Shown here: in pieces, positions 1 through 64,000 of the stretch
How the letters are laid out: the number at the start of each line of letters is the position of its first letter
Position numbering within the stretch: the first letter of the stretch is position 1
Virus record (IMG/VR): IMGVR_UViG_2785511464_000001
Location: 31,771 to 95,770 of that record
Source of the DNA: a virus
Lineage: Duplodnaviria > Caudoviricetes
Length of the DNA: 64,000 bases
Reading direction: 5' to 3' (one strand)
Notes under the pieces: model-generated
Seen by the model: only the letters and a program-made list of their open reading frames with translations
Told to the model about the DNA's origin: nothing
Databases searched by the model: none
Program-made: the position numbers and the translations under genes

Positions 1-159
1 GAGGCCGGCACCTCCGACCTTACGGCTGCGGACGCTGTTGCCGCTGTGGCCGCCAAGACGGAGGTCGCAGCTCTCGCACCCATTGCCGATCCCGGAACGG
101 CCACGGCCACCGAAGTGGCGACGGCATACAACGCGCTCGTCGCGGCCCTCAAAGCCTAA
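1..159 (+). CDS. 3' end of head fibre/decoration-like virion protein (truncated by window)
   Basis: Frame 1 open to TAA at 159: ...PIADPGTATATEVATAYNALVAALKA*; Ala-rich end resembles phage head-fibre C-termini; upstream of the tail tube. Confidence 0.5.
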   Translation, partial: EAGTSDLTAADAVAAVAAKTEVAALAPIADPGTATATEVATAYNALVAALKA

Positions 160-200
160 GCGCCAACGGACAGGCGAACTCCAACAGAAGGACATAAGCT

Positions 201-1448
201 ATGACCGTTGCAGCTCCTCTCCTCACGCGGCGTGCTGTCTTGCAGGCCGCGATTGAGGCGACCTACCGCGATGAGGCTGTGGTCGGGGTCAACGACGCGC
301 TCTACGTGCAGGAGCCCGATTACTCCGTGGACGTCAACCTGCTCGAACGAGACTTCGCGCGGGACGACCTTTCTCCTCTGCCGAACATCGTGGGTCGCCG
401 TCTCGCGTCCATGACCTTCACGACAGAGCTGAAGGGGTCCGGGTTCCAGCACAGTGGCGACATCAACGACGCCCCGCTCATCTCGCGCCTGTTCCGGGCC
501 TGCGGCTATTCGCTCACCGCGAATGCTGCGCCGGACAGCACCGTGATGTATCCGCTCGGCACCCACAATGTGGAAGTGGCCTGGGCCGTCGATGTCTCGG
601 CGGCAGCGCACACCGAGCTGATCAATTACACCGTGGAAGTCGTCACGGGCGGCGCGTCTGGTGTGGCCGAGGTCATCGTCCATTCCGACACCGCTGGTGA
701 GGACGCGGCGGCAGCCATCGTCACGGACGGGCAGCCAATCACTCTGGGCACGTCCGGCGTCACCGTGACGCCTACCTGGTCGGGTGATCTTCAGGTGGGC
801 AAGCGCTGGACAATCTGGGCCATGCCCACGGGTCTGCGCCTCGACCCGATCTCGGACAACTTCGAGAGCCTGACGCTCGTCCTGAACATGGACGGTGTGC
901 AGCACAAGATGCTGGGCTCGCTGGGCACCTTCTCGGTCACTGCCGAGGCCGGCGATTACGCTCGCATCGAATGGGAGTTTCAGGGCACGTTCCTTGATCC
1001 CGAAGATGTGCCGATGCCGATCTGCAATTACGAGAAGTCCCTGCCGTCCCAGGTGGAGCTTGCTCGTCTGCGGGTGGATCGCGATTACACGATTGTCAAC
1101 GCCTTCAATTACACGCAGGGCAACGACATTCAGATCAGGCCGGACGTCAGCTCCAAGGAAGGCTATGTGGGCACCCGCATCGTCTCCCGTGCGCCGGAAG
1201 GGGGTATCGACCCCGAAGCCGAGCTGGTCGCCAACCACGACTTCTGGGGCAAGATGGGCCGGGCCGACCGTCTCACCTTCCAGATGCGCGTGGGCAAGGA
1301 GCCCGGCAACACCGTCTGGTTCCTCGCGCCGAGCGTCCAGTACACGGGTCTGACCTATCAGGATCGGAACGGCATCAGAACCTACGACGCCCAGCTTCGC
1401 TTCTCGCGGGTTCTGGGCAACGACGAGCTGTGCATCGTCTTGATCTGA
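201..1448 (+). CDS. Major tail tube protein
   Basis: 415 aa, RBS GAAGGA, beta-rich, directly upstream of chaperone and tape measure genes. Confidence 0.75.
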   Translation: MTVAAPLLTRRAVLQAAIEATYRDEAVVGVNDALYVQEPDYSVDVNLLERDFARDDLSPLPNIVGRRLASMTFTTELKGSGFQHSGDINDAPLISRLFRACGYSLTANAAPDSTVMYPLGTHNVEVAWAVDVSAAAHTELINYTVEVVTGGASGVAEVIVHSDTAGEDAAAAIVTDGQPITLGTSGVTVTPTWSGDLQVGKRWTIWAMPTGLRLDPISDNFESLTLVLNMDGVQHKMLGSLGTFSVTAEAGDYARIEWEFQGTFLDPEDVPMPICNYEKSLPSQVELARLRVDRDYTIVNAFNYTQGNDIQIRPDVSSKEGYVGTRIVSRAPEGGIDPEAELVANHDFWGKMGRADRLTFQMRVGKEPGNTVWFLAPSVQYTGLTYQDRNGIRTYDAQLRFSRVLGNDELCIVLI

Positions 1449-1476
1449 CGTGTGCAATTAATTGCAATTTGGTCTC

Positions 1477-1506
1477 AGGGGGAGGGTGGTTTCACTCTCC
1501 CCCTTT
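1477..1506 (+). terminator. Hairpin, probable terminator after the tail tube gene
   Basis: AGGGGGAGGGTG-GTTT-CACTCTCCCCCT-TT, 10 bp after the box at 1453. Confidence 0.55.
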
Positions 1507-1522
1507 GCATTTGGAGGATCAG

Positions 1523-1720
1523 ATGGCCGGGTATTCCGTCCGGGTTTACGTGGTGCAGCTCGCTGATGCGCAGGGGAACCTGACCGGCCCCGTGGTGGCT
1601 GCAAAGCTCACGTACAAAGCAGCGCACGAGATCGCCAAAGAATATGCGCCGGCAAAGGTGACTCCGATGATTGCCGACAAGTCCAGTGTGCCGAATAATC
1701 CAGACTTTCATTCGACTTAG
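1523..1720 (+). CDS. Small hypothetical protein
   Basis: GGAGG RBS then ATG at 1523 (MAGYSVRVYVV...). Confidence 0.55.
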   Translation: MAGYSVRVYVVQLADAQGNLTGPVVAAKLTYKAAHEIAKEYAPAKVTPMIADKSSVPNNPDFHST

Positions 1721-1786
1721 ACATCGGGTTTTCAGATTATCTTTACGCCCGCAGGGTATTCTTCTTGAAAGAAGGAGGATCACCCC

Positions 1787-2170
1787 ATGGCAAAGAAGCA
1801 AAAAACCCACGAGTGGAAGCCCAAGCGGATCGTGTCTGTCCTTGGTGTAGCCGCAGCCATTTTCGGGGTCACTCAGTATTTCGGGTATCGCGAAGCCGAG
1901 GCGTTCAAACGCGGCGAGTCTTTCTACGACGGCACCCAATGCCTGTCCTCCTGGGACGGCAGCCCAAGGAACCTGGTGTTCGCCGTCGAGGACAAGCTGA
2001 AAGACCCCGACAGCTTCCAGCACATCGAGACCCGATACAACAACGCTGACCCGAAAAAGATCGTCGTGCGGATGGAGTACCGGGCACGAAACAGCTTCGG
2101 CGGCTACGTCGTTGAGACGGCTTACGGCGAGCTCGACAAGAACAACTGCAAAGTCCTCCGCGCCTGGTGA
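1787..2170 (+). CDS. Membrane-anchored periplasmic protein (moron-like)
   Basis: AGGAGG RBS; N-terminal TM helix; LKDPDSFQHIET...YRARNSFGG motif. Confidence 0.7.
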   Translation: MAKKQKTHEWKPKRIVSVLGVAAAIFGVTQYFGYREAEAFKRGESFYDGTQCLSSWDGSPRNLVFAVEDKLKDPDSFQHIETRYNNADPKKIVVRMEYRARNSFGGYVVETAYGELDKNNCKVLRAW

Positions 2171-2289
2171 CTCCGGCGCGGTTTTTGGTCCAGCGAGTTT
2201 GCAATTAATTGCACGGGCCTGATGCCTCTAGTAGGTTGCCGGGACTGCTCATAAGGGCAGCCACCGCCACGCAGCCAGGAGGCAGATTG

Positions 2290-2778
2290 ATGGCACTGAT
2301 CGCGATGACCGTCTCGGATACGGTCGAACACGTTTCCGTCAAAGACCCCGCACGCACCGTCACGAAGGTTCCCGTCGATGAGAACGACCCTTCCAAGGGT
2401 ATGCGCGACCAGGTGAACATCGCCGATGGTGCGACCAAGTTCTTCCTGAAGCCGCTCGACGTGTTCCTGATGGGCTACATCTACGACAACGCGTCCTCGC
2501 TCTCCGGCAAGGAAGGCAGCGACGAGATCGGCATTAAGACCCGCGTCAACCAGACCAACATCGACGCGGTGCGGCACGGCCTGGCCGGCTTCCAGAACTT
2601 CCTCGACGCCAAGGGCACCCACATCAAGTTCAGCACGGTCAAGATCGCCGTGAACGGTCGCGAATACGAAGTGGCCGACGACGAGACCATGAAGAAGCTG
2701 GGCATCCGCCTGATCCAGGAGCTTGCTGCCCGGATCAAGGAGATCAGTGAGGTCTCGGCGGAAGAGGAAAAAAACTAA
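2290..2778 (+). CDS. Tail assembly chaperone (gpG-like)
   Basis: AGGAGG RBS, ATG 2290; ends in slippery A-AAA-AAC before TAA; between tail tube and TMP. Confidence 0.8.
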   Translation: MALIAMTVSDTVEHVSVKDPARTVTKVPVDENDPSKGMRDQVNIADGATKFFLKPLDVFLMGYIYDNASSLSGKEGSDEIGIKTRVNQTNIDAVRHGLAGFQNFLDAKGTHIKFSTVKIAVNGREYEVADDETMKKLGIRLIQELAARIKEISEVSAEEEKN

Positions 2779-3203
2779 GAAGGGGCGTCACCGTTGTCCG
2801 GTTGATGCCTGAGCGCGAATGCGTGGGGTGCTCAAAGCAGAAGGAGTGGGGCTGTACGGCTAAGCGGTGGAAGGACCATCTTCCACACGAGCCTGACGTC
2901 CCCGGCAACTGGATCAGGCCGGCCAAAGTGCCGGTCACGATCCTCGGGGATACGCTCTACTCCTGCCCCCGGCAGAACCTGCACCAGAACCCGCAATACT
3001 GGAGCTGGTTGCTGAAGTTCTACGGCTTCTACAAGAAGGGCTTCCTACCCGGCCCCGGAGGCATACTGGACCAGTCCAACAAGGCTATCGAGGTGTTTCG
3101 CATCCTCGACGATGCCAACGACCAGTGTGATCGCGTCGAAGACGAGAAGCGTAAAAAGAGGGGAGCCAAAGGGTCACCTCCAGTACAGCGTCCTTCGCGT
3201 TGA
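2769..3203 (+). CDS. Tail assembly chaperone -1 frameshift extension (gpGT-like)
   Basis: Heptamer AAAAAAC at 2769-2775; the -1 frame is open from there through ORF 2802..3203. Confidence 0.75.
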   Translation, partial: KKLRRGVTVVRLMPERECVGCSKQKEWGCTAKRWKDHLPHEPDVPGNWIRPAKVPVTILGDTLYSCPRQNLHQNPQYWSWLLKFYGFYKKGFLPGPGGILDQSNKAIEVFRILDDANDQCDRVEDEKRKKRGAKGSPPVQRPSR

Positions 3204-3231
3204 TGAAATTAATTGCACACGGTGATGCCCC

Positions 3232-6200
3232 ATGAACGGCGAAGAGCTAGAATTCATCCTTCGTATGCGCGACGAAGCCACCGCCATCCTTGACAAGGTG
3301 GGCGGTGGTCTCGGCAAGGCCGGCAAGGGGGCCAAAGGCTTCTCCGACGAGAACAAGAAGGTCAGCCGGAGCCTGGGTGATGTCGTCAAGCAGGCCAAGG
3401 CGGCTACGGCGGCCCTCGGCGGCATGTACGGCTCCATGCGCATGCTTCGGAGCGCCACCAACGCCTGGAGCGATTACCAGCTCGGCCTCGTGGGTGTGGT
3501 GAAGACCACGGGTATGGCCGGTCGCGAGCTCGATGTCTTCCGGGGCAAGTTCGATCAGCTCGACCGGACGATGAAGGGCATCTCGACCCAGCAAATCCAC
3601 GCACTCTCCGAGACCGTGGGCCAGCTGGGTGTGACGGGCTCCGACAACATCGTCGCCATGACCGAAGTGCTGGCCAAGCTCGGCGTGACCACGGACATCG
3701 TGGGGCAGGAGGGGGCATCCTCCGTGGCCCGTATTCTTACGCTCACGGGTGAGGGGGCCAAAGGCGTCCGCGAGTTCGGTGACGCGCTGAACTACCTCGG
3801 CAACAACTCGGCAGCGTCCGAGAGTGAAATCCTACGCATGGCCACGGTGCTTGCTCAGTCCACGGCTGAGTTCGGTATCTCCGGCAAGAACATTCTGGCC
3901 CTGTCTGCCGGCGCTCGGCAGCTGGGGGTGAGCTTCGAGCTCTTCGGCACTTCGTCTGGTCGGGTGCTGCGCAACCTGCGCGACGGCATGATGGCCAATA
4001 CGACCGGCTTCAGGACATTCCTTTCCGTGGCCGGCATGACGCGCGAAGAGTTCCAGAAGCTGCTGGCCGAGAAGCCCGAGCAGGTCATTGTGCGTTTTGC
4101 CCAGGCATACGCCCAGATGACGGGTAGCGGTGGTTCCGCTGGCTTCCTCCAGGCGCTGGGTCTGAACACCGACGAGATCAAACGCGTCTTCGGTGCCATC
4201 GGCGTGCAGGTCGAGGCCATGCAGGAGAAGCTGAACCTCGTACAGAGCGACGAGATGTACGGGGCGCTGGATCGTGAAGCCGAGCAGTTCTTTGCTGCTC
4301 AGGCGAACCAGCTCGACGGTATGGCTAAGGCGTGGAAGTCGTTCAACGCGTCTGTCGGCGAGGCCCTTGCACCCCTGACAGGGCCGGTTATCGAAGGTGT
4401 GACGCAAGCCCTCTACGGGCTTTCCGACGCCATCAGCGGTTTGCCCGCCGGCATCAAGCAGGTTGCTGCAGCCGGGATCGTGCTCGCACCCGCCATTGGT
4501 GGTATCGCCGCAGCGTTCAAGGTGCTGAAGCCTCTCCTCGTGTCCGTCGGTATGTGGAAGACCGCCAGCGGTGGTGTGGGCATCCTCGCCAAGGCCGTCG
4601 GCGGGCTCAAGGGGGCTGTCTCTCTGGCGGGACGGGTCATCAGCCGCACATGGCCGGTTCTTGTCGGTCTGCTGGCTGGTGAGGCCGCGCGCGCAGGCGG
4701 CGACTGGATCGCCGAATGGGCGGAGCGCAATCTGGGAGAAACCACCCTCAGCAAGCTCGCCGCGTTCCGCAAGGAGTACGAAGGCTTCTTCGACTTCATG
4801 GCTCAAGATTTGGTGACCGGGGTTATCCAGTCCGGCCCGAACGCGGGCATCAATTACCGCACAGGCCAGCGTGAGTATGAGCAGAATGACAAGGGTGAGT
4901 GGGTAAAGTACACGCCCAAGGTAGAGCTGCAGCCCGATTGGGGCGACGGGATCGGCAGCACGCTGCGCGACCGGGTTCAGGACGAGGTTGATGCCGCCGG
5001 CCCGGTGCGCATCCCTGTGACCGAAGAGGATTACGACGCCCTCAAGGCGCTCAACTCCCAGATCGGCCTGCTCGAAGACATCAGGGCGCAGGAAGAGGCG
5101 CTGAACCGTATCCGCGAGAGCGGTATGGACATGCTGCGCAATCACAACGACGCGTTGTCCGAGCAGGACGTTGAGCGCGCCCAGCGGCTCCTCGACCTCA
5201 AGAAGGAGGCCGCTGCCGATCCAGTTGGCTGGTCTCTGCGTGATCTGGACAGCGAAATTGATGCGGCGCGCGCCGTAACCAGCGAGCAGAAGCACCAGCT
5301 GGCGATCCGCGAGAAGGTGCGTGAGATCGTTGAGCAGACCGGCGAGTCCGAAGAGCGTGTGCTTGGGCGCGTCACCGCCAAGATGAATGAGCTCCGGGAC
5401 GCTCAGTCGAAGATGAACTTCAACGACATGATCCGGGACTACAACTCGGACATCGAGGCGGCACGCGCAGTCACGGTTGAGGCTCGTATGGAGCTGGAAG
5501 TTCGCGAAGCCATCCGCGACCTGCAGGAAGAGGGCAAGAAGCTCGACGAAGAACAGGTTGCCGCCATTCGTGGCAAGGTGCAGGAGCTTTACAAGGTCCA
5601 GCAGGCCAACGCCTTCGAAGACCAGATGCGCGCCGCTCGCAGCAGCCTGGACATTGCCCGCGCAACCACGGAGGCCGAGCGTGAGCGGCTGCAGATCAAG
5701 CAGCAGATCGACGCGTTCGAGCGCCAGCACGGCAAGCTCGCCCCCGAGGACCGCCAGCAGCTCGCCGCAGCACTGGCCGCCAAGAACCAGGCGGAGGCGT
5801 TCGGTCAGCTCCGGTCCACTCTGGACCCGGTGGGCGAGGCCACGCGTCAGTACGAGCAGAACGTCCAGACGCTGAACCAGGCGCTCGCCGACGGCAGCAT
5901 CACGGCACAGCAGTATCAGGACATGCTGAACCGCCTCAACGTCACCACGCAGGACGCCCGTGACCCGTTCGGGGCGCAAATCCGATCCATGCAGGAGGCC
6001 CTGCAGGTTGCCCGCATGACGGGCGACTATCGCGATGCCGACGTGAAGACCCTCCAGACGATCAATCGTCTTCAGGAGCAGGGCGTCACGCTCTCGCAGA
6101 CCCAGAAGGATCAGATCGCGGCCATGAACCGCGAGCTTCAGGACATCGAGAAGGCGCGCGGCAGCGGTCTTCAGGGCTGGGCGAGCGGCATCGGCTCCCT

Positions 6201-8034
6201 GAAGGACAACCTGATGGACCTGACCAAGGACTTCGCCTCCGGGCTGTCCGATGCGCTGGTCGGCGTCTTTACGGGGCAGAAGGGGGCCATCACTGGTCTT
6301 CTGCGCAACCTGGCGACCGGCATGGTCCGCCTGGGCGTGAACCAGATCATGAAGAACATGGTGCAGAGCTTTCAGGGCGGCGGTGGTGCGTCCGGGATGG
6401 GCAAAGGCGGCATCGGCGGGTTCTTCTCCCGCCTGTTCGGTCGGGGCGATCAGGAGCAATCCCCGGCCAAGGACGCAGCCAGCACCGTGCAGGATGCCGT
6501 GCAGCAGATGACGGCGGCCAATATGACGGTAACCGCCGGCACCGTGATGATCAACGGGTCTCCGGTAGGCATGCCCGGCGTTGGCGGCCCTACGACCGGT
6601 TCGATCTCCCAGCGTGGCGGAATGATCTTTGATGAGCTCATGCCGTCCGGTGGCGCGGCCAACAGCAACCTCGCCGGCCTTGGGTCGCAGATCAACTCGG
6701 CTGTGGCTCAGTCGGCGTCCTCTGCCGTGGACAACGCCACGAAGTTCCTCGGCATGAGCGAGCATACGAACGCCAGTCAGCTGAACTCGTTTATGAAGTC
6801 GCAGGGCGTGGACATCGACGCGGCCAAGACCGCTTGGTGCGCGGCCTTCGTCAACACGAACCTGGAGGCGGTCGGTGTGGATGGCACGGGCTCGCTGGTA
6901 GCCAACTCGTTCCTGAAGTGGGGCGACGGGGTGAACCCGCAGGACGTGCTCAAGGGCGACGTTCTCGTGCAGCACCGTAACAAAGGCTACGGAAACACGG
7001 GCGGGCACGTGGGCTTCGCCACGGGCAACACCAAGATGTCGGAGCAGGGGCTTCTCCTGGAGATGCTGTCCGGCAACGAGAAGGATCGCGTCCAGAAGTC
7101 GTGGAAGCTCGCCGACCAGGTAGCCGTGCGCCGCGCCAGTGCCGAGATGGGCAACGCCCCGCTGGATGCCATGTCCACGGCCTCCGTTCCCGAGGTGTCC
7201 CAGCTGACCAACCAGTGGCAGCAGCAGATGGCGACGGCAAACGCGAATATCGCCCAGCAGATGCCCCAGGCGTTTCAGGCCCCGATGCAGAACGTCGGCC
7301 AGCAGTTCGACCAGGTGTTCGCTCAGGGCGGCAGCGCCTTCCAGCAGGTGGCCCCGCAGATGCAGAACATCGCCCAGCAGGCGCAGTCCGTGGTGCCACA
7401 GCTTGGCGGTGTGGGGCAGGGCCTGACGAGCCTCATGGGTCCGCTCGGGCAGATGGTGCCGGGTCTGAACGACTTCCAGAACGGTCTTCAGGACGCCCTC
7501 AAGTCGATCCTCGGCTCCGGCGGTGGCGGCGGTGGGGGTGGTGGCATCCAGTCCATCATGAACCAGCTGATGGGCTCCCTCGGCGGCGGTGGCGGCGGTG
7601 GCATGTTCGGCGGCATCTTCAGCATCTTCAAGCTTCTGCTCGGCGGCCTGTTCCACAAGGGTGGCGTGGTCGGCGACGGTATGCCCGCCTCGGGTATGCG
7701 CGCTCTCCCGGCCAGCGCCTGGAACAACGCTCCGCGCTTCCACAAGGGTCTGAAGAGCAACGAGTACACCGCCATCCTGGAGCGCGGAGAGCGCGTCCTG
7801 ACGGCCAACGACGACCGGCGGAACATCAATCTGATCGAAGGTCTCTCCGAGCGTCTGGATGCCCAGAGCCGGCAGCGCGCCCAGAACGATCGATCCCGGT
7901 TCGGGAACGGGTCTCAGTACAACCAGAACATCACTGTTTACGCCGAGGACGCGAACAGTTTCCGCCGCAGCGAAGGTCAGCTCATGGCCGACAGCTCGGT
8001 GCAGCTGCGCAGGCTCGGTGGACGAAACAGCTAA
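3232..8034 (+). CDS. Tail tape measure protein with embedded TIGR02594/CHAP-like domain
   Basis: 1600 aa; TP901-like core, coiled coils, AWCAAFVN...GHVGF motif, C-terminal FHKGGVVG...APRFHKG. Confidence 0.9.
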   Translation: MNGEELEFILRMRDEATAILDKVGGGLGKAGKGAKGFSDENKKVSRSLGDVVKQAKAATAALGGMYGSMRMLRSATNAWSDYQLGLVGVVKTTGMAGRELDVFRGKFDQLDRTMKGISTQQIHALSETVGQLGVTGSDNIVAMTEVLAKLGVTTDIVGQEGASSVARILTLTGEGAKGVREFGDALNYLGNNSAASESEILRMATVLAQSTAEFGISGKNILALSAGARQLGVSFELFGTSSGRVLRNLRDGMMANTTGFRTFLSVAGMTREEFQKLLAEKPEQVIVRFAQAYAQMTGSGGSAGFLQALGLNTDEIKRVFGAIGVQVEAMQEKLNLVQSDEMYGALDREAEQFFAAQANQLDGMAKAWKSFNASVGEALAPLTGPVIEGVTQALYGLSDAISGLPAGIKQVAAAGIVLAPAIGGIAAAFKVLKPLLVSVGMWKTASGGVGILAKAVGGLKGAVSLAGRVISRTWPVLVGLLAGEAARAGGDWIAEWAERNLGETTLSKLAAFRKEYEGFFDFMAQDLVTGVIQSGPNAGINYRTGQREYEQNDKGEWVKYTPKVELQPDWGDGIGSTLRDRVQDEVDAAGPVRIPVTEEDYDALKALNSQIGLLEDIRAQEEALNRIRESGMDMLRNHNDALSEQDVERAQRLLDLKKEAAADPVGWSLRDLDSEIDAARAVTSEQKHQLAIREKVREIVEQTGESEERVLGRVTAKMNELRDAQSKMNFNDMIRDYNSDIEAARAVTVEARMELEVREAIRDLQEEGKKLDEEQVAAIRGKVQELYKVQQANAFEDQMRAARSSLDIARATTEAERERLQIKQQIDAFERQHGKLAPEDRQQLAAALAAKNQAEAFGQLRSTLDPVGEATRQYEQNVQTLNQALADGSITAQQYQDMLNRLNVTTQDARDPFGAQIRSMQEALQVARMTGDYRDADVKTLQTINRLQEQGVTLSQTQKDQIAAMNRELQDIEKARGSGLQGWASGIGSLKDNLMDLTKDFASGLSDALVGVFTGQKGAITGLLRNLATGMVRLGVNQIMKNMVQSFQGGGGASGMGKGGIGGFFSRLFGRGDQEQSPAKDAASTVQDAVQQMTAANMTVTAGTVMINGSPVGMPGVGGPTTGSISQRGGMIFDELMPSGGAANSNLAGLGSQINSAVAQSASSAVDNATKFLGMSEHTNASQLNSFMKSQGVDIDAAKTAWCAAFVNTNLEAVGVDGTGSLVANSFLKWGDGVNPQDVLKGDVLVQHRNKGYGNTGGHVGFATGNTKMSEQGLLLEMLSGNEKDRVQKSWKLADQVAVRRASAEMGNAPLDAMSTASVPEVSQLTNQWQQQMATANANIAQQMPQAFQAPMQNVGQQFDQVFAQGGSAFQQVAPQMQNIAQQAQSVVPQLGGVGQGLTSLMGPLGQMVPGLNDFQNGLQDALKSILGSGGGGGGGGGIQSIMNQLMGSLGGGGGGGMFGGIFSIFKLLLGGLFHKGGVVGDGMPASGMRALPASAWNNAPRFHKGLKSNEYTAILERGERVLTANDDRRNINLIEGLSERLDAQSRQRAQNDRSRFGNGSQYNQNITVYAEDANSFRRSEGQLMADSSVQLRRLGGRNS

Positions 8035-8060
8035 GCAATTAATTGCAATCGGAGAGAGAC

Positions 8061-9164
8061 ATGAGCCTGCTTTGGATGGACGGTTTCGACACCTACGGGG
8101 CGCACCACGGCGCGCTTACGGACAACGAAGACCAGGAGAAGGTACTTGCCAGCTCCGGCTACACCGCCGTCAGTCAGGCGACCTTCCATGACGCGACACG
8201 GACGGGGCGCGGGCTCGCCGTTCGTCTGTCCCGAGGGGCTGCCGTTTACCAGACCGGACGCCTTCGCAGGGCGTTCGAGACGCGTGACGAGGTGATCATG
8301 GGCGCTGCCGTGCGGGTCGGTAGCTCGGATTTCGACCGGTTCTTCACGATCATGTACGACAACCAGCTGGGTGATCTGCATTCGCAAATCTCCATTGCCC
8401 GTAATGCGCAGGGCGGGATTTCCGTGGTCGGCTACACGACCGGGCCATCGGGGAGTGTAAGCACCCATCTTGTGGCCGCCTCCCGACCCAACGTGATGTT
8501 CCCGGACGTCTGGCACTACGTCGAAGTGAAGTACAAGCCCGGCTCTCACGTCGTCGTACGACTGGATGGGGCTGTCGTGCTGAATGGAAGCGGCTGGACG
8601 AACCCCAAAGCCCCGAAGAGGGTCAATCTCTGCACGTTTATCTGCAGCCCAGCTGATTGGTCTACCGCGCATTCTAACACGCACACCTACTTCGACGACC
8701 TGTACCTCTGCGACACGCACGGGACGCAGTTCAACACCTTCTGTGGCGACGTGGTTGTTCACGGCCTGATGCCGCTGCAGGACGCCGGCCCGAATGACAT
8801 GTCGGCTTACGGTGGCGGCCTTGCGAATTATACGGCAGTGGATGATGTCCCGCCTGACGACAACCTCTCGTACATCTACTCGAACACGCTCGGGCACGTG
8901 GACATGTTCGATCTCGATGACCTCCCGGCGAACATCATAGACGTGCTCGCCGTGAGCGTTCACGCGCGCTGCCGCAAGGACGCCGCAGGCACCTCGAACA
9001 TCAAGCTCAAGGCGCGCTACGACGGGCTCACGGCGGACAGCCCGCCCATGACCCTGCCGACCGTATTCGTCGGGAAGCACCACATCTTCGAGACGGCCCC
9101 GGACGGCGGCGGGTGGAACAAGGTCAAGGCGAACAATCTGAACATTGGCGTGGAGATCGCCTGA
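8061..9164 (+). CDS. Virion protein with ConA/LamG-like fold, paralog of 18435..19490
   Basis: Starts MSLLWMDGFD; WHYVEVK...VRLDG motif; RBS GGAGAG. Confidence 0.6.
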   Translation: MSLLWMDGFDTYGAHHGALTDNEDQEKVLASSGYTAVSQATFHDATRTGRGLAVRLSRGAAVYQTGRLRRAFETRDEVIMGAAVRVGSSDFDRFFTIMYDNQLGDLHSQISIARNAQGGISVVGYTTGPSGSVSTHLVAASRPNVMFPDVWHYVEVKYKPGSHVVVRLDGAVVLNGSGWTNPKAPKRVNLCTFICSPADWSTAHSNTHTYFDDLYLCDTHGTQFNTFCGDVVVHGLMPLQDAGPNDMSAYGGGLANYTAVDDVPPDDNLSYIYSNTLGHVDMFDLDDLPANIIDVLAVSVHARCRKDAAGTSNIKLKARYDGLTADSPPMTLPTVFVGKHHIFETAPDGGGWNKVKANNLNIGVEIA

Positions 9165-10378
9165 TGTCCGGCAGGATCACCGCTTCATGGTCTGGGATGA
9201 TGGTTGTCGGGGAGGACAGCATCCACGTCACCCAGAACACCGCGAACTTCCTCGGGCGCTCCAGCGGCCACCGCCGAAGGATCACCCAGGTGTATGCGCA
9301 GATCATGGGTGAGTACCCGCTGAACACGGGTGAGCCAGAAGCTGACGGCTCGAACCGGTTCACCCAGCTTCATGCAAACGTGATGGTGCCCTTCACGCCC
9401 AATTTCGAGTGGATCGACATGGTTATCGACGAAGTTTTCCCGTTCGACATCAGCTACAATTCCATCGGTGCGACCCGCTTCCATACGGACGTCGTGCGGG
9501 TGGACAGCGGTCACGACCAACGCAGCAGCCGGTGGTCGCAGCCGCTCATGGAATACGACATCGCCTACGGGGTGCGCACCATGGAGCACCTGCAGGGCCT
9601 GATCGCATTCTTCCGCAGCATGGCGGGCCGCCGGAACGCATTCCTCTACCACGACCATGTGGACTACACCTCCACTCTGGCAGTCGATGAAGAAGCTCGC
9701 CGCGCGCCGGACATCTCTCCGCGCGACCAGGAGTTCGGGGTCGGCGACCATCAGCGCTACCGCTTCCAGCTCGTCAAGCACTACCCGACGCCAAGCGGCC
9801 AGTCCGCGCAGACCCGACCCATCTATCGCCCGAAGCCGGGTAGCGTGCAGGTCGCGGTCGGCGGTCTTCTGGTGGACAACTACGTCGTTGACCACGAGCG
9901 TGGCATTGTGGAGTTCATACCGAATTGGGCAAAGTATGACCTTCAGTCGATGCGCATTGAGCCCGATCTGGACGGGAACAACCAGCCGAATGGGCGCTGG
10001 ATCATCAGCGGCGACCCCGGCATGTTCACGGGGCTCTTCGACGGTGACAAGATCATCACGCGTGGCTGGCTCAATCCGGCAAACAACAGCAGCGAGACGA
10101 TCTCGCTGATCCTGACCAGTGTCGCAGGCGACGGCTCCAGCGTGACGTTCACCGCGCCAGAGAATTACGGGGAACTGGAGACGAACCGAAACGGCGTCAC
10201 CGTCGTCCGGCATCCGGCCCCGCAAGCGAACCTTCTTTTGACCGCCGGCTTCGAGTTCTATGTGCCCGTCCGGTTCGACACCGACCGGCTCCCCATCTCT
10301 CTGGAAGAGTACGGCGTGGGCGGCGCGGCTGACGTGAAGCTGATCGAGGTTCGCCCAGCGGAGATGTTTGACGAATGA
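9164..10378 (+). CDS. Distal tail protein (DUF2460/TIGR02217, GTA g12-like) with N-terminal extension
   Basis: FPFDISY...SGHDQRSSRWSQP...LIAFF...FQLVKHY...TAGFEFYVPVRFDTD; TGATG coupling. Confidence 0.85.
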   Translation: MSGRITASWSGMMVVGEDSIHVTQNTANFLGRSSGHRRRITQVYAQIMGEYPLNTGEPEADGSNRFTQLHANVMVPFTPNFEWIDMVIDEVFPFDISYNSIGATRFHTDVVRVDSGHDQRSSRWSQPLMEYDIAYGVRTMEHLQGLIAFFRSMAGRRNAFLYHDHVDYTSTLAVDEEARRAPDISPRDQEFGVGDHQRYRFQLVKHYPTPSGQSAQTRPIYRPKPGSVQVAVGGLLVDNYVVDHERGIVEFIPNWAKYDLQSMRIEPDLDGNNQPNGRWIISGDPGMFTGLFDGDKIITRGWLNPANNSSETISLILTSVAGDGSSVTFTAPENYGELETNRNGVTVVRHPAPQANLLLTAGFEFYVPVRFDTDRLPISLEEYGVGGAADVKLIEVRPAEMFDE

Positions 10379-11874
10379 AACGGATCAATCCAACGCTCTT
10401 CGACCAGCTGAAGGAGCGCACGACGCACATCGTTCTGGGGTGGCTTCTGGAGCGAACGGATGGGCTCAAGCTGGGCTTCACCTCCGGGGATATTCCCTTC
10501 GAGATCGACGGTCTCCGGTACGAGCCCTCGAATGCTTTCAGCGGCATGGCTGTGTCCTCGAAGACAAACCTGTCCGTGGACAACACGAGCGCCAAGGCTC
10601 TGGTCTCCGATAAGATCACAGATTGGGATTTGCAGGCCGGCCTGTGGGACAACGCCTTCATCCGCATGTTCTGGGTCAACCCCATGGACCCGCAGGGTGT
10701 CGTGCCTATCCGGGGCGGTCGCCTGGGTGAGGTGAAGATCCGCAACGGCGAGTTCGAGTGTGAGGTGCGGTCGCCGTTTCAGAAGCTGCAGCAGCCGTTC
10801 GGGGAATTCTACACCCTGGAGTGCTCCGCTACGCTGGGAGACCACCGCTGCCTTGTGTGGCTGGAAGCCGAGGAGTGGAGGCCGAACGAACGCTATATCG
10901 CCAAGGCGGGTGCAGACGCGGGCATCGGCTCCTACGTCAAGCCGGCTGTGCAGACGGGCTTCTGGTATCAGTGCGTGGCTGCGCAAGGGGAGCAGGCCGC
11001 CGTCACCTCGAACCCAAACGCCAACCTGGCGACGGGGGATTGGGCGCAGTCTGACACGATGCTGTCATTCTTGAATGCATCCGGCCCCGCCGGCCTCTTC
11101 AAGATGCTCTTCGAGATGATGCGGATCAAGAGCGGGGACGTGCTCGTTGACGAGAACAGCGATCCCGCCGTCAGGATGATGGCCTCGGTGATGGATCGGC
11201 AGCAGGGCGTCACCACGGAGGGTGAGGAGGTCTTCGGCAGCAGCTATTACCAGCCGGACCTCACACAGAGCGGGCAGCTTGTGAACTCTCAGGCGTACCT
11301 GACCCCGACGAAGGAGGGTAAGGTTCCGCTGTCCGCCCCGGCGGGCGTGCAACCTCTCACGATCACCAACGGCTCGGCCTCCGTACGCTACGCGCTGGGG
11401 TGGTCTGGCAGCGTAGAACCCCATTGGCCCCAGCAGCCGGGTGCCGAGGTCGTGGACAGCCAGCTTGTCTGGAAGTGCATTCGCGCGCGCCGGCTGGTCG
11501 GCCAGGTCACCGCCGTGTTCAGTCGATCCCATTTCACCGACCGCGACCGGATCGAACCGATGGACTATTGGCGCTATGGGGTGGTCGAGTGGCTGACGGG
11601 GGCCAACAAGGGGATCAAGGTCGAGGTCCGGGACTACGGTCAGACGAACGGCGGGGGCTTCGCTCTGCTTGAGCAGATGCCTGGCGAGATCAGGCCGGGT
11701 GACCAGTACGAGGTCGTGGTCGGGTGCGCCAAGACCCGCACCGCTTGCCGGGCCTTCGACAACATCCACAATTTTCGGGGCTTCCCGGACATGCCGACGG
11801 AAGAGAAGGCGCTGGCCACGGCGAATATCACTTCCAAGGGCGGGCAGAAGAAACAGGATAGCGGAGGCAGCTGA
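10375..11874 (+). CDS. Baseplate hub (DUF2163/BR0599, GTA g13-like)
   Basis: RTDG..LGFT, CSATLGD.RC, GCAK...C..F.N..NFRGFP motifs. Confidence 0.85.
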   Translation: MKRINPTLFDQLKERTTHIVLGWLLERTDGLKLGFTSGDIPFEIDGLRYEPSNAFSGMAVSSKTNLSVDNTSAKALVSDKITDWDLQAGLWDNAFIRMFWVNPMDPQGVVPIRGGRLGEVKIRNGEFECEVRSPFQKLQQPFGEFYTLECSATLGDHRCLVWLEAEEWRPNERYIAKAGADAGIGSYVKPAVQTGFWYQCVAAQGEQAAVTSNPNANLATGDWAQSDTMLSFLNASGPAGLFKMLFEMMRIKSGDVLVDENSDPAVRMMASVMDRQQGVTTEGEEVFGSSYYQPDLTQSGQLVNSQAYLTPTKEGKVPLSAPAGVQPLTITNGSASVRYALGWSGSVEPHWPQQPGAEVVDSQLVWKCIRARRLVGQVTAVFSRSHFTDRDRIEPMDYWRYGVVEWLTGANKGIKVEVRDYGQTNGGGFALLEQMPGEIRPGDQYEVVVGCAKTRTACRAFDNIHNFRGFPDMPTEEKALATANITSKGGQKKQDSGGS

Positions 11875-12326
11875 TGCTTGAGCGCAAGAGGATCGTGGAC
11901 ATGGCGCGGGGTTGGCTGGGCGTCCGGTATCGGCATCAGGGGCGGTCCAAGGAGCGTGGTGTCGATTGCGTCGGCCTCATACTCGGGGTAGGTGCTGAGC
12001 TCGATTTGCAATTAATTGCACCGCAGTTCTATGCCGAAAGCCCAAGCTCCAATCTGGTCCTGCGCTACGCCGATCAGCAGCTGAACCCCATCGAAAGCCG
12101 GGAGTTGGCTCTGGGGCGGGTAGCGATCCTCTGGGGCTTCGACCGTAACGAGGCGCAGCACCTCGCAATCGTCGGCGAGCACGCGGGCCGGCTGACCATG
12201 ATCCACTCCTTCAGCAAGGCGGGGAAGGTTCTGGAGCACAGCTGGGACAGTTTCTGGATGAAGCGTCTGGTGCGGGTCTACGAGTTCCCCGGCACCGCGC
12301 CGTTGGAGGAGAAGACCTATGGGTAA
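11874..12326 (+). CDS. NlpC/P60 tail peptidase (GTA g14-like)
   Basis: ARGWLGVRYRHQGR...GVDCVGL...HLAI...MIHS. Confidence 0.9.
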   Translation: MLERKRIVDMARGWLGVRYRHQGRSKERGVDCVGLILGVGAELDLQLIAPQFYAESPSSNLVLRYADQQLNPIESRELALGRVAILWGFDRNEAQHLAIVGEHAGRLTMIHSFSKAGKVLEHSWDSFWMKRLVRVYEFPGTAPLEEKTYG

Positions 12327-14931
12327 GGTAGCCCTATCGCTCGCCATCGGTGTTGGTGGTGCGCTCCTGTCGGCGGCTCTCGCGCCGAAGCCGAAGGACC
12401 AGTACGGCCCGCGCCTGTCCGACATCAACGTCGCGTCGGTCAGCCCCGGCAACCCGATCATCAGGCATTGGGGCACGATGAAGGTGCCCGGTCAGATGCT
12501 GTGGACCTCCAAGCTGATCGAGACCGAGCACGTCGAGGAGGTCGGCGGCGGCAAGAAAGGTGGCGGCGGCAAGCACAGCCAGAAGGTCTACACCTACACC
12601 TACTCGGTGGATTGCGCCGTGGCCGCCTGCCAGGGACCGATCAAGCGGATCAATCGCATCTGGGCGAACCAGAAGCTGCTCTGGATGCACGAGGACATTC
12701 AGATGCGGGCGAGCGACGACTTCGACGCGGCCTACTACGCTGAGCTCGACCGGCTGGTGAACCAGGAGGGTGTCACGCGGATCGTGGAAGCCTATTGCGG
12801 CGCGTTCTTCTTCGCCTTCAACAATTACAGACCCGACGAGTACACCTACGGCACACAGGCCGAGGCCGTCGATTACATCATGGCTCATCCGGGGACGAAC
12901 CTGACCCCGCCGATCCCCGCACCACAGCGCTCTGAAGTGGACGCGCTTATGGGGCAGATGCTGGACGGTCTCGGCAGGGATCAGGAGTACGCGAAGAACA
13001 AGCTCCGCTTCGACGCGATGAACATCTACCTCGGCAGCGACACGCAAATCCCGAACGCCAAGATGGAGGAGTATCTGGGCCTCGGGAACGTGCCGGCATA
13101 CCGGGGCGTCGCCTATTTCGTCCTGCACAACCTGCAGCTGGAAGACTTCGGCAACGGCATCCCGCAGTTCACGGTCGAGGTGCAGCGGGGCGACGGTGAG
13201 GTGTTTCTGCACGAGATCGTCACCGACGTATGCCGGGAGAGTGGTCTTGAGGACGCCGAGTTTGACGGGATCGGATACCTCCCGACCGACCGCAAGGTGA
13301 CGGGCTTCGCCGTTACGCAGTCGATGTCCGGGCGCGCTGTCCTGAACATGCTTCAGTCGGTGTTCCCGTTCGACGCCGCAGAGAGCGATTACCGGATCAT
13401 CTTCAACTGGATCAACCAGCGCCCGGTCGCGATCCTTCGGCGGGAGGACTTTGGTGCCTATGCCGAGGGCAGTGACCCGCCCCCGTCCGTCGAAGTCACC
13501 CGAGCACAGGACGCGGACCTGCCCCGGCGTCTCCAGATCAAGTTCCAGGAGCCGGCCCGGTCCTTCTCCCCGAATATGGTCTATGCAACGCGCAGCGTCA
13601 CCGAGAGTGACAGCGTGGACGAGGTGGACGTCACCATGGCGCTCACACGCCAGCTGGCCAAGACGCAGGCCGAGGAGATGCTTGCCCTCAAGTTCACGGC
13701 CCGCAAGACGCACAAGGTGGTGGTCCCGCGCAAGTATGTGATCATCGAGCCCGGTGATGTCGTGCTCGTGCCCGACCCCGCCGACCCTGCGGGCGACCAG
13801 TATCTGTCTTGGCGCTGCGTCGGCGTGGACATCGGTGCGAACGCGGTTCTCGAACACACGTTCACGGATCACAACCAGTTCGGCCACAGCCAGGCGATCA
13901 CGGAAGACGACCTGGACATAGACGATAACGAGCCGGAGACGATCCCGCGCGCCTCCCCGACGACGCCCTACATGCTCGACACGCCGCTCTTGTCGGACGC
14001 TGCGACTGACAATGTGGGCTTCTACACCGTGCTCGCCGGGAACCGGAACAGCTGGTCCGGTGGCGTCCTCCTGCTGGACATCACGTCCGGGGGCACCATT
14101 GAGGTCTTCGGGGTCGAGGAGCCCAACGAGGCCGCCGGGTCGAAATGGTACGCCATTGCCCAGAACACGGTGGCTGTCGCGCATGGTTACGCCATGACTG
14201 CGCTGCCTGACGCTGTTCCGGGTCTCTGGGATGAGACGATGGCCATCCGGGTGTTCCTGATGAACAACGACATCGCGCTGGCCTCCGCAGACCCCGACGA
14301 CGTGCTCGGGCAGCCTCTGAACATGGCCGTCATCGGCAACGAGATCGTGCAGTTCTGCAATGTCCGGGAAGTAGGCAACGGTGTCTGGGAGCTGTCCAAG
14401 TTCCTCCGGGGCCTGCGAGGGACGGAGCACGAGATCGGTAAGCATCGCCCCGGCGAGAGGTTCGTGCGCCTGAAGCAGTCTGCCATCAACCGGGTGACGC
14501 ACGATGTCAGCGGGCTGGATCGCCCAGCGGAGTTTCGGGCTGTGACTTTCGGGGATGACCCCGACAGCGCGCCGAGCTTCCAGTTCATCAACACGGGCAA
14601 CAGCCTGCGTCCGTTCACGCCCGCCATCCACGAGCTGGTGCGGCGCTCGAACGACGACATCTACGTGCGGTGGAGCCCACGTCGCCGGCAGAATGGCGGT
14701 CTCATCAACGGACAGACGCTGGAGATCGACCAGCCTTTCGAGCGCTACGAAATAGATGTGCTGGACGGCGCAGCAGTTCTGCGCACCGAGGTGGTCGAGG
14801 ACCGGGAGTGGACCTATACGGCGACCATGCACCAGTCGGACTTCGGTGAGATCAGGGACATCGTTCGCGTGAGGTTGTATCAGATAGGGCAGACAATTGG
14901 GCGTGGATTTGCCCAGGAACTGGAGGTTTAG
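12319..14931 (+). CDS. Central tail/host-specificity protein (megatron-like)
   Basis: YSVDCAVAACQGPI..I.RIWAN, PAYRGVAY, LEDFGNGIP, LRGLRGTE, FERYEIDV motifs. Confidence 0.85.
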   Translation: MGKVALSLAIGVGGALLSAALAPKPKDQYGPRLSDINVASVSPGNPIIRHWGTMKVPGQMLWTSKLIETEHVEEVGGGKKGGGGKHSQKVYTYTYSVDCAVAACQGPIKRINRIWANQKLLWMHEDIQMRASDDFDAAYYAELDRLVNQEGVTRIVEAYCGAFFFAFNNYRPDEYTYGTQAEAVDYIMAHPGTNLTPPIPAPQRSEVDALMGQMLDGLGRDQEYAKNKLRFDAMNIYLGSDTQIPNAKMEEYLGLGNVPAYRGVAYFVLHNLQLEDFGNGIPQFTVEVQRGDGEVFLHEIVTDVCRESGLEDAEFDGIGYLPTDRKVTGFAVTQSMSGRAVLNMLQSVFPFDAAESDYRIIFNWINQRPVAILRREDFGAYAEGSDPPPSVEVTRAQDADLPRRLQIKFQEPARSFSPNMVYATRSVTESDSVDEVDVTMALTRQLAKTQAEEMLALKFTARKTHKVVVPRKYVIIEPGDVVLVPDPADPAGDQYLSWRCVGVDIGANAVLEHTFTDHNQFGHSQAITEDDLDIDDNEPETIPRASPTTPYMLDTPLLSDAATDNVGFYTVLAGNRNSWSGGVLLLDITSGGTIEVFGVEEPNEAAGSKWYAIAQNTVAVAHGYAMTALPDAVPGLWDETMAIRVFLMNNDIALASADPDDVLGQPLNMAVIGNEIVQFCNVREVGNGVWELSKFLRGLRGTEHEIGKHRPGERFVRLKQSAINRVTHDVSGLDRPAEFRAVTFGDDPDSAPSFQFINTGNSLRPFTPAIHELVRRSNDDIYVRWSPRRRQNGGLINGQTLEIDQPFERYEIDVLDGAAVLRTEVVEDREWTYTATMHQSDFGEIRDIVRVRLYQIGQTIGRGFAQELEV

Positions 14932-14934
14932 GGC

Positions 14935-17900
14935 ATGGCACAGACCCCTCGACTTGGCGTCCGTCTGATGGCGTCGAATGACATTCAGAAAGAGGTGGTG
15001 TTCAACGAGGCTGCCGTGGTCTTTGACGCCATGGTTTCGCGCTCTGCCGCAGCCATTCTGGCAAACCCTCCAGCCAGCCCTGCGGCGGGTGACACCTACA
15101 TCATCGGCACCCCCGCATCCGGCGTGTGGGGTGGTCGTGAGAACTACGTGGCGGTCTACTTCAACGGCTGGCGCTTGTTCTCGCCGATCCAGAAGATGAA
15201 GTTCTTCAACGAGGACACCTCGTCCTTCTGGACCTACAGCGGCTCCGGCTGGACTGAAGACCCCGCAGGCACACCGTCCACTCTGGATGATCTCACGAAT
15301 GTGGGCGTCGCTGCTCCGAACGACGGTGACGTGTTGACTTACAGTCTCGCGGACAACCGATGGGTCGCGGGCTCGGTGTCGGTCGTCACCGCCTTCACCA
15401 ATCTGACCGACGTCGCGCTGGCCGGGCTCGCTGACGGCCAGATGCTCGCCTGGGATGCGACCAACGGTGTCTGGGTGAACGTGAACCCGCCTTCGGGGGG
15501 CGGCGCAACAAATCTGGACGAGCTGTCTGACGTGTCTGTCGGAACACCCGCCAATGGTCATCTGCTGACCTGGCACGATGGGCAGGCAGTCTTTCAGGAG
15601 TACGCATTCCCTGCTGCCGAGCTGGGGCACCTCACCGATGTGGTGACCGCAGGCGCTGAGCCGAATGACGTTCTGGCGTTCAACGGGTCCGCCTGGGGGC
15701 CGAGCCCCGCCGTCATCACTTACTCGTTCCTCGGCATGGTCGATGGTCCCCAGACGATGGAGACCTTCGCTAACCACTTCCTCGTGGTCGATCCGACCGA
15801 GAGCTTCCTGGAGTTCCGGTCGCTGGCCGAGCTGATCGCCGAGCTGGAAGACTTCAACCTCCGAGACCTCTCGGATGTCACGGCTCCGAGCGACCCTGCA
15901 GTCGGCATGTTCCTGCGCCTGAACAAGGTCGGCGGCGAGTATGTCTACGACTACGCGAGCCAGACGGACTACTCGATTGCGGCCAGCGACAGTGGCAACC
16001 CACTGACCAGCAAGATCGAGAGCCTGAACTTCAGCGGGTTCGACGTGTCGATGCCGGCGGAGGGGCACCTGATCCTGACCGCCCAGAACGCGCTCGACTT
16101 CCTCGGTGAGGGCTTGCCCGTCGAAGGCGATCCCGTCGATGCAATTAATTTCATTGGTGCGGGCGTCAACGTCACGAACATCGATGGCACCCTGACCGTG
16201 GACATCGGTGATCAGGAGCTGGTGGCCCGTCTCGGCGATCTCGAAAACGTCGATCTCACCACCCCACCCGTGGATGGCAATGTCCTGAAATATGACGGCC
16301 TCACGCAGTCCTGGGTTGCCGGCGTCGGGGGCGGGGGTGGCGGCGCACCTATCGGTGACAGCGAGTATGTCCCTGCGACCTATGAATACGGCCCGTTTGC
16401 GCCTCCCGTGGCAGCGATGTTCCCCGGTCGACACAACGCCCCCTCGGCCAATTTGACCGAAGTCGCGGCGCGGGGCCTCGTGGTGCAGGGTGGGGCGCAG
16501 AGCAGCGGCGCAAAGCACGCTCTGGTCTACCGAGACCTCGCCGTCCGGGAGGAGCCCTGGGTGGTGACCGCCCGCGTCGTGCCGGCGTCGTTCCAGGTGC
16601 CTGGGCATATGGGCGGCGTCGCCATCCAGCGCGCCTTCAACGATGCCTTCGTGTTCCTCGCCCTCGGCAACTCCAGCACCGATGCTCAATCCCAGCTGCG
16701 CCTTGGTTGGGTCAGCCCCTCGGGTGTCGAGACGATCTTGACCACCGAGCCCAACCTGTACAACTGGCTCCGGCTCGGGTTCGACGGGGATTTCATCCGT
16801 GCATGGGTCTCCTCGGACGGTCTTGTCTGGCAGAACTTCGGCAGCCCGGTGGACCCGGCGGCCACGCTGCAGGGCGTACCGGATCGCGTCGGCATCACCA
16901 ACCGGTCGAATGCGGCGCATGACGGCACCGTGGGAACCCTCGTCACGTTCTGGGAAGACCCGGACTTCCCGGCGGGCACGCGCACACAGCAGGGTGTCGT
17001 GGCTCTGGGGTTGGGTGGCCTTCAGGACGTGGACCTGACGGTTCCGCCGCAGGATGGCGAAACCGTCGTCTGGAACGCTGTCCAGCAGGCGTGGGTGCCT
17101 GGTGCCGCCTCGGGTGGCGTGGACGTGGGGGCGTCCGACGAAGGCGATGTCCTCCAGTTCGTCAACGGAGATTGGGCATCTACGACGGTCGTAGATGCCT
17201 TGAACCACCCTCGGCAGGTGCCGCCCGTCGCGCCACAGATCGTCCAGCACAAGCTCAGCCCACCTGTAGAAAGCGGTAATTACTCGGTGACGCTGGACTT
17301 CGCTCCGACGGAGGGTAACTGGCTCATCTGCATCCTGACCTATCAGTCTACAGTCCCGGTGGCGGAGGCTGGCTGGACGGCAGTCCCGGTCTCTACCACG
17401 GGCGCGCGTATCAACACCGTTGTCTATTACCGGAAGGCCACCGCCGGATTGGGACCTGTCCTTCCCGTAGCTGATGCTGGCGCTGCGGAGTACGGCTACG
17501 CGGTAGTCTATGAGGTCGCGAGCCAGACCCCGGATTGGGCCTCGCTTGCGGAGGTTGTTCAGGGTGCGTCCGACGACCAACTGGCCGCACCTTATGATGG
17601 GACACCGTATGTAGCGTCCGGCCCGGCACGCACGGTGCTGCTTGCCTACAGCAACCGCACTACATCCACCTCCGACAATCAGGGGCTAGGGGCCGGGTGG
17701 ACTGAGGACCAGAACTTCGACGGTCAGTCCGTCGGCGAAAATCGCGACTTTGTGTGTGGGCACGCCTTTCCCGCAGACCAGGAGACGCTGACGCCTTCTC
17801 TGGTCAATCTCACAGGGGAGAGCCATGTCGGTTATGCGATGGTGGTCCTCGCACCCGTCACGGAGCCTCCACGTGGAGTGCGCCTCGCTGATCTGTACGA

Positions 17901-18438
17901 TGTGGAGGCGGAGACCGTAGAGGAGGGGCAGGCCCTTGTCTGGGATGGAGTTCAGAACAAATGGCTCCCGAACACGCCGTCTTCAACGCTCGATGCGCTG
18001 ACCGACGTCACCTTCCCGTCGTCGCCCGTCGCCGGCAATTCCCTCGTCTACGACGGCGATCTCGGCAAATGGGTCGCGGGTGCCGGCTTCGGCAATGTGG
18101 CGACCGAGTTCGACATCTCGGTGTTCGTAACGGGGACGCCCGATGTCGAGGTTTCCGCGTTCAGCTACATTGCGGCCAGAGAGTACGTCCTGCCGACCGG
18201 GCTCATCGGTAGTTTCGCCCACGCGGATCAGGCCCCGGACGCGCAGGTGACATTCTCGATCCAGAAGAACGGTGTCGAAATAGGTCTGCTGGTGTTCGCT
18301 TACGGCGAAAATCAGGGGAGCTTCACCTTCCTCGCCGATGTCACCTTTGCGCCTGGCGACCGACTGACACTGGTTGCACCCATCACCGTGCAGAACATCG
18401 CCGACATCACCATCACGTTTGCAGGGAGCCGGGTATGA
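14935..18438 (+). CDS. Tail fibre, DUF2793 N-terminus with L.DL.DV...G.VL.W repeats
   Basis: TPRLG...QKEVVFNEA...PPASPAAGDTYII...W.G...GW start; about 8 internal repeats. Confidence 0.8.
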   Translation: MAQTPRLGVRLMASNDIQKEVVFNEAAVVFDAMVSRSAAAILANPPASPAAGDTYIIGTPASGVWGGRENYVAVYFNGWRLFSPIQKMKFFNEDTSSFWTYSGSGWTEDPAGTPSTLDDLTNVGVAAPNDGDVLTYSLADNRWVAGSVSVVTAFTNLTDVALAGLADGQMLAWDATNGVWVNVNPPSGGGATNLDELSDVSVGTPANGHLLTWHDGQAVFQEYAFPAAELGHLTDVVTAGAEPNDVLAFNGSAWGPSPAVITYSFLGMVDGPQTMETFANHFLVVDPTESFLEFRSLAELIAELEDFNLRDLSDVTAPSDPAVGMFLRLNKVGGEYVYDYASQTDYSIAASDSGNPLTSKIESLNFSGFDVSMPAEGHLILTAQNALDFLGEGLPVEGDPVDAINFIGAGVNVTNIDGTLTVDIGDQELVARLGDLENVDLTTPPVDGNVLKYDGLTQSWVAGVGGGGGGAPIGDSEYVPATYEYGPFAPPVAAMFPGRHNAPSANLTEVAARGLVVQGGAQSSGAKHALVYRDLAVREEPWVVTARVVPASFQVPGHMGGVAIQRAFNDAFVFLALGNSSTDAQSQLRLGWVSPSGVETILTTEPNLYNWLRLGFDGDFIRAWVSSDGLVWQNFGSPVDPAATLQGVPDRVGITNRSNAAHDGTVGTLVTFWEDPDFPAGTRTQQGVVALGLGGLQDVDLTVPPQDGETVVWNAVQQAWVPGAASGGVDVGASDEGDVLQFVNGDWASTTVVDALNHPRQVPPVAPQIVQHKLSPPVESGNYSVTLDFAPTEGNWLICILTYQSTVPVAEAGWTAVPVSTTGARINTVVYYRKATAGLGPVLPVADAGAAEYGYAVVYEVASQTPDWASLAEVVQGASDDQLAAPYDGTPYVASGPARTVLLAYSNRTTSTSDNQGLGAGWTEDQNFDGQSVGENRDFVCGHAFPADQETLTPSLVNLTGESHVGYAMVVLAPVTEPPRGVRLADLYDVEAETVEEGQALVWDGVQNKWLPNTPSSTLDALTDVTFPSSPVAGNSLVYDGDLGKWVAGAGFGNVATEFDISVFVTGTPDVEVSAFSYIAAREYVLPTGLIGSFAHADQAPDAQVTFSIQKNGVEIGLLVFAYGENQGSFTFLADVTFAPGDRLTLVAPITVQNIADITITFAGSRV

Positions 18439-19490
18439 GTATCCTCCACATTGAAGGTTTTGATCAGTACGCGACACAGGCGGACATCGCGTCAGCCTAC
18501 GCCGTGCCTAATCCGGGTTCGTTCGAAACACGCACGGACACCCCCCTCGGGCGTGGCCGGTCTGTGCGGCATAACCGTACGAGCGGGGCTCATGCGGGTT
18601 TGACGAAGGCCATCCCCTCCGTTGCACAAGGCGCATACGTTGGTTCGTCCTTCTGGCTCAAAGTCGAGTCCTATCCGTATGGTCACGGCTACTGCAACAT
18701 CATTCAGTTCCGCGAGGGCTCAACTTCGCATATTTGTCTCGACCTGGACGACAAAGGCTTCCTTCAATTTGTTCGTGGCGGCTCGTCTAGCGTAAGCCCG
18801 ATATTCAACAGGCCGCTCGATCTGAACGTCTGGTATCACGTCGAGGTTCGGGTGCTCGTATCCGACGCTACCGGGGAGGTTGAAGTTCGCATTAACGGCG
18901 AAACATGGGGGGCGGCGTCGGGGCTCGACACACAGTATGGCGGAACCGGCGTATTGGATAACGTTGCTCTGTTCTGTTCGGTTTCGTCGAGTTCTTCTCG
19001 CCAGGGTGTCTATGTTGGAGACAGCTGGGTGGTCTGGGACACTCAGGGAACGACAAATAACGACTGGCTGGGGGACGTCGAAGTGCTCACGTCTCTCCCG
19101 TCTGGGGATGACACACCCGGCACGTGGGTTGCCAATACTGGTGCGCTCTGGGAGGCCATCGACGAGGCGGACCCGGACGGCGACACGACATACATCTCGT
19201 CCTCCACGTTGGACGACGCTGCCACCTTCACAATGGGGGCTCTCCCCGTGACGCCCGAACGGGTGCTTGCAGTTTCGTCCCAGGTGCTGGCGCGTAAGGA
19301 TGATAGCGGCCCCCGATCCATCGCGCACGGGGTCGTCAGTGGTGCCGTCGAGGCACTGTCTGAGGACCAGTCGCTTGGTCTCACCTACGGCCTGACAACC
19401 GTGGTGTTTGAGCAAGACCCCGCGACGGCGGCTCCGTGGACCGGGGCTGCTGCACAGGCTGTGAAAACAAAGGTTAAGGTGTCGGTATGA
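18435..19490 (+). CDS. Virion protein with ConA/LamG-like fold
   Basis: MSILHIEGFD...WYHVEVRV...VRING; paralog of 8061..9164. Confidence 0.65.
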   Translation: MSILHIEGFDQYATQADIASAYAVPNPGSFETRTDTPLGRGRSVRHNRTSGAHAGLTKAIPSVAQGAYVGSSFWLKVESYPYGHGYCNIIQFREGSTSHICLDLDDKGFLQFVRGGSSSVSPIFNRPLDLNVWYHVEVRVLVSDATGEVEVRINGETWGAASGLDTQYGGTGVLDNVALFCSVSSSSSRQGVYVGDSWVVWDTQGTTNNDWLGDVEVLTSLPSGDDTPGTWVANTGALWEAIDEADPDGDTTYISSSTLDDAATFTMGALPVTPERVLAVSSQVLARKDDSGPRSIAHGVVSGAVEALSEDQSLGLTYGLTTVVFEQDPATAAPWTGAAAQAVKTKVKVSV

Positions 19491-22400
19491 CCGAAGCCCG
19501 CGTAACCCAGGCGGGTACGAGCCTGGTTTCAAATCAGACCCCCGATGCTCGGGCTACGCAGGTGTCTGCCGCCGTCGTCGGCACAGGCAACCCGGAAGCG
19601 CGCCTCACTCAGGCAGCAATCATGGTGTTGCACCGCGCCAAGAAGCCCCGGAGCCCGACCAAACAGGTTCCGGTGGTTACCACGATGACATCCTCGCGTG
19701 GCATCGCTGGCGACCTGTACTACCGGAGCGTCGCGTTCCTGATGTCGTCCCGCACGGGTGCGCGTGACGCTAGCAAGTACAGGCGAACCATATCGGGGGA
19801 CAAAAGGTTCGGCCCCCGCGTAATCGAAGACCCGACGCTGTTCGGGACGGCGTTCCATATGGGTGACCCCGACTACTTTTCCAATATGGTTAGTCGGACG
19901 GATTTGGGGGCACGAGCGGCACCTGACCCGGACGCCTTCTATTTCGGGCGCGGCGGTTTCACCGTTGAGGCTTGGGTCCGACCCTCCAAAGATACATGTG
20001 GCGTGCTCAGTTGCTACGACACCGATAGCAGTGAGCGGGGTTGGGCTCTTCTCCTCCGCAACGGTCGAAGGCTGACGTTTTACGGTTCTGAGAGCAACAT
20101 TGAAGCAGACGTGAACATCGAAGGGCCGGTGATCCCACTCAATACGTGGACACACGTCTGCGTTGACCGGGATGCGTCTGGGAAGTTCCGCATGTATGTC
20201 AACGGGGTTATGGTCGCCTCCCTGGTGTCAGGTATCGAGATCAGGAAGAGCGCTGCGCACCTCAACGTGCTTGGGTATAGCACAGCCGCAGACCTTGGGT
20301 TCGCCGGTCGTGCCGATGATCTTCGTTTGACTGTCGGTGTGGCCCGCTACGCGTCGGACACAGGGTTCGATGTTCCGACCAGACGCGTGGCAACACCGCA
20401 GCTTGACCCGCTGGATCACGAAAACGACCCCTATTGGGATTTGGTGAGCCTCTGCTTCGACGCAGAGACACCCACGCCCGTAGACCGGTCGAAGCGATCC
20501 ACGCCCCTGACCCCGGTGACTGAAAAAACGACTTACCTCACCATGCTGTATGGCGACACCAGTCGCTTCAGCTGGAACAGCGCTACCCCAATAGTTGCGG
20601 AGAACGTTGACGGCCAGTTCGACCTATCGGGCGGGCTGTTCACGATTGAACTCGTCGCTGGATATAACACTTCGGCGGCCTCAGCAGCTACTGTTCTCGC
20701 AGTGCCGGACCAGTGGCGCGTTAATGTAAACAGGAACGCTTGGTTGTTCCAGGTGTGGGACGGCAGTGCGTGGGTTACTGTGGTCTCTGAAGGCGGGCTC
20801 ATCGAAAGGTACGGGAAGGTCGATCACGTCGCCGTGGTGCGAGACCGCACGGGCGTCTACTCCCTGTACCTGAATGGTGGGCTCGCGGCGCAGAGCGGGG
20901 GACCGGGCCTGCCGCCTGTCGCGAACCCGAACCTGACGATCTATACCGGGGGCAACGTCCTCCTTACCGAGGTTCGTATCACAAAGGGCGTAGCGCGCTG
21001 GGATGATGCGTTTGGCTTGCCGGCTCACGAGGTCAACGACCCCCTTCCTCTGCAGGGGCCTGCTTACGTTCCGACACCCACACCGCCTGCCGTATATCCA
21101 CGCGAGCTTGTTGTCGTGAACCCCGAGACACGGGACGAGCCGGGTTCCGAGTGGAAGGCCGTCGCGGGCAATACGCCGGGGCGGTACAACAAATACACCC
21201 ACGTAGGCCCTGTTGACGAAGCCCCGAACAAGTTTTGGTTCATGCACTTCAACAACACGACCCGGACGTTCGTCACCCAGACCCTTACGATCCCGCGCGG
21301 GTATGCCGAAGACATCAATCAGGGGCTTGTCGATGTGGTCTGCGGGTCTCTCATGGCCCTGGCGCAGGCGGTCGATGGGTCTTGCGCGAGCTTCCACGTC
21401 AGACCGGTAACCGCCTCCGGTGCTCGTGTTGGTTGGGTGGCTGGCCCCCGGTTGAGCTCTGGGGGTTGGCATGAGGTTGAGGTTCGTACACCTCTCCCTC
21501 CGGACACTGTGGCCGTCGAGATCGCGTTCGGGGTGTACAACAAACCGAGCTCCGTAGAAGTGATGGCAACCAGCCTCAGCGCACGCCTTGAGCGAAGGGC
21601 GGAGCCCGTGACTTACATGCCCGGACCAACATACCCCATGGTCGCCTCCGAGTGGGTAGCTTCGCAGGGCTCCCTTGATTTACGTTCGACGGACTACGGC
21701 CTATCGGTCCTTGGTCAGAAGGCGATGACTGCGGAGTACCATTTCCCGGCAGCGCTTCCTGCGGATATGCACTCCCAGATCGACACAGGGGAGTGCGCGT
21801 TGACCCTGACCTGGGCCGGCGTCCGGGACGTAGACTCCTCCGATGGCGGGCATGTCTGGATCGAGTTCTTTGATGGGGTGGACACCCAGCTGGGGGAACG
21901 CATCCGAGACAGGTACAGCAATCTCATCCACGACGAAGCCGGTGCCAGCTTCTCGCTGCTGGCTGCTGTGCCGGCGGGGGCGCGCAGTGTACGCCTGGGT
22001 GTGACGGCCATCCGAAGCCACAACGAGAGCTCGACCGAATACGCCGACTTCTACCCGACGGGCTTCAGCTGGTGTTTGACCACGCCGCAGGAGCTACCCG
22101 CTCCGCGTCCGCCGGGGCCTGTACTCACCCACGACCCGCATTGGGGCAAGGTCCGCTACCTCCTCTCTTCGCGAAATGGCGTCATCGAGAACCTGGCGCG
22201 GTCTGTTGAGGTGAAGCACGACGTACATGGGACTGTGGCGGTCGCCGCTGGGGAGGGGCCATTCGGTGATGGGAACAGCCTCGGGATCAACGTGGCCGGA
22301 GCGTCAAGCGCGGCGAGTTACATCGACGTGGACCTGATAGGCGATACGATTGCCGGCGCGTTCACGGTCGAGTTGTGGCTTCGGAAGACTGGCCCGGACC

Positions 22401-23413
22401 CGCGATCATACAGCGGCTTGATGACCGGTTGGGGTGGCATGGGGGATTACTATAGCCAACCCCTGCACATGCGTCGTAATACGATCCATGCCGACGGACC
22501 TCTGACGATTGGTGAGTGGTATCACGTCGCGCTGTGCCGGGATGATCTCGGTGCGCTAAGCATGTTCGTGAATGGTGAGCGGCAGCGTATGGGGGGTGCC
22601 GAGACCACGGCGTTCCCCGCAGCGTTCAATGTCGGTCGCTCGGGAACATCCTCAAGCTATGCCTCGTGGCCGGGATACATCGACGAGTTCCGCCTGACCG
22701 AAGGGGTCATTCGATATACGGAGGACTTCGTGCCGCCGGCCTCCCGGTTCCCCGCGCAGGGCCTTCCCGGAGCACCAGGGTCGCTGAACCCAGAGGTCTA
22801 CGCCCAGTATGGGGCGGGAGCCAATCTGGAGAGTTACGGCTGGGGTCTGCGCACCGGGGCGGACGACAAGACTGTTCTGATCGCCATCCTTACAGGGTGC
22901 GGCCCCACACAGAGCGCGGAGCCCACAGCAGTCACCGTAAACGGGGCACCGGCCACCCTCGTTCACGCATCCGACCCGTTTGAGGCTTACTCTGGAGTGG
23001 ACGCTACTCTCCAGCTCTGGAAGTTCCCTATGCCCGTGGCCGGCAGGGCGGACATTCTTGTGAGCTGGCCTTCCAGCCAGTATCGGTTTGCGGGGGCCGC
23101 GTGGGTCGTGGATGGCGACATTGAAGTGATCGGGACAGCTGTCGGCGACAACCTGTCTTCGAGTAGTGTGGCTGTGCCTGTGGAGGCTGGTGGCCACGTG
23201 TTTGCCGTGGGTGGGCACAGCTTCAACAGCTCGAATTACCAGATGGTGCTTGGCGACAAGGCCATCGGGGCCGATGACCCTGCCCACGTAATCTCCCTCG
23301 ATGACACGGGCTACACCGGGGTCGATGCGGGGTTGATGGTGCTCGCCGAGCTCCACAACAACGCCACGACGCTGCACCGCTTCATGGCCGTCAGCGTTCG
23401 CAAGAAACCGTAG
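19487..23413 (+). CDS. Multi-LamG receptor-binding/tail protein
   Basis: Three repeats of FTVE.W...W.HV...R....L..NG...DE.R.T.G..RY. Confidence 0.75.
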   Translation: MTEARVTQAGTSLVSNQTPDARATQVSAAVVGTGNPEARLTQAAIMVLHRAKKPRSPTKQVPVVTTMTSSRGIAGDLYYRSVAFLMSSRTGARDASKYRRTISGDKRFGPRVIEDPTLFGTAFHMGDPDYFSNMVSRTDLGARAAPDPDAFYFGRGGFTVEAWVRPSKDTCGVLSCYDTDSSERGWALLLRNGRRLTFYGSESNIEADVNIEGPVIPLNTWTHVCVDRDASGKFRMYVNGVMVASLVSGIEIRKSAAHLNVLGYSTAADLGFAGRADDLRLTVGVARYASDTGFDVPTRRVATPQLDPLDHENDPYWDLVSLCFDAETPTPVDRSKRSTPLTPVTEKTTYLTMLYGDTSRFSWNSATPIVAENVDGQFDLSGGLFTIELVAGYNTSAASAATVLAVPDQWRVNVNRNAWLFQVWDGSAWVTVVSEGGLIERYGKVDHVAVVRDRTGVYSLYLNGGLAAQSGGPGLPPVANPNLTIYTGGNVLLTEVRITKGVARWDDAFGLPAHEVNDPLPLQGPAYVPTPTPPAVYPRELVVVNPETRDEPGSEWKAVAGNTPGRYNKYTHVGPVDEAPNKFWFMHFNNTTRTFVTQTLTIPRGYAEDINQGLVDVVCGSLMALAQAVDGSCASFHVRPVTASGARVGWVAGPRLSSGGWHEVEVRTPLPPDTVAVEIAFGVYNKPSSVEVMATSLSARLERRAEPVTYMPGPTYPMVASEWVASQGSLDLRSTDYGLSVLGQKAMTAEYHFPAALPADMHSQIDTGECALTLTWAGVRDVDSSDGGHVWIEFFDGVDTQLGERIRDRYSNLIHDEAGASFSLLAAVPAGARSVRLGVTAIRSHNESSTEYADFYPTGFSWCLTTPQELPAPRPPGPVLTHDPHWGKVRYLLSSRNGVIENLARSVEVKHDVHGTVAVAAGEGPFGDGNSLGINVAGASSAASYIDVDLIGDTIAGAFTVELWLRKTGPDPRSYSGLMTGWGGMGDYYSQPLHMRRNTIHADGPLTIGEWYHVALCRDDLGALSMFVNGERQRMGGAETTAFPAAFNVGRSGTSSSYASWPGYIDEFRLTEGVIRYTEDFVPPASRFPAQGLPGAPGSLNPEVYAQYGAGANLESYGWGLRTGADDKTVLIAILTGCGPTQSAEPTAVTVNGAPATLVHASDPFEAYSGVDATLQLWKFPMPVAGRADILVSWPSSQYRFAGAAWVVDGDIEVIGTAVGDNLSSSSVAVPVEAGGHVFAVGGHSFNSSNYQMVLGDKAIGADDPAHVISLDDTGYTGVDAGLMVLAELHNNATTLHRFMAVSVRKKP

Positions 23414-23432
23414 ATTTGCAATTAATTGCATT

Positions 23433-23462
23433 CCCCGGAGCAGGAGGCGCTCTGCTCCGGGG
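23433..23462 (+). terminator. Strong hairpin between tail and lysis modules
   Basis: CCCCGGAGCAG-N8-CTGCTCCGGGG, just after the box at 23417; no U-tract. Confidence 0.45.
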
Positions 23463-23570
23463 GATAAACCGCGTACCGGTTTGTCGAGGTTCCCGCGACA
23501 CATGGCAGGGGGACTGCTATACAGGCGGAAATGCAATTAATTGCACAAGCCCGCAGGTGTCGAGGTTCCC

Positions 23571-24704
23571 ATGGTTACGAAGAGCGAACTCCGCAAGTTT
23601 CTGCCTAACGCCAAGTCCGCGCTTGTCGATGCCGTCGTGCGCAACTGGCATGCTGCCGAGCGCGCTCGCATCGTCACACCGGCCCGCAAGCGCCAGTTCT
23701 TCGCGAACATCGCCACAGAGACCGGTGGCCTGACGAAGCTGGTTGAGAGCATGACCTATTCGAGCGCCAGCCGCATTCGTCAGACGTGGCCCTCCCGGTT
23801 TGCCAGTGATGCAGAGGCCCGCCCCTATGTGCGCCAGGCAAAGAAGCTCGCCATCAAGGTGTATGGCGGTCGTATGGGCAACGCCGCGTACCCCAGCGAC
23901 GATGGCTGGCGCTTCCGTGGCGGCGGCATGATGATGACCTCTGGCCGCGCCGGCTATCGGAGCATGGGCTTTGAAGACAACCCGTCGGTCCTGCAGCGGG
24001 ACGCAGACCGGGCCTTCCTCGCGGCTGTACGTGAGTGGCAGAACCGGGGCTGTAACGGTCTTGCCGACCGAGGGGATACGAAAGGCGTCCGCCGCGCCAT
24101 CAATGGCGGTCTGATCGGCCTCAATCACGTCGAGCACTATCTGGTGCAGGCGCTTGCCGTCTGGCCTGACGTAGCTGCTACGCATGGCATCACTGACAAG
24201 GGGACGGTCCAGCACGTCCAGCGGAAGCTGAAGGCGTTGGGGTACACCGAAGTCGGTGCAGATGACGGCATCATCGGCAGGTTCACCCGGACAGCCATTC
24301 TCGCGTTCCGGTCGGACAATGGCCTGCCCCTGGCGACGATCATCGATCACGATCTGCTGGGTGCTCTGCGGGTAGCCCGCCCACGCGCCGTTGATCCGGG
24401 TCGGTCGAAGGCTCCGGTCAGCGACGTGGCGAAGAGGGTGCCCGAGGTCAAGGCCAATTGGTGGTCCAAGGTGCTCTCGGCCTTTACGGCTCTGGGTAGC
24501 GGCACAGCCGCCCTCGTCACGGGCACAGCCGATCACCTGGGTGCAGCCAAAGCGTATGTCGAACCGGTCAAGGAATACGCCTCAAGCATCCCGACACCTC
24601 TGTGGCTGGTTGTGATCGCCGGCATAGCTCTGGCGATCTTTATCATCAGCCGCAATGGCGAGCGGAAGGGGGTCGAGGCGTTCCATACCGGGGAACGCCG
24701 ATGA
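23571..24704 (+). CDS. Endolysin: GH19 chitinase-like domain, PG-binding domain, C-terminal TM helices
   Basis: QFFANIATETGG..ES..Y, DGWRFRGGG...GR..Y, INGG..G; VQRKL..LGY...DG..G..T..AI..F. Confidence 0.85.
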   Translation: MVTKSELRKFLPNAKSALVDAVVRNWHAAERARIVTPARKRQFFANIATETGGLTKLVESMTYSSASRIRQTWPSRFASDAEARPYVRQAKKLAIKVYGGRMGNAAYPSDDGWRFRGGGMMMTSGRAGYRSMGFEDNPSVLQRDADRAFLAAVREWQNRGCNGLADRGDTKGVRRAINGGLIGLNHVEHYLVQALAVWPDVAATHGITDKGTVQHVQRKLKALGYTEVGADDGIIGRFTRTAILAFRSDNGLPLATIIDHDLLGALRVARPRAVDPGRSKAPVSDVAKRVPEVKANWWSKVLSAFTALGSGTAALVTGTADHLGAAKAYVEPVKEYASSIPTPLWLVVIAGIALAIFIISRNGERKGVEAFHTGERR

Positions 24705-24943
24705 CTGCTCCGAAACTGATAATCCACGGTCTGTTGGCGCTTGCCCTGCTGGGCGGCGTCAGCTGGACGGTCCACAAGCTCCTGGAGGGAGCCCGGCAGG
24801 AGGCCATCCAAGATGTCGAAGAAGCAAATCAGGCGAGTGAAGGCAGGGCTGCTCAGGGGCAGGACGCGGTGGACGAATGCTACCGCTCTGGGGGCACTTG
24901 GGATCGCGCTGGCGGCGTGTGTAACCACCCAGCCGGTGAATAA
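24701..24943 (+). CDS. Putative inner-membrane spanin (Rz-like)
   Basis: N-terminal TM helix then helical region with Cys; follows endolysin with ATGA overlap. Confidence 0.55.
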   Translation: MTAPKLIIHGLLALALLGGVSWTVHKLLEGARQEAIQDVEEANQASEGRAAQGQDAVDECYRSGGTWDRAGGVCNHPAGE

Positions 24944-25082
24944 GCCCTGCGGCGTCATCATTGACCCGTTGGGTGACGTGCAGGCCACCACGCAGGAAGG
25001 AAACAGGAGGATCGACGCGCATTTCGAGCGCGGGGTCCGGGCTGGGTGCTGGGAACGATCCTCGGCGCTCAGCGTTCTGTGA
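24813..25082 (+). CDS. Putative outer-membrane lipoprotein spanin (Rz1-like)
   Basis: Lipobox LAAC, overlaps the Rz-like gene in another frame; start uncertain. Confidence 0.55.
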   Translation: MSKKQIRRVKAGLLRGRTRWTNATALGALGIALAACVTTQPVNKPCGVIIDPLGDVQATTQEGNRRIDAHFERGVRAGCWERSSALSVL

Positions 25083-25098
25083 CAGAAGGATACGCCCC

Positions 25099-25407
25099 GT
25101 GCAGTTCTTTGGACACGACCTATCCTTCTGGGCAGCCGTCTTCGGGGCGGCGCTTTTCAAATTGGCCACGTCGCCGCGTTTGACGTGGCTTCGTAGTCTC
25201 ATCTCGGTGTTCGCTGCGTTGTTCGCCGCCTGGGTGTTCACGCGCCCGGTGCTGGCCTTCCTGAACCTCGACGGGGACACCTACACAATCGCGGTCGCGG
25301 TGCTCGCCGGTCTGACCGGGGAAGGGTTGATGAAATGGTCGATCTTCGCAGCAAACAATCCGAAAGAAGCCATCGAGTTTCTAAAGGTTTGGAGACACCC
25401 CCGGTGA
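25099..25407 (+). CDS. Putative holin
   Basis: GTG start after GAAGGA; three hydrophobic helices, basic C-terminus; in lysis cassette. Confidence 0.6.
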   Translation: MQFFGHDLSFWAAVFGAALFKLATSPRLTWLRSLISVFAALFAAWVFTRPVLAFLNLDGDTYTIAVAVLAGLTGEGLMKWSIFAANNPKEAIEFLKVWRHPR

Positions 25408-25614
25408 CCAGCGAAGAACGTGACCCTTGGCCGGCGATCCTCGTGATCGGTTGGCTCTTTCTTCTGCTGCTCGCCCTGCCGGGCACCGCGCGCACAGCGA
25501 CGCCAGCCGAGATCGACCATCCACAGGCAAAATGCGGCGAGTGCAATTAACTGCACTTGCCTCGCCCAGACAATCTGGCATAGTTGAGGGGTAAGCCAAG
25601 GAGGGCGAATACCT

Positions 25615-26826
25615 ATGCTGAAGCTCGCGGTTCAAGCGCAGCTGCCGATGATTGCAGTCACCACACGAGATACCCTGAACCTGCCCGACGTGCTCCAAGA
25701 GATCACGGGGAGGGCTCCGGTCAGATACCTGCCGAACAAGAGCGTCGAGCAGGACACGCTCTACATCTTCACGATTGAAGACCCGACCAAGCTCCCACTG
25801 CTGGAGCTGTACAAGAACCTGCTGGCGAGGGAGAGCACGCTGATCCTCGTCAACCCGAAGAAGGTGGTCGAGCCTCTGTTCGACGCGGGGGAGGTGCCGA
25901 CCCCGAAGAAGATGATGCTGAAGTTCGTGAACTCGGTCGTCGATAACCTTCCCAAATCTGCAGCACTGTCTCGGGGCCTTGGCGGCTGTACGCTGAAGGA
26001 GGCTTCAGATTACATGCGCCTGACCATGGCGCGGGACAACAGCCTCACAGTGCAGGGCATCGGCGAGACGCGGCGGAGCAGCTTTCAGGGCTCCAGCGGC
26101 CTGACCCAAGTCGATCTTCGGCAGGATTTCTATGACCCGCCGGAATACCTCTCGACCTTCGCGCACGCCGAGAAGGGGTTCTTCCTCGAAGGCAAGGACC
26201 ACAGGCTGATCCCGCGTGGTCTGCTGTTCGACGGCCCACCCGGCACAGGCAAGACAGCTGGTGCCCGCTATCTGGCCGAACAGTGGGGCATTCCGCTTTA
26301 CCGCGTGGACATCGCCGGCACCAAGAACAAGTATGTCGGGCAATCCGAAGCGAACATGCTCACCAATCTGGCCCGGCTCGACCATGAGGAGCCTTGTGTG
26401 GCTCTGCTGGACGAGGTGGAGAAGGTCTTCTCGACGTCGCAGGGCGACTCGTCCGGGACGACCTCAAGCATGCTCTCCCAGCTCCTCTGGTGGCTCGCCG
26501 AGCGGCGGTCGAAGGTCTTTGTGGTGATGACCACCAACAACGCACAGGCGCTGCCGAAGGAGCTCTATCGCGAGGGTCGTATCGACGCCAGCATGTGGTT
26601 CGGGGGCCTGACGGGCGAGGAGGCGCTGCCCTTCGTGCAGGCGATCCTGAAGACGTTCAGCGTCGGCAAGAAGGCAAAGCTCACCCAGCTCGCCGATATG
26701 ATCCAGAAGACCCCTGCCATCGCAGGCACCCAGCCCATGCGGTACAGCCAAGCCGCGCTCACGAAGGCCACCTACGCTTTCGTGAAGGGGCTGACGAAAC
26801 AGGCTTTGTCCGAGCAGGACGCCTGA
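25615..26826 (+). CDS. AAA+ ATPase (Ycf46/SpoVK-like)
   Basis: GPPGTGKT, LLDEVEK, TTNN...REGRID. Confidence 0.9.
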   Translation: MLKLAVQAQLPMIAVTTRDTLNLPDVLQEITGRAPVRYLPNKSVEQDTLYIFTIEDPTKLPLLELYKNLLARESTLILVNPKKVVEPLFDAGEVPTPKKMMLKFVNSVVDNLPKSAALSRGLGGCTLKEASDYMRLTMARDNSLTVQGIGETRRSSFQGSSGLTQVDLRQDFYDPPEYLSTFAHAEKGFFLEGKDHRLIPRGLLFDGPPGTGKTAGARYLAEQWGIPLYRVDIAGTKNKYVGQSEANMLTNLARLDHEEPCVALLDEVEKVFSTSQGDSSGTTSSMLSQLLWWLAERRSKVFVVMTTNNAQALPKELYREGRIDASMWFGGLTGEEALPFVQAILKTFSVGKKAKLTQLADMIQKTPAIAGTQPMRYSQAALTKATYAFVKGLTKQALSEQDA

Positions 26827-26867
26827 TAGAATTGAAATTAATTGCATCAAATCAAAGGAGTGACCTG

Positions 26868-27560
26868 ATGCAGGAGAACCAAATCCCTGAAAAGTTCCCC
26901 CTGATGCCTGGCTCGTCCTCGGGTATGACGTATCTGCTTCTTGGTCGGCGTGGAAACATGGTGATCGGCATCAAGCCGACCGTGGTCATGCGTGGCGAGG
27001 CGTTCGGCAGCCCTGGCAATACGTGGTTCGGATCGAAGCTGCGCGTCGCCCCCGGCGGCGATCTCATCGAGCAGGACGATGGTCCCGTCGTGTCCCTCGC
27101 CAACGCCCAGAAATTCAGCAGGCCGAGCGAAGCGCTGCCTGACGTCTCGTGGGACAATAACGGCAGTCAGAGGGCGTCAACCACCATCGGCGTCATGCTC
27201 GAAGGTGCGCCCGACGGCACTGACGAAGAGCTGAAGGAGTTCCTGAAAAACCTCGAAGACGGCTCTTTGTCTGCGAAGATGACGGCCTATGTCGTCAATC
27301 TGGTCGGAGAGGAGAACCTGAAGACCTCCAAGGAGCTGATCACCGAGTGGTTCGATTATCACTACGGCGAGATCAAGCAGGCGCTCCTGAAACAGAACGA
27401 GAAGCGCAAGGCACTCAAGGAAGCGATCAAGGAGACGGTCGGCGTCGTGGGTGTGCAGGCGGACGTCCTGAAGAAGGTCTACGCCAAGGTGGAGAAGGTG
27501 CACGAGAATGCCGACCCGAGCACCGACATCGTGGAAGACGAATACCATCCCCCGGCATAG
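26868..27560 (+). CDS. Hypothetical protein
   Basis: AAGGAG RBS, ATG 26868, phage-like codon usage. Confidence 0.7.
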   Translation: MQENQIPEKFPLMPGSSSGMTYLLLGRRGNMVIGIKPTVVMRGEAFGSPGNTWFGSKLRVAPGGDLIEQDDGPVVSLANAQKFSRPSEALPDVSWDNNGSQRASTTIGVMLEGAPDGTDEELKEFLKNLEDGSLSAKMTAYVVNLVGEENLKTSKELITEWFDYHYGEIKQALLKQNEKRKALKEAIKETVGVVGVQADVLKKVYAKVEKVHENADPSTDIVEDEYHPPA

Positions 27561-27580
27561 GGCGCGCAATTAATTGCAAG

Positions 27581-27612
27581 CGCTGGGGGCTTCAGTCCCC
27601 GGCGGTTCTTTG
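27581..27612 (+). terminator. Intrinsic terminator-like hairpin
   Basis: CGCTGGGGGC-TTCA-GTCCCCGGCG-GTTCTTT right after the box at 27565. Confidence 0.6.
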
Positions 27613-27636
27613 GGTACTGGCGAGACAGGGGGAGCC

Positions 27637-27858
27637 ATGAACCAGACCAAACCCGATTACGAGGCGCATCCGCGCCTGTACAAGCGCTGCCGGCAGCTCG
27701 TGGGCGACGAGGAGGCGGCGCGCGTTCTTTGCACGATGGTGGTCAAGACGGCCCCGAACAACGGGCACGGCGGGATCATTCTCGAAGGAGAGATGTTCTG
27801 GCTTCCCTCGCACATACGGAAGCTGGAGCTCCACAAACTGATGGGGGCGATGCACTGA
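27637..27858 (+). CDS. Hypothetical protein
   Basis: GGGAG RBS; coupled to next gene by TGATG. Confidence 0.55.
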   Translation: MNQTKPDYEAHPRLYKRCRQLVGDEEAARVLCTMVVKTAPNNGHGGIILEGEMFWLPSHIRKLELHKLMGAMH

Positions 27859-28796
27859 TGTCGAACATGCTTGCACGAGCACACAAGGCTGCCGGGGACA
27901 TGGTGTCTGCCGTGGTCTTCCTCCGCATAGCCTTTCGATACCATCAGGCGGTGAGGGCCGGGCGGGAGTGGACCGCGCAGTCCTACGACGACCTCATGGG
28001 CGAGACAGGCTGCTCTCAGAAGCAGATCAAACGGGCTCTCGCGAAGCTTCGGGAGGCCGACCTGATCGTCTCGAAGCAGGGTCTTTTCGGCAACCGGAAC
28101 GTCAATCATTTCCAGTTGACGGGGAAGGGGCTGAAGGCCCTTGAGGGACCGCCCAAGCAGACCCTGGAGGGACCACCCAAGCAGGCCCTACAGGGACCGC
28201 TCTATATACAGGGAGAGACAACAGGGAGTGACAACATGGAGTTTAGCGGGAAGCCTCCCGCCAAGGCGGCACGGAAGGGTTCGGGAAAGCTCGGGAAAGG
28301 GATGACCGTATCCGAAGTCCTGGCGTCTCAGGCGGCGAAGAAGCATCACCACAAGCCCGATACGGTGAAGCAGCTGGAGTTCGTCTGGAAGGAGACGTTC
28401 GCCGAAGTCTACGATCAGGGGATGGTCCACCTGACGAAGAAGCAGGCCGGGTTGCTGAAGCACTTCCTCGCGAAGTGTCCGCAGGGCTCTGCCGCCGAGG
28501 TGCTTGAGTGGGCAATCCGAAACTGGATCGAGTTCGTGAAGGATGTCGAGACCAAGGCCGGCACGAAATGGACACCCAGCCACCCCGATCTCGAATTTCT
28601 CTTGAAACACGCATGGATCGCTGTAGACTCGGCCCTCTCTCAGAAATCGCCGGAGCCGGTGAAGCAGGAGGCTACTGCCGAGACTTCGACGAAAGAGAGT
28701 GTGCAATTAATTTCACAAGACGATGACGACGATCAGCCCAAGACCTTCGAGGAGCTGATGGCCATCCTCGGCTCGGGAGACAAATCGAAGCTATGA
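27858..28796 (+). CDS. Putative replication initiator (N-terminal winged HTH)
   Basis: SYDDLMGETGCSQKQIKRALAKLREADLI HTH; internal 24-bp repeats; upstream of loader and DnaB. Confidence 0.65.
   Translation: MSNMLARAHKAAGDMVSAVVFLRIAFRYHQAVRAGREWTAQSYDDLMGETGCSQKQIKRALAKLREADLIVSKQGLFGNRNVNHFQLTGKGLKALEGPPKQTLEGPPKQALQGPLYIQGETTGSDNMEFSGKPPAKAARKGSGKLGKGMTVSEVLASQAAKKHHHKPDTVKQLEFVWKETFAEVYDQGMVHLTKKQAGLLKHFLAKCPQGSAAEVLEWAIRNWIEFVKDVETKAGTKWTPSHPDLEFLLKHAWIAVDSALSQKSPEPVKQEATAETSTKESVQLISQDDDDDQPKTFEELMAILGSGDKSKL
28138..28200 (+). repeat. 24-bp tandem repeats (about 2.6 copies), iteron-like
   Basis: CCCTTGAGGGACCGCCCAAGCAGA / CCCTGGAGGGACCACCCAAGCAGG / CCCTACAGGGACCGC. Confidence 0.8.
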
Positions 28797-29362
28797 CCCT
28801 GCTTGCCGATCCTTACGCATCCGGCGTCTTGAAGAAGGAGCACCACGAGCGGCTTGTCGCCGATCTCGAAAGCTTCGCGCGGGACGCCGGCATTCAGCCG
28901 CACTGGATTTGGTCGCAGCTGCCTGAAGACATGACGGGCAGCCAGCTGGCCTATCTGAGGCAGTTCCGAAAGCACGCTTCCGAGGGCACGTCGGGACTGA
29001 TCATCCTCGGCAAGAACGACAAGGGGTTCGTGGAGGCGCACATGTCGGCCATGGCCGGGGCTCTGGTGCGAAACTTCATCCGGGCTCGGGTGATGACCCT
29101 CGGGACGGTCATCGACCTTCTGGCGAAGCAGGAGATGCCCGACCTGACCTGCCTCCTCATTCCGAACTTCTTCCTTACTGCCAGCGAGACCGGGACCATC
29201 GCGCCTTGGCAGGTGAACTCCCTGTTCGATTACCTGACCTATCGGCAGGTGGCCGGCCTGCAGACGATCCTCTACGCGACCGATCTGGGGCTGCTGGGCA
29301 AGGAGTACGGGCTGGCGTTCAAGCGCCATATCGAAGTCCATTACATGCAAGCAAAGTTTTAG
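28793..29362 (+). CDS. Putative degenerate DnaC/IstB-like helicase loader
   Basis: Sits between initiator and DnaB; LFDYL..R...GLQTIL resembles the DnaC C-terminus; no intact Walker A. Confidence 0.45.
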   Translation: MTLLADPYASGVLKKEHHERLVADLESFARDAGIQPHWIWSQLPEDMTGSQLAYLRQFRKHASEGTSGLIILGKNDKGFVEAHMSAMAGALVRNFIRARVMTLGTVIDLLAKQEMPDLTCLLIPNFFLTASETGTIAPWQVNSLFDYLTYRQVAGLQTILYATDLGLLGKEYGLAFKRHIEVHYMQAKF

Positions 29363-29374
29363 GGGGGCGGACCT

Positions 29375-30649
29375 ATGTCCATGGGCAAGATGTTCCTGTC
29401 AGCGGTGCTGGCAGAGGGGTCCGTTGGGGCTCTGCTCGAATACGGGCGGATCGAACACCTCTTCAAGGCCAATGAGATCGATGCGTATGAGTTCGTCCGG
29501 GAGTTTGTGAAGGAGTACCAGTCCCTGCCGTCCGAGGAGACGATTGAGGCGCACACGGGCACCACGCTGATGCCCCATGTCGAGCCGGCGGCTTATTACC
29601 ACGACCTGATGGAGCTTCGGCACACGGAGCTCAGCCTGAAGAAGGCGATGAAGCAGGCGGGCGAGCTCTTCCTTCCCGAGAACAAGGATATTCCGAGCGC
29701 GTTGCAACTGATGACCAACGCGGTCATGGAGCTCGCCTCGCAGAAGGTCCAGAAGCAGGTGGTGGACTTCCGCCACGCTTACGAGATCGTGGTGAATGAC
29801 TACGCCTCGAAATGGAACCTCGGAGAAACGAAGGGCCTCCACTTCGGGTGGCCTTACATCGATGCGATGACCGGCGGGCTCGGAAGAGGGGACGTCGCCA
29901 GCTTCGTTGGCCGGCCTGCGGCGGGCAAGACCTGGCAGCTTCTATACGCGGCGCACAGCGGTTGGAACAAGGCGGGCAAACACCACGACCCGGAGGCCGA
30001 CCAGTCCCGCCTGTTCGTCTCGATGGAGATCGGCCTGCTGCCGATCCAGCAACGCCTTGCCGCCATGCAGACGCACGTGCCGGCGCTCAAGCTCAAGAAC
30101 GCCTCGCTCGGCTCCGGGCTCATCAAGAACCTCAAGTCGGGGCTGGCCGAAATTCAGGACTACGGGGCTCCCTTCTGGGTCGTTGACGGCAATCTGGCCG
30201 CGACGGTCGAGGACATTTGGGCGCTGGCCCGCCAGCTGAAGCCTGGGGCGATCTTTATCGACGGGGCCTATTTGGTGAAGCACCCGACCGAGAGGGACCG
30301 CTTCCGGCGCGTGGCCGAGAACGCCGAGCTGATCAAGCAGGAGCTGGCCCCCATCGCTCCGACCGTGTGCAGCTGGCAGTTCGCCAAGTCGGCCAGCAAG
30401 AAGAACGCCAAGAAGGGCGAGAAGGTCACAATGGACGACATCGGCTACACCGACGCCATCGCGCAGGTGTCGTCCCTCGTCCTCGGTCTGTTTCAGGAGG
30501 ACAGCGTGGAGACAATCAAGCAGCGCAAGGTGGAAGTGCTGAAGGGGCGTAACGGTGAGACCGGATCGTTCTCCACCGCATGGGACTTCGAGACGATGGA
30601 TTTCACCGAGATCGTTCAGGAAGACGTCGAAGACTTGCAGTTCCTCTAG
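29375..30649 (+). CDS. dnaB: Replicative DnaB-like helicase
   Basis: GRPAAGKT, FVSME, FIDG, KGRNGETG. Confidence 0.85.
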   Translation: MSMGKMFLSAVLAEGSVGALLEYGRIEHLFKANEIDAYEFVREFVKEYQSLPSEETIEAHTGTTLMPHVEPAAYYHDLMELRHTELSLKKAMKQAGELFLPENKDIPSALQLMTNAVMELASQKVQKQVVDFRHAYEIVVNDYASKWNLGETKGLHFGWPYIDAMTGGLGRGDVASFVGRPAAGKTWQLLYAAHSGWNKAGKHHDPEADQSRLFVSMEIGLLPIQQRLAAMQTHVPALKLKNASLGSGLIKNLKSGLAEIQDYGAPFWVVDGNLAATVEDIWALARQLKPGAIFIDGAYLVKHPTERDRFRRVAENAELIKQELAPIAPTVCSWQFAKSASKKNAKKGEKVTMDDIGYTDAIAQVSSLVLGLFQEDSVETIKQRKVEVLKGRNGETGSFSTAWDFETMDFTEIVQEDVEDLQFL

Positions 30650-30735
30650 TGTGCAATTAATTTCTCAAATCTCTTGTCCGGCACCGGCAATCCGGTAGGA
30701 TCAAATCAACACGATAACCATGGAGGGTTGCTGTA

Positions 30736-31224
30736 ATGGCGATTGTTCTGACCAAGAAGAAGCGGGTTGCAACGCCCCCGACGGCACCGGACCTCTCGGG
30801 CCTCGCGATGCTGTCCCCGGAGCTCGCCGAGATCGCCGAGTTGATCGACAAGGTGGGTGATCTGCAGGAAGAAGCCGCACCGATCATGGAGCGGATCAAG
30901 AAGGACACCGAGAAGCTGAAGCCCTACAAGGCAGCCATGAAGGAGCTGCAGACAAAGGTGGACGCGCTCGAAAACGATCCCGACGACACCGTTGAGCAGG
31001 ACGCCGCCAAGTTCCGCATGGAAGCCGGGACCAAGGGCACAAGCCGGTCGATCAAGAGCATCGAGAAGGCGAAGAAGCATCTGGGCGTCAAGACGTTCAT
31101 GCAGCTGGCCACCATCAAGCTGACGGACCTCGACAAGTACCTGACCCCGCCGCAGCTGGAGGAGGTTCTGGCCTCCGAACGCTCCTCGCGGACCATCAAG
31201 CTGTTCCGCAGGGAGGAGGCATGA
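30736..31224 (+). CDS. Hypothetical coiled-coil protein
   Basis: GGAGG RBS; follows box and promoter. Confidence 0.7.
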   Translation: MAIVLTKKKRVATPPTAPDLSGLAMLSPELAEIAELIDKVGDLQEEAAPIMERIKKDTEKLKPYKAAMKELQTKVDALENDPDDTVEQDAAKFRMEAGTKGTSRSIKSIEKAKKHLGVKTFMQLATIKLTDLDKYLTPPQLEEVLASERSSRTIKLFRREEA

Positions 31225-31847
31225 CCTACCAGCTCCTGCTCCAGTTTGGCGCGGAGAACGCCGAGGGCGGTGAGCAGGTGCGTGATGCGATCCTCGAATT
31301 TCTCAACGGCAGCGGGGTGGAGGTGCTTCATGCAAGCCCCCTGCAGGAGGCACCCTCTCAGATCGTGATCCATACCGATGGCGGCTGCGACCGGAACAAG
31401 GGTGGCCTGGGAGCGTGGGCGTATACCGCGCACCTCCCGACCGGTGAGTACAAGGAAGAGGCCGGCCACGAGTTCGACACCACCAACAACCGGATGGAGT
31501 TGACCGCAGCAATCCGGGCTCTGGAGAGCGTGGAGATCGGCGTCCCCATCGAGCTGTTCTCTGACAGCGAGTATCTGGTCAAGGGGGTCACCGTGTGGAG
31601 CCGCAATTGGGTCCGCAACGGGTGGAAGACCGCAGCAGGCAAGGCCGTGATCAATCAAGACCTCTGGGAAGAGCTGCTGAAGCTCTATCAGGTTCACGAG
31701 GTGACGTTCCACTGGTTGAAGGGGCACGCCGGCAACGAGTTCAACGAGCGCTGCGACACACTTTGTACTGAGGCCATGAACGCGGCTCACAAGGAGTCTC
31801 TGCTGACCGCGCCGCCCATCGCACCGGAAGCGGTTGGCCCTCTGTGA
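31221..31847 (+). CDS. rnhA: Ribonuclease HI with N-terminal extension
   Basis: TDGGC, TTNNRMELTA, SDSEY, W..NGWKT...V.NQDLW, W.KGHAG...NERCD. Confidence 0.95.
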   Translation: MTYQLLLQFGAENAEGGEQVRDAILEFLNGSGVEVLHASPLQEAPSQIVIHTDGGCDRNKGGLGAWAYTAHLPTGEYKEEAGHEFDTTNNRMELTAAIRALESVEIGVPIELFSDSEYLVKGVTVWSRNWVRNGWKTAAGKAVINQDLWEELLKLYQVHEVTFHWLKGHAGNEFNERCDTLCTEAMNAAHKESLLTAPPIAPEAVGPL

Positions 31848-32845
31848 AGACGGATCGTCTCGTCAAGCTCCTGAAGATGCTGAACGCAAAGGTGCCGATT
31901 GCCCAGCAGAGGGCCGGCTGGTTCGTGTCCTCGTGCCCTCTAGCCCCATGGACGCACGACGGCGGCACCGACAAGAACCCGGCCTTCGCAGTGAAGAAGG
32001 AAGGGGGAGACGCCTTCTGCAACTGCTTCGCCTGCGGCTTCCACGGCAAACTGTCCGCCCTGGTGCTGGAGGTGCGGCACCGCAACGCGACCCAGCAGGA
32101 GCTGACCGTCAATTGGGGTGACGCCCTGACCATCATCGAAGACGCGGAGGCCGAGGATTATCTGAACCTCGACAGCCCCACCATTGAGGACATGCTGTTC
32201 GGCGAGAAGGCGACCCTGCACGAGTTCCCGGACTGGTGGATCGAGAGCTTTCCCCCGGTCGAGAGTGTTCCCTTCGCGAGGGACTACCTTGCCGAGCGGG
32301 GCGTGTCCTTGGAGGTGGCCAAGGCGCTCGACCTGCGCACCGACACCAAACAGCAGCGGGTCTGCTTCCCCGTTCGGGACTTCTATGGTCGTCTGGTCGG
32401 GTTGCACGGTCGGGCCATCAAGCCGGAGGTGGACCCCCGCTATCGCATGTATCTGCAGGCGGGAAGGAACAACCCCATCGTCTGGCTCGGGGAGAGCTGG
32501 GTGAACCTCGACAAGCCCATCGTGGTGGTCGAAGGCCCCATGGACCTGGCCAGCGTCTACCGGGTGTACCGGAATGTCGTGAGCCCCCTTTTCGTGAACC
32601 CCTCAATGGACAAGCTCATGCGCATGGCGGACGCCCTGGAGTGGGTGACCCTGTACGACCGGGGGAAGGGCGGCGACATAGGCCGGGAGAAGGTCTCGCG
32701 AACCCTTCGGAAAGACCACGTGCTTGTCCACTTGACGCCGCCTGAAGGGGCGAAAGACCCCGGTGAATGCACGGTGGATCAGTTGGTGGACCTGCTCTCT
32801 CCGCACCTGCTCCTCGACCCTTTCGTGGGGGTTGAGAAATCGTGA
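31844..32845 (+). CDS. DNA primase (Zn finger plus TOPRIM)
   Basis: CP...H...CFACG; YLAERG; VVEGPMD; YD; KDPG. Confidence 0.85.
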   Translation: MKTDRLVKLLKMLNAKVPIAQQRAGWFVSSCPLAPWTHDGGTDKNPAFAVKKEGGDAFCNCFACGFHGKLSALVLEVRHRNATQQELTVNWGDALTIIEDAEAEDYLNLDSPTIEDMLFGEKATLHEFPDWWIESFPPVESVPFARDYLAERGVSLEVAKALDLRTDTKQQRVCFPVRDFYGRLVGLHGRAIKPEVDPRYRMYLQAGRNNPIVWLGESWVNLDKPIVVVEGPMDLASVYRVYRNVVSPLFVNPSMDKLMRMADALEWVTLYDRGKGGDIGREKVSRTLRKDHVLVHLTPPEGAKDPGECTVDQLVDLLSPHLLLDPFVGVEKS

Positions 32846-32892
32846 AATTAATTGCACAATTTTGTTGACCAAGGGCGACTAATCGCTATCCT
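32843..32892 (+). promoter_or_regulatory. Box plus sigma70-like promoter upstream of the SSB gene
   Basis: Box-N8-TTGACC-N16-TATCCT. Confidence 0.6.
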
Positions 32893-32949
32893 TAAATCAG
32901 ACCCTGGAGGTCTGCTGGGAAAACTTGGAAACCAAAGGAACCCCTTGCT

Positions 32950-33780
32950 ATGGCACTGAAATTCGCGAAGAAAGTCTCCTCGAAGACTTCGGGCTCGACC
33001 TCCGACAAGAGCGTCGATAACCAATCCCCTCCCAAGAAGAAATCCTCGTCTTCAGCCGCTGGCTGGATGAAGAAGGGTGCAGCTGCGCAGGAAGCGCTCG
33101 CGAACGAAGAGGCTCAGGCCGAACTTCGTAAGGCCGAGGCCGGCAAGCTCTGGCGGTTCTGGATGCCTGAAGGTGAAGAGCGGCAGATTACCTTCCTCGA
33201 CGGCAAGCTCGACGACTCCGGCATGCTCGACATTCTGATGTTCTACGAGCACCGCATTCGCGTGAACGGCAACTGGTCGGAATTTGTCTGTACCGCCGAG
33301 GCCGATCAGAGCCAGCCTTGCCCGATCTGCGAGAGCGGGGCACGGTCGTCTCTCTGCGGTGTCATGACGATCATCGATCACACCGAACACACGATCAAGA
33401 ACGGCCCGAACAAGGGCAAGACGATCAAGAACACGCGGAAGCTCTTCGTGGCCAAGCGGCAGACCATCATCCAGCTTACGACGCTGGCGAAGAAGCGCGG
33501 CGGGCTCGTCGGCTGCACCTTCGATGTCTACCGCACCGGGGAGAACTCTGCCGGCGTCGGTAGCCAGTTCGACTTCCAGCATAAGTTCGCGACCCGTCAG
33601 GAGATCAAGGACCACTACGAGATCGAGGACGAGGACGGCGTTCTGCCGGCGGACTACAACGAGGAGATCGTGTACCGCTCTCCCGAAGAGCTGCTTGAAC
33701 TCGGTGTTGGCAAGGCCCAGACCGGCGTCGGGTACAGCGGGGGCACTGGCTCCAAGAAGAACCTATCGGACGAGCTCTAG
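32950..33780 (+). CDS. Putative single-stranded DNA-binding protein (gp32-like)
   Basis: H...C...CPIC Zn motif, acidic C-terminal part, replication context. Confidence 0.6.
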   Translation: MALKFAKKVSSKTSGSTSDKSVDNQSPPKKKSSSSAAGWMKKGAAAQEALANEEAQAELRKAEAGKLWRFWMPEGEERQITFLDGKLDDSGMLDILMFYEHRIRVNGNWSEFVCTAEADQSQPCPICESGARSSLCGVMTIIDHTEHTIKNGPNKGKTIKNTRKLFVAKRQTIIQLTTLAKKRGGLVGCTFDVYRTGENSAGVGSQFDFQHKFATRQEIKDHYEIEDEDGVLPADYNEEIVYRSPEELLELGVGKAQTGVGYSGGTGSKKNLSDEL

Positions 33781-33907
33781 CTCCCGATTTGTGCAATTAA
33801 TTGCAAATTTCCTGCGGTCCCCATTTGCAGGAAATGTGAGAGGCAGTCGTCGTCCCCCGCCCAAACCTCGTGCGGCTGCCTCTCGCTTCTTTCTTTCGGA
33901 GACACCG

Positions 33908-35305
33908 ATGGCGTTGCTTTCTGAACTGAAACGCACGGATAAGCCCCTGTCCACCGGGGCGACCGCTGTCTATTCGTGGAAGCCCTTCTTCGAGAAGAAG
34001 TACCGTTTCACGTCTCGCTTCGGTGATGAGGTGGAGTTGTTCCGGCGCGAAGGGAACGTTGTTCACCTGCCGCGCGCCCTGTGTCCCGTGAGCAGCAACG
34101 ACAATCGGGCCGATGGCGAGTTCATCGAGTTCCCGAATACTCCGGAGCCTCGCCCGAACCAAGTCAGCGTTTTCAAGGCCACCCGGAAGTTCCTGCTGAA
34201 GGGCGAGAGCGGGCTGGTTTCCGCGTACACGGGCTGGGGCAAGACTGTCCTCGGTTACTACGCCGCTGCCATCACGCAGCGCAAGACGCTCGTCATCACC
34301 ACCAAGGACGACATCTACCAGCAGTGGATCGACGGTGCGTGTGGCCGGGTCTCTTCAACGAACCCCAACGGCACGAACTTCCTCGGCCTGGACCCGATTG
34401 ATGTGGGCGAGATCAGGGGTGACAAGTGCGAGGTCGTCGGGACCAAATTCGTAGTGGCGATGATCCACTCCCTGTCCAAGGACGGGAAGTATCCCGACTG
34501 GATCACGGAAGACTTCGGGCTGGTGATCTTCGACGAGTGTCACCGGGTTCCCGCCGACCAGTTTCAGACTGTCGTGGACATGTTTCCGGCGAAGCTGCGT
34601 CTGGGTCTGTCCGCATCGATAGACCGCTCTGACGGCAAGGAGCAGCTGGTATACGCCCACATCGGGCCTGTCCGGGCGCGCACCGAAGCCGAGCTCATGG
34701 TTCCGAAGGTGCTGCGCTTCACCTCCAATTGGAATTGCCCGCGCGTCCTTCGGGAGAATGAGGAGACCGGCGAGAAAGAGGTTATCCGGCTGCCGCACCA
34801 GCCGGGCAAGACCACGCACCTGGAGAAGATGCTGGCGGCGGACCCTGAACGGAATTACCTGCTGGCGGAGCTGACGAACAGCGCTTTCGAGAAGGGGCGA
34901 AAGCTCGTCGTGTTCTCGACGCTTCACGACCACCTGCGGTCGATCCACCGGCTGTGCTCCAAGGAGTTCAAGATCAGCGGGCGCAACATGGGGTTCTACC
35001 TCGGTGCGACCACCAAGGCCGACAAGGAGCACCGTGAGCGGGAGAAGGTGAAGCCGATCCTGTTCACCACCTACGCAATGATGGGTGAGGGGACCAGTAT
35101 CGATTGGCTGGACACCTGCATTCTCGCGATGCCGAGGGCCGCGCCGCTTCAGGCGGTGGGTCGCATCAGGCGGGAGTACCCGGACAAGAAGGAGCCCGTA
35201 GTGATGGACGTCATCGATGCGGACAGCCCTGTGTTCCTTGCCTACAGTAACAGTAGGGCAAAGTGGTACAGCTCCATCGGAGCAGAAGTCAAAGACATGC
35301 TATAG
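33908..35305 (+). CDS. SF2 (DEAD/DEAH, UvsW-like) helicase
   Basis: TGWGKT, DECH, GLSA...R.DG, QAVGRIRR. Confidence 0.9.
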   Translation: MALLSELKRTDKPLSTGATAVYSWKPFFEKKYRFTSRFGDEVELFRREGNVVHLPRALCPVSSNDNRADGEFIEFPNTPEPRPNQVSVFKATRKFLLKGESGLVSAYTGWGKTVLGYYAAAITQRKTLVITTKDDIYQQWIDGACGRVSSTNPNGTNFLGLDPIDVGEIRGDKCEVVGTKFVVAMIHSLSKDGKYPDWITEDFGLVIFDECHRVPADQFQTVVDMFPAKLRLGLSASIDRSDGKEQLVYAHIGPVRARTEAELMVPKVLRFTSNWNCPRVLRENEETGEKEVIRLPHQPGKTTHLEKMLAADPERNYLLAELTNSAFEKGRKLVVFSTLHDHLRSIHRLCSKEFKISGRNMGFYLGATTKADKEHREREKVKPILFTTYAMMGEGTSIDWLDTCILAMPRAAPLQAVGRIRREYPDKKEPVVMDVIDADSPVFLAYSNSRAKWYSSIGAEVKDML

Positions 35306-35323
35306 ACGCGCAAGGAGGCGAAG

Positions 35324-35653
35324 ATGGCACTGACAATCACGAAGAAGAAGGGCAAGGCTACGGTAAGCTCTGCCACCAAGAACAAGGGCGAGGTCATCAG
35401 CGAAGACGCCACGGAAGAGATCGTTGATCTGCCGGACGAGACGGCAGCTTCTGAAGGGTCTTCCGGCCCGTGGTGTGAGGTGGGCACTGAGATGTCGTAC
35501 ACGCACAACCTCGGAAACTACCAGTCGGCTCGCCTTCAGGTCAGTCTCAAGGTTCCCTGCCTGCATTCCGAGGTCGATCAGGTGTTCGACTTCGCCAAGG
35601 AATGGACCGACCAGAAGCTGCAGGGGATGGTTGCGGAACTCTCGGAGGAGTAG
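35324..35653 (+). CDS. Hypothetical protein
   Basis: AAGGAGG RBS; T.NLGNY.S.R motif. Confidence 0.7.
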   Translation: MALTITKKKGKATVSSATKNKGEVISEDATEEIVDLPDETAASEGSSGPWCEVGTEMSYTHNLGNYQSARLQVSLKVPCLHSEVDQVFDFAKEWTDQKLQGMVAELSEE

Positions 35654-35686
35654 TCCCGCGTTCAGTATGCAATTAATTGCACAGGA

Positions 35687-35947
35687 GTGAAACGCATGCT
35701 GAACGACCGCCGTTGCGGCAAGTTCGAGATCGCAGTCGAAGTCATCAATGACGTGCCAGAGGTTGTCTACGCCATCATGGCGCAGACGATCATCATCCGG
35801 GCGGAGGCCATGCTTGCTTCCGACGTCATCGACTACACCGCGATCTCGGAGCATTTCGAGGAGGTTCCTGCTGGCAGTGAGGTGCCGTCCTACGACGTCA
35901 TCTACGACGCAGAGACCGAGACGATCACCTGGGTGAAGCAGGAGTAG
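35687..35947 (+). CDS. Hypothetical protein
   Basis: AGGAG RBS after the box at 35668; true start may be ATG 35696. Confidence 0.65.
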   Translation: MKRMLNDRRCGKFEIAVEVINDVPEVVYAIMAQTIIIRAEAMLASDVIDYTAISEHFEEVPAGSEVPSYDVIYDAETETITWVKQE

Positions 35948-35950
35948 GTC

Positions 35951-37033
35951 GTGGCCGTTACGATCAAGAAAGTACAGAAGAACACCGTCACAGCCGCCTC
36001 GTTGCTCAAACAGTTCCAGAAGGACATGGGCGACGGGGCCGGCAGTTACGGCAGCCATTGGGTCAACGCTGACCGCATCCCGACGGGCATGTTCGAGTTG
36101 GACCTGGCGTTGTCCGGCGGGTTCCCGCGCGGCAAGGTCTCCATGATCTTCGGGCCGGAAAGCTCGAACAAGACGAACATCGCTCTGCTGGCCATCGCAC
36201 AACACCAGAAGCTCTGGCCTGAGCTCACATGCGTCTTTGTCGATCTGGAGAACGAGTACAACGCGCCGTGGGCGAAAAGCCTCGGAGTGGACACGGACAA
36301 GCTAATTCTGCTGAAGCCGGCCTACGCTGAGCAGGCCGTTGATATGGTCGAGGCCATGCTGCTGGCCGATGACGTTGGCCTCGTCGTGCTGGACAGCCTT
36401 GCCGCCCTCGTGGGCACAGCAGAGCTGGACAAGAGCGCCGAGGGGGAGACCCCCGGTGCGGCGGGTCGCATATCCGGCAAACTCTACAGGAAGACGATTG
36501 CCGCCTTCGTGGAGGCCGAGAAGAGGGGGCGCTATCCCTCGCTCTTCTACATCAACCAGATCACCTACAAGATCGGCGTGATGTTCGGGAACCCCGAGAC
36601 CACGCCCGGCGGCAAGAAGCCGTGGTTCCAGTCGGCGATTGTCCTGCGGGTCTACGGCAACAACATCATCGACAGCAAGATTTCGAAGGTGATGCCTGTC
36701 CGCAAGGAGGTGAGCTTCGTCATCAAGAAGTTCAAGGTTCCGATCCTGGCAGCGAGCGGCAAGTTCGAGATGGCGACGCAGCCCCATGGCGGTCTGGAGA
36801 TCGGTCAGTGCGACGACGCCAACACGATCAAGGGCTATCTCGAAAGCTTCGGCGAATGGTTTGCCGCCGACAAGAAGGGCTGGAGCATCTTCGGGGAGCA
36901 TTACGCCACCCAGAAGGCGTGGAAGGAGCGCTTCTATAGCGAGCCGGCTTACGCGAACAAGGTCCGGGGGCACGTCATCAAGACGATGATGGCCGGGGGC
37001 GAGATCGACGATGATGGGGGCTCTGATGAATAA
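35951..37033 (+). CDS. recA: RecA-like recombinase
   Basis: IPTG..LDLALSGGFPRGK...GPESSNKT, FVDLE, VLDSLAAL, INQI..KIGVMFGNPETTPGG. Confidence 0.92.
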   Translation: MAVTIKKVQKNTVTAASLLKQFQKDMGDGAGSYGSHWVNADRIPTGMFELDLALSGGFPRGKVSMIFGPESSNKTNIALLAIAQHQKLWPELTCVFVDLENEYNAPWAKSLGVDTDKLILLKPAYAEQAVDMVEAMLLADDVGLVVLDSLAALVGTAELDKSAEGETPGAAGRISGKLYRKTIAAFVEAEKRGRYPSLFYINQITYKIGVMFGNPETTPGGKKPWFQSAIVLRVYGNNIIDSKISKVMPVRKEVSFVIKKFKVPILAASGKFEMATQPHGGLEIGQCDDANTIKGYLESFGEWFAADKKGWSIFGEHYATQKAWKERFYSEPAYANKVRGHVIKTMMAGGEIDDDGGSDE

Positions 37034-37379
37034 CCCCTACCTAAAGCGGAAGCAGAAGCACTCTATCGGCAAGGCGGGCAGGGCCTCGGAACAACGCCTT
37101 TCCCGCCAGCTGGGTGGTCGCGCGCGGCCAGCCTCCGGGGCGATGGAGGGTGCCAAGGGGGACATCGACCTCGGCAGCGTCCTGATGGAGGCGAAGAGCA
37201 CCACAGGGCTGTCCATGGGCCTCAAGCGGGACTGGCTCCTGAAGATTGCCCACGAGGCGCGTTCCGAAGGCAAGAACCCCGCGCTGGCGATCTCCTTCGT
37301 CACACCCGACGGGAGGCCGATCCTCGACGGTGAGTGGGTGGCGGTGCCTCGGCACGTTTGGGAGGGTCACCTGAAATGA
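37026..37379 (+). CDS. PD-(D/E)XK nuclease (Hjc-like resolvase)
   Basis: E...SGA....GD.....EAKST motif. Confidence 0.65.
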   Translation: MNNPYLKRKQKHSIGKAGRASEQRLSRQLGGRARPASGAMEGAKGDIDLGSVLMEAKSTTGLSMGLKRDWLLKIAHEARSEGKNPALAISFVTPDGRPILDGEWVAVPRHVWEGHLK

Positions 37380-37681
37380 AGTGGATCGCTGCCGCGAAGG
37401 CGCTGCCCCAGAACCTCGGGAATGCGCCAGCTCCCGTCCCCCTCGGGTCCGGTGCTGCTGTGCTTCTGCCGGCCCCGCACGACGTGCCCGTGGGGCTTGC
37501 TCTCGATGCCCTTGAGGCGAACGGCATCGTGGTGGAGAGCGTAACCCAGACCACACAGTACCTCCCCGGCGGTCTGGCTCTCGACATCAACATGACGGTC
37601 ATTGCCGACCCTGCGTTAGGTCTTCAGGCTTCTACTGACCTACAGAAATGGATATTCGGGAAGGCCAAGGGCTCATGGTAG
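37376..37681 (+). CDS. Hypothetical protein
   Basis: ATGA overlap with the upstream gene, GGAGGG RBS. Confidence 0.55.
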   Translation: MKWIAAAKALPQNLGNAPAPVPLGSGAAVLLPAPHDVPVGLALDALEANGIVVESVTQTTQYLPGGLALDINMTVIADPALGLQASTDLQKWIFGKAKGSW

Positions 37682-38589
37682 TTTTTCTGAAGAAAGCCAA
37701 GGAGCTGGTCCCGAAGAAGACTGCGAAGTTCTTCCTCCACCAGCATCTGAGCGGCTTTGAGAAGGCCCGGCCTCTGGCCCTCGTCCACGCGTCTGAGCTG
37801 ACCCGCCCCGGTGGGTTCTGCCCACGGTATTACGCGCTGCACGACGTCACCGGGCAGAAGCCCAAGGATCAGTGGCTCTCGGCCTCCGAGCGCATGACCT
37901 TCCAGATCGGTCGCGATCAGGAGAAGAACATCGTGCTCTGGTTTGCCGATATGGGGAGGGCGGTCTGTCACTGGAAGTGCGTCGCGTGTGGTTCCGTGCA
38001 CGAGTTCTGTCTGCGTCCCGAGAAGTGCAAGGTTTGCGGCACCCGTAAGTTTGATCCGAAGGAGGTGCGCTTCACCAGCACCAAGACCGGGGCGTCGTGC
38101 GGCGTGGACATGCTCCTGGCGCTTGGAGGCCCACGCCTGATCCCCCACGAGATCAAGACGATGGACAAGGATCAGTTCAAGGCGCTGCAGGCCCCGCTGG
38201 CGGAGCACAAGTGGCGCACCAATCTGTATCTGCGGATCATCGCCGAGAGCGACTACCCCTTCGCCTCCCAGATCGAAACCAGCCACGGCTATATCCTCTA
38301 CACCACCAAGGGCGGCTACGGATGCGCTGACCCCGAGGTGAAGAAGTGGGGCCTGTCCGACAACTTCAGCCCGTTCAAGGAGTTCGAGATCGAGCGGAAG
38401 GATGCGGACACGAAAGACCTCGCCAAGTCGGCCAAGGTGGTCAAGGATTTCCGTGACGGGAAGGTCGGGATGCCCTGCGGCATCTGCTCATCGGCCATGA
38501 GCAAGCGGGCCGCCGGCTGCGCGGTGCGCAAGGCGTGTTTCAGCGGAGACTACCCCCCGGAGTACGACTGGAAGAACAATGGCAAGTGA
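37675..38589 (+). CDS. Cas4-like PD-(D/E)XK exonuclease with Zn-ribbon insert
   Basis: HAS....CPR, D...EIKT, C-terminal Cys cluster (C..C...C.....C); internal CVAC/CKVC. Confidence 0.7.
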   Translation: MVVFLKKAKELVPKKTAKFFLHQHLSGFEKARPLALVHASELTRPGGFCPRYYALHDVTGQKPKDQWLSASERMTFQIGRDQEKNIVLWFADMGRAVCHWKCVACGSVHEFCLRPEKCKVCGTRKFDPKEVRFTSTKTGASCGVDMLLALGGPRLIPHEIKTMDKDQFKALQAPLAEHKWRTNLYLRIIAESDYPFASQIETSHGYILYTTKGGYGCADPEVKKWGLSDNFSPFKEFEIERKDADTKDLAKSAKVVKDFRDGKVGMPCGICSSAMSKRAAGCAVRKACFSGDYPPEYDWKNNGK

Positions 38590-39148
38590 ACAGGACAAGG
38601 AGAAGACGGTGCAAAAGGCGCTCGTCTCTATGGGTATCGATCCCTCTGCCACGGCCACCGGGCTTGTGGTGCTGCGCGAAAATGGCACCACGACACCGGA
38701 CCTTCTGCTTGAGGATGAGATCAAAACGGGAAGCATGCGCGGCGTTGAACGCACCCGGCACATCGTCGAGCGGATCATGACCACCCTGCACGAGGTCAAG
38801 CCCGACCGCATCGTCGTTGAAGGCTACTCCCTCGGCAAGAACCCGAACGCCACCATCCCGCTCGTGGAGCTGGGCGGCTTGCTTCGGTTCATGCTCGTGC
38901 TGGACGGCTTCAAATGGTACGACCCGCGCGCCTCGGAGCTGAAGAAGTTCGTCACCGGCAAGGGTGGCTCCCCGAAAGAGCAGGTGATGATGTACGTGCT
39001 CAAACGCTGGGGACACACCGCCAGCAGCAACAATACGGCGGACGCCTACGGCCTTGCGGCCATGGGGCTTGCCGTATCGAACCGGCTCCCCGGCATCACG
39101 AAGGAGATGCGCATGGTGGTCGGAAAACTCTCGATCAATTGCAATTAA
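38579..39148 (+). CDS. RuvC-like Holliday junction resolvase
   Basis: MGIDPS..TG, VVEGY, LKKFVTGKG...KEQV, N.ADAY.LA. Confidence 0.85.
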   Translation: MASEQDKEKTVQKALVSMGIDPSATATGLVVLRENGTTTPDLLLEDEIKTGSMRGVERTRHIVERIMTTLHEVKPDRIVVEGYSLGKNPNATIPLVELGGLLRFMLVLDGFKWYDPRASELKKFVTGKGGSPKEQVMMYVLKRWGHTASSNNTADAYGLAAMGLAVSNRLPGITKEMRMVVGKLSINCN

Positions 39149-39261
39149 TTGCATCAGGGAATTGAAATTAATTGCACAACTGTTAGTGTCGATGGGTCAA
39201 ATTACCAACGCTGCCACGGAGGGCTTCTGTTGGTCTGGAACCCAAGCAAGGAGTAAGTCGC

Positions 39262-40470
39262 ATGAGCGCAGCAAGCCTGAGCCTCCTGAAGGGCGGCAAG
39301 AAGACTGCCGTGGAAGAAGAGCTGGACACCACTGCCGAGCAGGCCGAGGAGACCGCGCAGGAAGAAGAGACTGAAGAGGTCGAAGAGGCTTCCGTCGAAG
39401 TCGATGGCATGAGCAGCAAGGAGCTGGATGCCCTGGTCGAAGAGTTCGGCGTTGAGACCCCGGCGGAATGGTCCGGCTGGGACGCGGACGCAAAGCGCGT
39501 CTGGCTGAAGGAACAGTTCGACGATGGTTCCTCCGAAGAAGAGGAGAAGCCCGAGCCCGAGCCCGAGCCGGAAGCCGAGAAGGCCCCTGCGAAGAAGCCT
39601 GCCGCCAAGAAAGCGCCGGCAAAGAAGCCTGCTGCTAAGAAGGCCCCGGCCAAGACTGAGGACGCCAAGACGGAGGCCGCGCCCAAGGCCGCGAAGAAGC
39701 CGGCCAGCAAGGCCCCTGCGAAGTCCACCAGCAAGAGCGGCGAAGTCTCGAAGCCGGGTGACGACGCCCTTGTCGATTTGATCCACGAGATCGAGACGAT
39801 GAAGGAGAAGGAAGCCCGCAGCCTCGTCACCGAGCTGTCCGAGCAGACCGAGTTCACCTTCTTCAAGCTGGGCGGCGTCCTGTCGGTCATTCAGGCCAAC
39901 GGCTGGTACGAGCCCTATGCGTCCTTCCGCGAGTTCGTGGAAAACGAGCACGGCCTGCACTACCGCAAGGCAACCTATTGGGTCGGCATCTACAACAACC
40001 TCTCCGAGAGCAAGGTTCCGTGGTCGAAGGTGTCGCACCTTGGCTGGACCAAGCTCAAGGAGATTGCCGGCGTCATCACGCTCGACAACGTTGACCAGTG
40101 GGTGAAGGTGGCCGAGGGCCAGACGACGCTCCAGCTCATCGAGACGGTCAAGGCGCATCTGTCGAAGGACACGCCCAAGGGGATCGAGGATCAGACCTCG
40201 AAGACCGTGACCACGAAGACCTTCAAGGTCCACGAGGAGCAGAAGCAGGTCATCGAAGCGGCTCTCGAAAAGGCCAAGTCGGAGTCCGGGACTGCCGTGG
40301 ATACGGTGGCCCTGGAGTACATCTGCGGAGACTACCTGTCCTCCCAGACGATGGCCCAGCGCCTGAAGAGCCTGGGTATCGAGGCAGCTCTGGAAGCTTT
40401 GGAAAAGGCTTATCCGAACGCCGCGATCAACGTCGAGCTCACCGAAGGCGAGGAAGACGAGGCCGCGTGA
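39262..40470 (+). CDS. Putative DNA-binding protein: acidic N-terminus, H1-like PAKK repeats, HTH-like LGWTKL domain, RHH-like C-terminus
   Basis: KAPAKKPAAKKAPAKKPAAKKAPAK; domain shared with 46746..47264 and 53958..54650. Confidence 0.65.
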   Translation: MSAASLSLLKGGKKTAVEEELDTTAEQAEETAQEEETEEVEEASVEVDGMSSKELDALVEEFGVETPAEWSGWDADAKRVWLKEQFDDGSSEEEEKPEPEPEPEAEKAPAKKPAAKKAPAKKPAAKKAPAKTEDAKTEAAPKAAKKPASKAPAKSTSKSGEVSKPGDDALVDLIHEIETMKEKEARSLVTELSEQTEFTFFKLGGVLSVIQANGWYEPYASFREFVENEHGLHYRKATYWVGIYNNLSESKVPWSKVSHLGWTKLKEIAGVITLDNVDQWVKVAEGQTTLQLIETVKAHLSKDTPKGIEDQTSKTVTTKTFKVHEEQKQVIEAALEKAKSESGTAVDTVALEYICGDYLSSQTMAQRLKSLGIEAALEALEKAYPNAAINVELTEGEEDEAA

Positions 40471-40756
40471 CTTACGGCACCTCCGGGTGCCTTGGCCGAT
40501 GGCGGGCTGGTGCACTTCCATGCGCTGGCCCCCCAAGAGTTCTTCGTTGATCTGGCCGGGGCTGATGGGGACGTTAGCGCGCTGAGCGTAGTAAGCACCG
40601 ACGGCATGTCATCCGCCCTGTCGTTCGTAGAGCCGAGCACCGAGCTGTCTGACATGATGAAACACATGGTCAGCGAGATGAACAAGATGGCCCTTGATCT
40701 GAAGGGGATCGGGAAATCCCTCAAAGACGCCGTGGACGATCTGAAGAACCAGAAAT

Positions 40757-40782
40757 GAGCCTGCCAGAGCCCTGGCGGGCTC
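40757..40782. terminator. Hairpin between convergent genes
   Basis: GAGCCTGCCAG-AGCC-CTGGCGGGCTC. Confidence 0.6.
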
Positions 40783-41058
40783 TTATACGTTCTGGGCGGT
40801 AGTGTTCGCCTGCACTTTGACCACACCGCCCTTGTGCTGGCAGACGGGGCACCGGATTGACCGGTCGATGGTCTCGTCCCCCACGAACCGAAATTCCGGC
40901 CCGAGCCGTTCCATCAGGAGGTCGAGGTCGAGCGCCCCGAAGTATTCGCACTGCGGGTTGCCACAGTAGGCCGTTAGGCCCATCCCGAGCTTCTTCAGCT
41001 TCCAGAGGGTGTCCACCTTGAGTGGGTACGTGATGACGTAATTCGAGAGATCGATCAT
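40783..41058 (-). CDS. Small Zn-ribbon protein (only credible minus-strand gene)
   Basis: AYC....C....LDLD.L..RLG......RCPVC; start may be 41070. Confidence 0.65.
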   Translation of the reverse strand: MIDLSNYVITYPLKVDTLWKLKKLGMGLTAYCGNPQCEYFGALDLDLLMERLGPEFRFVGDETIDRSIRCPVCQHKGGVVKVQANTTAQNV

Positions 41059-41208
41059 GCCCGCAAACATACCGTTTGCCCTCTCGACCGGCAACGCAAC
41101 GATTTCTGTGAAATTAATTGCATTTTTCTCTGTACGCCACGGCCCCATTTGGTAGACTGAGGTCATAGGGAATTACCCGATCTCACCGTGCCAAGGAGGG
41201 CAAGAGAT

Positions 41209-41418
41209 ATGCAGAAAATGACCAATCGTTATGAAGAGGCGGCAGCCGAAGTTGAAGCCCAGATCGCTGTCCTTGAGGATCGCGCCGACCGCTGGGCCAA
41301 GCACCCCACTCTTTGCTCGCGCGTTCCCGGCGTTCGTGCCCAGATCGCAGACTTGAAGGCCAAGCCGCTCGACCATTGGAGGGCAACCGGCAAATGGGCA
41401 CAGGAGCTTTGGGGCTGA
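41209..41418 (+). CDS. Hypothetical protein
   Basis: CCAAGGAGGG RBS after a box-promoter unit. Confidence 0.6.
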   Translation: MQKMTNRYEEAAAEVEAQIAVLEDRADRWAKHPTLCSRVPGVRAQIADLKAKPLDHWRATGKWAQELWG

Positions 41419-41467
41419 CCCCAAGGCTCTCGCCACAGACAAGAATGCTGCAAGGAGGCAGACCGAG

Positions 41468-42049
41468 ATGAACACCCAGATCGAAAACCTGAAAGCGGCA
41501 CTCCCGAGGGTGCCTGCTCGCCAGCAAGACTTCGCCGGCTCCCTGATCCATCAGTTCGAGCGCAAGGGCGATCTCTCCAACAAGCAGTGGTATTGGGTCC
41601 AGAAGCTGGCCGAGGACGCCGAGTTCGCCGGGGTGCCGGACTTCACCAAGGAGACGGAAACCGTGGGCCAGATGCACGGCCTCATCAAGCTTTTCGAGAC
41701 CGCCAAAGAGCATCTGAAATACCCGGCTATAGCCCTTCAGCTGCCCGACGGCGGGCCTTACGGCAGCAATGTCTGGTATGGCCGCGTGTCGCCCGATGGT
41801 GTCTGGCAGAAGTCCGGGGCCGTCGAAAGCGACCTCGCCATGTCCCGCAAGGTACAGACCCTGCTCAAGGCTCTGTCTGCGGACCCAGCCGGCACTGCCA
41901 GCGCCTACGGGAAGCTGACCGGCCATTGCTGCTTCTGCCGCAGGAAGCTCGAAGACGAGAAGAGCACGGCGGTCGGATACGGCCCGGTCTGCGCGAAACA
42001 TTATAACCTGCCTTACGGGAGCAAAGTCAGCGCCTTCAATTGCAATTAA
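41468..42049 (+). CDS. DUF6011-type Zn-finger protein
   Basis: C-terminal CCFCRRKLEDEKSTAVGYGPVCA. Confidence 0.7.
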   Translation: MNTQIENLKAALPRVPARQQDFAGSLIHQFERKGDLSNKQWYWVQKLAEDAEFAGVPDFTKETETVGQMHGLIKLFETAKEHLKYPAIALQLPDGGPYGSNVWYGRVSPDGVWQKSGAVESDLAMSRKVQTLLKALSADPAGTASAYGKLTGHCCFCRRKLEDEKSTAVGYGPVCAKHYNLPYGSKVSAFNCN

Positions 42050-42282
42050 TTGCACAAAGAGCCCTGAGTACGACGATCTGTACGTCAGTGTCGATGGCCG
42101 CGTGTTCAGGGAGGTCATCCCCGAACCCGGCTACGACGGGTAAAATACGCAGAGCGCCAATGACGTACGAAACGGGCTTCCAATTGAGTTGTTAGGTCGT
42201 CTATGCTAGCCGCTGCGTGGTCGCGTGCAGATAAAATTAAGTTTATGGAAGAACCGGTCCTGAATTTCTGTGGGGGAATGAG

Positions 42283-42975
42283 TTGAGAACCGTAGTAATA
42301 TTCGTAATCCTCATTTTGTCGGGCTTTTTGGCCTATCTTTTCCTTAGTGGTGAGGAAGTGGTCAAGCGCGAGGTGGCTTCCTCGGAGGCTGTGAGTCTGG
42401 AAGAATATACCATCTCGGTAGAAGCTAGGCCGTTGAGTGCGTCCGTCGTTCATCTTGACGTGGACACGAACATTCCGCTTCCGATAGATGTGATGGCGAG
42501 CGTGTCCGCGAAAAACCAAAGCCCCAACGATGTGTATATCGGCTTCTCCAAGCGTGTGAGGCTAACTTCTCCCAAGCAGACCATTGAAATGGAAGGGGAG
42601 GGGCTACCGTCTGGCGATTATACCGCTGACGTCACGTTCTACCCAGATTGGGGCGCGAAGGATGGTCCCCGCGAGGCCAAGTCCATCACCAACGAAATCA
42701 TCGGCGTTGATGACGTGACCCTGGGAGGGGCCGGCGAAAGCATTGAGGAAGCGGATCGGCGTAACAACGCACAGCGTTGGGTCATGATGAACGTCTCTTC
42801 GGGTACGCCTTGGGATGCGACCCTGTTTGTGGAGAAGTTGGGCGATTTTCAGAAGACGGAGGCTGCACTCAATCTGCATGATGCGTACTATTTCCCCGTC
42901 GCGGATATGACCATCATCGTCAGTCGTTTAAAGAATACGGTAACCACTTGGCGCGACGGGAATGATGGGGGCTGA
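42283..42975 (+). CDS. Membrane-anchored hypothetical protein (moron)
   Basis: N-terminal TM helix; visibly more AT-rich than flanking genes. Confidence 0.65.
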   Translation: MRTVVIFVILILSGFLAYLFLSGEEVVKREVASSEAVSLEEYTISVEARPLSASVVHLDVDTNIPLPIDVMASVSAKNQSPNDVYIGFSKRVRLTSPKQTIEMEGEGLPSGDYTADVTFYPDWGAKDGPREAKSITNEIIGVDDVTLGGAGESIEEADRRNNAQRWVMMNVSSGTPWDATLFVEKLGDFQKTEAALNLHDAYYFPVADMTIIVSRLKNTVTTWRDGNDGG

Positions 42976-42977
42976 GT

Positions 42978-44129
42978 ATGCCTGAAACCGCTTATTCAAC
43001 GGAATTTAGAAGGGAACTCGATCCCCAGCAATTACTGGAGTTGATGAGAGCGGACTTATTTGCTTCTGCTGGCACAATGGAGGACATTTCTGAGCAAGAA
43101 AGGCAAGAAATCAAGAGCGACGTGATCTGCTCGTCCTGTGGGGTAGGTGGCGCGCAAATTGTCAGAACCTCTTTCGGACGGAGCAGCGGGAGGGCAGTGC
43201 GCAAACCACATTTCCGGTTTGAGGGGCCGGGTGGCGAGGACGCGCACCGTCGATACTGCGAGTTCGGTAGAGAAGCCCCTGAACGCGAAGCCGGGTGGAG
43301 GGTTAGTTTCGCAAGCGCTCGCACCGAAGAGGCGCGGTTCGTGCGCTCACTTGTGTGCAAGGGTATCGAGAGGAAGCTGTTCGACCAGAGTTCGATCCGT
43401 GCGATGCGGCAGTGGTTCTATGATCAGAAAGCCAAATCGCGGATCACGATACCAGCTTCGCCAGAACGCATTGTGACAATGCAGAAGCTAGATAGACATT
43501 ACCCCCACGGTGGCCGGTGGTCCTTCAGCCCGGTCCACGCAGAGATGCCGAATTTCAATTGGCGGGAAGCGGCGATGAGGCAGTTTACGGAGGATAACCG
43601 GGAGTTCTTGAGCTGGTATCACGAGAGGGCGCGAAGGGCGCGCTTCTCAAGCAGCTACGAGCGCGCAAAGAGCATTGTGGAGTCGCGTCCCGCAGAAGAG
43701 GCTTTCGACCGCTCCGTGTTGCGGGAGCAGTACGAAAAGTCGATCACTCTCTCGTCTTTCGTTGCTGCCAATTCGGAGTTCCCTCACAAGAATAATCCCG
43801 CGCACTATCGTTCCAAGGGGGCTCCCACCCCATTGTTGGCTCTTAGTGCGTTGGTTCTTTTCATCTCTGATTGGAGCATGGACGAAGCCATCGGGTGCTA
43901 CTCCAAGATGTTTGCGGCACCTGATGCTAAGGATAATACGCTGGGTAATGTGATGGGGCTCAATCCGTTCCATGACTTTGATGCCTGGGAAATAATCAAG
44001 ATTGCTTCCGAGCTCGCGGAGCGCAGCCCGTCGATCCAAAACTACGATGAAGCTCTGGCGGCTGTAGAGAAAAGAATAAGGGAAGAGCACCGACGTTGGC
44101 GTTCAGAAGCGACCCGCCAACCTCTCTGA
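42978..44129 (+). CDS. Hypothetical protein with CoiA-like N-terminal Zn motif (moron)
   Basis: CSSC...PHF...H...C; atypical codon usage. Confidence 0.6.
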   Translation: MPETAYSTEFRRELDPQQLLELMRADLFASAGTMEDISEQERQEIKSDVICSSCGVGGAQIVRTSFGRSSGRAVRKPHFRFEGPGGEDAHRRYCEFGREAPEREAGWRVSFASARTEEARFVRSLVCKGIERKLFDQSSIRAMRQWFYDQKAKSRITIPASPERIVTMQKLDRHYPHGGRWSFSPVHAEMPNFNWREAAMRQFTEDNREFLSWYHERARRARFSSSYERAKSIVESRPAEEAFDRSVLREQYEKSITLSSFVAANSEFPHKNNPAHYRSKGAPTPLLALSALVLFISDWSMDEAIGCYSKMFAAPDAKDNTLGNVMGLNPFHDFDAWEIIKIASELAERSPSIQNYDEALAAVEKRIREEHRRWRSEATRQPL

Positions 44130-44299
44130 GTCTACATTCTTCGATGTTTCTTCAATTACCAACAGCAGAAGCGGGCGATGCCCCTCTGGTTGTCGCTCTG
44201 CAACCTCATCTGCGATTTACCGGCGCTTGCTGGGTCGTCTGTACAAGTCGCTCCCGCTGTGAGTAGGAATGACCCGTCTAGAGGATTGTGGGGGAAACG

Positions 44300-44680
44300 A
44301 TGACAGATCAGCCGGCGGCGACGCAGAAAAGAGACACGTTCGGTTTCGTCCGCAAGGTGATCGCCTTTGCAAAGTGGGTCACAGAGTTTGTCCGTAATCT
44401 CGCGGTGGCTGGTGCTCTGTTCTATCTCGCAGAGATCAGCTCAAGCATGCTGCTGCGCGTGGCAGCGATGGTTTGTGGGCAAGCTATTGCCATCGGCGTC
44501 GCGGGTCATGTGTTCCTGTTGGCCGAGGGGAGGCTGGGGTTCTTGCAGACGCTGACAAAGGGTGCATGGGTGCTCGCTGTAGGGATCGGCGCAGTGATGT
44601 GCTTGACGCTCGGCCTAGTCCTTGGGGCTGGTCTCCAGTCTTTTGTGCAGGAGATCGCTGATGCCCACCTCAGCCGGTAA
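44300..44680 (+). CDS. Small multi-pass membrane protein (moron)
   Basis: Three hydrophobic segments. Confidence 0.6.
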   Translation: MTDQPAATQKRDTFGFVRKVIAFAKWVTEFVRNLAVAGALFYLAEISSSMLLRVAAMVCGQAIAIGVAGHVFLLAEGRLGFLQTLTKGAWVLAVGIGAVMCLTLGLVLGAGLQSFVQEIADAHLSR

Positions 44681-44882
44681 CACCCCTTAGAAAACGAGGT
44701 TGCGCTGCTTAGAAAATGCGGCGGCGCGACCGTTAACCATCACCTGTTTTCCGCACTCGACAAGTGCAATTAATTGCAATTTTGGCTGTACGCCAGAGAC
44801 CAACTTTGGGATGATCAGATTATCGGGAACCCAACGGTTTCCAGAAGGTCAACCCGACAGGGCATGTAGCAAGGAGGCTAGA

Positions 44883-45314
44883 ATGACCACAGCAACCCAG
44901 ACCGCGAAAATGATCTACCCTGACGCCATGGTGGCGAACATGATCTTGGGCAAGATGCGCAAGCGCTATCCCGAGAGAAAGTACACCGTGATGCCGGTCA
45001 GCGGGGGGCACCAGATTGTCCCGATCACGGTCTGCCCGTCTGCCATGCCGCCCAAGAAGCCGGCACCCGTGAATAACAAGACCTTCGCATCTGCCGAGAG
45101 CAACACGCTCGACGCCATGGTGTTCGAGTTCCCGTTCCTGCGGCAGACGAAAGCATGGTGGTACTTCGATGGCGGCGACGTGCAGTACCTGCATAAGAAC
45201 CACTGCATCAGCGCGTCCCTCGTCACCAACAACGACGACACGATCATGCTGCGCCTCAAGGTGAGCGCCAAGATCGCCGAAGAGAAGGGCCTGATCCAGA
45301 AGGAGGCAGCGTGA
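44883..45314 (+). CDS. Hypothetical protein
   Basis: AAGGAGG RBS after a box-promoter unit. Confidence 0.65.
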   Translation: MTTATQTAKMIYPDAMVANMILGKMRKRYPERKYTVMPVSGGHQIVPITVCPSAMPPKKPAPVNNKTFASAESNTLDAMVFEFPFLRQTKAWWYFDGGDVQYLHKNHCISASLVTNNDDTIMLRLKVSAKIAEEKGLIQKEAA

Positions 45315-45559
45315 TGCGAGGACACCCAATGATGCGCATTCGCATTTCTCCAGAGCTGAAGGACCGGCTGGAGGCGGCTGCCAAAGAACACAACCGCAGC
45401 CTCAACGCGGAAGTGGTGGAAGCCCTGGAGAAGCACCTTGGCCAGCGCAAGGGGGCCTGCGAGATGGCGGCTCTGGAGTATCGCGTCACCGTGCTGGAGG
45501 AAAGCGTCAAGCTGCTGTCCAAGATGACGATCCACGAAGGTCTGGGGGAGGGCGACTGA
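45311..45559 (+). CDS. Arc-family ribbon-helix-helix regulator
   Basis: PMMRIRISPELKDRLEAAAKEHNRSLNAEVVEALE. Confidence 0.85.
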   Translation: MMRGHPMMRIRISPELKDRLEAAAKEHNRSLNAEVVEALEKHLGQRKGACEMAALEYRVTVLEESVKLLSKMTIHEGLGEGD

Positions 45560-46228
45560 TGCACCACGTAGCGAGCCTGAACCCCAGCTATGTTGTCCTG
45601 CGAGAGCATACGCTTGGCTTCATCCTGCCGGACTTCCCCGACTGGATGGGGGTGCTGCACGGCAGTGTCCTCAAGGGCGGGCACGATTGGAAGAATGGCC
45701 CCGTGCACATCGCTGGCATGAAGGACCAGATGCGCCCGGCGCTGAAGGCAGACTTCGACGAGTACGGCGTCTGCTGGCGTGGGCACCTCAAGGAGACCGA
45801 CAGATGAAATACGAGAACCTGAAGAAGGTGGCCACCCTCGTGAGGGGGAGTCACTTGAACCTCGAAACGCTTGTGGCGATCCGCGACAACAGGCACCTGT
45901 TCAGTCAGGAGGTCCGGGACGAGTTCGACCAGTTCATGGAAGAGGGTTACGAGATGTTCGCCCCCAAGAACGCGGAGGGCCGGTGATGCAGGTTGATGCG
46001 ACCATCTTTGGTGGGCTCCCCGTTGTGGTGGAGGCCCGCCTGCTGCCGGCTGACCGGTCCATGGGCATCGCGTACGCCTATTACGAGATCGACGGCATCT
46101 ACACGACACGGGTCCGCAAGAGAGACCGCAGGGTCGTGATGAAGCCCATCCCGCAGAGCTGGTGGGACCGCCTCGACCGATCCGGTGAGCTGGACGCCCT
46201 GGCAGAAGAAGTGGCAGGGGGTCGGTAA
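45559..46228 (+). CDS. Three coupled small hypothetical genes (45559-45807, 45804-45986, 45986-46228)
   Basis: Overlapping start/stop codons, each with an RBS. Confidence 0.6.
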
Positions 46229-46311
46229 CCATCCCGTGCAATTAATTGCAAATCCGAAGGACAGGGGAGCGCTCCATCGGCAAGATAAAATGAGACAAAA
46301 GGAGAAGTGAG

Positions 46312-46656
46312 ATGTTGTCTGTCGTACTCACAGGCCCTGCTATCGACAATGCGGGCCGCTCGATCATCAGGGAAAACCTGATTGCTGCATGCCACCAGAC
46401 AGGAAAACTGTCCGTGGCGAAACGTGTCAACATGTCCACCGACCTTCTGGTGGCAAGCAGAACGGACACCGTTAAAGCAAAAGCAGCCGCCGCCAACGGT
46501 GTCGTCGTGCTTTCATATCCGCAATTCATCAATCGTTATCTGCACGGGGTTGAAATCCTTAGCGGAGGAAAACCGAACCGGTATATGGACCGCATCGACA
46601 AGGATTTGCTGGTGCCCGATTTCACGGAGGGGATGGACCCTTCGGATTTGTTGTGA
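46312..46656 (+). CDS. Stand-alone BRCT-domain protein
   Basis: VVLTG...R..L.......V...V...TDLLVA....K..A...GV.VLS...F (LigA-type BRCT pattern). Confidence 0.7.
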   Translation: MLSVVLTGPAIDNAGRSIIRENLIAACHQTGKLSVAKRVNMSTDLLVASRTDTVKAKAAAANGVVVLSYPQFINRYLHGVEILSGGKPNRYMDRIDKDLLVPDFTEGMDPSDLL

Positions 46657-46745
46657 CGGCCCGATTTGTGCATTTGATTGCGCAGTTGACGAGGGTTATG
46701 GTCACTGGTCCGCTTGTCGGCAAACCGCGATAATTCAAGGAGGGA

Positions 46746-47264
46746 TTGGTGGTTAAGAATTCAGAAAAGGTCTATGCGGAGGCAATGTCCCTTGCCAAAG
46801 CATTTGACGACAACTTCGTCGATCTGGCGAAGGAATTGCACCGTCTGCAGGAGAACGACCCGGATCGTTTCCGAGACTTCATTAATGCGACCGGGATGAG
46901 CCGAAGGAAAGTTTACTATCTGGTTGCCGTGGACAAGACGTTCACTCCGCTGAAGATACCGAAGAAGAAGCTCGTTGACCTTGGCTGGACCAAGCTGACG
47001 ACGATCCAGCCGCACGTGACAAAGCAAAACGTGCATGAACTCCTTGAGATCGCCGACAAGCATAACGTAGCGGACATCAAGCGTTATCTTAAAGGCGAGC
47101 CAATCGGCGATAACTCGAAGTCGCTGGTGCTGTACTTCAGCCCCGAAGAGCACAGCAAGATCATGGAAGCCCTTGAGCAGCATGGTGCATCCAAGTCGGG
47201 GCGCGGCCTTGTCGATAAGGAAAAGGCCATCCTCAAAATCCTTGAAGCAGCCAAGTCAGACTGA
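46746..47264 (+). CDS. LGWTKL HTH-like/RHH-like protein, paralog of 39262..40470
   Basis: F.DF...TGMSRRKVYYLV...LGWTKL; 18-nt identity CCTTGGCTGGACCAAGCT with the large paralog. Confidence 0.65.
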   Translation: MVVKNSEKVYAEAMSLAKAFDDNFVDLAKELHRLQENDPDRFRDFINATGMSRRKVYYLVAVDKTFTPLKIPKKKLVDLGWTKLTTIQPHVTKQNVHELLEIADKHNVADIKRYLKGEPIGDNSKSLVLYFSPEEHSKIMEALEQHGASKSGRGLVDKEKAILKILEAAKSD

Positions 47265-47342
47265 CGTCTTTAGTCGTGAAGGGTAGTCGCGGACCCTTCA
47301 TGCCTACAGGTGCCAGATGCAATTAATTGCACGGAGATCATC

Positions 47343-47594
47343 ATGGACAGAAGCCCTGGCAAGACCACGTTCGTAGGACCAGTCGCAACGGACACGCTGG
47401 TGCGGGCCGGCAAGCGCTCGACGCACTACCACTTCCTTCTGCTGCAGGCCGGCGGCGATCCTCTGCGTCTGGATTACGACACCAAGCAGGAGGCACGCAC
47501 GGCCCGTCAGCTCCTCTCCAAGAACCAAGGCACCTATGCCGTACCCACCCTGAAGCTCCTCCGGGGGATACAGGCGGCGCTCGGCGAGGCGTAA
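47343..47594 (+). CDS. Hypothetical protein
   Basis: GGAG RBS directly after the box at 47318. Confidence 0.55.
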   Translation: MDRSPGKTTFVGPVATDTLVRAGKRSTHYHFLLLQAGGDPLRLDYDTKQEARTARQLLSKNQGTYAVPTLKLLRGIQAALGEA

Positions 47595-47689
47595 GACAGT
47601 TGTGGGTCTATTGGAAATTAATTGCACACGCCTGACAAATCTGTAGAGTGGAATGTGCAATTAATTGCAAATGACCAAGGAGGGTCGAA

Positions 47690-49998
47690 GTGAGACTCAA
47701 GATCACCATGGAGATCGAGATCGGTGACATGACCGACGAGCAGCGGGAGGAGCTGGAAGACGGCATCAGCTTCGTCAGCCGCGACAAGATCGGCACCGAT
47801 GGGCTCCCGGCAGATGAGAACGCCGAGGGCTATGTGCCACCCGTGCCGACCCTGGCGGAGCAGAACCCCGAAGAGGTCATTGGTACGATCACCGAGGCGA
47901 TGTCCTTTCTGATTGAGTGGCAGGAGGACGTGTGGGCCGGCAGCGATGTCTATGCCCGCATCTCGAAGATCAGCAACGTCCATGTGGAAGAGGTGGACGA
48001 ACCGCCCTGCGTCGCCCAGCGCCTGCTCCAAACTGCCGAGGCTGAAGGTCTGACGATGCGGGTCTACGCATTCCCGGACGAGGTGGATTACGAAGGCACC
48101 AGCGCCCGAGACGCTTGGGAGCACGTGCTGGCCTGCGAGGAGATGCACGTCAGCTTCCACCGTGAAAATGCTGATCTGGGTCGGGCTTTCATCCTGCCCG
48201 ATCTGGACCCTGACGAGAGGGTGTCCGACTACGCCGGGGCGTGGGTCCAGAACTTCTTCGAGAAGCAGGGGAACGCCGATGGCTGAGTTCATGAACACGC
48301 CGGGGCAGGTGAACCAGCGCGCATCCGACGCGATGTCCGCAGACGGCATGGATGCATTCGGCAAGCCTGTGCCCGCGTACCGCAAACAGGCCGCCCTCGA
48401 CCATTGCAGGCAGATGGGCCTGACCGACACGAACAAGGCGACCGGGGTCATCAACCGAATGGCCGCTGCAATCGGACGGGACGAGCCCTACGCGGCGATG
48501 GAGGCCGGCATGGCCTATCTCGACCTCACGGGCACCTACCGCCTGCTGGCGGTCCTGTGTACCACCCCGCCAGCCGAAGTCGGCTGCAACAAGGAGCCCC
48601 GGACCCAGCACCCGGAAGTCGCCTTGGAGCATCCCCACGTCGTCTACGAAGAGTGGGGGTTCTGATGAGCGCGCAGGTGAACACCTATGTCATGTTCGGG
48701 GTGATCCTCGACTACGAGCAGGCGCACTCCGTCTGGCGGCACGACGACCCTGCGCACCCGTCACTGTTCGATGTCCTCGAACCCTACATGGATGATGCGT
48801 TCAAGACCGAAACCAACCCGAAGGACGGGCTGACGGTCCTGTATGACGGCATGTGTGGCAAGTACATCGCCATCGGCCACGTGATCGCCAAGACGGGGAA
48901 CTTCGAGCACTTCGAGAACCCCGTGTCGGCCATTGGCGACATGAAGGCCCCGGCCAAAGACTTCCTCGAACCCCTGAGCGCGCTTTTGACCCGTCTCGAC
49001 CTGCCACCGGGTGCACCACGCAGTGCCCTCGGCTGGCACGTCATCAGTCACCACCGATAGGGAGCCCCATGACCCCCAAGCAACAGTACGAACGCCGCAG
49101 GGCAGAACGGGAAGCCAAGCTGCGCGCCAGCGAGACGCGGTACGGTCGCCCCGACGTCATCGATGAGAAGGACGTGGAGATCACCGATCTGATGGATCGG
49201 TTTGTCACCGCTGCCGAACGCATCGCCGATGCCCTGGAGGCCCAGAGCGCCCCCACGGCAGAGATGGTGGATCGGGCTATCGATGCAATCGAAGGTGAAT
49301 TGAATGGCGTCGCGGCCACAAAGGGGCAGGCCCGCGCCATCCTTGAACACGCACTCCAGAATACCTGAGACCTGGGGCAAGTCCCCGACACGAGGAGAGA
49401 ACCATGGCGCAGTTGCGCGTACAGCTCGATGACACCGCCGGCATGACGGACGAACAGATGAACCTGCTCGCAGACAGGGGTGTGGTGTTCATGACCACCA
49501 CCGAATGGGGCGGGGTCTCGCGCGGCGGTAGCATCATCGCGAGGTCCGAGGAACATGCCCGCGAGATCGCCGAGAAAAGGGGCGTCGGCGAGGAGATCGT
49601 CGGCACTTTGGAAGCGGCTGAAAACGTGGGATGATTGTGCAATTAATTGCAAAAGGAGAATGAGCCATGACGTGGCCTGAAGCAGCTGTGCAGATCGCGA
49701 TCATCCTCGGCCTCGTGCTGGTGATGCTTGCCATCCTTGGTAGGGGGCGGCGGTGAAGATCAGCAGAAGCTACCCGTATCTGTCCATCGCCAAGCACTTC
49801 GGGGTCGATTACGGCGACGTGCTGCTGGTCGCTCAGTACCGGGCGCAGGGAGACAGCCGCAGCCCGAACACTCACGAGTGGGGTGCAATCCGCCGTGTGA
49901 CCACGGACGTGAACCTCCTGGTGTTCAAGGATTTCGCCGCCGCCATCGATCAGGCGATCCGTGAGTTCCGCCGCATCCAGAAGGAGGGCTGGGACTGA
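47690..49998 (+). CDS. Run of small hypothetical genes (47690-48286, 48279-48665, 48665-49060, 49069-49368, 49404-49634, 49753-49998)
   Basis: Co-oriented, coupled or RBS-preceded ORFs; no recognisable motifs. Confidence 0.6.
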
Positions 49999-50426
49999 TG
50001 CGCATGAAAGATATGGGTGCGATGGACAGCGTGTTTACGCATGTCGATGAGAAGACCGGCGTGTCCACCCACTTCAATGTGACGTCCATGGAGGACGACT
50101 GGCGGGTTCGGGCGCGGTCGCCCGTCCACATACCGGTCGATGAGGCCGGGGCGTCCCTGTTCATGGCGAAGCGGGGCATCGAGAAGCACCGACTGGACAG
50201 GCTACGCGGCCTGCCCAAGCTGGACCCGATCCTGATCCTGCACTGGATCGACGGAACGCATCTGGTCGTGGACGGCCATCACCGATACGTCGCGGCCTAT
50301 CTCGATGGGCACCGGGGCATGCTGGCCCGCATGCTCCCCCGCAGCATCTGGCGGCGGCACGTCATCACCGACCTCCCGGACGAGATCGGGCACTCGTTCA
50401 TCGGCTCATACTCGGGCATCCCGTGA
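49998..50426 (+). CDS. Stand-alone ParB/Srx N-terminal-domain protein
   Basis: PILIL......LVVDGHHRYVAA motif; no HTH. Confidence 0.7.
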   Translation: MRMKDMGAMDSVFTHVDEKTGVSTHFNVTSMEDDWRVRARSPVHIPVDEAGASLFMAKRGIEKHRLDRLRGLPKLDPILILHWIDGTHLVVDGHHRYVAAYLDGHRGMLARMLPRSIWRRHVITDLPDEIGHSFIGSYSGIP

Positions 50427-50530
50427 CCGCCCCGGCTGGCCGAACCAAAATACCCTCTGGCCTAATGCGAACCCGTAATTGATGCCGGTGGCCTGACGGC
50501 TAGAACGACAGACAGAATGGAGGAAGTGCC

Positions 50531-50860
50531 TTGAAAATTCTGAAAGCAGCCCTGACCGCAGCCCTCGTGTCGCTTGCCGCCCCGTCCTATGCGCAATCCA
50601 GCAACGACGAGACGGACAAGTGCTATGCAATCGGGCATTTGGCCAAGGGCCTCATGAAGGCCCGGCAAGCTGGAGTTCCAATTGGGAAAACCATGGAGAT
50701 CGCCCGGAGCAGTACGGATGCCGCTGTCACTAGGCTGGCGGAGGAGATGGTGATCATGGCCTATGATAGACCGAGATATAGCACGGACTCTGCTCAGGAG
50801 CGCGCGGTTAGCGACTTCATCAATGATGCCCAGCTGATGTGCTACAAGGTCAGTCGCTGA
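50531..50860 (+). CDS. Secreted protein, tandem paralog 1
   Basis: Signal peptide MKILKAALTAALVSLAAPSYA; two Cys. Confidence 0.75.
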   Translation: MKILKAALTAALVSLAAPSYAQSSNDETDKCYAIGHLAKGLMKARQAGVPIGKTMEIARSSTDAAVTRLAEEMVIMAYDRPRYSTDSAQERAVSDFINDAQLMCYKVSR

Positions 50861-50884
50861 CAGACAGGACGTGGGGGAAGTGTT

Positions 50885-51214
50885 TTGAAAGTTATGAAGG
50901 CAGCCCTGGTTGCAACCCTCGTGGCGCTTGCCGCTCCGTCCTATGCACAGTCCAGCAATTACGAGGCGATGGACTGCGATGCGATTGGGGACTTGGCCAA
51001 GGGCATCATGCTTGGCCGACAAACCGGACTCCCCCTCGGGAAAGCCATGGAGCTAGTACGGGACAGTGATATTGAGGCTGTCACTAGGATGGCCGAGGAT
51101 ATGGTGATCATGGCCTACGATAGCCCGAGGTATAATTCGACCTCCGGTCAGGAGCGTGCAGTCGAAGAGTTCAGAAATATCTTTGAGCTGGCGTGCTACA
51201 AGGCCAACCGCTGA
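50885..51214 (+). CDS. Secreted protein, tandem paralog 2
   Basis: Same length (109 aa) and clearly similar to 50531..50860. Confidence 0.75.
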   Translation: MKVMKAALVATLVALAAPSYAQSSNYEAMDCDAIGDLAKGIMLGRQTGLPLGKAMELVRDSDIEAVTRMAEDMVIMAYDSPRYNSTSGQERAVEEFRNIFELACYKANR

Positions 51215-51327
51215 CCTGGAGGGCGCGGTTCGCTGCGCTTTCTTTTCGCAAATAACGTGCAATTAATTGCACGTAGCCTGACAGGCTGGCAGAATGGAAC
51301 AGGATCAAGACCAAGGAGGGTCGATAG

Positions 51328-52274
51328 ATGCTGAACCTGGTGGACGCCGAAGCGATCAGGAGCGCGCTGCAGCCGCTCGCCGACATCGCGGACGCATATG
51401 ATAGCAACGCACTCGACGAGGCCCGGAAGGAATGGGGCGAGACCGACCCCGCCACGGTCGAGCTGTATCAAGGCAGGGGTGGCAAACGCATGCTGACCCT
51501 TCAGGACGCCTTCCGTGCACGTGACGCCATCCGGTCCCTGCCATGATCGGGGCGCTCGTCAAGAAGTCTCGCATACGGCTCCTCAAGGCCCGACTGCGGA
51601 GCTTGTCCCGCGCGATCCACAACCACTATGCCCGGTTCGACTGCGGCATCCATCTGGCCGACCACATCAGCCCCGTAGGCCCACAGCTGAAGGCGAAGTT
51701 CGCCGAGCAGTACGAACGCCTGCGGGAGTTGGACCCGGAAGCACCTGAGAGGATGCGATGAGCAAGCCCGTAACGCTGTGGCGGCTGGGGTGGCTGCTGA
51801 TCTGGCATCACATTGCCGGCTGGAGGATCAAGCCGGGCTGCGTCATCGTACAGCAGGAGGCTGGGGTCGGCGTCCATGTGGCCGTGTGCATGGAGCGCCC
51901 TGATGGCTGAATGGAAGACGATCATGCAGCCGATCCTCCAGAAGCTGGACGTCGCGTCGAAGTTCAATGGCACGGCCAGCTGGAACGCCGAAGGCGCTGG
52001 AGCCCTGGCGGGGTTGCTGCGCAAGATGATCGACATCATCGACAACCAGATCGAATGCCGGCGCGAAGGGCGTGTGGACAACCAGCTCCATGCGCGCGAG
52101 ATGCGTCTGTTCGGTTCGGTCGCGAATGACTGGTCAAAGGAAGAACTGCTGCTTGTGATCGAATGGCACATGCTCCAGCAGAGCCGGACCCATGATGCCG
52201 AGCGGCGCATCAAGGAACTCAAGGGCGAGATAATTCGCATTGCAGAGGAGAGAAAGAATGGCGGACCTTTTTGA
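51328..52274 (+). CDS. Small hypothetical genes (51328-51546, 51543-51761, 51758-51910, 51903-52274)
   Basis: Coupled ORFs after the box-promoter at 51258. Confidence 0.55.
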
Positions 52275-52512
52275 ACAACTGCCCAAGAAGGGTGAAATCT
52301 GGGAGCACACCAAGACGGGAGGGCGCTACGAGATCGAGGGCTCGACCTTCAACACGCTGACCGACACGGTGGACGTGAGCTACATACCGCTCTACGCTTG
52401 CGAGTATTCGCGCTTCAATCGGCAGCTGCTGCGGCATCCGAAGGCGTTCATGTCCAAGAACGAGGATGGAACCCCAAGGTTTTCTCGGGTAGAATTTCCG
52501 ACGCCAATGTAA
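52258..52512 (+). CDS. DUF1653-like protein
   Basis: W.H.K.GG.Y.I.......V.Y.PLY.....R....F pattern. Confidence 0.55.
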   Translation: MADLFEQLPKKGEIWEHTKTGGRYEIEGSTFNTLTDTVDVSYIPLYACEYSRFNRQLLRHPKAFMSKNEDGTPRFSRVEFPTPM

Positions 52513-53116
52513 ACTCTGGGGGGGGCGGCGTTGAAGTGGATAATCGCTAAAATCGAGAGATGGTGGGAGGGAGAGTATCGTCCCTATGAAAATGACCCGA
52601 GGAACGGAGTCATTGTTATAGGCGGATATTTCGAAAGACACTGGACTTCGAACGCGGCACGGTCGGTTGTCGAGCATCTTCAGGAACACTGGAAGTTCTG
52701 GATCATGGCGACCATAGCAGCGGTCACGGCGTGGGCAGGTGTAGCTGCGTTGAACAACGAGGACATAGGGCATGACCAAAGTCAGCCGGGAATTGCTTCT
52801 CCTGATCGAGGCGCGGCAGTGGCTAGAGATACTGATCCACGAGACGAGCCTGGACCCAGCGACAACTAGAATGGAGTCTGCTTCTGTGGGGTCGGACGGC
52901 AGGCGAACCACCAGTACCGTAACCCTGGCGGAGACGTTGGATAAGATCGACGGCTTGGACGTGCCCGTAACAGACCGGGCCGACAATGATACGTGAGCAA
53001 TTCCAAATGAATAATGTGAAATTAATTGCACTGTCGCCGGTTCGGTGGCAGTGTAGATTTATGGGATCAACCAAGGAGGGTGACATGATCCAGACCAAGG
53101 CACTCGGGGGCGCTGA

Positions 53117-53898
53117 ATGAGCCGCATCCGACTGCACCGCGAACACGGCCTCAACCCCACAATGCCCGTCTGCTTCTGGTGCGGCGAGGACAAGGGCGAA
53201 GTCGCTCTTCTGGGGTCTTCGTACAAAGGCGAGGCCCCGATGAAGATGGTCCTCGACTACGTGCCCTGTGAGGCATGCGAGCAGCAGATGTCCCTCGGCA
53301 TCACCTGCATGGAGGCGGACGAACCCCACAAGACCGGGCACCCGCCCTTCAGCAAAGGCAGTTCGATCTCGCCGACGGGTCGCTGGGTCGTCGTCAACCG
53401 CGACGCCTTTGGGGACTTCCCCGTTGAAGACGCGTTGAAGGCGCAGGTCATGGATCGCGGCAAGTGCTTCCTCGACACCGAGACCTTCTCGTCAGTGTTC
53501 CAACAGACCATCAGTGAGACAGCAGGAGAACCAGCATGAACCTTGAAGACGCACTCAAGGAGGTTCTGGCCCTCCTGTCGGAAACTGACGACGCCTTCGA
53601 TCACGACAAGAACGTCTGCTTCTGCGGCACCAAACAGGATGCGTTGGACGCGGCCCTGAAGCTGACTAATGAGATGCTCGACAATGATTGCGTGCTCTGG
53701 GTCATGCAGGTCGCATCGGTCATGCAGCTGCTTGCCACCGCCCTTTCGATCAAAGCGTCAGACTCGCACGACATGCTTACGGTGGTGCGCATGGCGATGA
53801 CGGAAACGCTCGCCGAAGACGGGAACCGGGCAAACATCGAAGAGATGTTGAAGAAGGTAGATAGGAGCCCCTTTGCTGCGATGGCGAAGGGAAATTAA
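53117..53898 (+). CDS. Two hypothetical genes (53117-53539 Cys-rich; 53536-53898)
   Basis: CFWC/CEAC in the first; ATGA coupling; second stop lies in the box at 53890. Confidence 0.6.
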
Positions 53899-53957
53899 TT
53901 TCACTTTCGGGGCCTTGCCTCGGGGCAGGGCCTCTCGGACCAACCAAGGAGGGTGCC

Positions 53958-54650
53958 GTGACGAAGAAAACACCAGAGGACGAGACCGGGAAGAAGACCG
54001 CGAAGGTCACGGTCAGCAAGGGCAGCGCGCCCAAGAAGACTGATCCGGGTTGCATGGAGCGCCTGATGGCCCTGATCGCCGAGGCCCGTAAGCATGTCGG
54101 CATACTGGCCGCGTCCGAGCTGCGGCTGGCCGAAATCCTCCACGAGCTCTACACCGACGACCGCTTCCCGGACTGGAACGAATATCTGGTGCAGATCGGC
54201 GTGGACTACCAGAAGGCCATGAAACTCGTCCGGGCGCATCGTGTGAAGCTGCGCATCCGCAACGGGATCGGCCTGACCGACAAGGTGGCCGCACAGATCG
54301 GTGTCGAGAAGCTTGCCGCCATGCAGCGCGGCCTCACCAACCAGAACATGCGCGAGATGGTCGGCCTGGCCGTCACAGGCACGGTGCTGTCCGTGCGTCA
54401 CGCCTCCCGCACCCGTGTGATCCAAGAGACGGTGGTCGAGCAGTTCACGTTCCCCGCCGACTTCTGGCAGATGTTCGCCCCGTACCTCGCTGAGAACGGC
54501 GCGTTCTTCCACGGCAGCAAGCTCAGGAACCGCGAGGCGGCGCTGGCCAACATCGTCCGCAAGGCAAGGGCCTGGGACAAGTACCAGCTCGGGGTCGAAC
54601 GCCGGAAAGCCAAGGCTGAGGAGAAGGCCGTGCTGCTCGCCGAGACCTGA
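53958..54650 (+). CDS. Third, divergent member of the LGWTKL-like family
   Basis: LAEILHEL...DWNEYL..IGVDYQKAMKLV...IGVEKL; CCAAGGAGGG RBS. Confidence 0.55.
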   Translation: MTKKTPEDETGKKTAKVTVSKGSAPKKTDPGCMERLMALIAEARKHVGILAASELRLAEILHELYTDDRFPDWNEYLVQIGVDYQKAMKLVRAHRVKLRIRNGIGLTDKVAAQIGVEKLAAMQRGLTNQNMREMVGLAVTGTVLSVRHASRTRVIQETVVEQFTFPADFWQMFAPYLAENGAFFHGSKLRNREAALANIVRKARAWDKYQLGVERRKAKAEEKAVLLAET

Positions 54651-54678
54651 TCTGCGATGCGCAATTAATTGCAAGGAG

Positions 54679-54993
54679 ATGCCCATGGCGGCGTACGCGA
54701 ACCTGACCGAAGCTGAACGAGAACGCCTCGAAATGCTGATCGAGGAAGCCGGCGAGATCATCACCATAGCCACAAAAGTTCTTCGCCACGGATACGACAA
54801 CCACCACCCAGACGATCCGGCGACAATCACAAACCGCCATCACCTGGAGCGCGAGGTGTTGGACCTTCAGACGGTCTACGCCCGCATGATCGGGGAGGGT
54901 GACGTCTCACGGGACAGTCTGATGGTCGATCTCAATGCCGAGTGGAAGCGCAAACTCTTTTGGACGAGGCATCAGGAAGGGAGTCCTCAATGA
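54679..54993 (+). CDS. MazG-like NTP pyrophosphohydrolase
   Basis: L.EEAGE......K..RHG......LEREV.DL. Confidence 0.7.
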   Translation: MPMAAYANLTEAERERLEMLIEEAGEIITIATKVLRHGYDNHHPDDPATITNRHHLEREVLDLQTVYARMIGEGDVSRDSLMVDLNAEWKRKLFWTRHQEGSPQ

Positions 54994-55878
54994 ACCACGA
55001 CGAACTCACGGATCGCTGGCACAAGTCGCAGTATGACGCCGTGCGATACGCTCACCCCGAGCACGATCTGCCCGAATGGGAAGACCTGCCGGAAGAGAAG
55101 AAGCAGAAGGTGCGCAAGGCGAACAACGAGCAGCAGAAGTTCATGAATGACCTCGGCGCGGCCATCAGCACCGGGGGTCCGCTGCCCGATCCTTTTAGGG
55201 GCCGGTCATGAGCGCCCGTGACGTCGGCCACAGGGGCACCCGCACGACCTTCCTCGACATGAACGAAGACGAGCTGCGCGATCTGGTGCGCAAGTTGCGC
55301 AAGGAGAAGCGCCGGCTCAAGGATCGCCTGAAACAGGCCAAGGCGAGCCCCGATTTCTTCGAGGCGGAAGGCAACCGGGGCGGCTCCCTGATCCGCATCG
55401 AGAAGGTGTTCGAGCGGGACTTCAAGACCGTCAAGGAAGGCATGGTGCGCCTGACCGTGGGCGAAAGCTGCGTCTTCACCTGCCGCGATCTGGAAATCAG
55501 TGTTGTCGGCCTCGCCGCCGTGCTGACCCAAGCCTACGACATCGGCTTCCAGAAGGTGGTGGATGCGTACCTGGCCAAGGGTGGGGGCAGTCCCTCCATC
55601 AGCGTGAAGCACGACCTGCCGCCGAAGGAGACGCCATGATCGTCGTAAAGGTGGAGCTCTGGAGCGCAGTCACCGGCAAGAAGAGAAAGCTTGCGGAAAT
55701 GCGCATCTCCAACGATGGCACCGGCACCGATGCCAAGAGCCACTACGACGGAGCGATCATGCGCAAGCCTGATTTCCGGGAGGTGACCCGTGAAGCCCGC
55801 GTCGAGGACCACAGACGGCACGCCCTGACCGTTTGGCACCTCGTGGCCAAGATGCTCAAGACAATGGGGTACGTATGA
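54990..55878 (+). CDS. Three coupled hypothetical genes (54990-55211, 55208-55639, 55636-55878)
   Basis: ATGA overlaps. Confidence 0.6.
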
Positions 55879-55881
55879 TCG

Positions 55882-56334
55882 ATGACGGCTTCCGAGGATC
55901 GGTCTTTACCCAGCGAACGGCCCAAGGGGTGGACTATTGTGACATCGAAGACGGACACGGGCAGCCGAAGGGACGCCATACGCGAACGAATAAGGGCAAG
56001 GGTGGTGGAGGCCCCCGCACCCGACTGGATGCCGGCGGACCTCGGCCCCTGTCTGCTCTGGACCGGCCCGACGAGCGGTGACGGGCGAGGGGGAGGATAC
56101 CCACGCATGAGCCTGAACGGGCAGACGGTGGCTGTGCACATCGTGAACTGGACGAACGAACATGGCTACGTGCCCGGAAAGAAGCAGCTCGATCACCTCT
56201 GCCGCAACCGGCTCTGCATCTCGGACAGGCACCTTGATCTTGTCACGCCCAAGCAGAACCAGAGGAGGAAGGTGGAAGCGCGCTCGCTGAACCGCCACAA
56301 CGGCGGTCCTCCCTTGCGTGATGAATGCAATTAA
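55882..56334 (+). CDS. HNH endonuclease (HNH_3 type)
   Basis: CLLWTG...GYPRM...H...LDHLCRNRLC...HL..VT..QN. Confidence 0.85.
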   Translation: MTASEDRSLPSERPKGWTIVTSKTDTGSRRDAIRERIRARVVEAPAPDWMPADLGPCLLWTGPTSGDGRGGGYPRMSLNGQTVAVHIVNWTNEHGYVPGKKQLDHLCRNRLCISDRHLDLVTPKQNQRRKVEARSLNRHNGGPPLRDECN

Positions 56335-56349
56335 TTTCACGGAGACGTC

Positions 56350-57056
56350 ATGAACTATCCTGACACCACCACCGAGCCCACCAATCACACCCGCAGGGCG
56401 GCAGCGGAGGCAAGCTTCCAGAACTACACCGACGCGCAGCTTGCCCACCAGACGGTCGTGGTGGGCCGTACGGACGTCAACCTGGCGCAGATGCAGTACG
56501 CGGCGCGGGACCGCATCCTGAAGCTCTCCTGTGAGCTGTGGGACGCCCGTCAGCGTATCGCTCAGCTTGAAGAGAAACTGGCAGAGAAGGAGAGCGCAGA
56601 GTGCACTGAACTTCACCGGCCCGCGCCCGCAGTGTAGGGTCAAGGAGACTACCAGCAACCAAGGAGGGGGTCGTGCATATGACCATCAGAGACATCATCG
56701 AGAACTGCTTTTTGATTGCAGTCTTCTCTTTCCTGATCGCCTTCCTTTTCGTATGATCGTGTGCAATTAATTTCACGGAGAAAGCAATGTCGGGAATTTC
56801 GACAGTGATGAAGAACGCGTCCAAGGTTCAGGAGATGGACAGCGCCCAGGTGTTTGCCAATGTGCTGAACACCGACCTTCACGCCATGAAGTCGTATAGC
56901 GGGACCGTGAACTACCAGCCCGCCGACGCCATCCGCCTTTCGCGCATCCTCTCGGAGTATGAGCAGATGAACGTGGCGTCTCTGCGCAGTGACCAGCCCA
57001 AGCTTCAGGGCAAGGAGCCGCTGCGCGATCCGAAGCACGTCTTTGGCGCTTCCTGA
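56350..57056 (+). CDS. Two hypothetical genes (56350-56637, 56787-57056)
   Basis: Each preceded by the identical TGCAATTAATTTCACGGAGA box-RBS unit. Confidence 0.6.
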
Positions 57057-57544
57057 TGCAGAAGACCTGGACCTGGGACGAGATCACGCCGGAGCAGCTT
57101 CATGCGCTGCTGCTGACGGGGCGCTCGTACTCGGCTCTGGCAAGTGAGTTGGGTGTGTCGCGGAACGCCGTGAGTGGCCGCGTCCACCGCCTCCGAAAGG
57201 CTGGGCTCCTGCCCACGCTTCCGGGACAGGACAAGCCTAAGTCGCGCGTCACCCCGAAACCCAAGAAGCCCAAGCCCGAACCCAAGCCGAAGGTCGAGCT
57301 GCCGGAGGAGGACGAGGAGCCCATCCGCCCCACGCTCGCACCGCCGACAAACCCGCCCGTCAGTATCTTGGCACTGGAGGCGGGCATGTGCGCCGTCATT
57401 GTGCAGGAGAGCCCGGTGCGGTACTGCGGCTGCCGGCCTCTGGCGAACGAGAATTTCCGGTTCTGCGCCTACCACGCAGAGATCATGATTTCGCGAGACA
57501 AGACCCGACGGTCACGTCACAGACCGAAGAGACCCTACCGATGA
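57056..57544 (+). CDS. gcrA: GcrA-like cell-cycle regulator
   Basis: G.S...A.ELGVSRNAV.G..HRL; C-terminal L.L....C......YCG......C..H. Confidence 0.75.
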   Translation: MQKTWTWDEITPEQLHALLLTGRSYSALASELGVSRNAVSGRVHRLRKAGLLPTLPGQDKPKSRVTPKPKKPKPEPKPKVELPEEDEEPIRPTLAPPTNPPVSILALEAGMCAVIVQESPVRYCGCRPLANENFRFCAYHAEIMISRDKTRRSRHRPKRPYR

Positions 57545-59211
57545 CGAAGACGACACCCAGCCCCGAAGCCCTGAAGCACGCCATTTTCTCGCAGCACGAC
57601 AAGCCTGAGCGCTGGGTGGCACTGGACGAGATCGAGCAGTTCCTGCCGGACCCCGAGTTTTACGCCCTGTTCGTCGAGGTGTGGACCAACAGCGAGAGCA
57701 ACGACCTGAACCTCGGATTGATCGACCGCCTGATCGACCGCAGGGGTGTGCACGCAAACGTCGTGATGCCCGTCCTGAGCGACGAGGACCGGCGTCTGAT
57801 GACCATGCTCAGGCGAAACCCCCGTATCTGCCGTGGCGCTACGCTTGAGAGGCCGTACAGCGACTATTCGTGGAGCGTGGATCGGGGCAAGGCCCTCTGG
57901 TTCGCCAACCGATGCTCTGACGCCACGCCAGTCATGATCGAGGGGATCGCGGACACCGAGAAGGTGCTGTTCACTTATATGGGGCGCGGCGAGTCCGAGG
58001 TCGCCATACGAACCTGCGATGTCCACGACAAGCTGGTGAACGTGATTGGCCCGTACAGGAGGTGCGAGAGCTTCGAAATTTTCTCTGCGGTTCAGCGTGG
58101 CGGGGACGCGGCCTTGTTCGATCCACTGGTGACACTTCAGATGCGTCTGATGCACCAAGCGCGAACGCGGGACGTGACCGAGAAAAGCCTGATGGCCGAG
58201 ATGGAAGCATGGATCACGGACCTCGAAGACATGGGCTTCAAGGCCATGCCGCAGAAGAAGCGTGAGCTGGTCGCGCGGATCGATTGGTCTACCGTGATGT
58301 CGGCATCCGACTGATGTCGATTTCGTGCAATTAATTGCAAATTCTGGTGGACGGGAGCCGGCACCCTGGTAAGATTGAGGCATAGGGAAATCCAACCCAC
58401 TCAACGCGCCAAGGAGGGCGACATGAGAAAGACATTTGGCCGGAAGCGTGAAATTAAATGCACTCGCGACTTTGATCGCCGCAAGGCGCAGGCCGTGATG
58501 CCGAAGAGTGAACGCGAAGACAACGACAACTGGAATGGTGGTCGTGGCTCCAAGAAAGCGTTCGATCTGCCGTCCCAGCCTGTCGATCAGACCGCCCGCA
58601 AGGTGCGTGTCGAAGGTCTCGTCTTCTACGTGATGATGGCTCTCTTCCTTGGCGTCGTCATTTACTCCGGCTGGACCGTCGGTGCCCAGCTGTTCACCCC
58701 CGTTATCGAAGCCCTGCAGACCATTGGAGGCTGATGTGCTGAACGCGTTTCAGGCAGCGATCATGGAGGCAACCGGCGTCGGTATGCCCGACGAGTTGGC
58801 CCAGATCGAGGAGATCATGCGTGGCGAGAACAATCGCCCGCTTGATGAGTTATCGCAATCCGAGTTCGCAGACCTGGCGCGGGACGCCAAAGAGGCGAAC
58901 GACATCGTGAAGGAGATGGGAGCTTGACCGTACCGTTCCAGCAAGAGATCGAGAACCCGCTGTTCGAGCAGACTGATTGGGACGATCATCAGGTGATCGT
59001 GGTCGGTGTGCACGAGAAATACAGGTTCAACGACACGTCGGTGACCGGCCTGATCCGCATCATCAAGCCTGACGACGATACGCTTGGCGACGTCGAGTCG
59101 TTCAAAGACCTGTTCGGCAACGAGATCGTGACAGATAGCGCAGGTGCCCGACGCCTCGCAAAAACGCTCCTTGAGGCCGCAGACGCAGCGGATGCCCTGT
59201 CGTCGAAATAG
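57541..59211 (+). CDS. Hypothetical genes (57541-58314, 58423-58734 with TM helix, 58736-58927, 58924-59211)
   Basis: Co-oriented, with RBS or coupling. Confidence 0.6.
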
Positions 59212-59293
59212 CGAAATTAATTGCACTTTCGACTGGACGCCATGCACCCATTTGGTAGTATGGATTGTACCAATGAGCCAAGGAGGGCTAGAC

Positions 59294-61713
59294 ATGAGTG
59301 CATTTCAGAGCGATGTTTATCAGGCATTCCGATCCGTAGAAGTCCCGGAGGATAAAGCCTTGAAAGCAGCAGAAGCCTTGAGCGTACGCGACAAGGACGT
59401 CAACGATCTCAAGCACGACGTATCCGTCGTCAAGTGGATGGTGGGCTTCGTACTTGCCATGCAGCTGGCAGTTTTCTTGAAGGCATTCATTCCCTTCTGA
59501 TTTTCTTTGGCCGGGGCTGTGCAGTTAATTGCACGGCCCTCGCTACACGCAACACTCAGGCAGGAGAGAAAGATGCCGAAGCTGAGAAACGGTTCGAGCG
59601 AGATTGGCAAGTTCACGCAGTGGCTGGGCCGCAAGTGCCGCAACCACAATCCTCTCGAAGAGCTGTCCCTGAAAAAGAGACGTGACGGGTCCGGCGTCTT
59701 CCTGACCCGCAAGGGCAAGACGGCGCAGGTCGGTGCGGTGGCAAAGGTGCCAGATCGCTACAAGGCGCGGTCCAAGGGCAACATGTCCGTCCTGGAGGAG
59801 GATGACGGCGTGCTGCTCTACGAGTTTGGCGAGCGCTGCTTCGAGATCACCGTTCGAGAAGTCGAGCCCGAAGAGTATGCCGAGAAGGCGAGGGTTGCGG
59901 TCGGTTACTGACCGCCCACGGAAGGCTGGATGACTGTTTCCGGCTCCGGTTTCACAAGACGGCCTTTGAAAATGTCCAGCAGAAACCGGGCACCTGCCAA
60001 GGAGGGCACCATGAAGAGAGAAGTCGTAGCGCCGACCGTCGAGAAGGACGAGAGCGGTATTCGCCCCGATGATACGATCAGCAGGCACCCTGCTTTTGGC
60101 GGGATCGTCGCGCACCGCATTTCTGGGCACCGAGCCCTCTTCGGCAGCGACTTCCGACACCGGCACTTCATGCGCGTCACGATCACGACGAGCGAACACG
60201 TACGCAGCCTGTCCGGTGATCGCTACCACGGCAGCCTGCGCTCGATCATTGCTGTCGATATGACGGAAGCGCAGTGGGCGGAGTTCATCAGCGCGCCGAA
60301 TATCGGAACCGGTGTGCCCTGCACAATCGATAGCTTCAACGGCGAGATGATGCCCCTTCTGCCTGACCCGGAGGACAAGCGGGACGTGTTTGGCCGGGAG
60401 GCGCGTAAAACGCTGGACGACGGGCTGCGCGAGCTCGATCAGGTCATGGAGATGCTTGCCGATACGAAGGGGCTGTCCAACGCGGCCCGCGAGCGGCTGA
60501 CGTCCCGGATCGATGCGGCCAAGCGCCAGCTCGGCCCGAACATCGACTACGTGGCCGAGCGGTTCGGCGAGCATATGGAGGAGACCGTAGCCAAGGCCCG
60601 GCAGGAAATCCACGGCCACATGGTTCGGCAGCTCACGGGTGGCGATCCTGACGCGAAGGCTCCTCTGGAACTACCGGCCCCTGAGCCGAAGACCAAGCCC
60701 GGCAAGATAAAGATCGTGAAGAAGGTGCCCAAGGGATGAAGCTCTTGCACGTCGCGACTGTCGCGATCCTTGCAGCTGTCGTGATCCTCGGGCAGGCCGC
60801 CCTGGTGAAGCTGGGTGAGCCCCAAGCCGTGTGGCTGTATTGCCGCATGTTGTCGTTCTGCAATTAATTGCAAAGGCAGGAGAAGAACGTGCCGATCATC
60901 ATCAAGAAGAGGGTGCTGAAGAAAAAGCCGGCCCCGGACGCGCTGGTGGAGCCCCGGCCTCAGAAGCCCGCAGCCAAGGCCCCGCCGCCGGCCACCGAGC
61001 GGACGCCCTTCGAGAAGCTTCCGGTCGCCGCGTCGGTGGAGGAGCTGTTTGCCAGCGGTGGCAAGATGCGCGCCCCGGCTCCGACCACCTGCAAGCTGTG
61101 CGGGCACCTGTACGGCTTCCCCTGCCACGGCGAGAAAGCCACCTGCATGAACGCGAAGTGGGCTCGGGCGCGCGGCAAGGAAGTGGCGGCGTAGTGCCGC
61201 CGGGGATTTATCTGACAGGGAGAAACCGATGTCCTTTTTTCAGCAGCTGGAAGGCGAGGCCGCCGTCGTCATAGAGAACGGCGTGTACAAGCAGGTCGAT
61301 CTGTACGCTCGTCACGGCAGGCTCTACGCCAAGGTGGCCGGCGGCTTCGTCAAGCTGATGGCGGATGGGTCCACCACCAAGGCCCGCATGCGCCTCGAAA
61401 CGCTCAGCTTCGACGGCGATTTGTACCGGGACAAGATGGGTCGCCTGATGGCGGGGCCGGGGGACGGCGCGATCAAGATCGATACCGACCGCGCTCTGCG
61501 GCTTCTGGGGAGCTCTCAATGAGATCGAACCTCGAAGACATCGACGTGTGTATGCACCACCAGACCCACTCTGCTGTGCTCGTAAGCGATGACGGCAACG
61601 AGGCGAATGCCGTCTGGATACCGAAGTCCATGTGCGAGCTGGAGCACAAGGGAGGGCGCTCCTGGGTGCTCACCGCCGAGCAGGGTTACCTCGAAGACAA
61701 GGGGCTGGTCTGA
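59294..61713 (+). CDS. Hypothetical genes (59294-59500, 59573-59911, 60011-60739, 60736-60867, 60889-61194, 61229-61522, 61519-61713)
   Basis: Co-oriented, with RBS or coupling; 59294-59500 is a coiled coil with C-terminal TM helix. Confidence 0.6.
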
Positions 61714-62108
61714 TGGCTATCGTGATCAAGCGCAGGGTGAAGGCTCCAAAGCCGCAGCCGGTCGTCTCCCGGAAGCAGGCACCCGAGCATCTGGATAGCA
61801 TGTGCCTCGGTGTCCTGGGGCAAAGTCCTGACGCAGCGATCCCGTGGTGGCTGATGGCGAGCTACCTCTACTACCACCACGACGTGTCCCTGTTGTCTGA
61901 CGGGCTCTACGACATGATAGCCAAAGCCATGCTTGAAGCGTGGCCAGAGCTGGAGCACGATCATAAGCATCTGATCACGGTCGATGACCTAAAGGCCGGC
62001 ACGCTCTTCCGGCTGACAGCCAAGGACTACCCCAACAGGACGAAGGCTGCAGCGGTCGGTCTTGTGGATAGCAACATGGGGCTATCCATCAAGTACATAC
62101 CAAGCTAG
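61713..62108 (+). CDS. Stand-alone NAD-dependent DNA ligase domain-Ia-like protein
   Basis: ASYLYYHHDVSLLSDGLYDMI matches the LigA Ia pattern YY..D...SD..YD; no adenylation domain. Confidence 0.6.
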   Translation: MAIVIKRRVKAPKPQPVVSRKQAPEHLDSMCLGVLGQSPDAAIPWWLMASYLYYHHDVSLLSDGLYDMIAKAMLEAWPELEHDHKHLITVDDLKAGTLFRLTAKDYPNRTKAAAVGLVDSNMGLSIKYIPS

Positions 62109-62138
62109 TGCAATTAATTTCAAAGAAGAGTTTGCGCG

Positions 62139-62342
62139 ATGCCGATCATTATCAAGAAAAAGCAGAGAGTTAATGTCGATCCTGTTGTTGATGACGGGGA
62201 GGATGAGCTTTTGGTCGAGGGGTACTCTGCTGCCCAATCAATCGAGATAGCCAACAAGGCGTTAGACGATCTCGTCATTTTTCTTGCAAAGAAGGCTGCG
62301 CGCGAGGATTATGAGCGGTCCACCAAGGAGACCCTACCGTGA
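62139..62342 (+). CDS. Small protein coupled to the recombinase (possible directionality factor)
   Basis: GTGA overlap with the recombinase start; function inferred from position only. Confidence 0.45.
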   Translation: MPIIIKKKQRVNVDPVVDDGEDELLVEGYSAAQSIEIANKALDDLVIFLAKKAAREDYERSTKETLP

Positions 62343-64000
62343 CCCGCGCAGCCATCTACGCACGCTTCTCGACGACATTGCAGTCCGACAGGTCAATCGA
62401 CGACCAAGTGACGCTCTGTAAAGCCTTCGCCATCCAGAACGGTTACGAGATCGTGGAGGTCTATTCGGACGCGGCCAAGTCGGGTGCTTCGATGCACAAC
62501 CGCGATGGCGTCCGAAGCCTGATGGCCGACGCCATGATGGGTCATTTCGAGGTGGTGATCGTCGAGGCTCTGGATCGCCTGTCCCGCGACATGGAAGACC
62601 TGGCCGGCATCAGCAAGCGACTGAAGTTCGCAGGCATCGATCTGGTCGGGGTTCATGATGGCGTTGCGAGTACCGTGACTGTCGGCCTGCGTGGACTGGT
62701 CGGGCAGCTCTTCCGTGAGGACAATGTGCTGAAGGTTCGGCGCGGAATGTCGGGTCGTGTGAAGCAGGGGCTGTCTGGTGGCGGGCAAGCTTACGGCTAT
62801 CGACCCGACCCCGCGAACAAGGGGCGGCAGCTGATCGTTGAAGATGAGGCCAACGTCGTCCGACGCATCTTCGAAGAGTACGCCGCCGGCTCCTCGCCCC
62901 GCTCCATCGCCCACGGCCTCAATCGCGACGGGATCACGCCTCCTCGGGGCAACAACTGGAACGCCTCGACGCTCAACGGGTCGGCACAGCGCGGCAATGG
63001 CATCCTGCATAACTCTCTCTATGTCGGAGAGCGCATCTGGAACCGGACCACGATGGTCAAAGACCCGGACACCGGGCGTCGGGTATCGCGGTCCAATCCC
63101 GAAAGCGAATGGGAGCGGGCTCAGGTGCCTGAGCTTCGCATCGTCAGTGACGAGCTCTGGGAGATCGCGCAGAAGCAACGCCGCTCTCCTCCGGGAACCC
63201 CGGCCAACTACCACAAGAGACCGAAGCGCCTTCTGTCCGGCCTGCTGAAGTGCGGCAGCTGCGGTTCGGGTCTGGCCGCCATGGGCAAGGACAAGTCGGG
63301 CCGGGTGCGTATCCGATGCTCGGCGTCCCGCGAGAGCGACACGTGTCCGAACCCGAGGACGTTTTACCTCGACCGGATCGAACGGTCGGTGGTCTCGGTC
63401 GTGCAGCAATTCCTCCGCAAGCCCGAACGCCTGGCCCTGTTCATCAAGACCTACCAAGAGGAGCAGGCCCGTCTCGTGAATGAGAGGCGGTCCCAGCGCG
63501 GCGTCTATGAGCGTGAGCTGGATAGGGTCGTGGCGAAGATCGACAAGATCGTGATGCAGATCGCAGACGACATCATCGACCCCGAGGATGCCCGCGCCGC
63601 AATGCAGAAGCTTCGCCCCCGGCGCAAGGAGCTTCAGGAACTGCTGGCTGACACCCCGGAGCTGCCGCCGGTCATCACGGTGCACCCGGTCGCGGCGCAG
63701 CTGTTCGAAGAAAAAGTCACGGACCTGCAGAAAGAGATGGAAGCAGGGGAGATCGATCCGCTATCGCTTGGCGCGCAGCTGCTGCGGGAGCTTCTGGTGA
63801 AGGTGGTGGTCTACAAGGACGATAAGACGGGCCGCGTAGAGGTTACGATCCACGGACACCTGAATATGCTGCTACACCAAGAGTCCCAAAAGCCCGGAAA
63901 AGGTGGGGTTCCAGCACAGAAAGTTGCTGGTGTGGGGTCCGGTGGTAGCGGAGGAGGGATTCGAACCCCCGACACAAGGATTATGATTCCTCTGCTCTAA
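62339..64000 (+). CDS. Large serine recombinase (integrase)
   Basis: AIYARFST..Q...SI..Q, DRLSR, YGY, recombinase domain, LLSGLLKCGSCG Zn ribbon, coiled coil. Confidence 0.93.
   Translation: MTRAAIYARFSTTLQSDRSIDDQVTLCKAFAIQNGYEIVEVYSDAAKSGASMHNRDGVRSLMADAMMGHFEVVIVEALDRLSRDMEDLAGISKRLKFAGIDLVGVHDGVASTVTVGLRGLVGQLFREDNVLKVRRGMSGRVKQGLSGGGQAYGYRPDPANKGRQLIVEDEANVVRRIFEEYAAGSSPRSIAHGLNRDGITPPRGNNWNASTLNGSAQRGNGILHNSLYVGERIWNRTTMVKDPDTGRRVSRSNPESEWERAQVPELRIVSDELWEIAQKQRRSPPGTPANYHKRPKRLLSGLLKCGSCGSGLAAMGKDKSGRVRIRCSASRESDTCPNPRTFYLDRIERSVVSVVQQFLRKPERLALFIKTYQEEQARLVNERRSQRGVYERELDRVVAKIDKIVMQIADDIIDPEDARAAMQKLRPRRKELQELLADTPELPPVITVHPVAAQLFEEKVTDLQKEMEAGEIDPLSLGAQLLRELLVKVVVYKDDKTGRVEVTIHGHLNMLLHQESQKPGKGGVPAQKVAGVGSGGSGGGIRTPDTRIMIPLL
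63943..64000 (-). tRNA. tRNA-Met(CAT) 3' portion, probable att site (cut by window edge)
   Basis: Reverse complement TTAGAGCAGAGGAATCATAATCCTTGTGTCGGGGGTTCGAATCCCTCCTCCGCTACCA: CAT anticodon, TTCGAAT T-loop, CCA end. Confidence 0.9.

Follow-up and report, generated by a model that had tools for sequence, protein, structure and literature searches.

A 14-bp palindrome repeated across a temperate phage

The phage studied here is a 96-kb siphophage that can be recognized as temperate from the large serine recombinase encoded at 62339-64000 and the location of its record (95,770 bp) within a 3.98-Mb chromosome. The window, i.e., the whole stretch of DNA that was analyzed, comprises the last 64 kb of that record. 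Its genes for tail components, replication proteins and nucleases are interspersed with copies of a 14-bp palindrome, hereafter the box (Table 1).

An initial annotation had described about 38 such palindromes of the form TG(C/A)AATTAATT(G/T)CA. The array is real: TGCAATTAATTGCA with up to two mismatches occurs 37 times in the window against 0.08 expected, between the same end points (1453 and 62122), and the consensus as originally stated gives 28 exact matches versus none in 100 shuffles. The whole prophage record has 52 copies. The box extends to an 18-bp palindrome, tgTGCAATTAATTGCAca, and among TGCA-N-TGCA pairs a spacer of 6 is the sole enriched spacing in all 10 sequences counted; the two TGCA arms, 10 bp apart, lie on the same helix face and flank a YYRR-type center. 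The symmetric variation and nearly invariant core described earlier were both recovered: position 3 is A in 13 copies and position 12 is T in seven, and the AATTAATT core is unchanged in 48 of 52.

Table 1. Boxes and associated features, in window coordinates
Feature	Position	Strand	Context
Box, perfect	1453..1466	.	4 nt past stop of 415-aa gene; terminator-like hairpin (-23 kcal/mol) 10 nt downstream
Box, perfect	2200..2213	.	Intergenic; hairpin 20 nt downstream
Box, TGAAAT arm	3204..3217	.	Adjoins stop; 14 nt ahead of tape-measure ATG (3232)
Box, AGCAAT arm	8034..8047	.	Overlaps tape-measure stop codon; next ATG 13 nt on
Box, perfect	12007..12020	.	Within 150-aa gene, frame xTG-CAA-TTA-ATT-GCA
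Box, TTTCA arm	16140..16153	.	Within 1167-aa tail gene
Box, perfect	23417..23430	.	3 nt past stop of 1308-aa gene; hairpin (-26.6) directly after
Box, perfect	23532..23545	.	Next start 25 nt on; previous box 115 bp away
Box, one mismatch (AACTGCA)	25542..25555	.	59 nt ahead of AAA-ATPase gene
Box, TGAAAT arm	26833..26846	.	6 nt past AAA-ATPase stop; then ribosome-binding site
Box, CGCAAT arm	27565..27578	.	Hairpin (-18.6) 2 nt downstream
Box, TTTCA arm	28702..28715	.	Within O-like replication-initiator gene, its stop 81 nt on
Box (2 mismatches) + 8 nt + TTGTCC + 16 nt + TAGGAT promoter	30652..30665	+	2 nt past DnaB stop
Box (TGAAAT) + 8 nt + TTGACC + 16 nt + TATCCT promoter	32843..32856	+	TGA = primase stop; upstream of gp32-like gene
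Box, perfect	33792..33805	.	Hairpin 1 nt downstream
Box, perfect	35668..35681	.	GGAG ribosome-binding site 1-2 nt on; ATG at 35696
Box, perfect	39140..39153	+	Includes RuvC TAA stop; first of tandem pair 23 bp apart, upstream of candidate reader gene
Box, TGAAAT arm	39163..39176	+	Second of tandem pair; candidate reader ATG 85 nt on
Candidate reader P0001, 402 aa, phrog_17202	39262..40470	+	See text for domain make-up and predicted ParB/KorB-like HTH fold
Box (TGAAAT) + 8 nt + TGTACG + 16 nt + TAGACT promoter	41109..41122	+	
Box, perfect	42041..42054	.	Includes TAA stop of DUF6011 gene
Box, perfect + 8 nt + TGTACG + 17 nt + GATGAT (weaker promoter)	44765..44778	+	
Box, perfect	46237..46250	.	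Upstream of 114-aa gene that precedes paralogue P0002
P0002, 171 aa, paralogue of P0001 HTH part	46749..47264	+	phrog_17202, E 7e-10
Box, perfect	47318..47331	.	GGAG 1 nt on; ATG at 47343
Box, 2 mismatches (GGAAAT)	47613..47626	.	Next box 43 bp away
Box, perfect	47656..47669	.	20 nt ahead of GTG at 47690
Box, perfect	49638..49651	.	3 nt past stop; ribosome-binding site 3 nt downstream
Box, perfect	51258..51271	.	Intergenic; next ATG 56 nt on
Box, TGAAAT arm	53017..53030	.	Intergenic
Box, CGCAAT arm	54660..54673	.	GGAG 1 nt on; ATG 11 nt on
Box, TTTCA arm	56326..56339	.	Includes HNH-endonuclease TAA stop; next gene's GGAG 1 nt on
Box, TTTCA arm	56762..56775	.	GGAG 1 nt on; ATG at 56787
Box, perfect + 8 nt + TGGACG + 16 nt + TAAGAT promoter	58326..58339	+	
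Degenerate box (2 mismatches, broken core)	58449..58462	.	Within 103-aa gene; doubtful member
Box (CGAAAT) + 8 nt + TGGACG + 16 nt + TAGTAT promoter	59212..59225	+	Adjoins stop
Box, one mismatch (TGCAGT)	59520..59533	.	Intergenic
Box, perfect	60859..60872	.	Includes TAA stop; then ribosome-binding site
Box, TTTCA arm	62109..62122	.	Adjoins TAG stop; last before serine-recombinase gene

The reported preference for gene junctions and the sparseness in the tail genes also hold on counting: about 44 of the 52 copies (~85%) lie between genes or across a stop codon in a genome that is ~88% coding, and the 20-kb tail-gene block (3232-23413) has only three copies as against 23 between 39 and 62 kb. 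Copies lacking a promoter adjoin ribosome-binding sites or terminators, or sit inside genes. The junctional placement, the several homology breakpoints between the G000 and G001 genomes that fall 0-15 nt from a box, and the RecA-like, Cas4-like, RuvC and HNH proteins encoded by the phage might together point to a recombination or nuclease signal, either a short conserved junction where related phages swap modules or a site that a phage endonuclease or recombinase targets or anchors to. We consider this very unlikely: the 10 of 48 breakpoints within 50 nt of a box represent no excess, since both favor gene junctions, about 30% of which carry a box; the HNH gene is outside the core set; and the in-gene copies, the even spacing and the promoter register described below would be left unexplained.

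All genes lie on one strand and hence every box is transcribed by read-through. Further, about 10 boxes stand 1-5 nt ahead of a Shine-Dalgarno sequence and the consensus 18-mer has a folding energy of -6.8 kcal/mol (z = -2.8), as might be expected if the box acted in RNA, as a small hairpin in polycistronic transcripts serving as a processing site, stabilizer or translational element before ribosome-binding sites. This reading is highly improbable in our estimate because one-arm variants go uncompensated: such changes occur in 20 of 52 copies, with the stem dropping from -6.8 to -0.7 kcal/mol, whereas the compensated double variant (A at position 3 with T at position 12) occurs in none of the 52. 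Moreover, the register is to -35 hexamers rather than start codons, and in the related phages DLP5 and G005 an asymmetric center is found in both orientations on the coding strand.

Conservation among phages and near-absence from host chromosomes

The initial annotation had proposed looking for the box in related phages and in host chromosomes, and both comparisons bear it out. The relative G001 keeps 32 of 32 alignable orthologous sites, with 97.5% identity within the box versus 62-81% in flanking 10-nt bins, from which we conclude that the box is under strong purifying selection. Phages related to this one, from alpha- and gammaproteobacterial hosts and with the cultured RcZahn and DLP5 among them, have 20-50 copies each, and in DLP5 and G005 a box likewise lies near the 3' end of the O-like replication-initiator counterpart. 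The YYRR center differs by lineage, being TTAA in this phage and G001, TCAA in G005 and the Stenotrophomonas phage DLP5, and TCGA and CTGA in G003 and G004, with mixed forms in RcZahn; the arms rarely differ, with altered versions (GGCAAT, TCCAAT, TGAAAT, TGACAT) in a few lineages. Among 401 alphaproteobacterial genomes, 374 have no copies and 26 have one to three, and in a 4.8-Mb MAG all 41 of 41 copies are on its single phage contig.

Since the spelling is lineage-specific across the phage group, these observations point to a phage-encoded, co-evolving reader rather than a universal host factor. A nucleoid-associated or defense-related host protein exploited by phages and islands could account for the occurrence of the box in phages of both proteobacterial classes and in an unrelated 10-kb integrative island of another bacterium. 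That island has 10 such boxes but no homologue of the candidate reader discussed below, and to that extent counts against our preferred reading. Nevertheless, we give a host reader very little credence: with host-type chromosomes essentially free of the box, such a protein would lack targets in the host's own DNA, and the spelling tracks phage lineage rather than host class, as DLP5 with its Stenotrophomonas host shares TCAA with G005.

The spacing of boxes has a coefficient of variation of 0.5-0.7 in G001, G002, G004, G005 and DLP5, versus 0.97 for random placement (P <= 0.001). This more-even-than-chance spacing fits a lattice needing whole-genome coverage; in this genome itself the value is 0.91 and evenness is not significant, which counts against that interpretation.

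Promoter register and candidate readers

In this genome 10 boxes are followed exactly 8 nt downstream by a -35 hexamer and, after a further 16-17 nt, by a TAGRAT-like -10 element, and nearly all recognizable promoters bear a box. Across 554 boxes from 78 non-redundant relatives, the most frequent gap between the box and a sigma-70-like promoter is 8 nt (28 cases), followed by 7 nt (8 cases), with 0-4 cases at each other gap; controls at gaps 7 and 8 gave two cases each on the opposite strand and two each at random positions (sampled fivefold). The box occupies about -56 to -43, the UP-element zone.

An exact register of this kind is also typical of activators, being a hallmark of those that touch the polymerase, and counts against a repressive reading. 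The same site and reader might then exert positive control, with the protein recruiting RNA polymerase from 8 bp upstream of the -35 through a contact of the alpha-CTD or class-I type, or by serving as a protein-made UP element, to switch on early/middle promoters, the promoter-less copies being spare or low-cost sites. The poor -35 hexamers at several of the coupled promoters here (TGTACG, TGGACG) agree with such a role. We regard it as unlikely. Promoter coupling is limited to about 6-20% of boxes; elsewhere in the phage group the promoters involved have a consensus TTGACA and would need no help; and in-gene copies, as in the long structural genes, and even spacing would be useless to an activator. 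Further, a repressor, KorB, can likewise hold a fixed proximal position, its operator OB preceding proximal target promoters by 4-10 bp (PMC11790492).

Our candidate for the reader, at just short of an even chance, is the core protein P0001, a member of phrog_17202 that combines an acidic N-terminus, PAKK histone-H1-like repeats and a conserved C-terminal domain with a predicted ParB/KorB-like HTH fold; an RHH-like beta-alpha-alpha segment can also be read from its sequence. It is the sole candidate DNA-binding protein examined with a tblastn match in 7 of 7 full-length relatives. The model of the C-terminal domain (pLDDT 88) retrieves the DNA-binding domains of ParB, Spo0J and KorB at ranks 2, 4 and 6 of 48,161 chains (Z 7.2, 6.5 and 5.8), aligning to 107 of 114 residues of the KorB chain from its operator-DNA complex; with Z < 8 this predicted match is middling for a helical protein, and no sequence-level match to solved structures or Pfam was found. 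In 27 of 69 lineages the promoter of the phrog_17202 gene itself bears a box in that lineage's spelling, as a rule 7-8 nt away from TTGACA; the one in DLP5 is that genome's only perfect TTAA palindrome, and in this phage a tandem pair occupies the position. Conversely, that promoter lacks a box in the G003 and G004 orthologues, and Vibrio phage SIO-2 has a homologue with only four boxes in 40 kb, which counts against the assignment. The co-variation of recognition helix and box spelling is confounded with phylogeny, and L080, L115 and L119 run against it.

A canonical ParB-family protein is encoded at genome 9093-9992, beyond the window and adjacent to the terminase genes. By sequence it can be matched to solved chains of ParB, Noc and KorB (E 2e-11 to 4e-9), and its arginine patch is retained in the version GEHRWRA; its gene contains a box in G000, G001, G005 and DLP5. 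The boxes could accordingly be parS/NBS-like loading sites from which a CTP-type clamp would spread, coating or marking the phage chromosome for plasmid-prophage partition, packaging or protection, with any transcriptional effects being secondary. The even ~2 kb spacing and the copies within genes suit this idea, as does the reported phagemid persistence of the relative DLP5 (PMC5834331). We accord it only a small chance: no orthologue was found with the family HMM in the complete, array-bearing G004 (E 0.1), the expected HTH segment is acidic and poorly conserved among relatives, the proteins scanned included no ParA partner, the phage integrates via a serine recombinase, and the exact 8-bp promoter register is left unexplained.

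Known analogs and a proposed control lattice

Several systems invite comparison. Cluster A mycobacteriophages (L5 gp71, Bxb1 gp69) have operators and stoperators, asymmetric 13-mers whose orientation is biased relative to transcription; they are bound by a monomeric-type repressor and presumably silence the prophage through a block to elongation. Like them, the box is a short site that recurs tens of times, roughly once every 2 kb, across a temperate phage, mostly in short intergenic gaps beside stop or start codons. Unlike them, it is a two-fold palindrome without orientation preference and with a fixed -35 register; hence, the L5 analogy drawn in the initial annotation breaks down on its two defining features, asymmetry and orientation.

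The 14-bp 434/P22-type operators of Cro/CI (HTH_3) proteins number six per genome at two switch regions, and the A/T-rich center of the 434 operator is read indirectly. They share with the box a 4-6-4 layout of conserved 4-bp arms one helical turn apart around an A/T-rich center. However, the HTH_3 protein of this phage is missing from most array-bearing relatives, and in the G262 island the regulatory gap beside the HTH_3 gene has no box. The sites of Bacillus subtilis Noc (NBS) and chromosomal ParB (parS; PDB 6s6h, 1vz0, 7ol9) are likewise 14-16-bp palindromes for an HTH dimer, scattered in many copies in the case of Noc, and the phage too encodes a true ParB-family protein. Yet the box bears no resemblance to parS or NBS, that protein was not found in one array-bearing relative with a complete genome, neither a membrane-binding nor a ParA partner was noted among the proteins scanned, and promoter coupling is a feature of the box rather than of Noc/ParB.

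A closer parallel is KorB-OB of the IncP-1 plasmid RK2 (PMC11790492; DNA-binding domain PDB 1r71, 8qa8). In both, a palindromic operator is repeated round one replicon, with some copies a few bp upstream of the -35 and others far from promoters or within genes. KorB is a global regulator of a mobile element, as we propose for the reader of the box, and the modeled domain of the candidate reader can be aligned to the DNA-binding domains of both KorB and ParB. The differences are the sequence and number of sites (~50 in the phage versus 12 on the conjugative plasmid) and the lack of an identified KorA-like partner or OA-like second site in the phage. Further, the candidate reader has acidic and histone-H1-like segments, shows no sequence-level homology to KorB and is devoid of the ParB N-terminal CTPase domain; hence, a sliding clamp is not expected for it.

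The initial proposal of a homodimeric, phage-linked reader serving a phage-wide system gains from the selection on the box, its retention in relatives, its near-absence from hosts and the 8-bp register; that a protein binds the box, which one it is and the sign and mode of its effect (silencing, roadblock, activation or compaction) are what we infer. On balance, by a slight margin over even, we take the box to be the operator of a phage-encoded dimeric DNA-binding protein forming a genome-wide control lattice, a phage-wide system for which we found no description in the literature searched. Briefly, a two-fold symmetric, sequence-specific protein would occupy ~50 sites, spanning the temperate phage. 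With the box 8 bp upstream of the -35 at sigma-70-type early/middle promoters, it would there be positioned next to RNA polymerase, in the manner of OB-proximal KorB on RK2. The remaining copies, past stops, ahead of ribosome-binding sites or terminators and in long genes, might act as roadblocks or insulators against read-through transcription. The net effect would be repression, i.e., prophage silencing, which we modestly favor over activation.

The palindromic array and the phage that carries it

The phage studied is an integrated, temperate one, since an identical sequence sits within a 3.98-Mb NCBI chromosome (GCA_003296175.1). In the window, which makes up the final 64 kb of the 95,770-bp record, with a GC content of 60.8% and all its genes on the + strand, tail genes of the GTA type (with phiJL001 gp84, BR0599 and Rcc01698 domains) are followed by a replication and recombination module encoding an AAA ATPase, an O-like initiator, DnaB, RNase H, a primase, a gp32-like protein, a helicase, a RecA-like protein and resolvases. 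The large serine recombinase closing the window is likely the integrase of this prophage; a 635-aa tyrosine-integrase-like gene on the minus strand at the opposite end of the record (genome 1-1908) may be part of a neighbouring element. As judged from the terminase, the nearest cultured relatives are Rhodobacter phage RcZahn (60%), the Stenotrophomonas phages DLP5, DLP3 and Summit, Rhizobium phage RHph_TM16 and a group of 80-kb Vibrio siphophages; RcZahn shows synteny with the phage studied, and a megablast search of 8.8 kb against the phage collection gave zero matches. Many genes in both this phage and RcZahn are preceded by a Shine-Dalgarno context (CCAAGGAGGG) that is very strong and uniform, whereas the relative G004 instead repeats CCAAGGAGTGGG and a promoter word, CTTGACGAAC, about 25 times. 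An HNH_3 homing-endonuclease gene is found, among the relatives, only in G001, RcZahn and G005.

The initial annotation had claimed an array of about 38 AT-rich palindromes, mostly at gene junctions and varying symmetrically, and in each of these respects the claim was borne out. Its consensus has 28 exact matches in the window as against 0 in shuffled sequences, and TGCAATTAATTGCA with up to two mismatches has 37 as against 0.08 expected. The whole 95.8-kb genome holds 52 copies, about one per 1.8 kb, and the information content extends over an 18-bp palindrome, tgTGCAATTAATTGCAca, beyond which the flanks are without conservation. About 44 of the 52 copies (~85%) lie between genes or overlap a stop codon, mostly 0-20 nt past the stop of the preceding gene; in the window, five boxes supply the stop codon itself with their own TAA, and boxes within genes avoid the frame that would read this TAA. 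Around ten boxes lie 1-5 nt ahead of a GGAG ribosome-binding site, and five have a strong terminator-like hairpin 0-10 nt downstream. Only two variants are common: 13 copies have A for C at position 3, and 7 have the mirror change, T for G, at position 12; in the genome no copy combines the two. There is thus no compensatory change of the kind that RNA base pairing would call for, and the main function was judged not to be that of an RNA structure: the 18-mer of a one-arm variant folds at -0.7 kcal/mol as against -6.8 for the consensus. The idea that the boxes mark recombination boundaries gained no support, breakpoints between the phage studied and G001 being no commoner at boxes than gene junctions predict.

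Five pairs of neighbouring boxes were also noted, at window positions 39140/39163, 47613/47656 and 23417/23532 and genome positions 3465/3519 and 2189/2399. Their spacings of 23, 43, 115, 54 and 210 bp correspond to 2.2, 4.1, 11.0, 5.1 and 20.0 helical turns, too few pairs for statistics. Most would share one face of the helix, an arrangement that would allow cooperative binding or looping.

The array is real, under strong selection and shared across the phage family. G001, whose terminase is 85% identical, retains every one of the 32 orthologous boxes that can be aligned, and identity between the two genomes is 97.5% inside the 14 bp as against 62-81% in each flanking 10-nt bin. The possibility, raised in the initial annotation, that the motif is equally frequent in the host chromosome finds no support from a control that covered one MAG and 401 alphaproteobacterial genomes other than the phage's host (chromosome CP029208.1): TGCAATYRATTGCA is absent from 374 of the 401 and present in 1-3 copies in 26, and in the 4.8-Mb MAG all 41 copies fall on a single 96-kb phage contig. 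Hence, the box is not a host repeat.

Its conservation in related phages, also at issue in the initial annotation, holds with lineage-specific variants. G001 carries 52 copies and G002 38; TGCAATCAATTGCA or its complement is found in 40 copies in G005 and about 30 in DLP5; the centres are TCGA and CTGA in G003, CTGA and CCAG in G004, and a looser mix in RcZahn. In every sequence counted, TGCA-N-TGCA is enriched at N = 6 only. Among uncultured relatives, 78 loci (GC 37-64%) were compared: most have GCAAT-NN-ATTGC, and a few have altered arms (GGCAAT, TCCAAT, TGAAAT, GGAAAT, TGACAT or TGCAAC). As the spelling is uniform within a genome and varies between lineages, it points to a phage-encoded reader that would co-evolve with its sites. 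In the literature searched, we found no paper reporting the box or its TCAA/TTGA forms in a phage context, and the RcZahn and DLP3 papers make no mention of a comparable repeat.

The distribution along the genome is also informative. About two thirds of the DLP5 and G005 copies lie within genes, nearly always in the frame xTG-CAA-TYR-ATT-GCA. Spacing is more even than chance in G001, G002, G004, G005 and DLP5 (CV 0.5-0.7 vs 0.97, P <= 0.001), with the closest pair at about 250-790 bp in G004, G005 and DLP5; in the phage studied, evenness is not significant (CV 0.91). Taken together, the even spacing and the copies within genes are better explained by a whole-genome lattice than by a pure promoter element. 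Such a lattice would be compatible both with roadblocks against read-through and with sites at which a spreading protein loads.

Register with promoters and the sign of control

Exactly 8 nt downstream of ten boxes of the genome stands a TTGnnn or TGKACG -35 hexamer, with a TAGRAT-like -10 a further 16-17 nt on. Almost all sigma-70-type promoters that can be recognised in the genome share this layout, and the promoters so coupled serve genes of early or middle type and not the structural block. A count over 78 non-redundant sequences with 554 boxes places a downstream sigma-70-like promoter most often at a gap of 8 nt (28 cases), followed by 7 nt (8 cases), all other gaps from 0 to 30 having 0-4. 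In the controls, the opposite strand yields 2 cases at each of these two gaps, as do random positions taken in five times the number.

With a 16-nt spacer the 14-mer would span about -56 to -43. UP elements, A/T-rich tracts at -40 to -60, are read by the conserved alpha subunit of the host RNA polymerase (the alpha-CTD site), and the position of the box matches theirs. Against an equation of the two, it is the G/C-containing arms of the box that are most conserved, the spelling depends on lineage, and most copies have no promoter.

As to the sign of control, we consider it somewhat more probable that the bound reader represses than that it activates. Repression is favoured by the temperate lifestyle, by the parallel with KorB of plasmid RK2, by the boxes in genes and at gene ends, by the consensus -35 hexamers of coupled promoters in other lineages, and by a layout resembling autoregulation at the gene of the candidate reader. 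The opposite view, that the reader activates the box-coupled promoters, has in its favour the exactness of the register and the weakness of several -35 hexamers in the phage studied, and we hold it to be a serious alternative, a little below an even chance.

Candidate readers of the box

Features discussed in the text, with coordinates in the window unless a genome or locus is named
Feature	Coordinates	Remarks
HTH_3 (Cro/CI-type) protein, 100 aa	genome 4006-4308	directly after GNAT acetyltransferase gene (pair 3563-4308)
ParB-family protein	genome 9093-9992	adjoins terminase genes
O-like replication initiator	27729-28796	candidate reader; conserved box near 3' end of gene
P0001, 402 aa, phrog_17202	39262-40470 (+)	core protein without Pfam family
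P0002, 171 aa	46749-47264	paralogue of the HTH part of P0001
HNH_3 homing endonuclease	55939-56334	TAA stop inside a box
Large serine recombinase	62339-64000	Resolvase, Recombinase and Zn_ribbon_recom domains; runs off window end
Integrative island (~10 kb)	L047 7110-13335 = G262:C2:445109-451244	in an unrelated alphaproteobacterial genome

The best candidate for the reader is P0001, a homologue of which is encoded in all seven full-length relatives (tblastn), with 283 homologues on record. It combines an acidic N-terminus, histone-H1-type PAKK repeats in the long forms, and a conserved 238-aa C-domain. The AlphaFold model of this C-domain (pLDDT 88) aligns with the DNA-binding domain of a ParB-parS complex (Z 7.2), with Spo0J (Z 6.5) and with the KorB DNA-binding domain in its operator complex (Z 5.8; 107 of 114 residues), which rank 2, 4 and 6 among 48,161 chains. 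Since these Z scores are middling for helical proteins, the predicted resemblance of the HTH part to ParB/KorB DNA-binding domains at the fold level is a lead, not proof. The putative recognition helix reads xYRKAxYWxxIYNxL, and, on inspection of the sequence, the segment beyond it (KTFKVH, a helix, G-T and a further helix) looks like a ribbon-helix-helix. No ParB_N domain was detected; Foldseek against the PDB returned nothing at E <= 0.001, and the profile of the family had zero matches among PDB sequences. Sub-threshold leads in the protein atlas were DUF3102, Plasmid_parti_N and DUF1016/ParB-HTH clusters (scores 0.86-0.89).

Of 69 lineages, 27 have their own form of the box at the promoter of the candidate, as a rule 7-8 nt away from a consensus TTGACA. 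In DLP5 this box is the sole perfect TTAA palindrome of the genome, and in the phage studied and G001 the promoter has tandem boxes 23 bp apart. Such a layout would look like negative autoregulation. The promoter of the paralogue P0002 (TTGATT-17-TATGGT, genome 78444) is without a box. Several findings count against the candidate: Vibrio phage SIO-2 has a homologue, yet only 4 boxes in 40 kb; the orthologue promoters in G003 and G004 lack a box; and no homologue was found in the integrative island, which bears 10 copies of the 18-bp box, four of them in one frame within its primase gene. Besides this primase, which is of DnaG type and 1086 aa long, the island encodes a tyrosine integrase, a resolvase, an HTH_3 protein, a 442-aa AAA-like protein and a BrnA antitoxin; speculatively, it may be a satellite that copies the operator of a helper phage. 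Recognition helix and spelling show a suggestive co-variation, with an RTI helix accompanying GGCAAT arms and an SKA helix TCCAAT arms, but counter-examples exist and the pattern is confounded by phylogeny; we do not take it as evidence.

Two other DNA-binding proteins fit less well. The HTH_3 protein was rejected as a universal reader, with tblastn matches (E <= 1e-5) only in G001, RcZahn and L040, one of the related loci; further, the regulatory gap beside the island's HTH_3 gene has no box. Together with its GNAT partner it looks like a toxin-antitoxin-type pair. Two boxes lie upstream of this pair and one downstream, and it is syntenic in RcZahn (gp134-135). The ParB-family protein matches ParB, Noc and KorB chains (E 2e-11 to 4e-9) and retains the CTP-binding arginine patch in a GEHRWRA version; its gene contains a box 49 nt inside, conserved in G001. 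The segment presumed to form its HTH shows little conservation and is acidic. The family HMM matches in the phage studied, G001, G003, G005, RcZahn, DLP5 and L040, and has no match in the complete genome of G004, which carries 41 sites.

Known many-site systems and the wider meaning

The initial annotation had drawn an analogy with the stoperators of mycobacteriophage L5. Stoperators of the cluster A mycobacteriophages are bound by the immunity repressor of the gp71 family. The likeness stands in so far as many copies occupy short intergenic gaps of a temperate phage; it fails in that stoperators are asymmetric 13-bp sites oriented with respect to transcription, whereas the box is a two-fold palindrome of 14-18 bp, and boxes with asymmetric centres lie both ways on the coding strand (24:18 in G005, 19:9 in DLP5). 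The consensus cores of parS and NBS are TGTTNCACGTGAAACA and ATTTCCCGGGAAAT, respectively, and on inspection TGCAATTAATTGCA shares neither. Further, ParB-parS and Noc-NBS systems would be expected to have a ParB-family reader wherever the sites occur, and this is what G004 lacks by the family HMM.

The closest known geometry is that of KorB and its operator OB in RK2: at proximal target promoters the operator sits 4-10 bp upstream, and elsewhere it is far off or inside genes (PMC11790492). The likeness comprises the many palindromic operators dispersed around a single replicon and a class of operators just upstream of the -35. KorB itself belongs to the ParB family, combines an HTH with a CTP-binding domain at its N-terminus and, once bound, represses transcription with a KorA-like co-repressor; P0001 shows the fold-level HTH likeness alone. 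The array would work most like KorB-OB with a stoperator-like density, yet it would not rank as a member of either family.

A joint reading, which we advance as doubtful, would run as follows. The phrog_17202 protein, a ParB/KorB-fold HTH without a CTPase domain, with a ribbon-helix-helix-like segment and, in some lineages, a histone-H1-like tail, would read an evenly spaced lattice of 30-50 palindromes and thereby silence and insulate the genomes of a clade of 80-100-kb temperate siphophages of alpha- and gammaproteobacteria, including the cultured RcZahn, DLP3/DLP5 and RHph_TM16. The lattice would gate sigma-70 promoters from a fixed site 8 bp upstream of the -35, and small integrative islands would copy the operator as satellites listening in.

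The system is directly testable, as RcZahn and DLP5 are in culture. With a spelling that differs by lineage, it provides a natural experiment in how a regulator and some 50 dispersed sites change jointly. The register, if the reading is true, would furnish a portable, ready-made operator/promoter module with a fixed 8-bp spacing. A widespread family of phage proteins without a function would gain one, and the many-site global control typified by KorB and the stoperators would be extended to a new reader and a new geometry. One DNA word and one protein would then control a whole class of large temperate phages, among them cultured Rhodobacter, Stenotrophomonas and Rhizobium phages under consideration for therapy.
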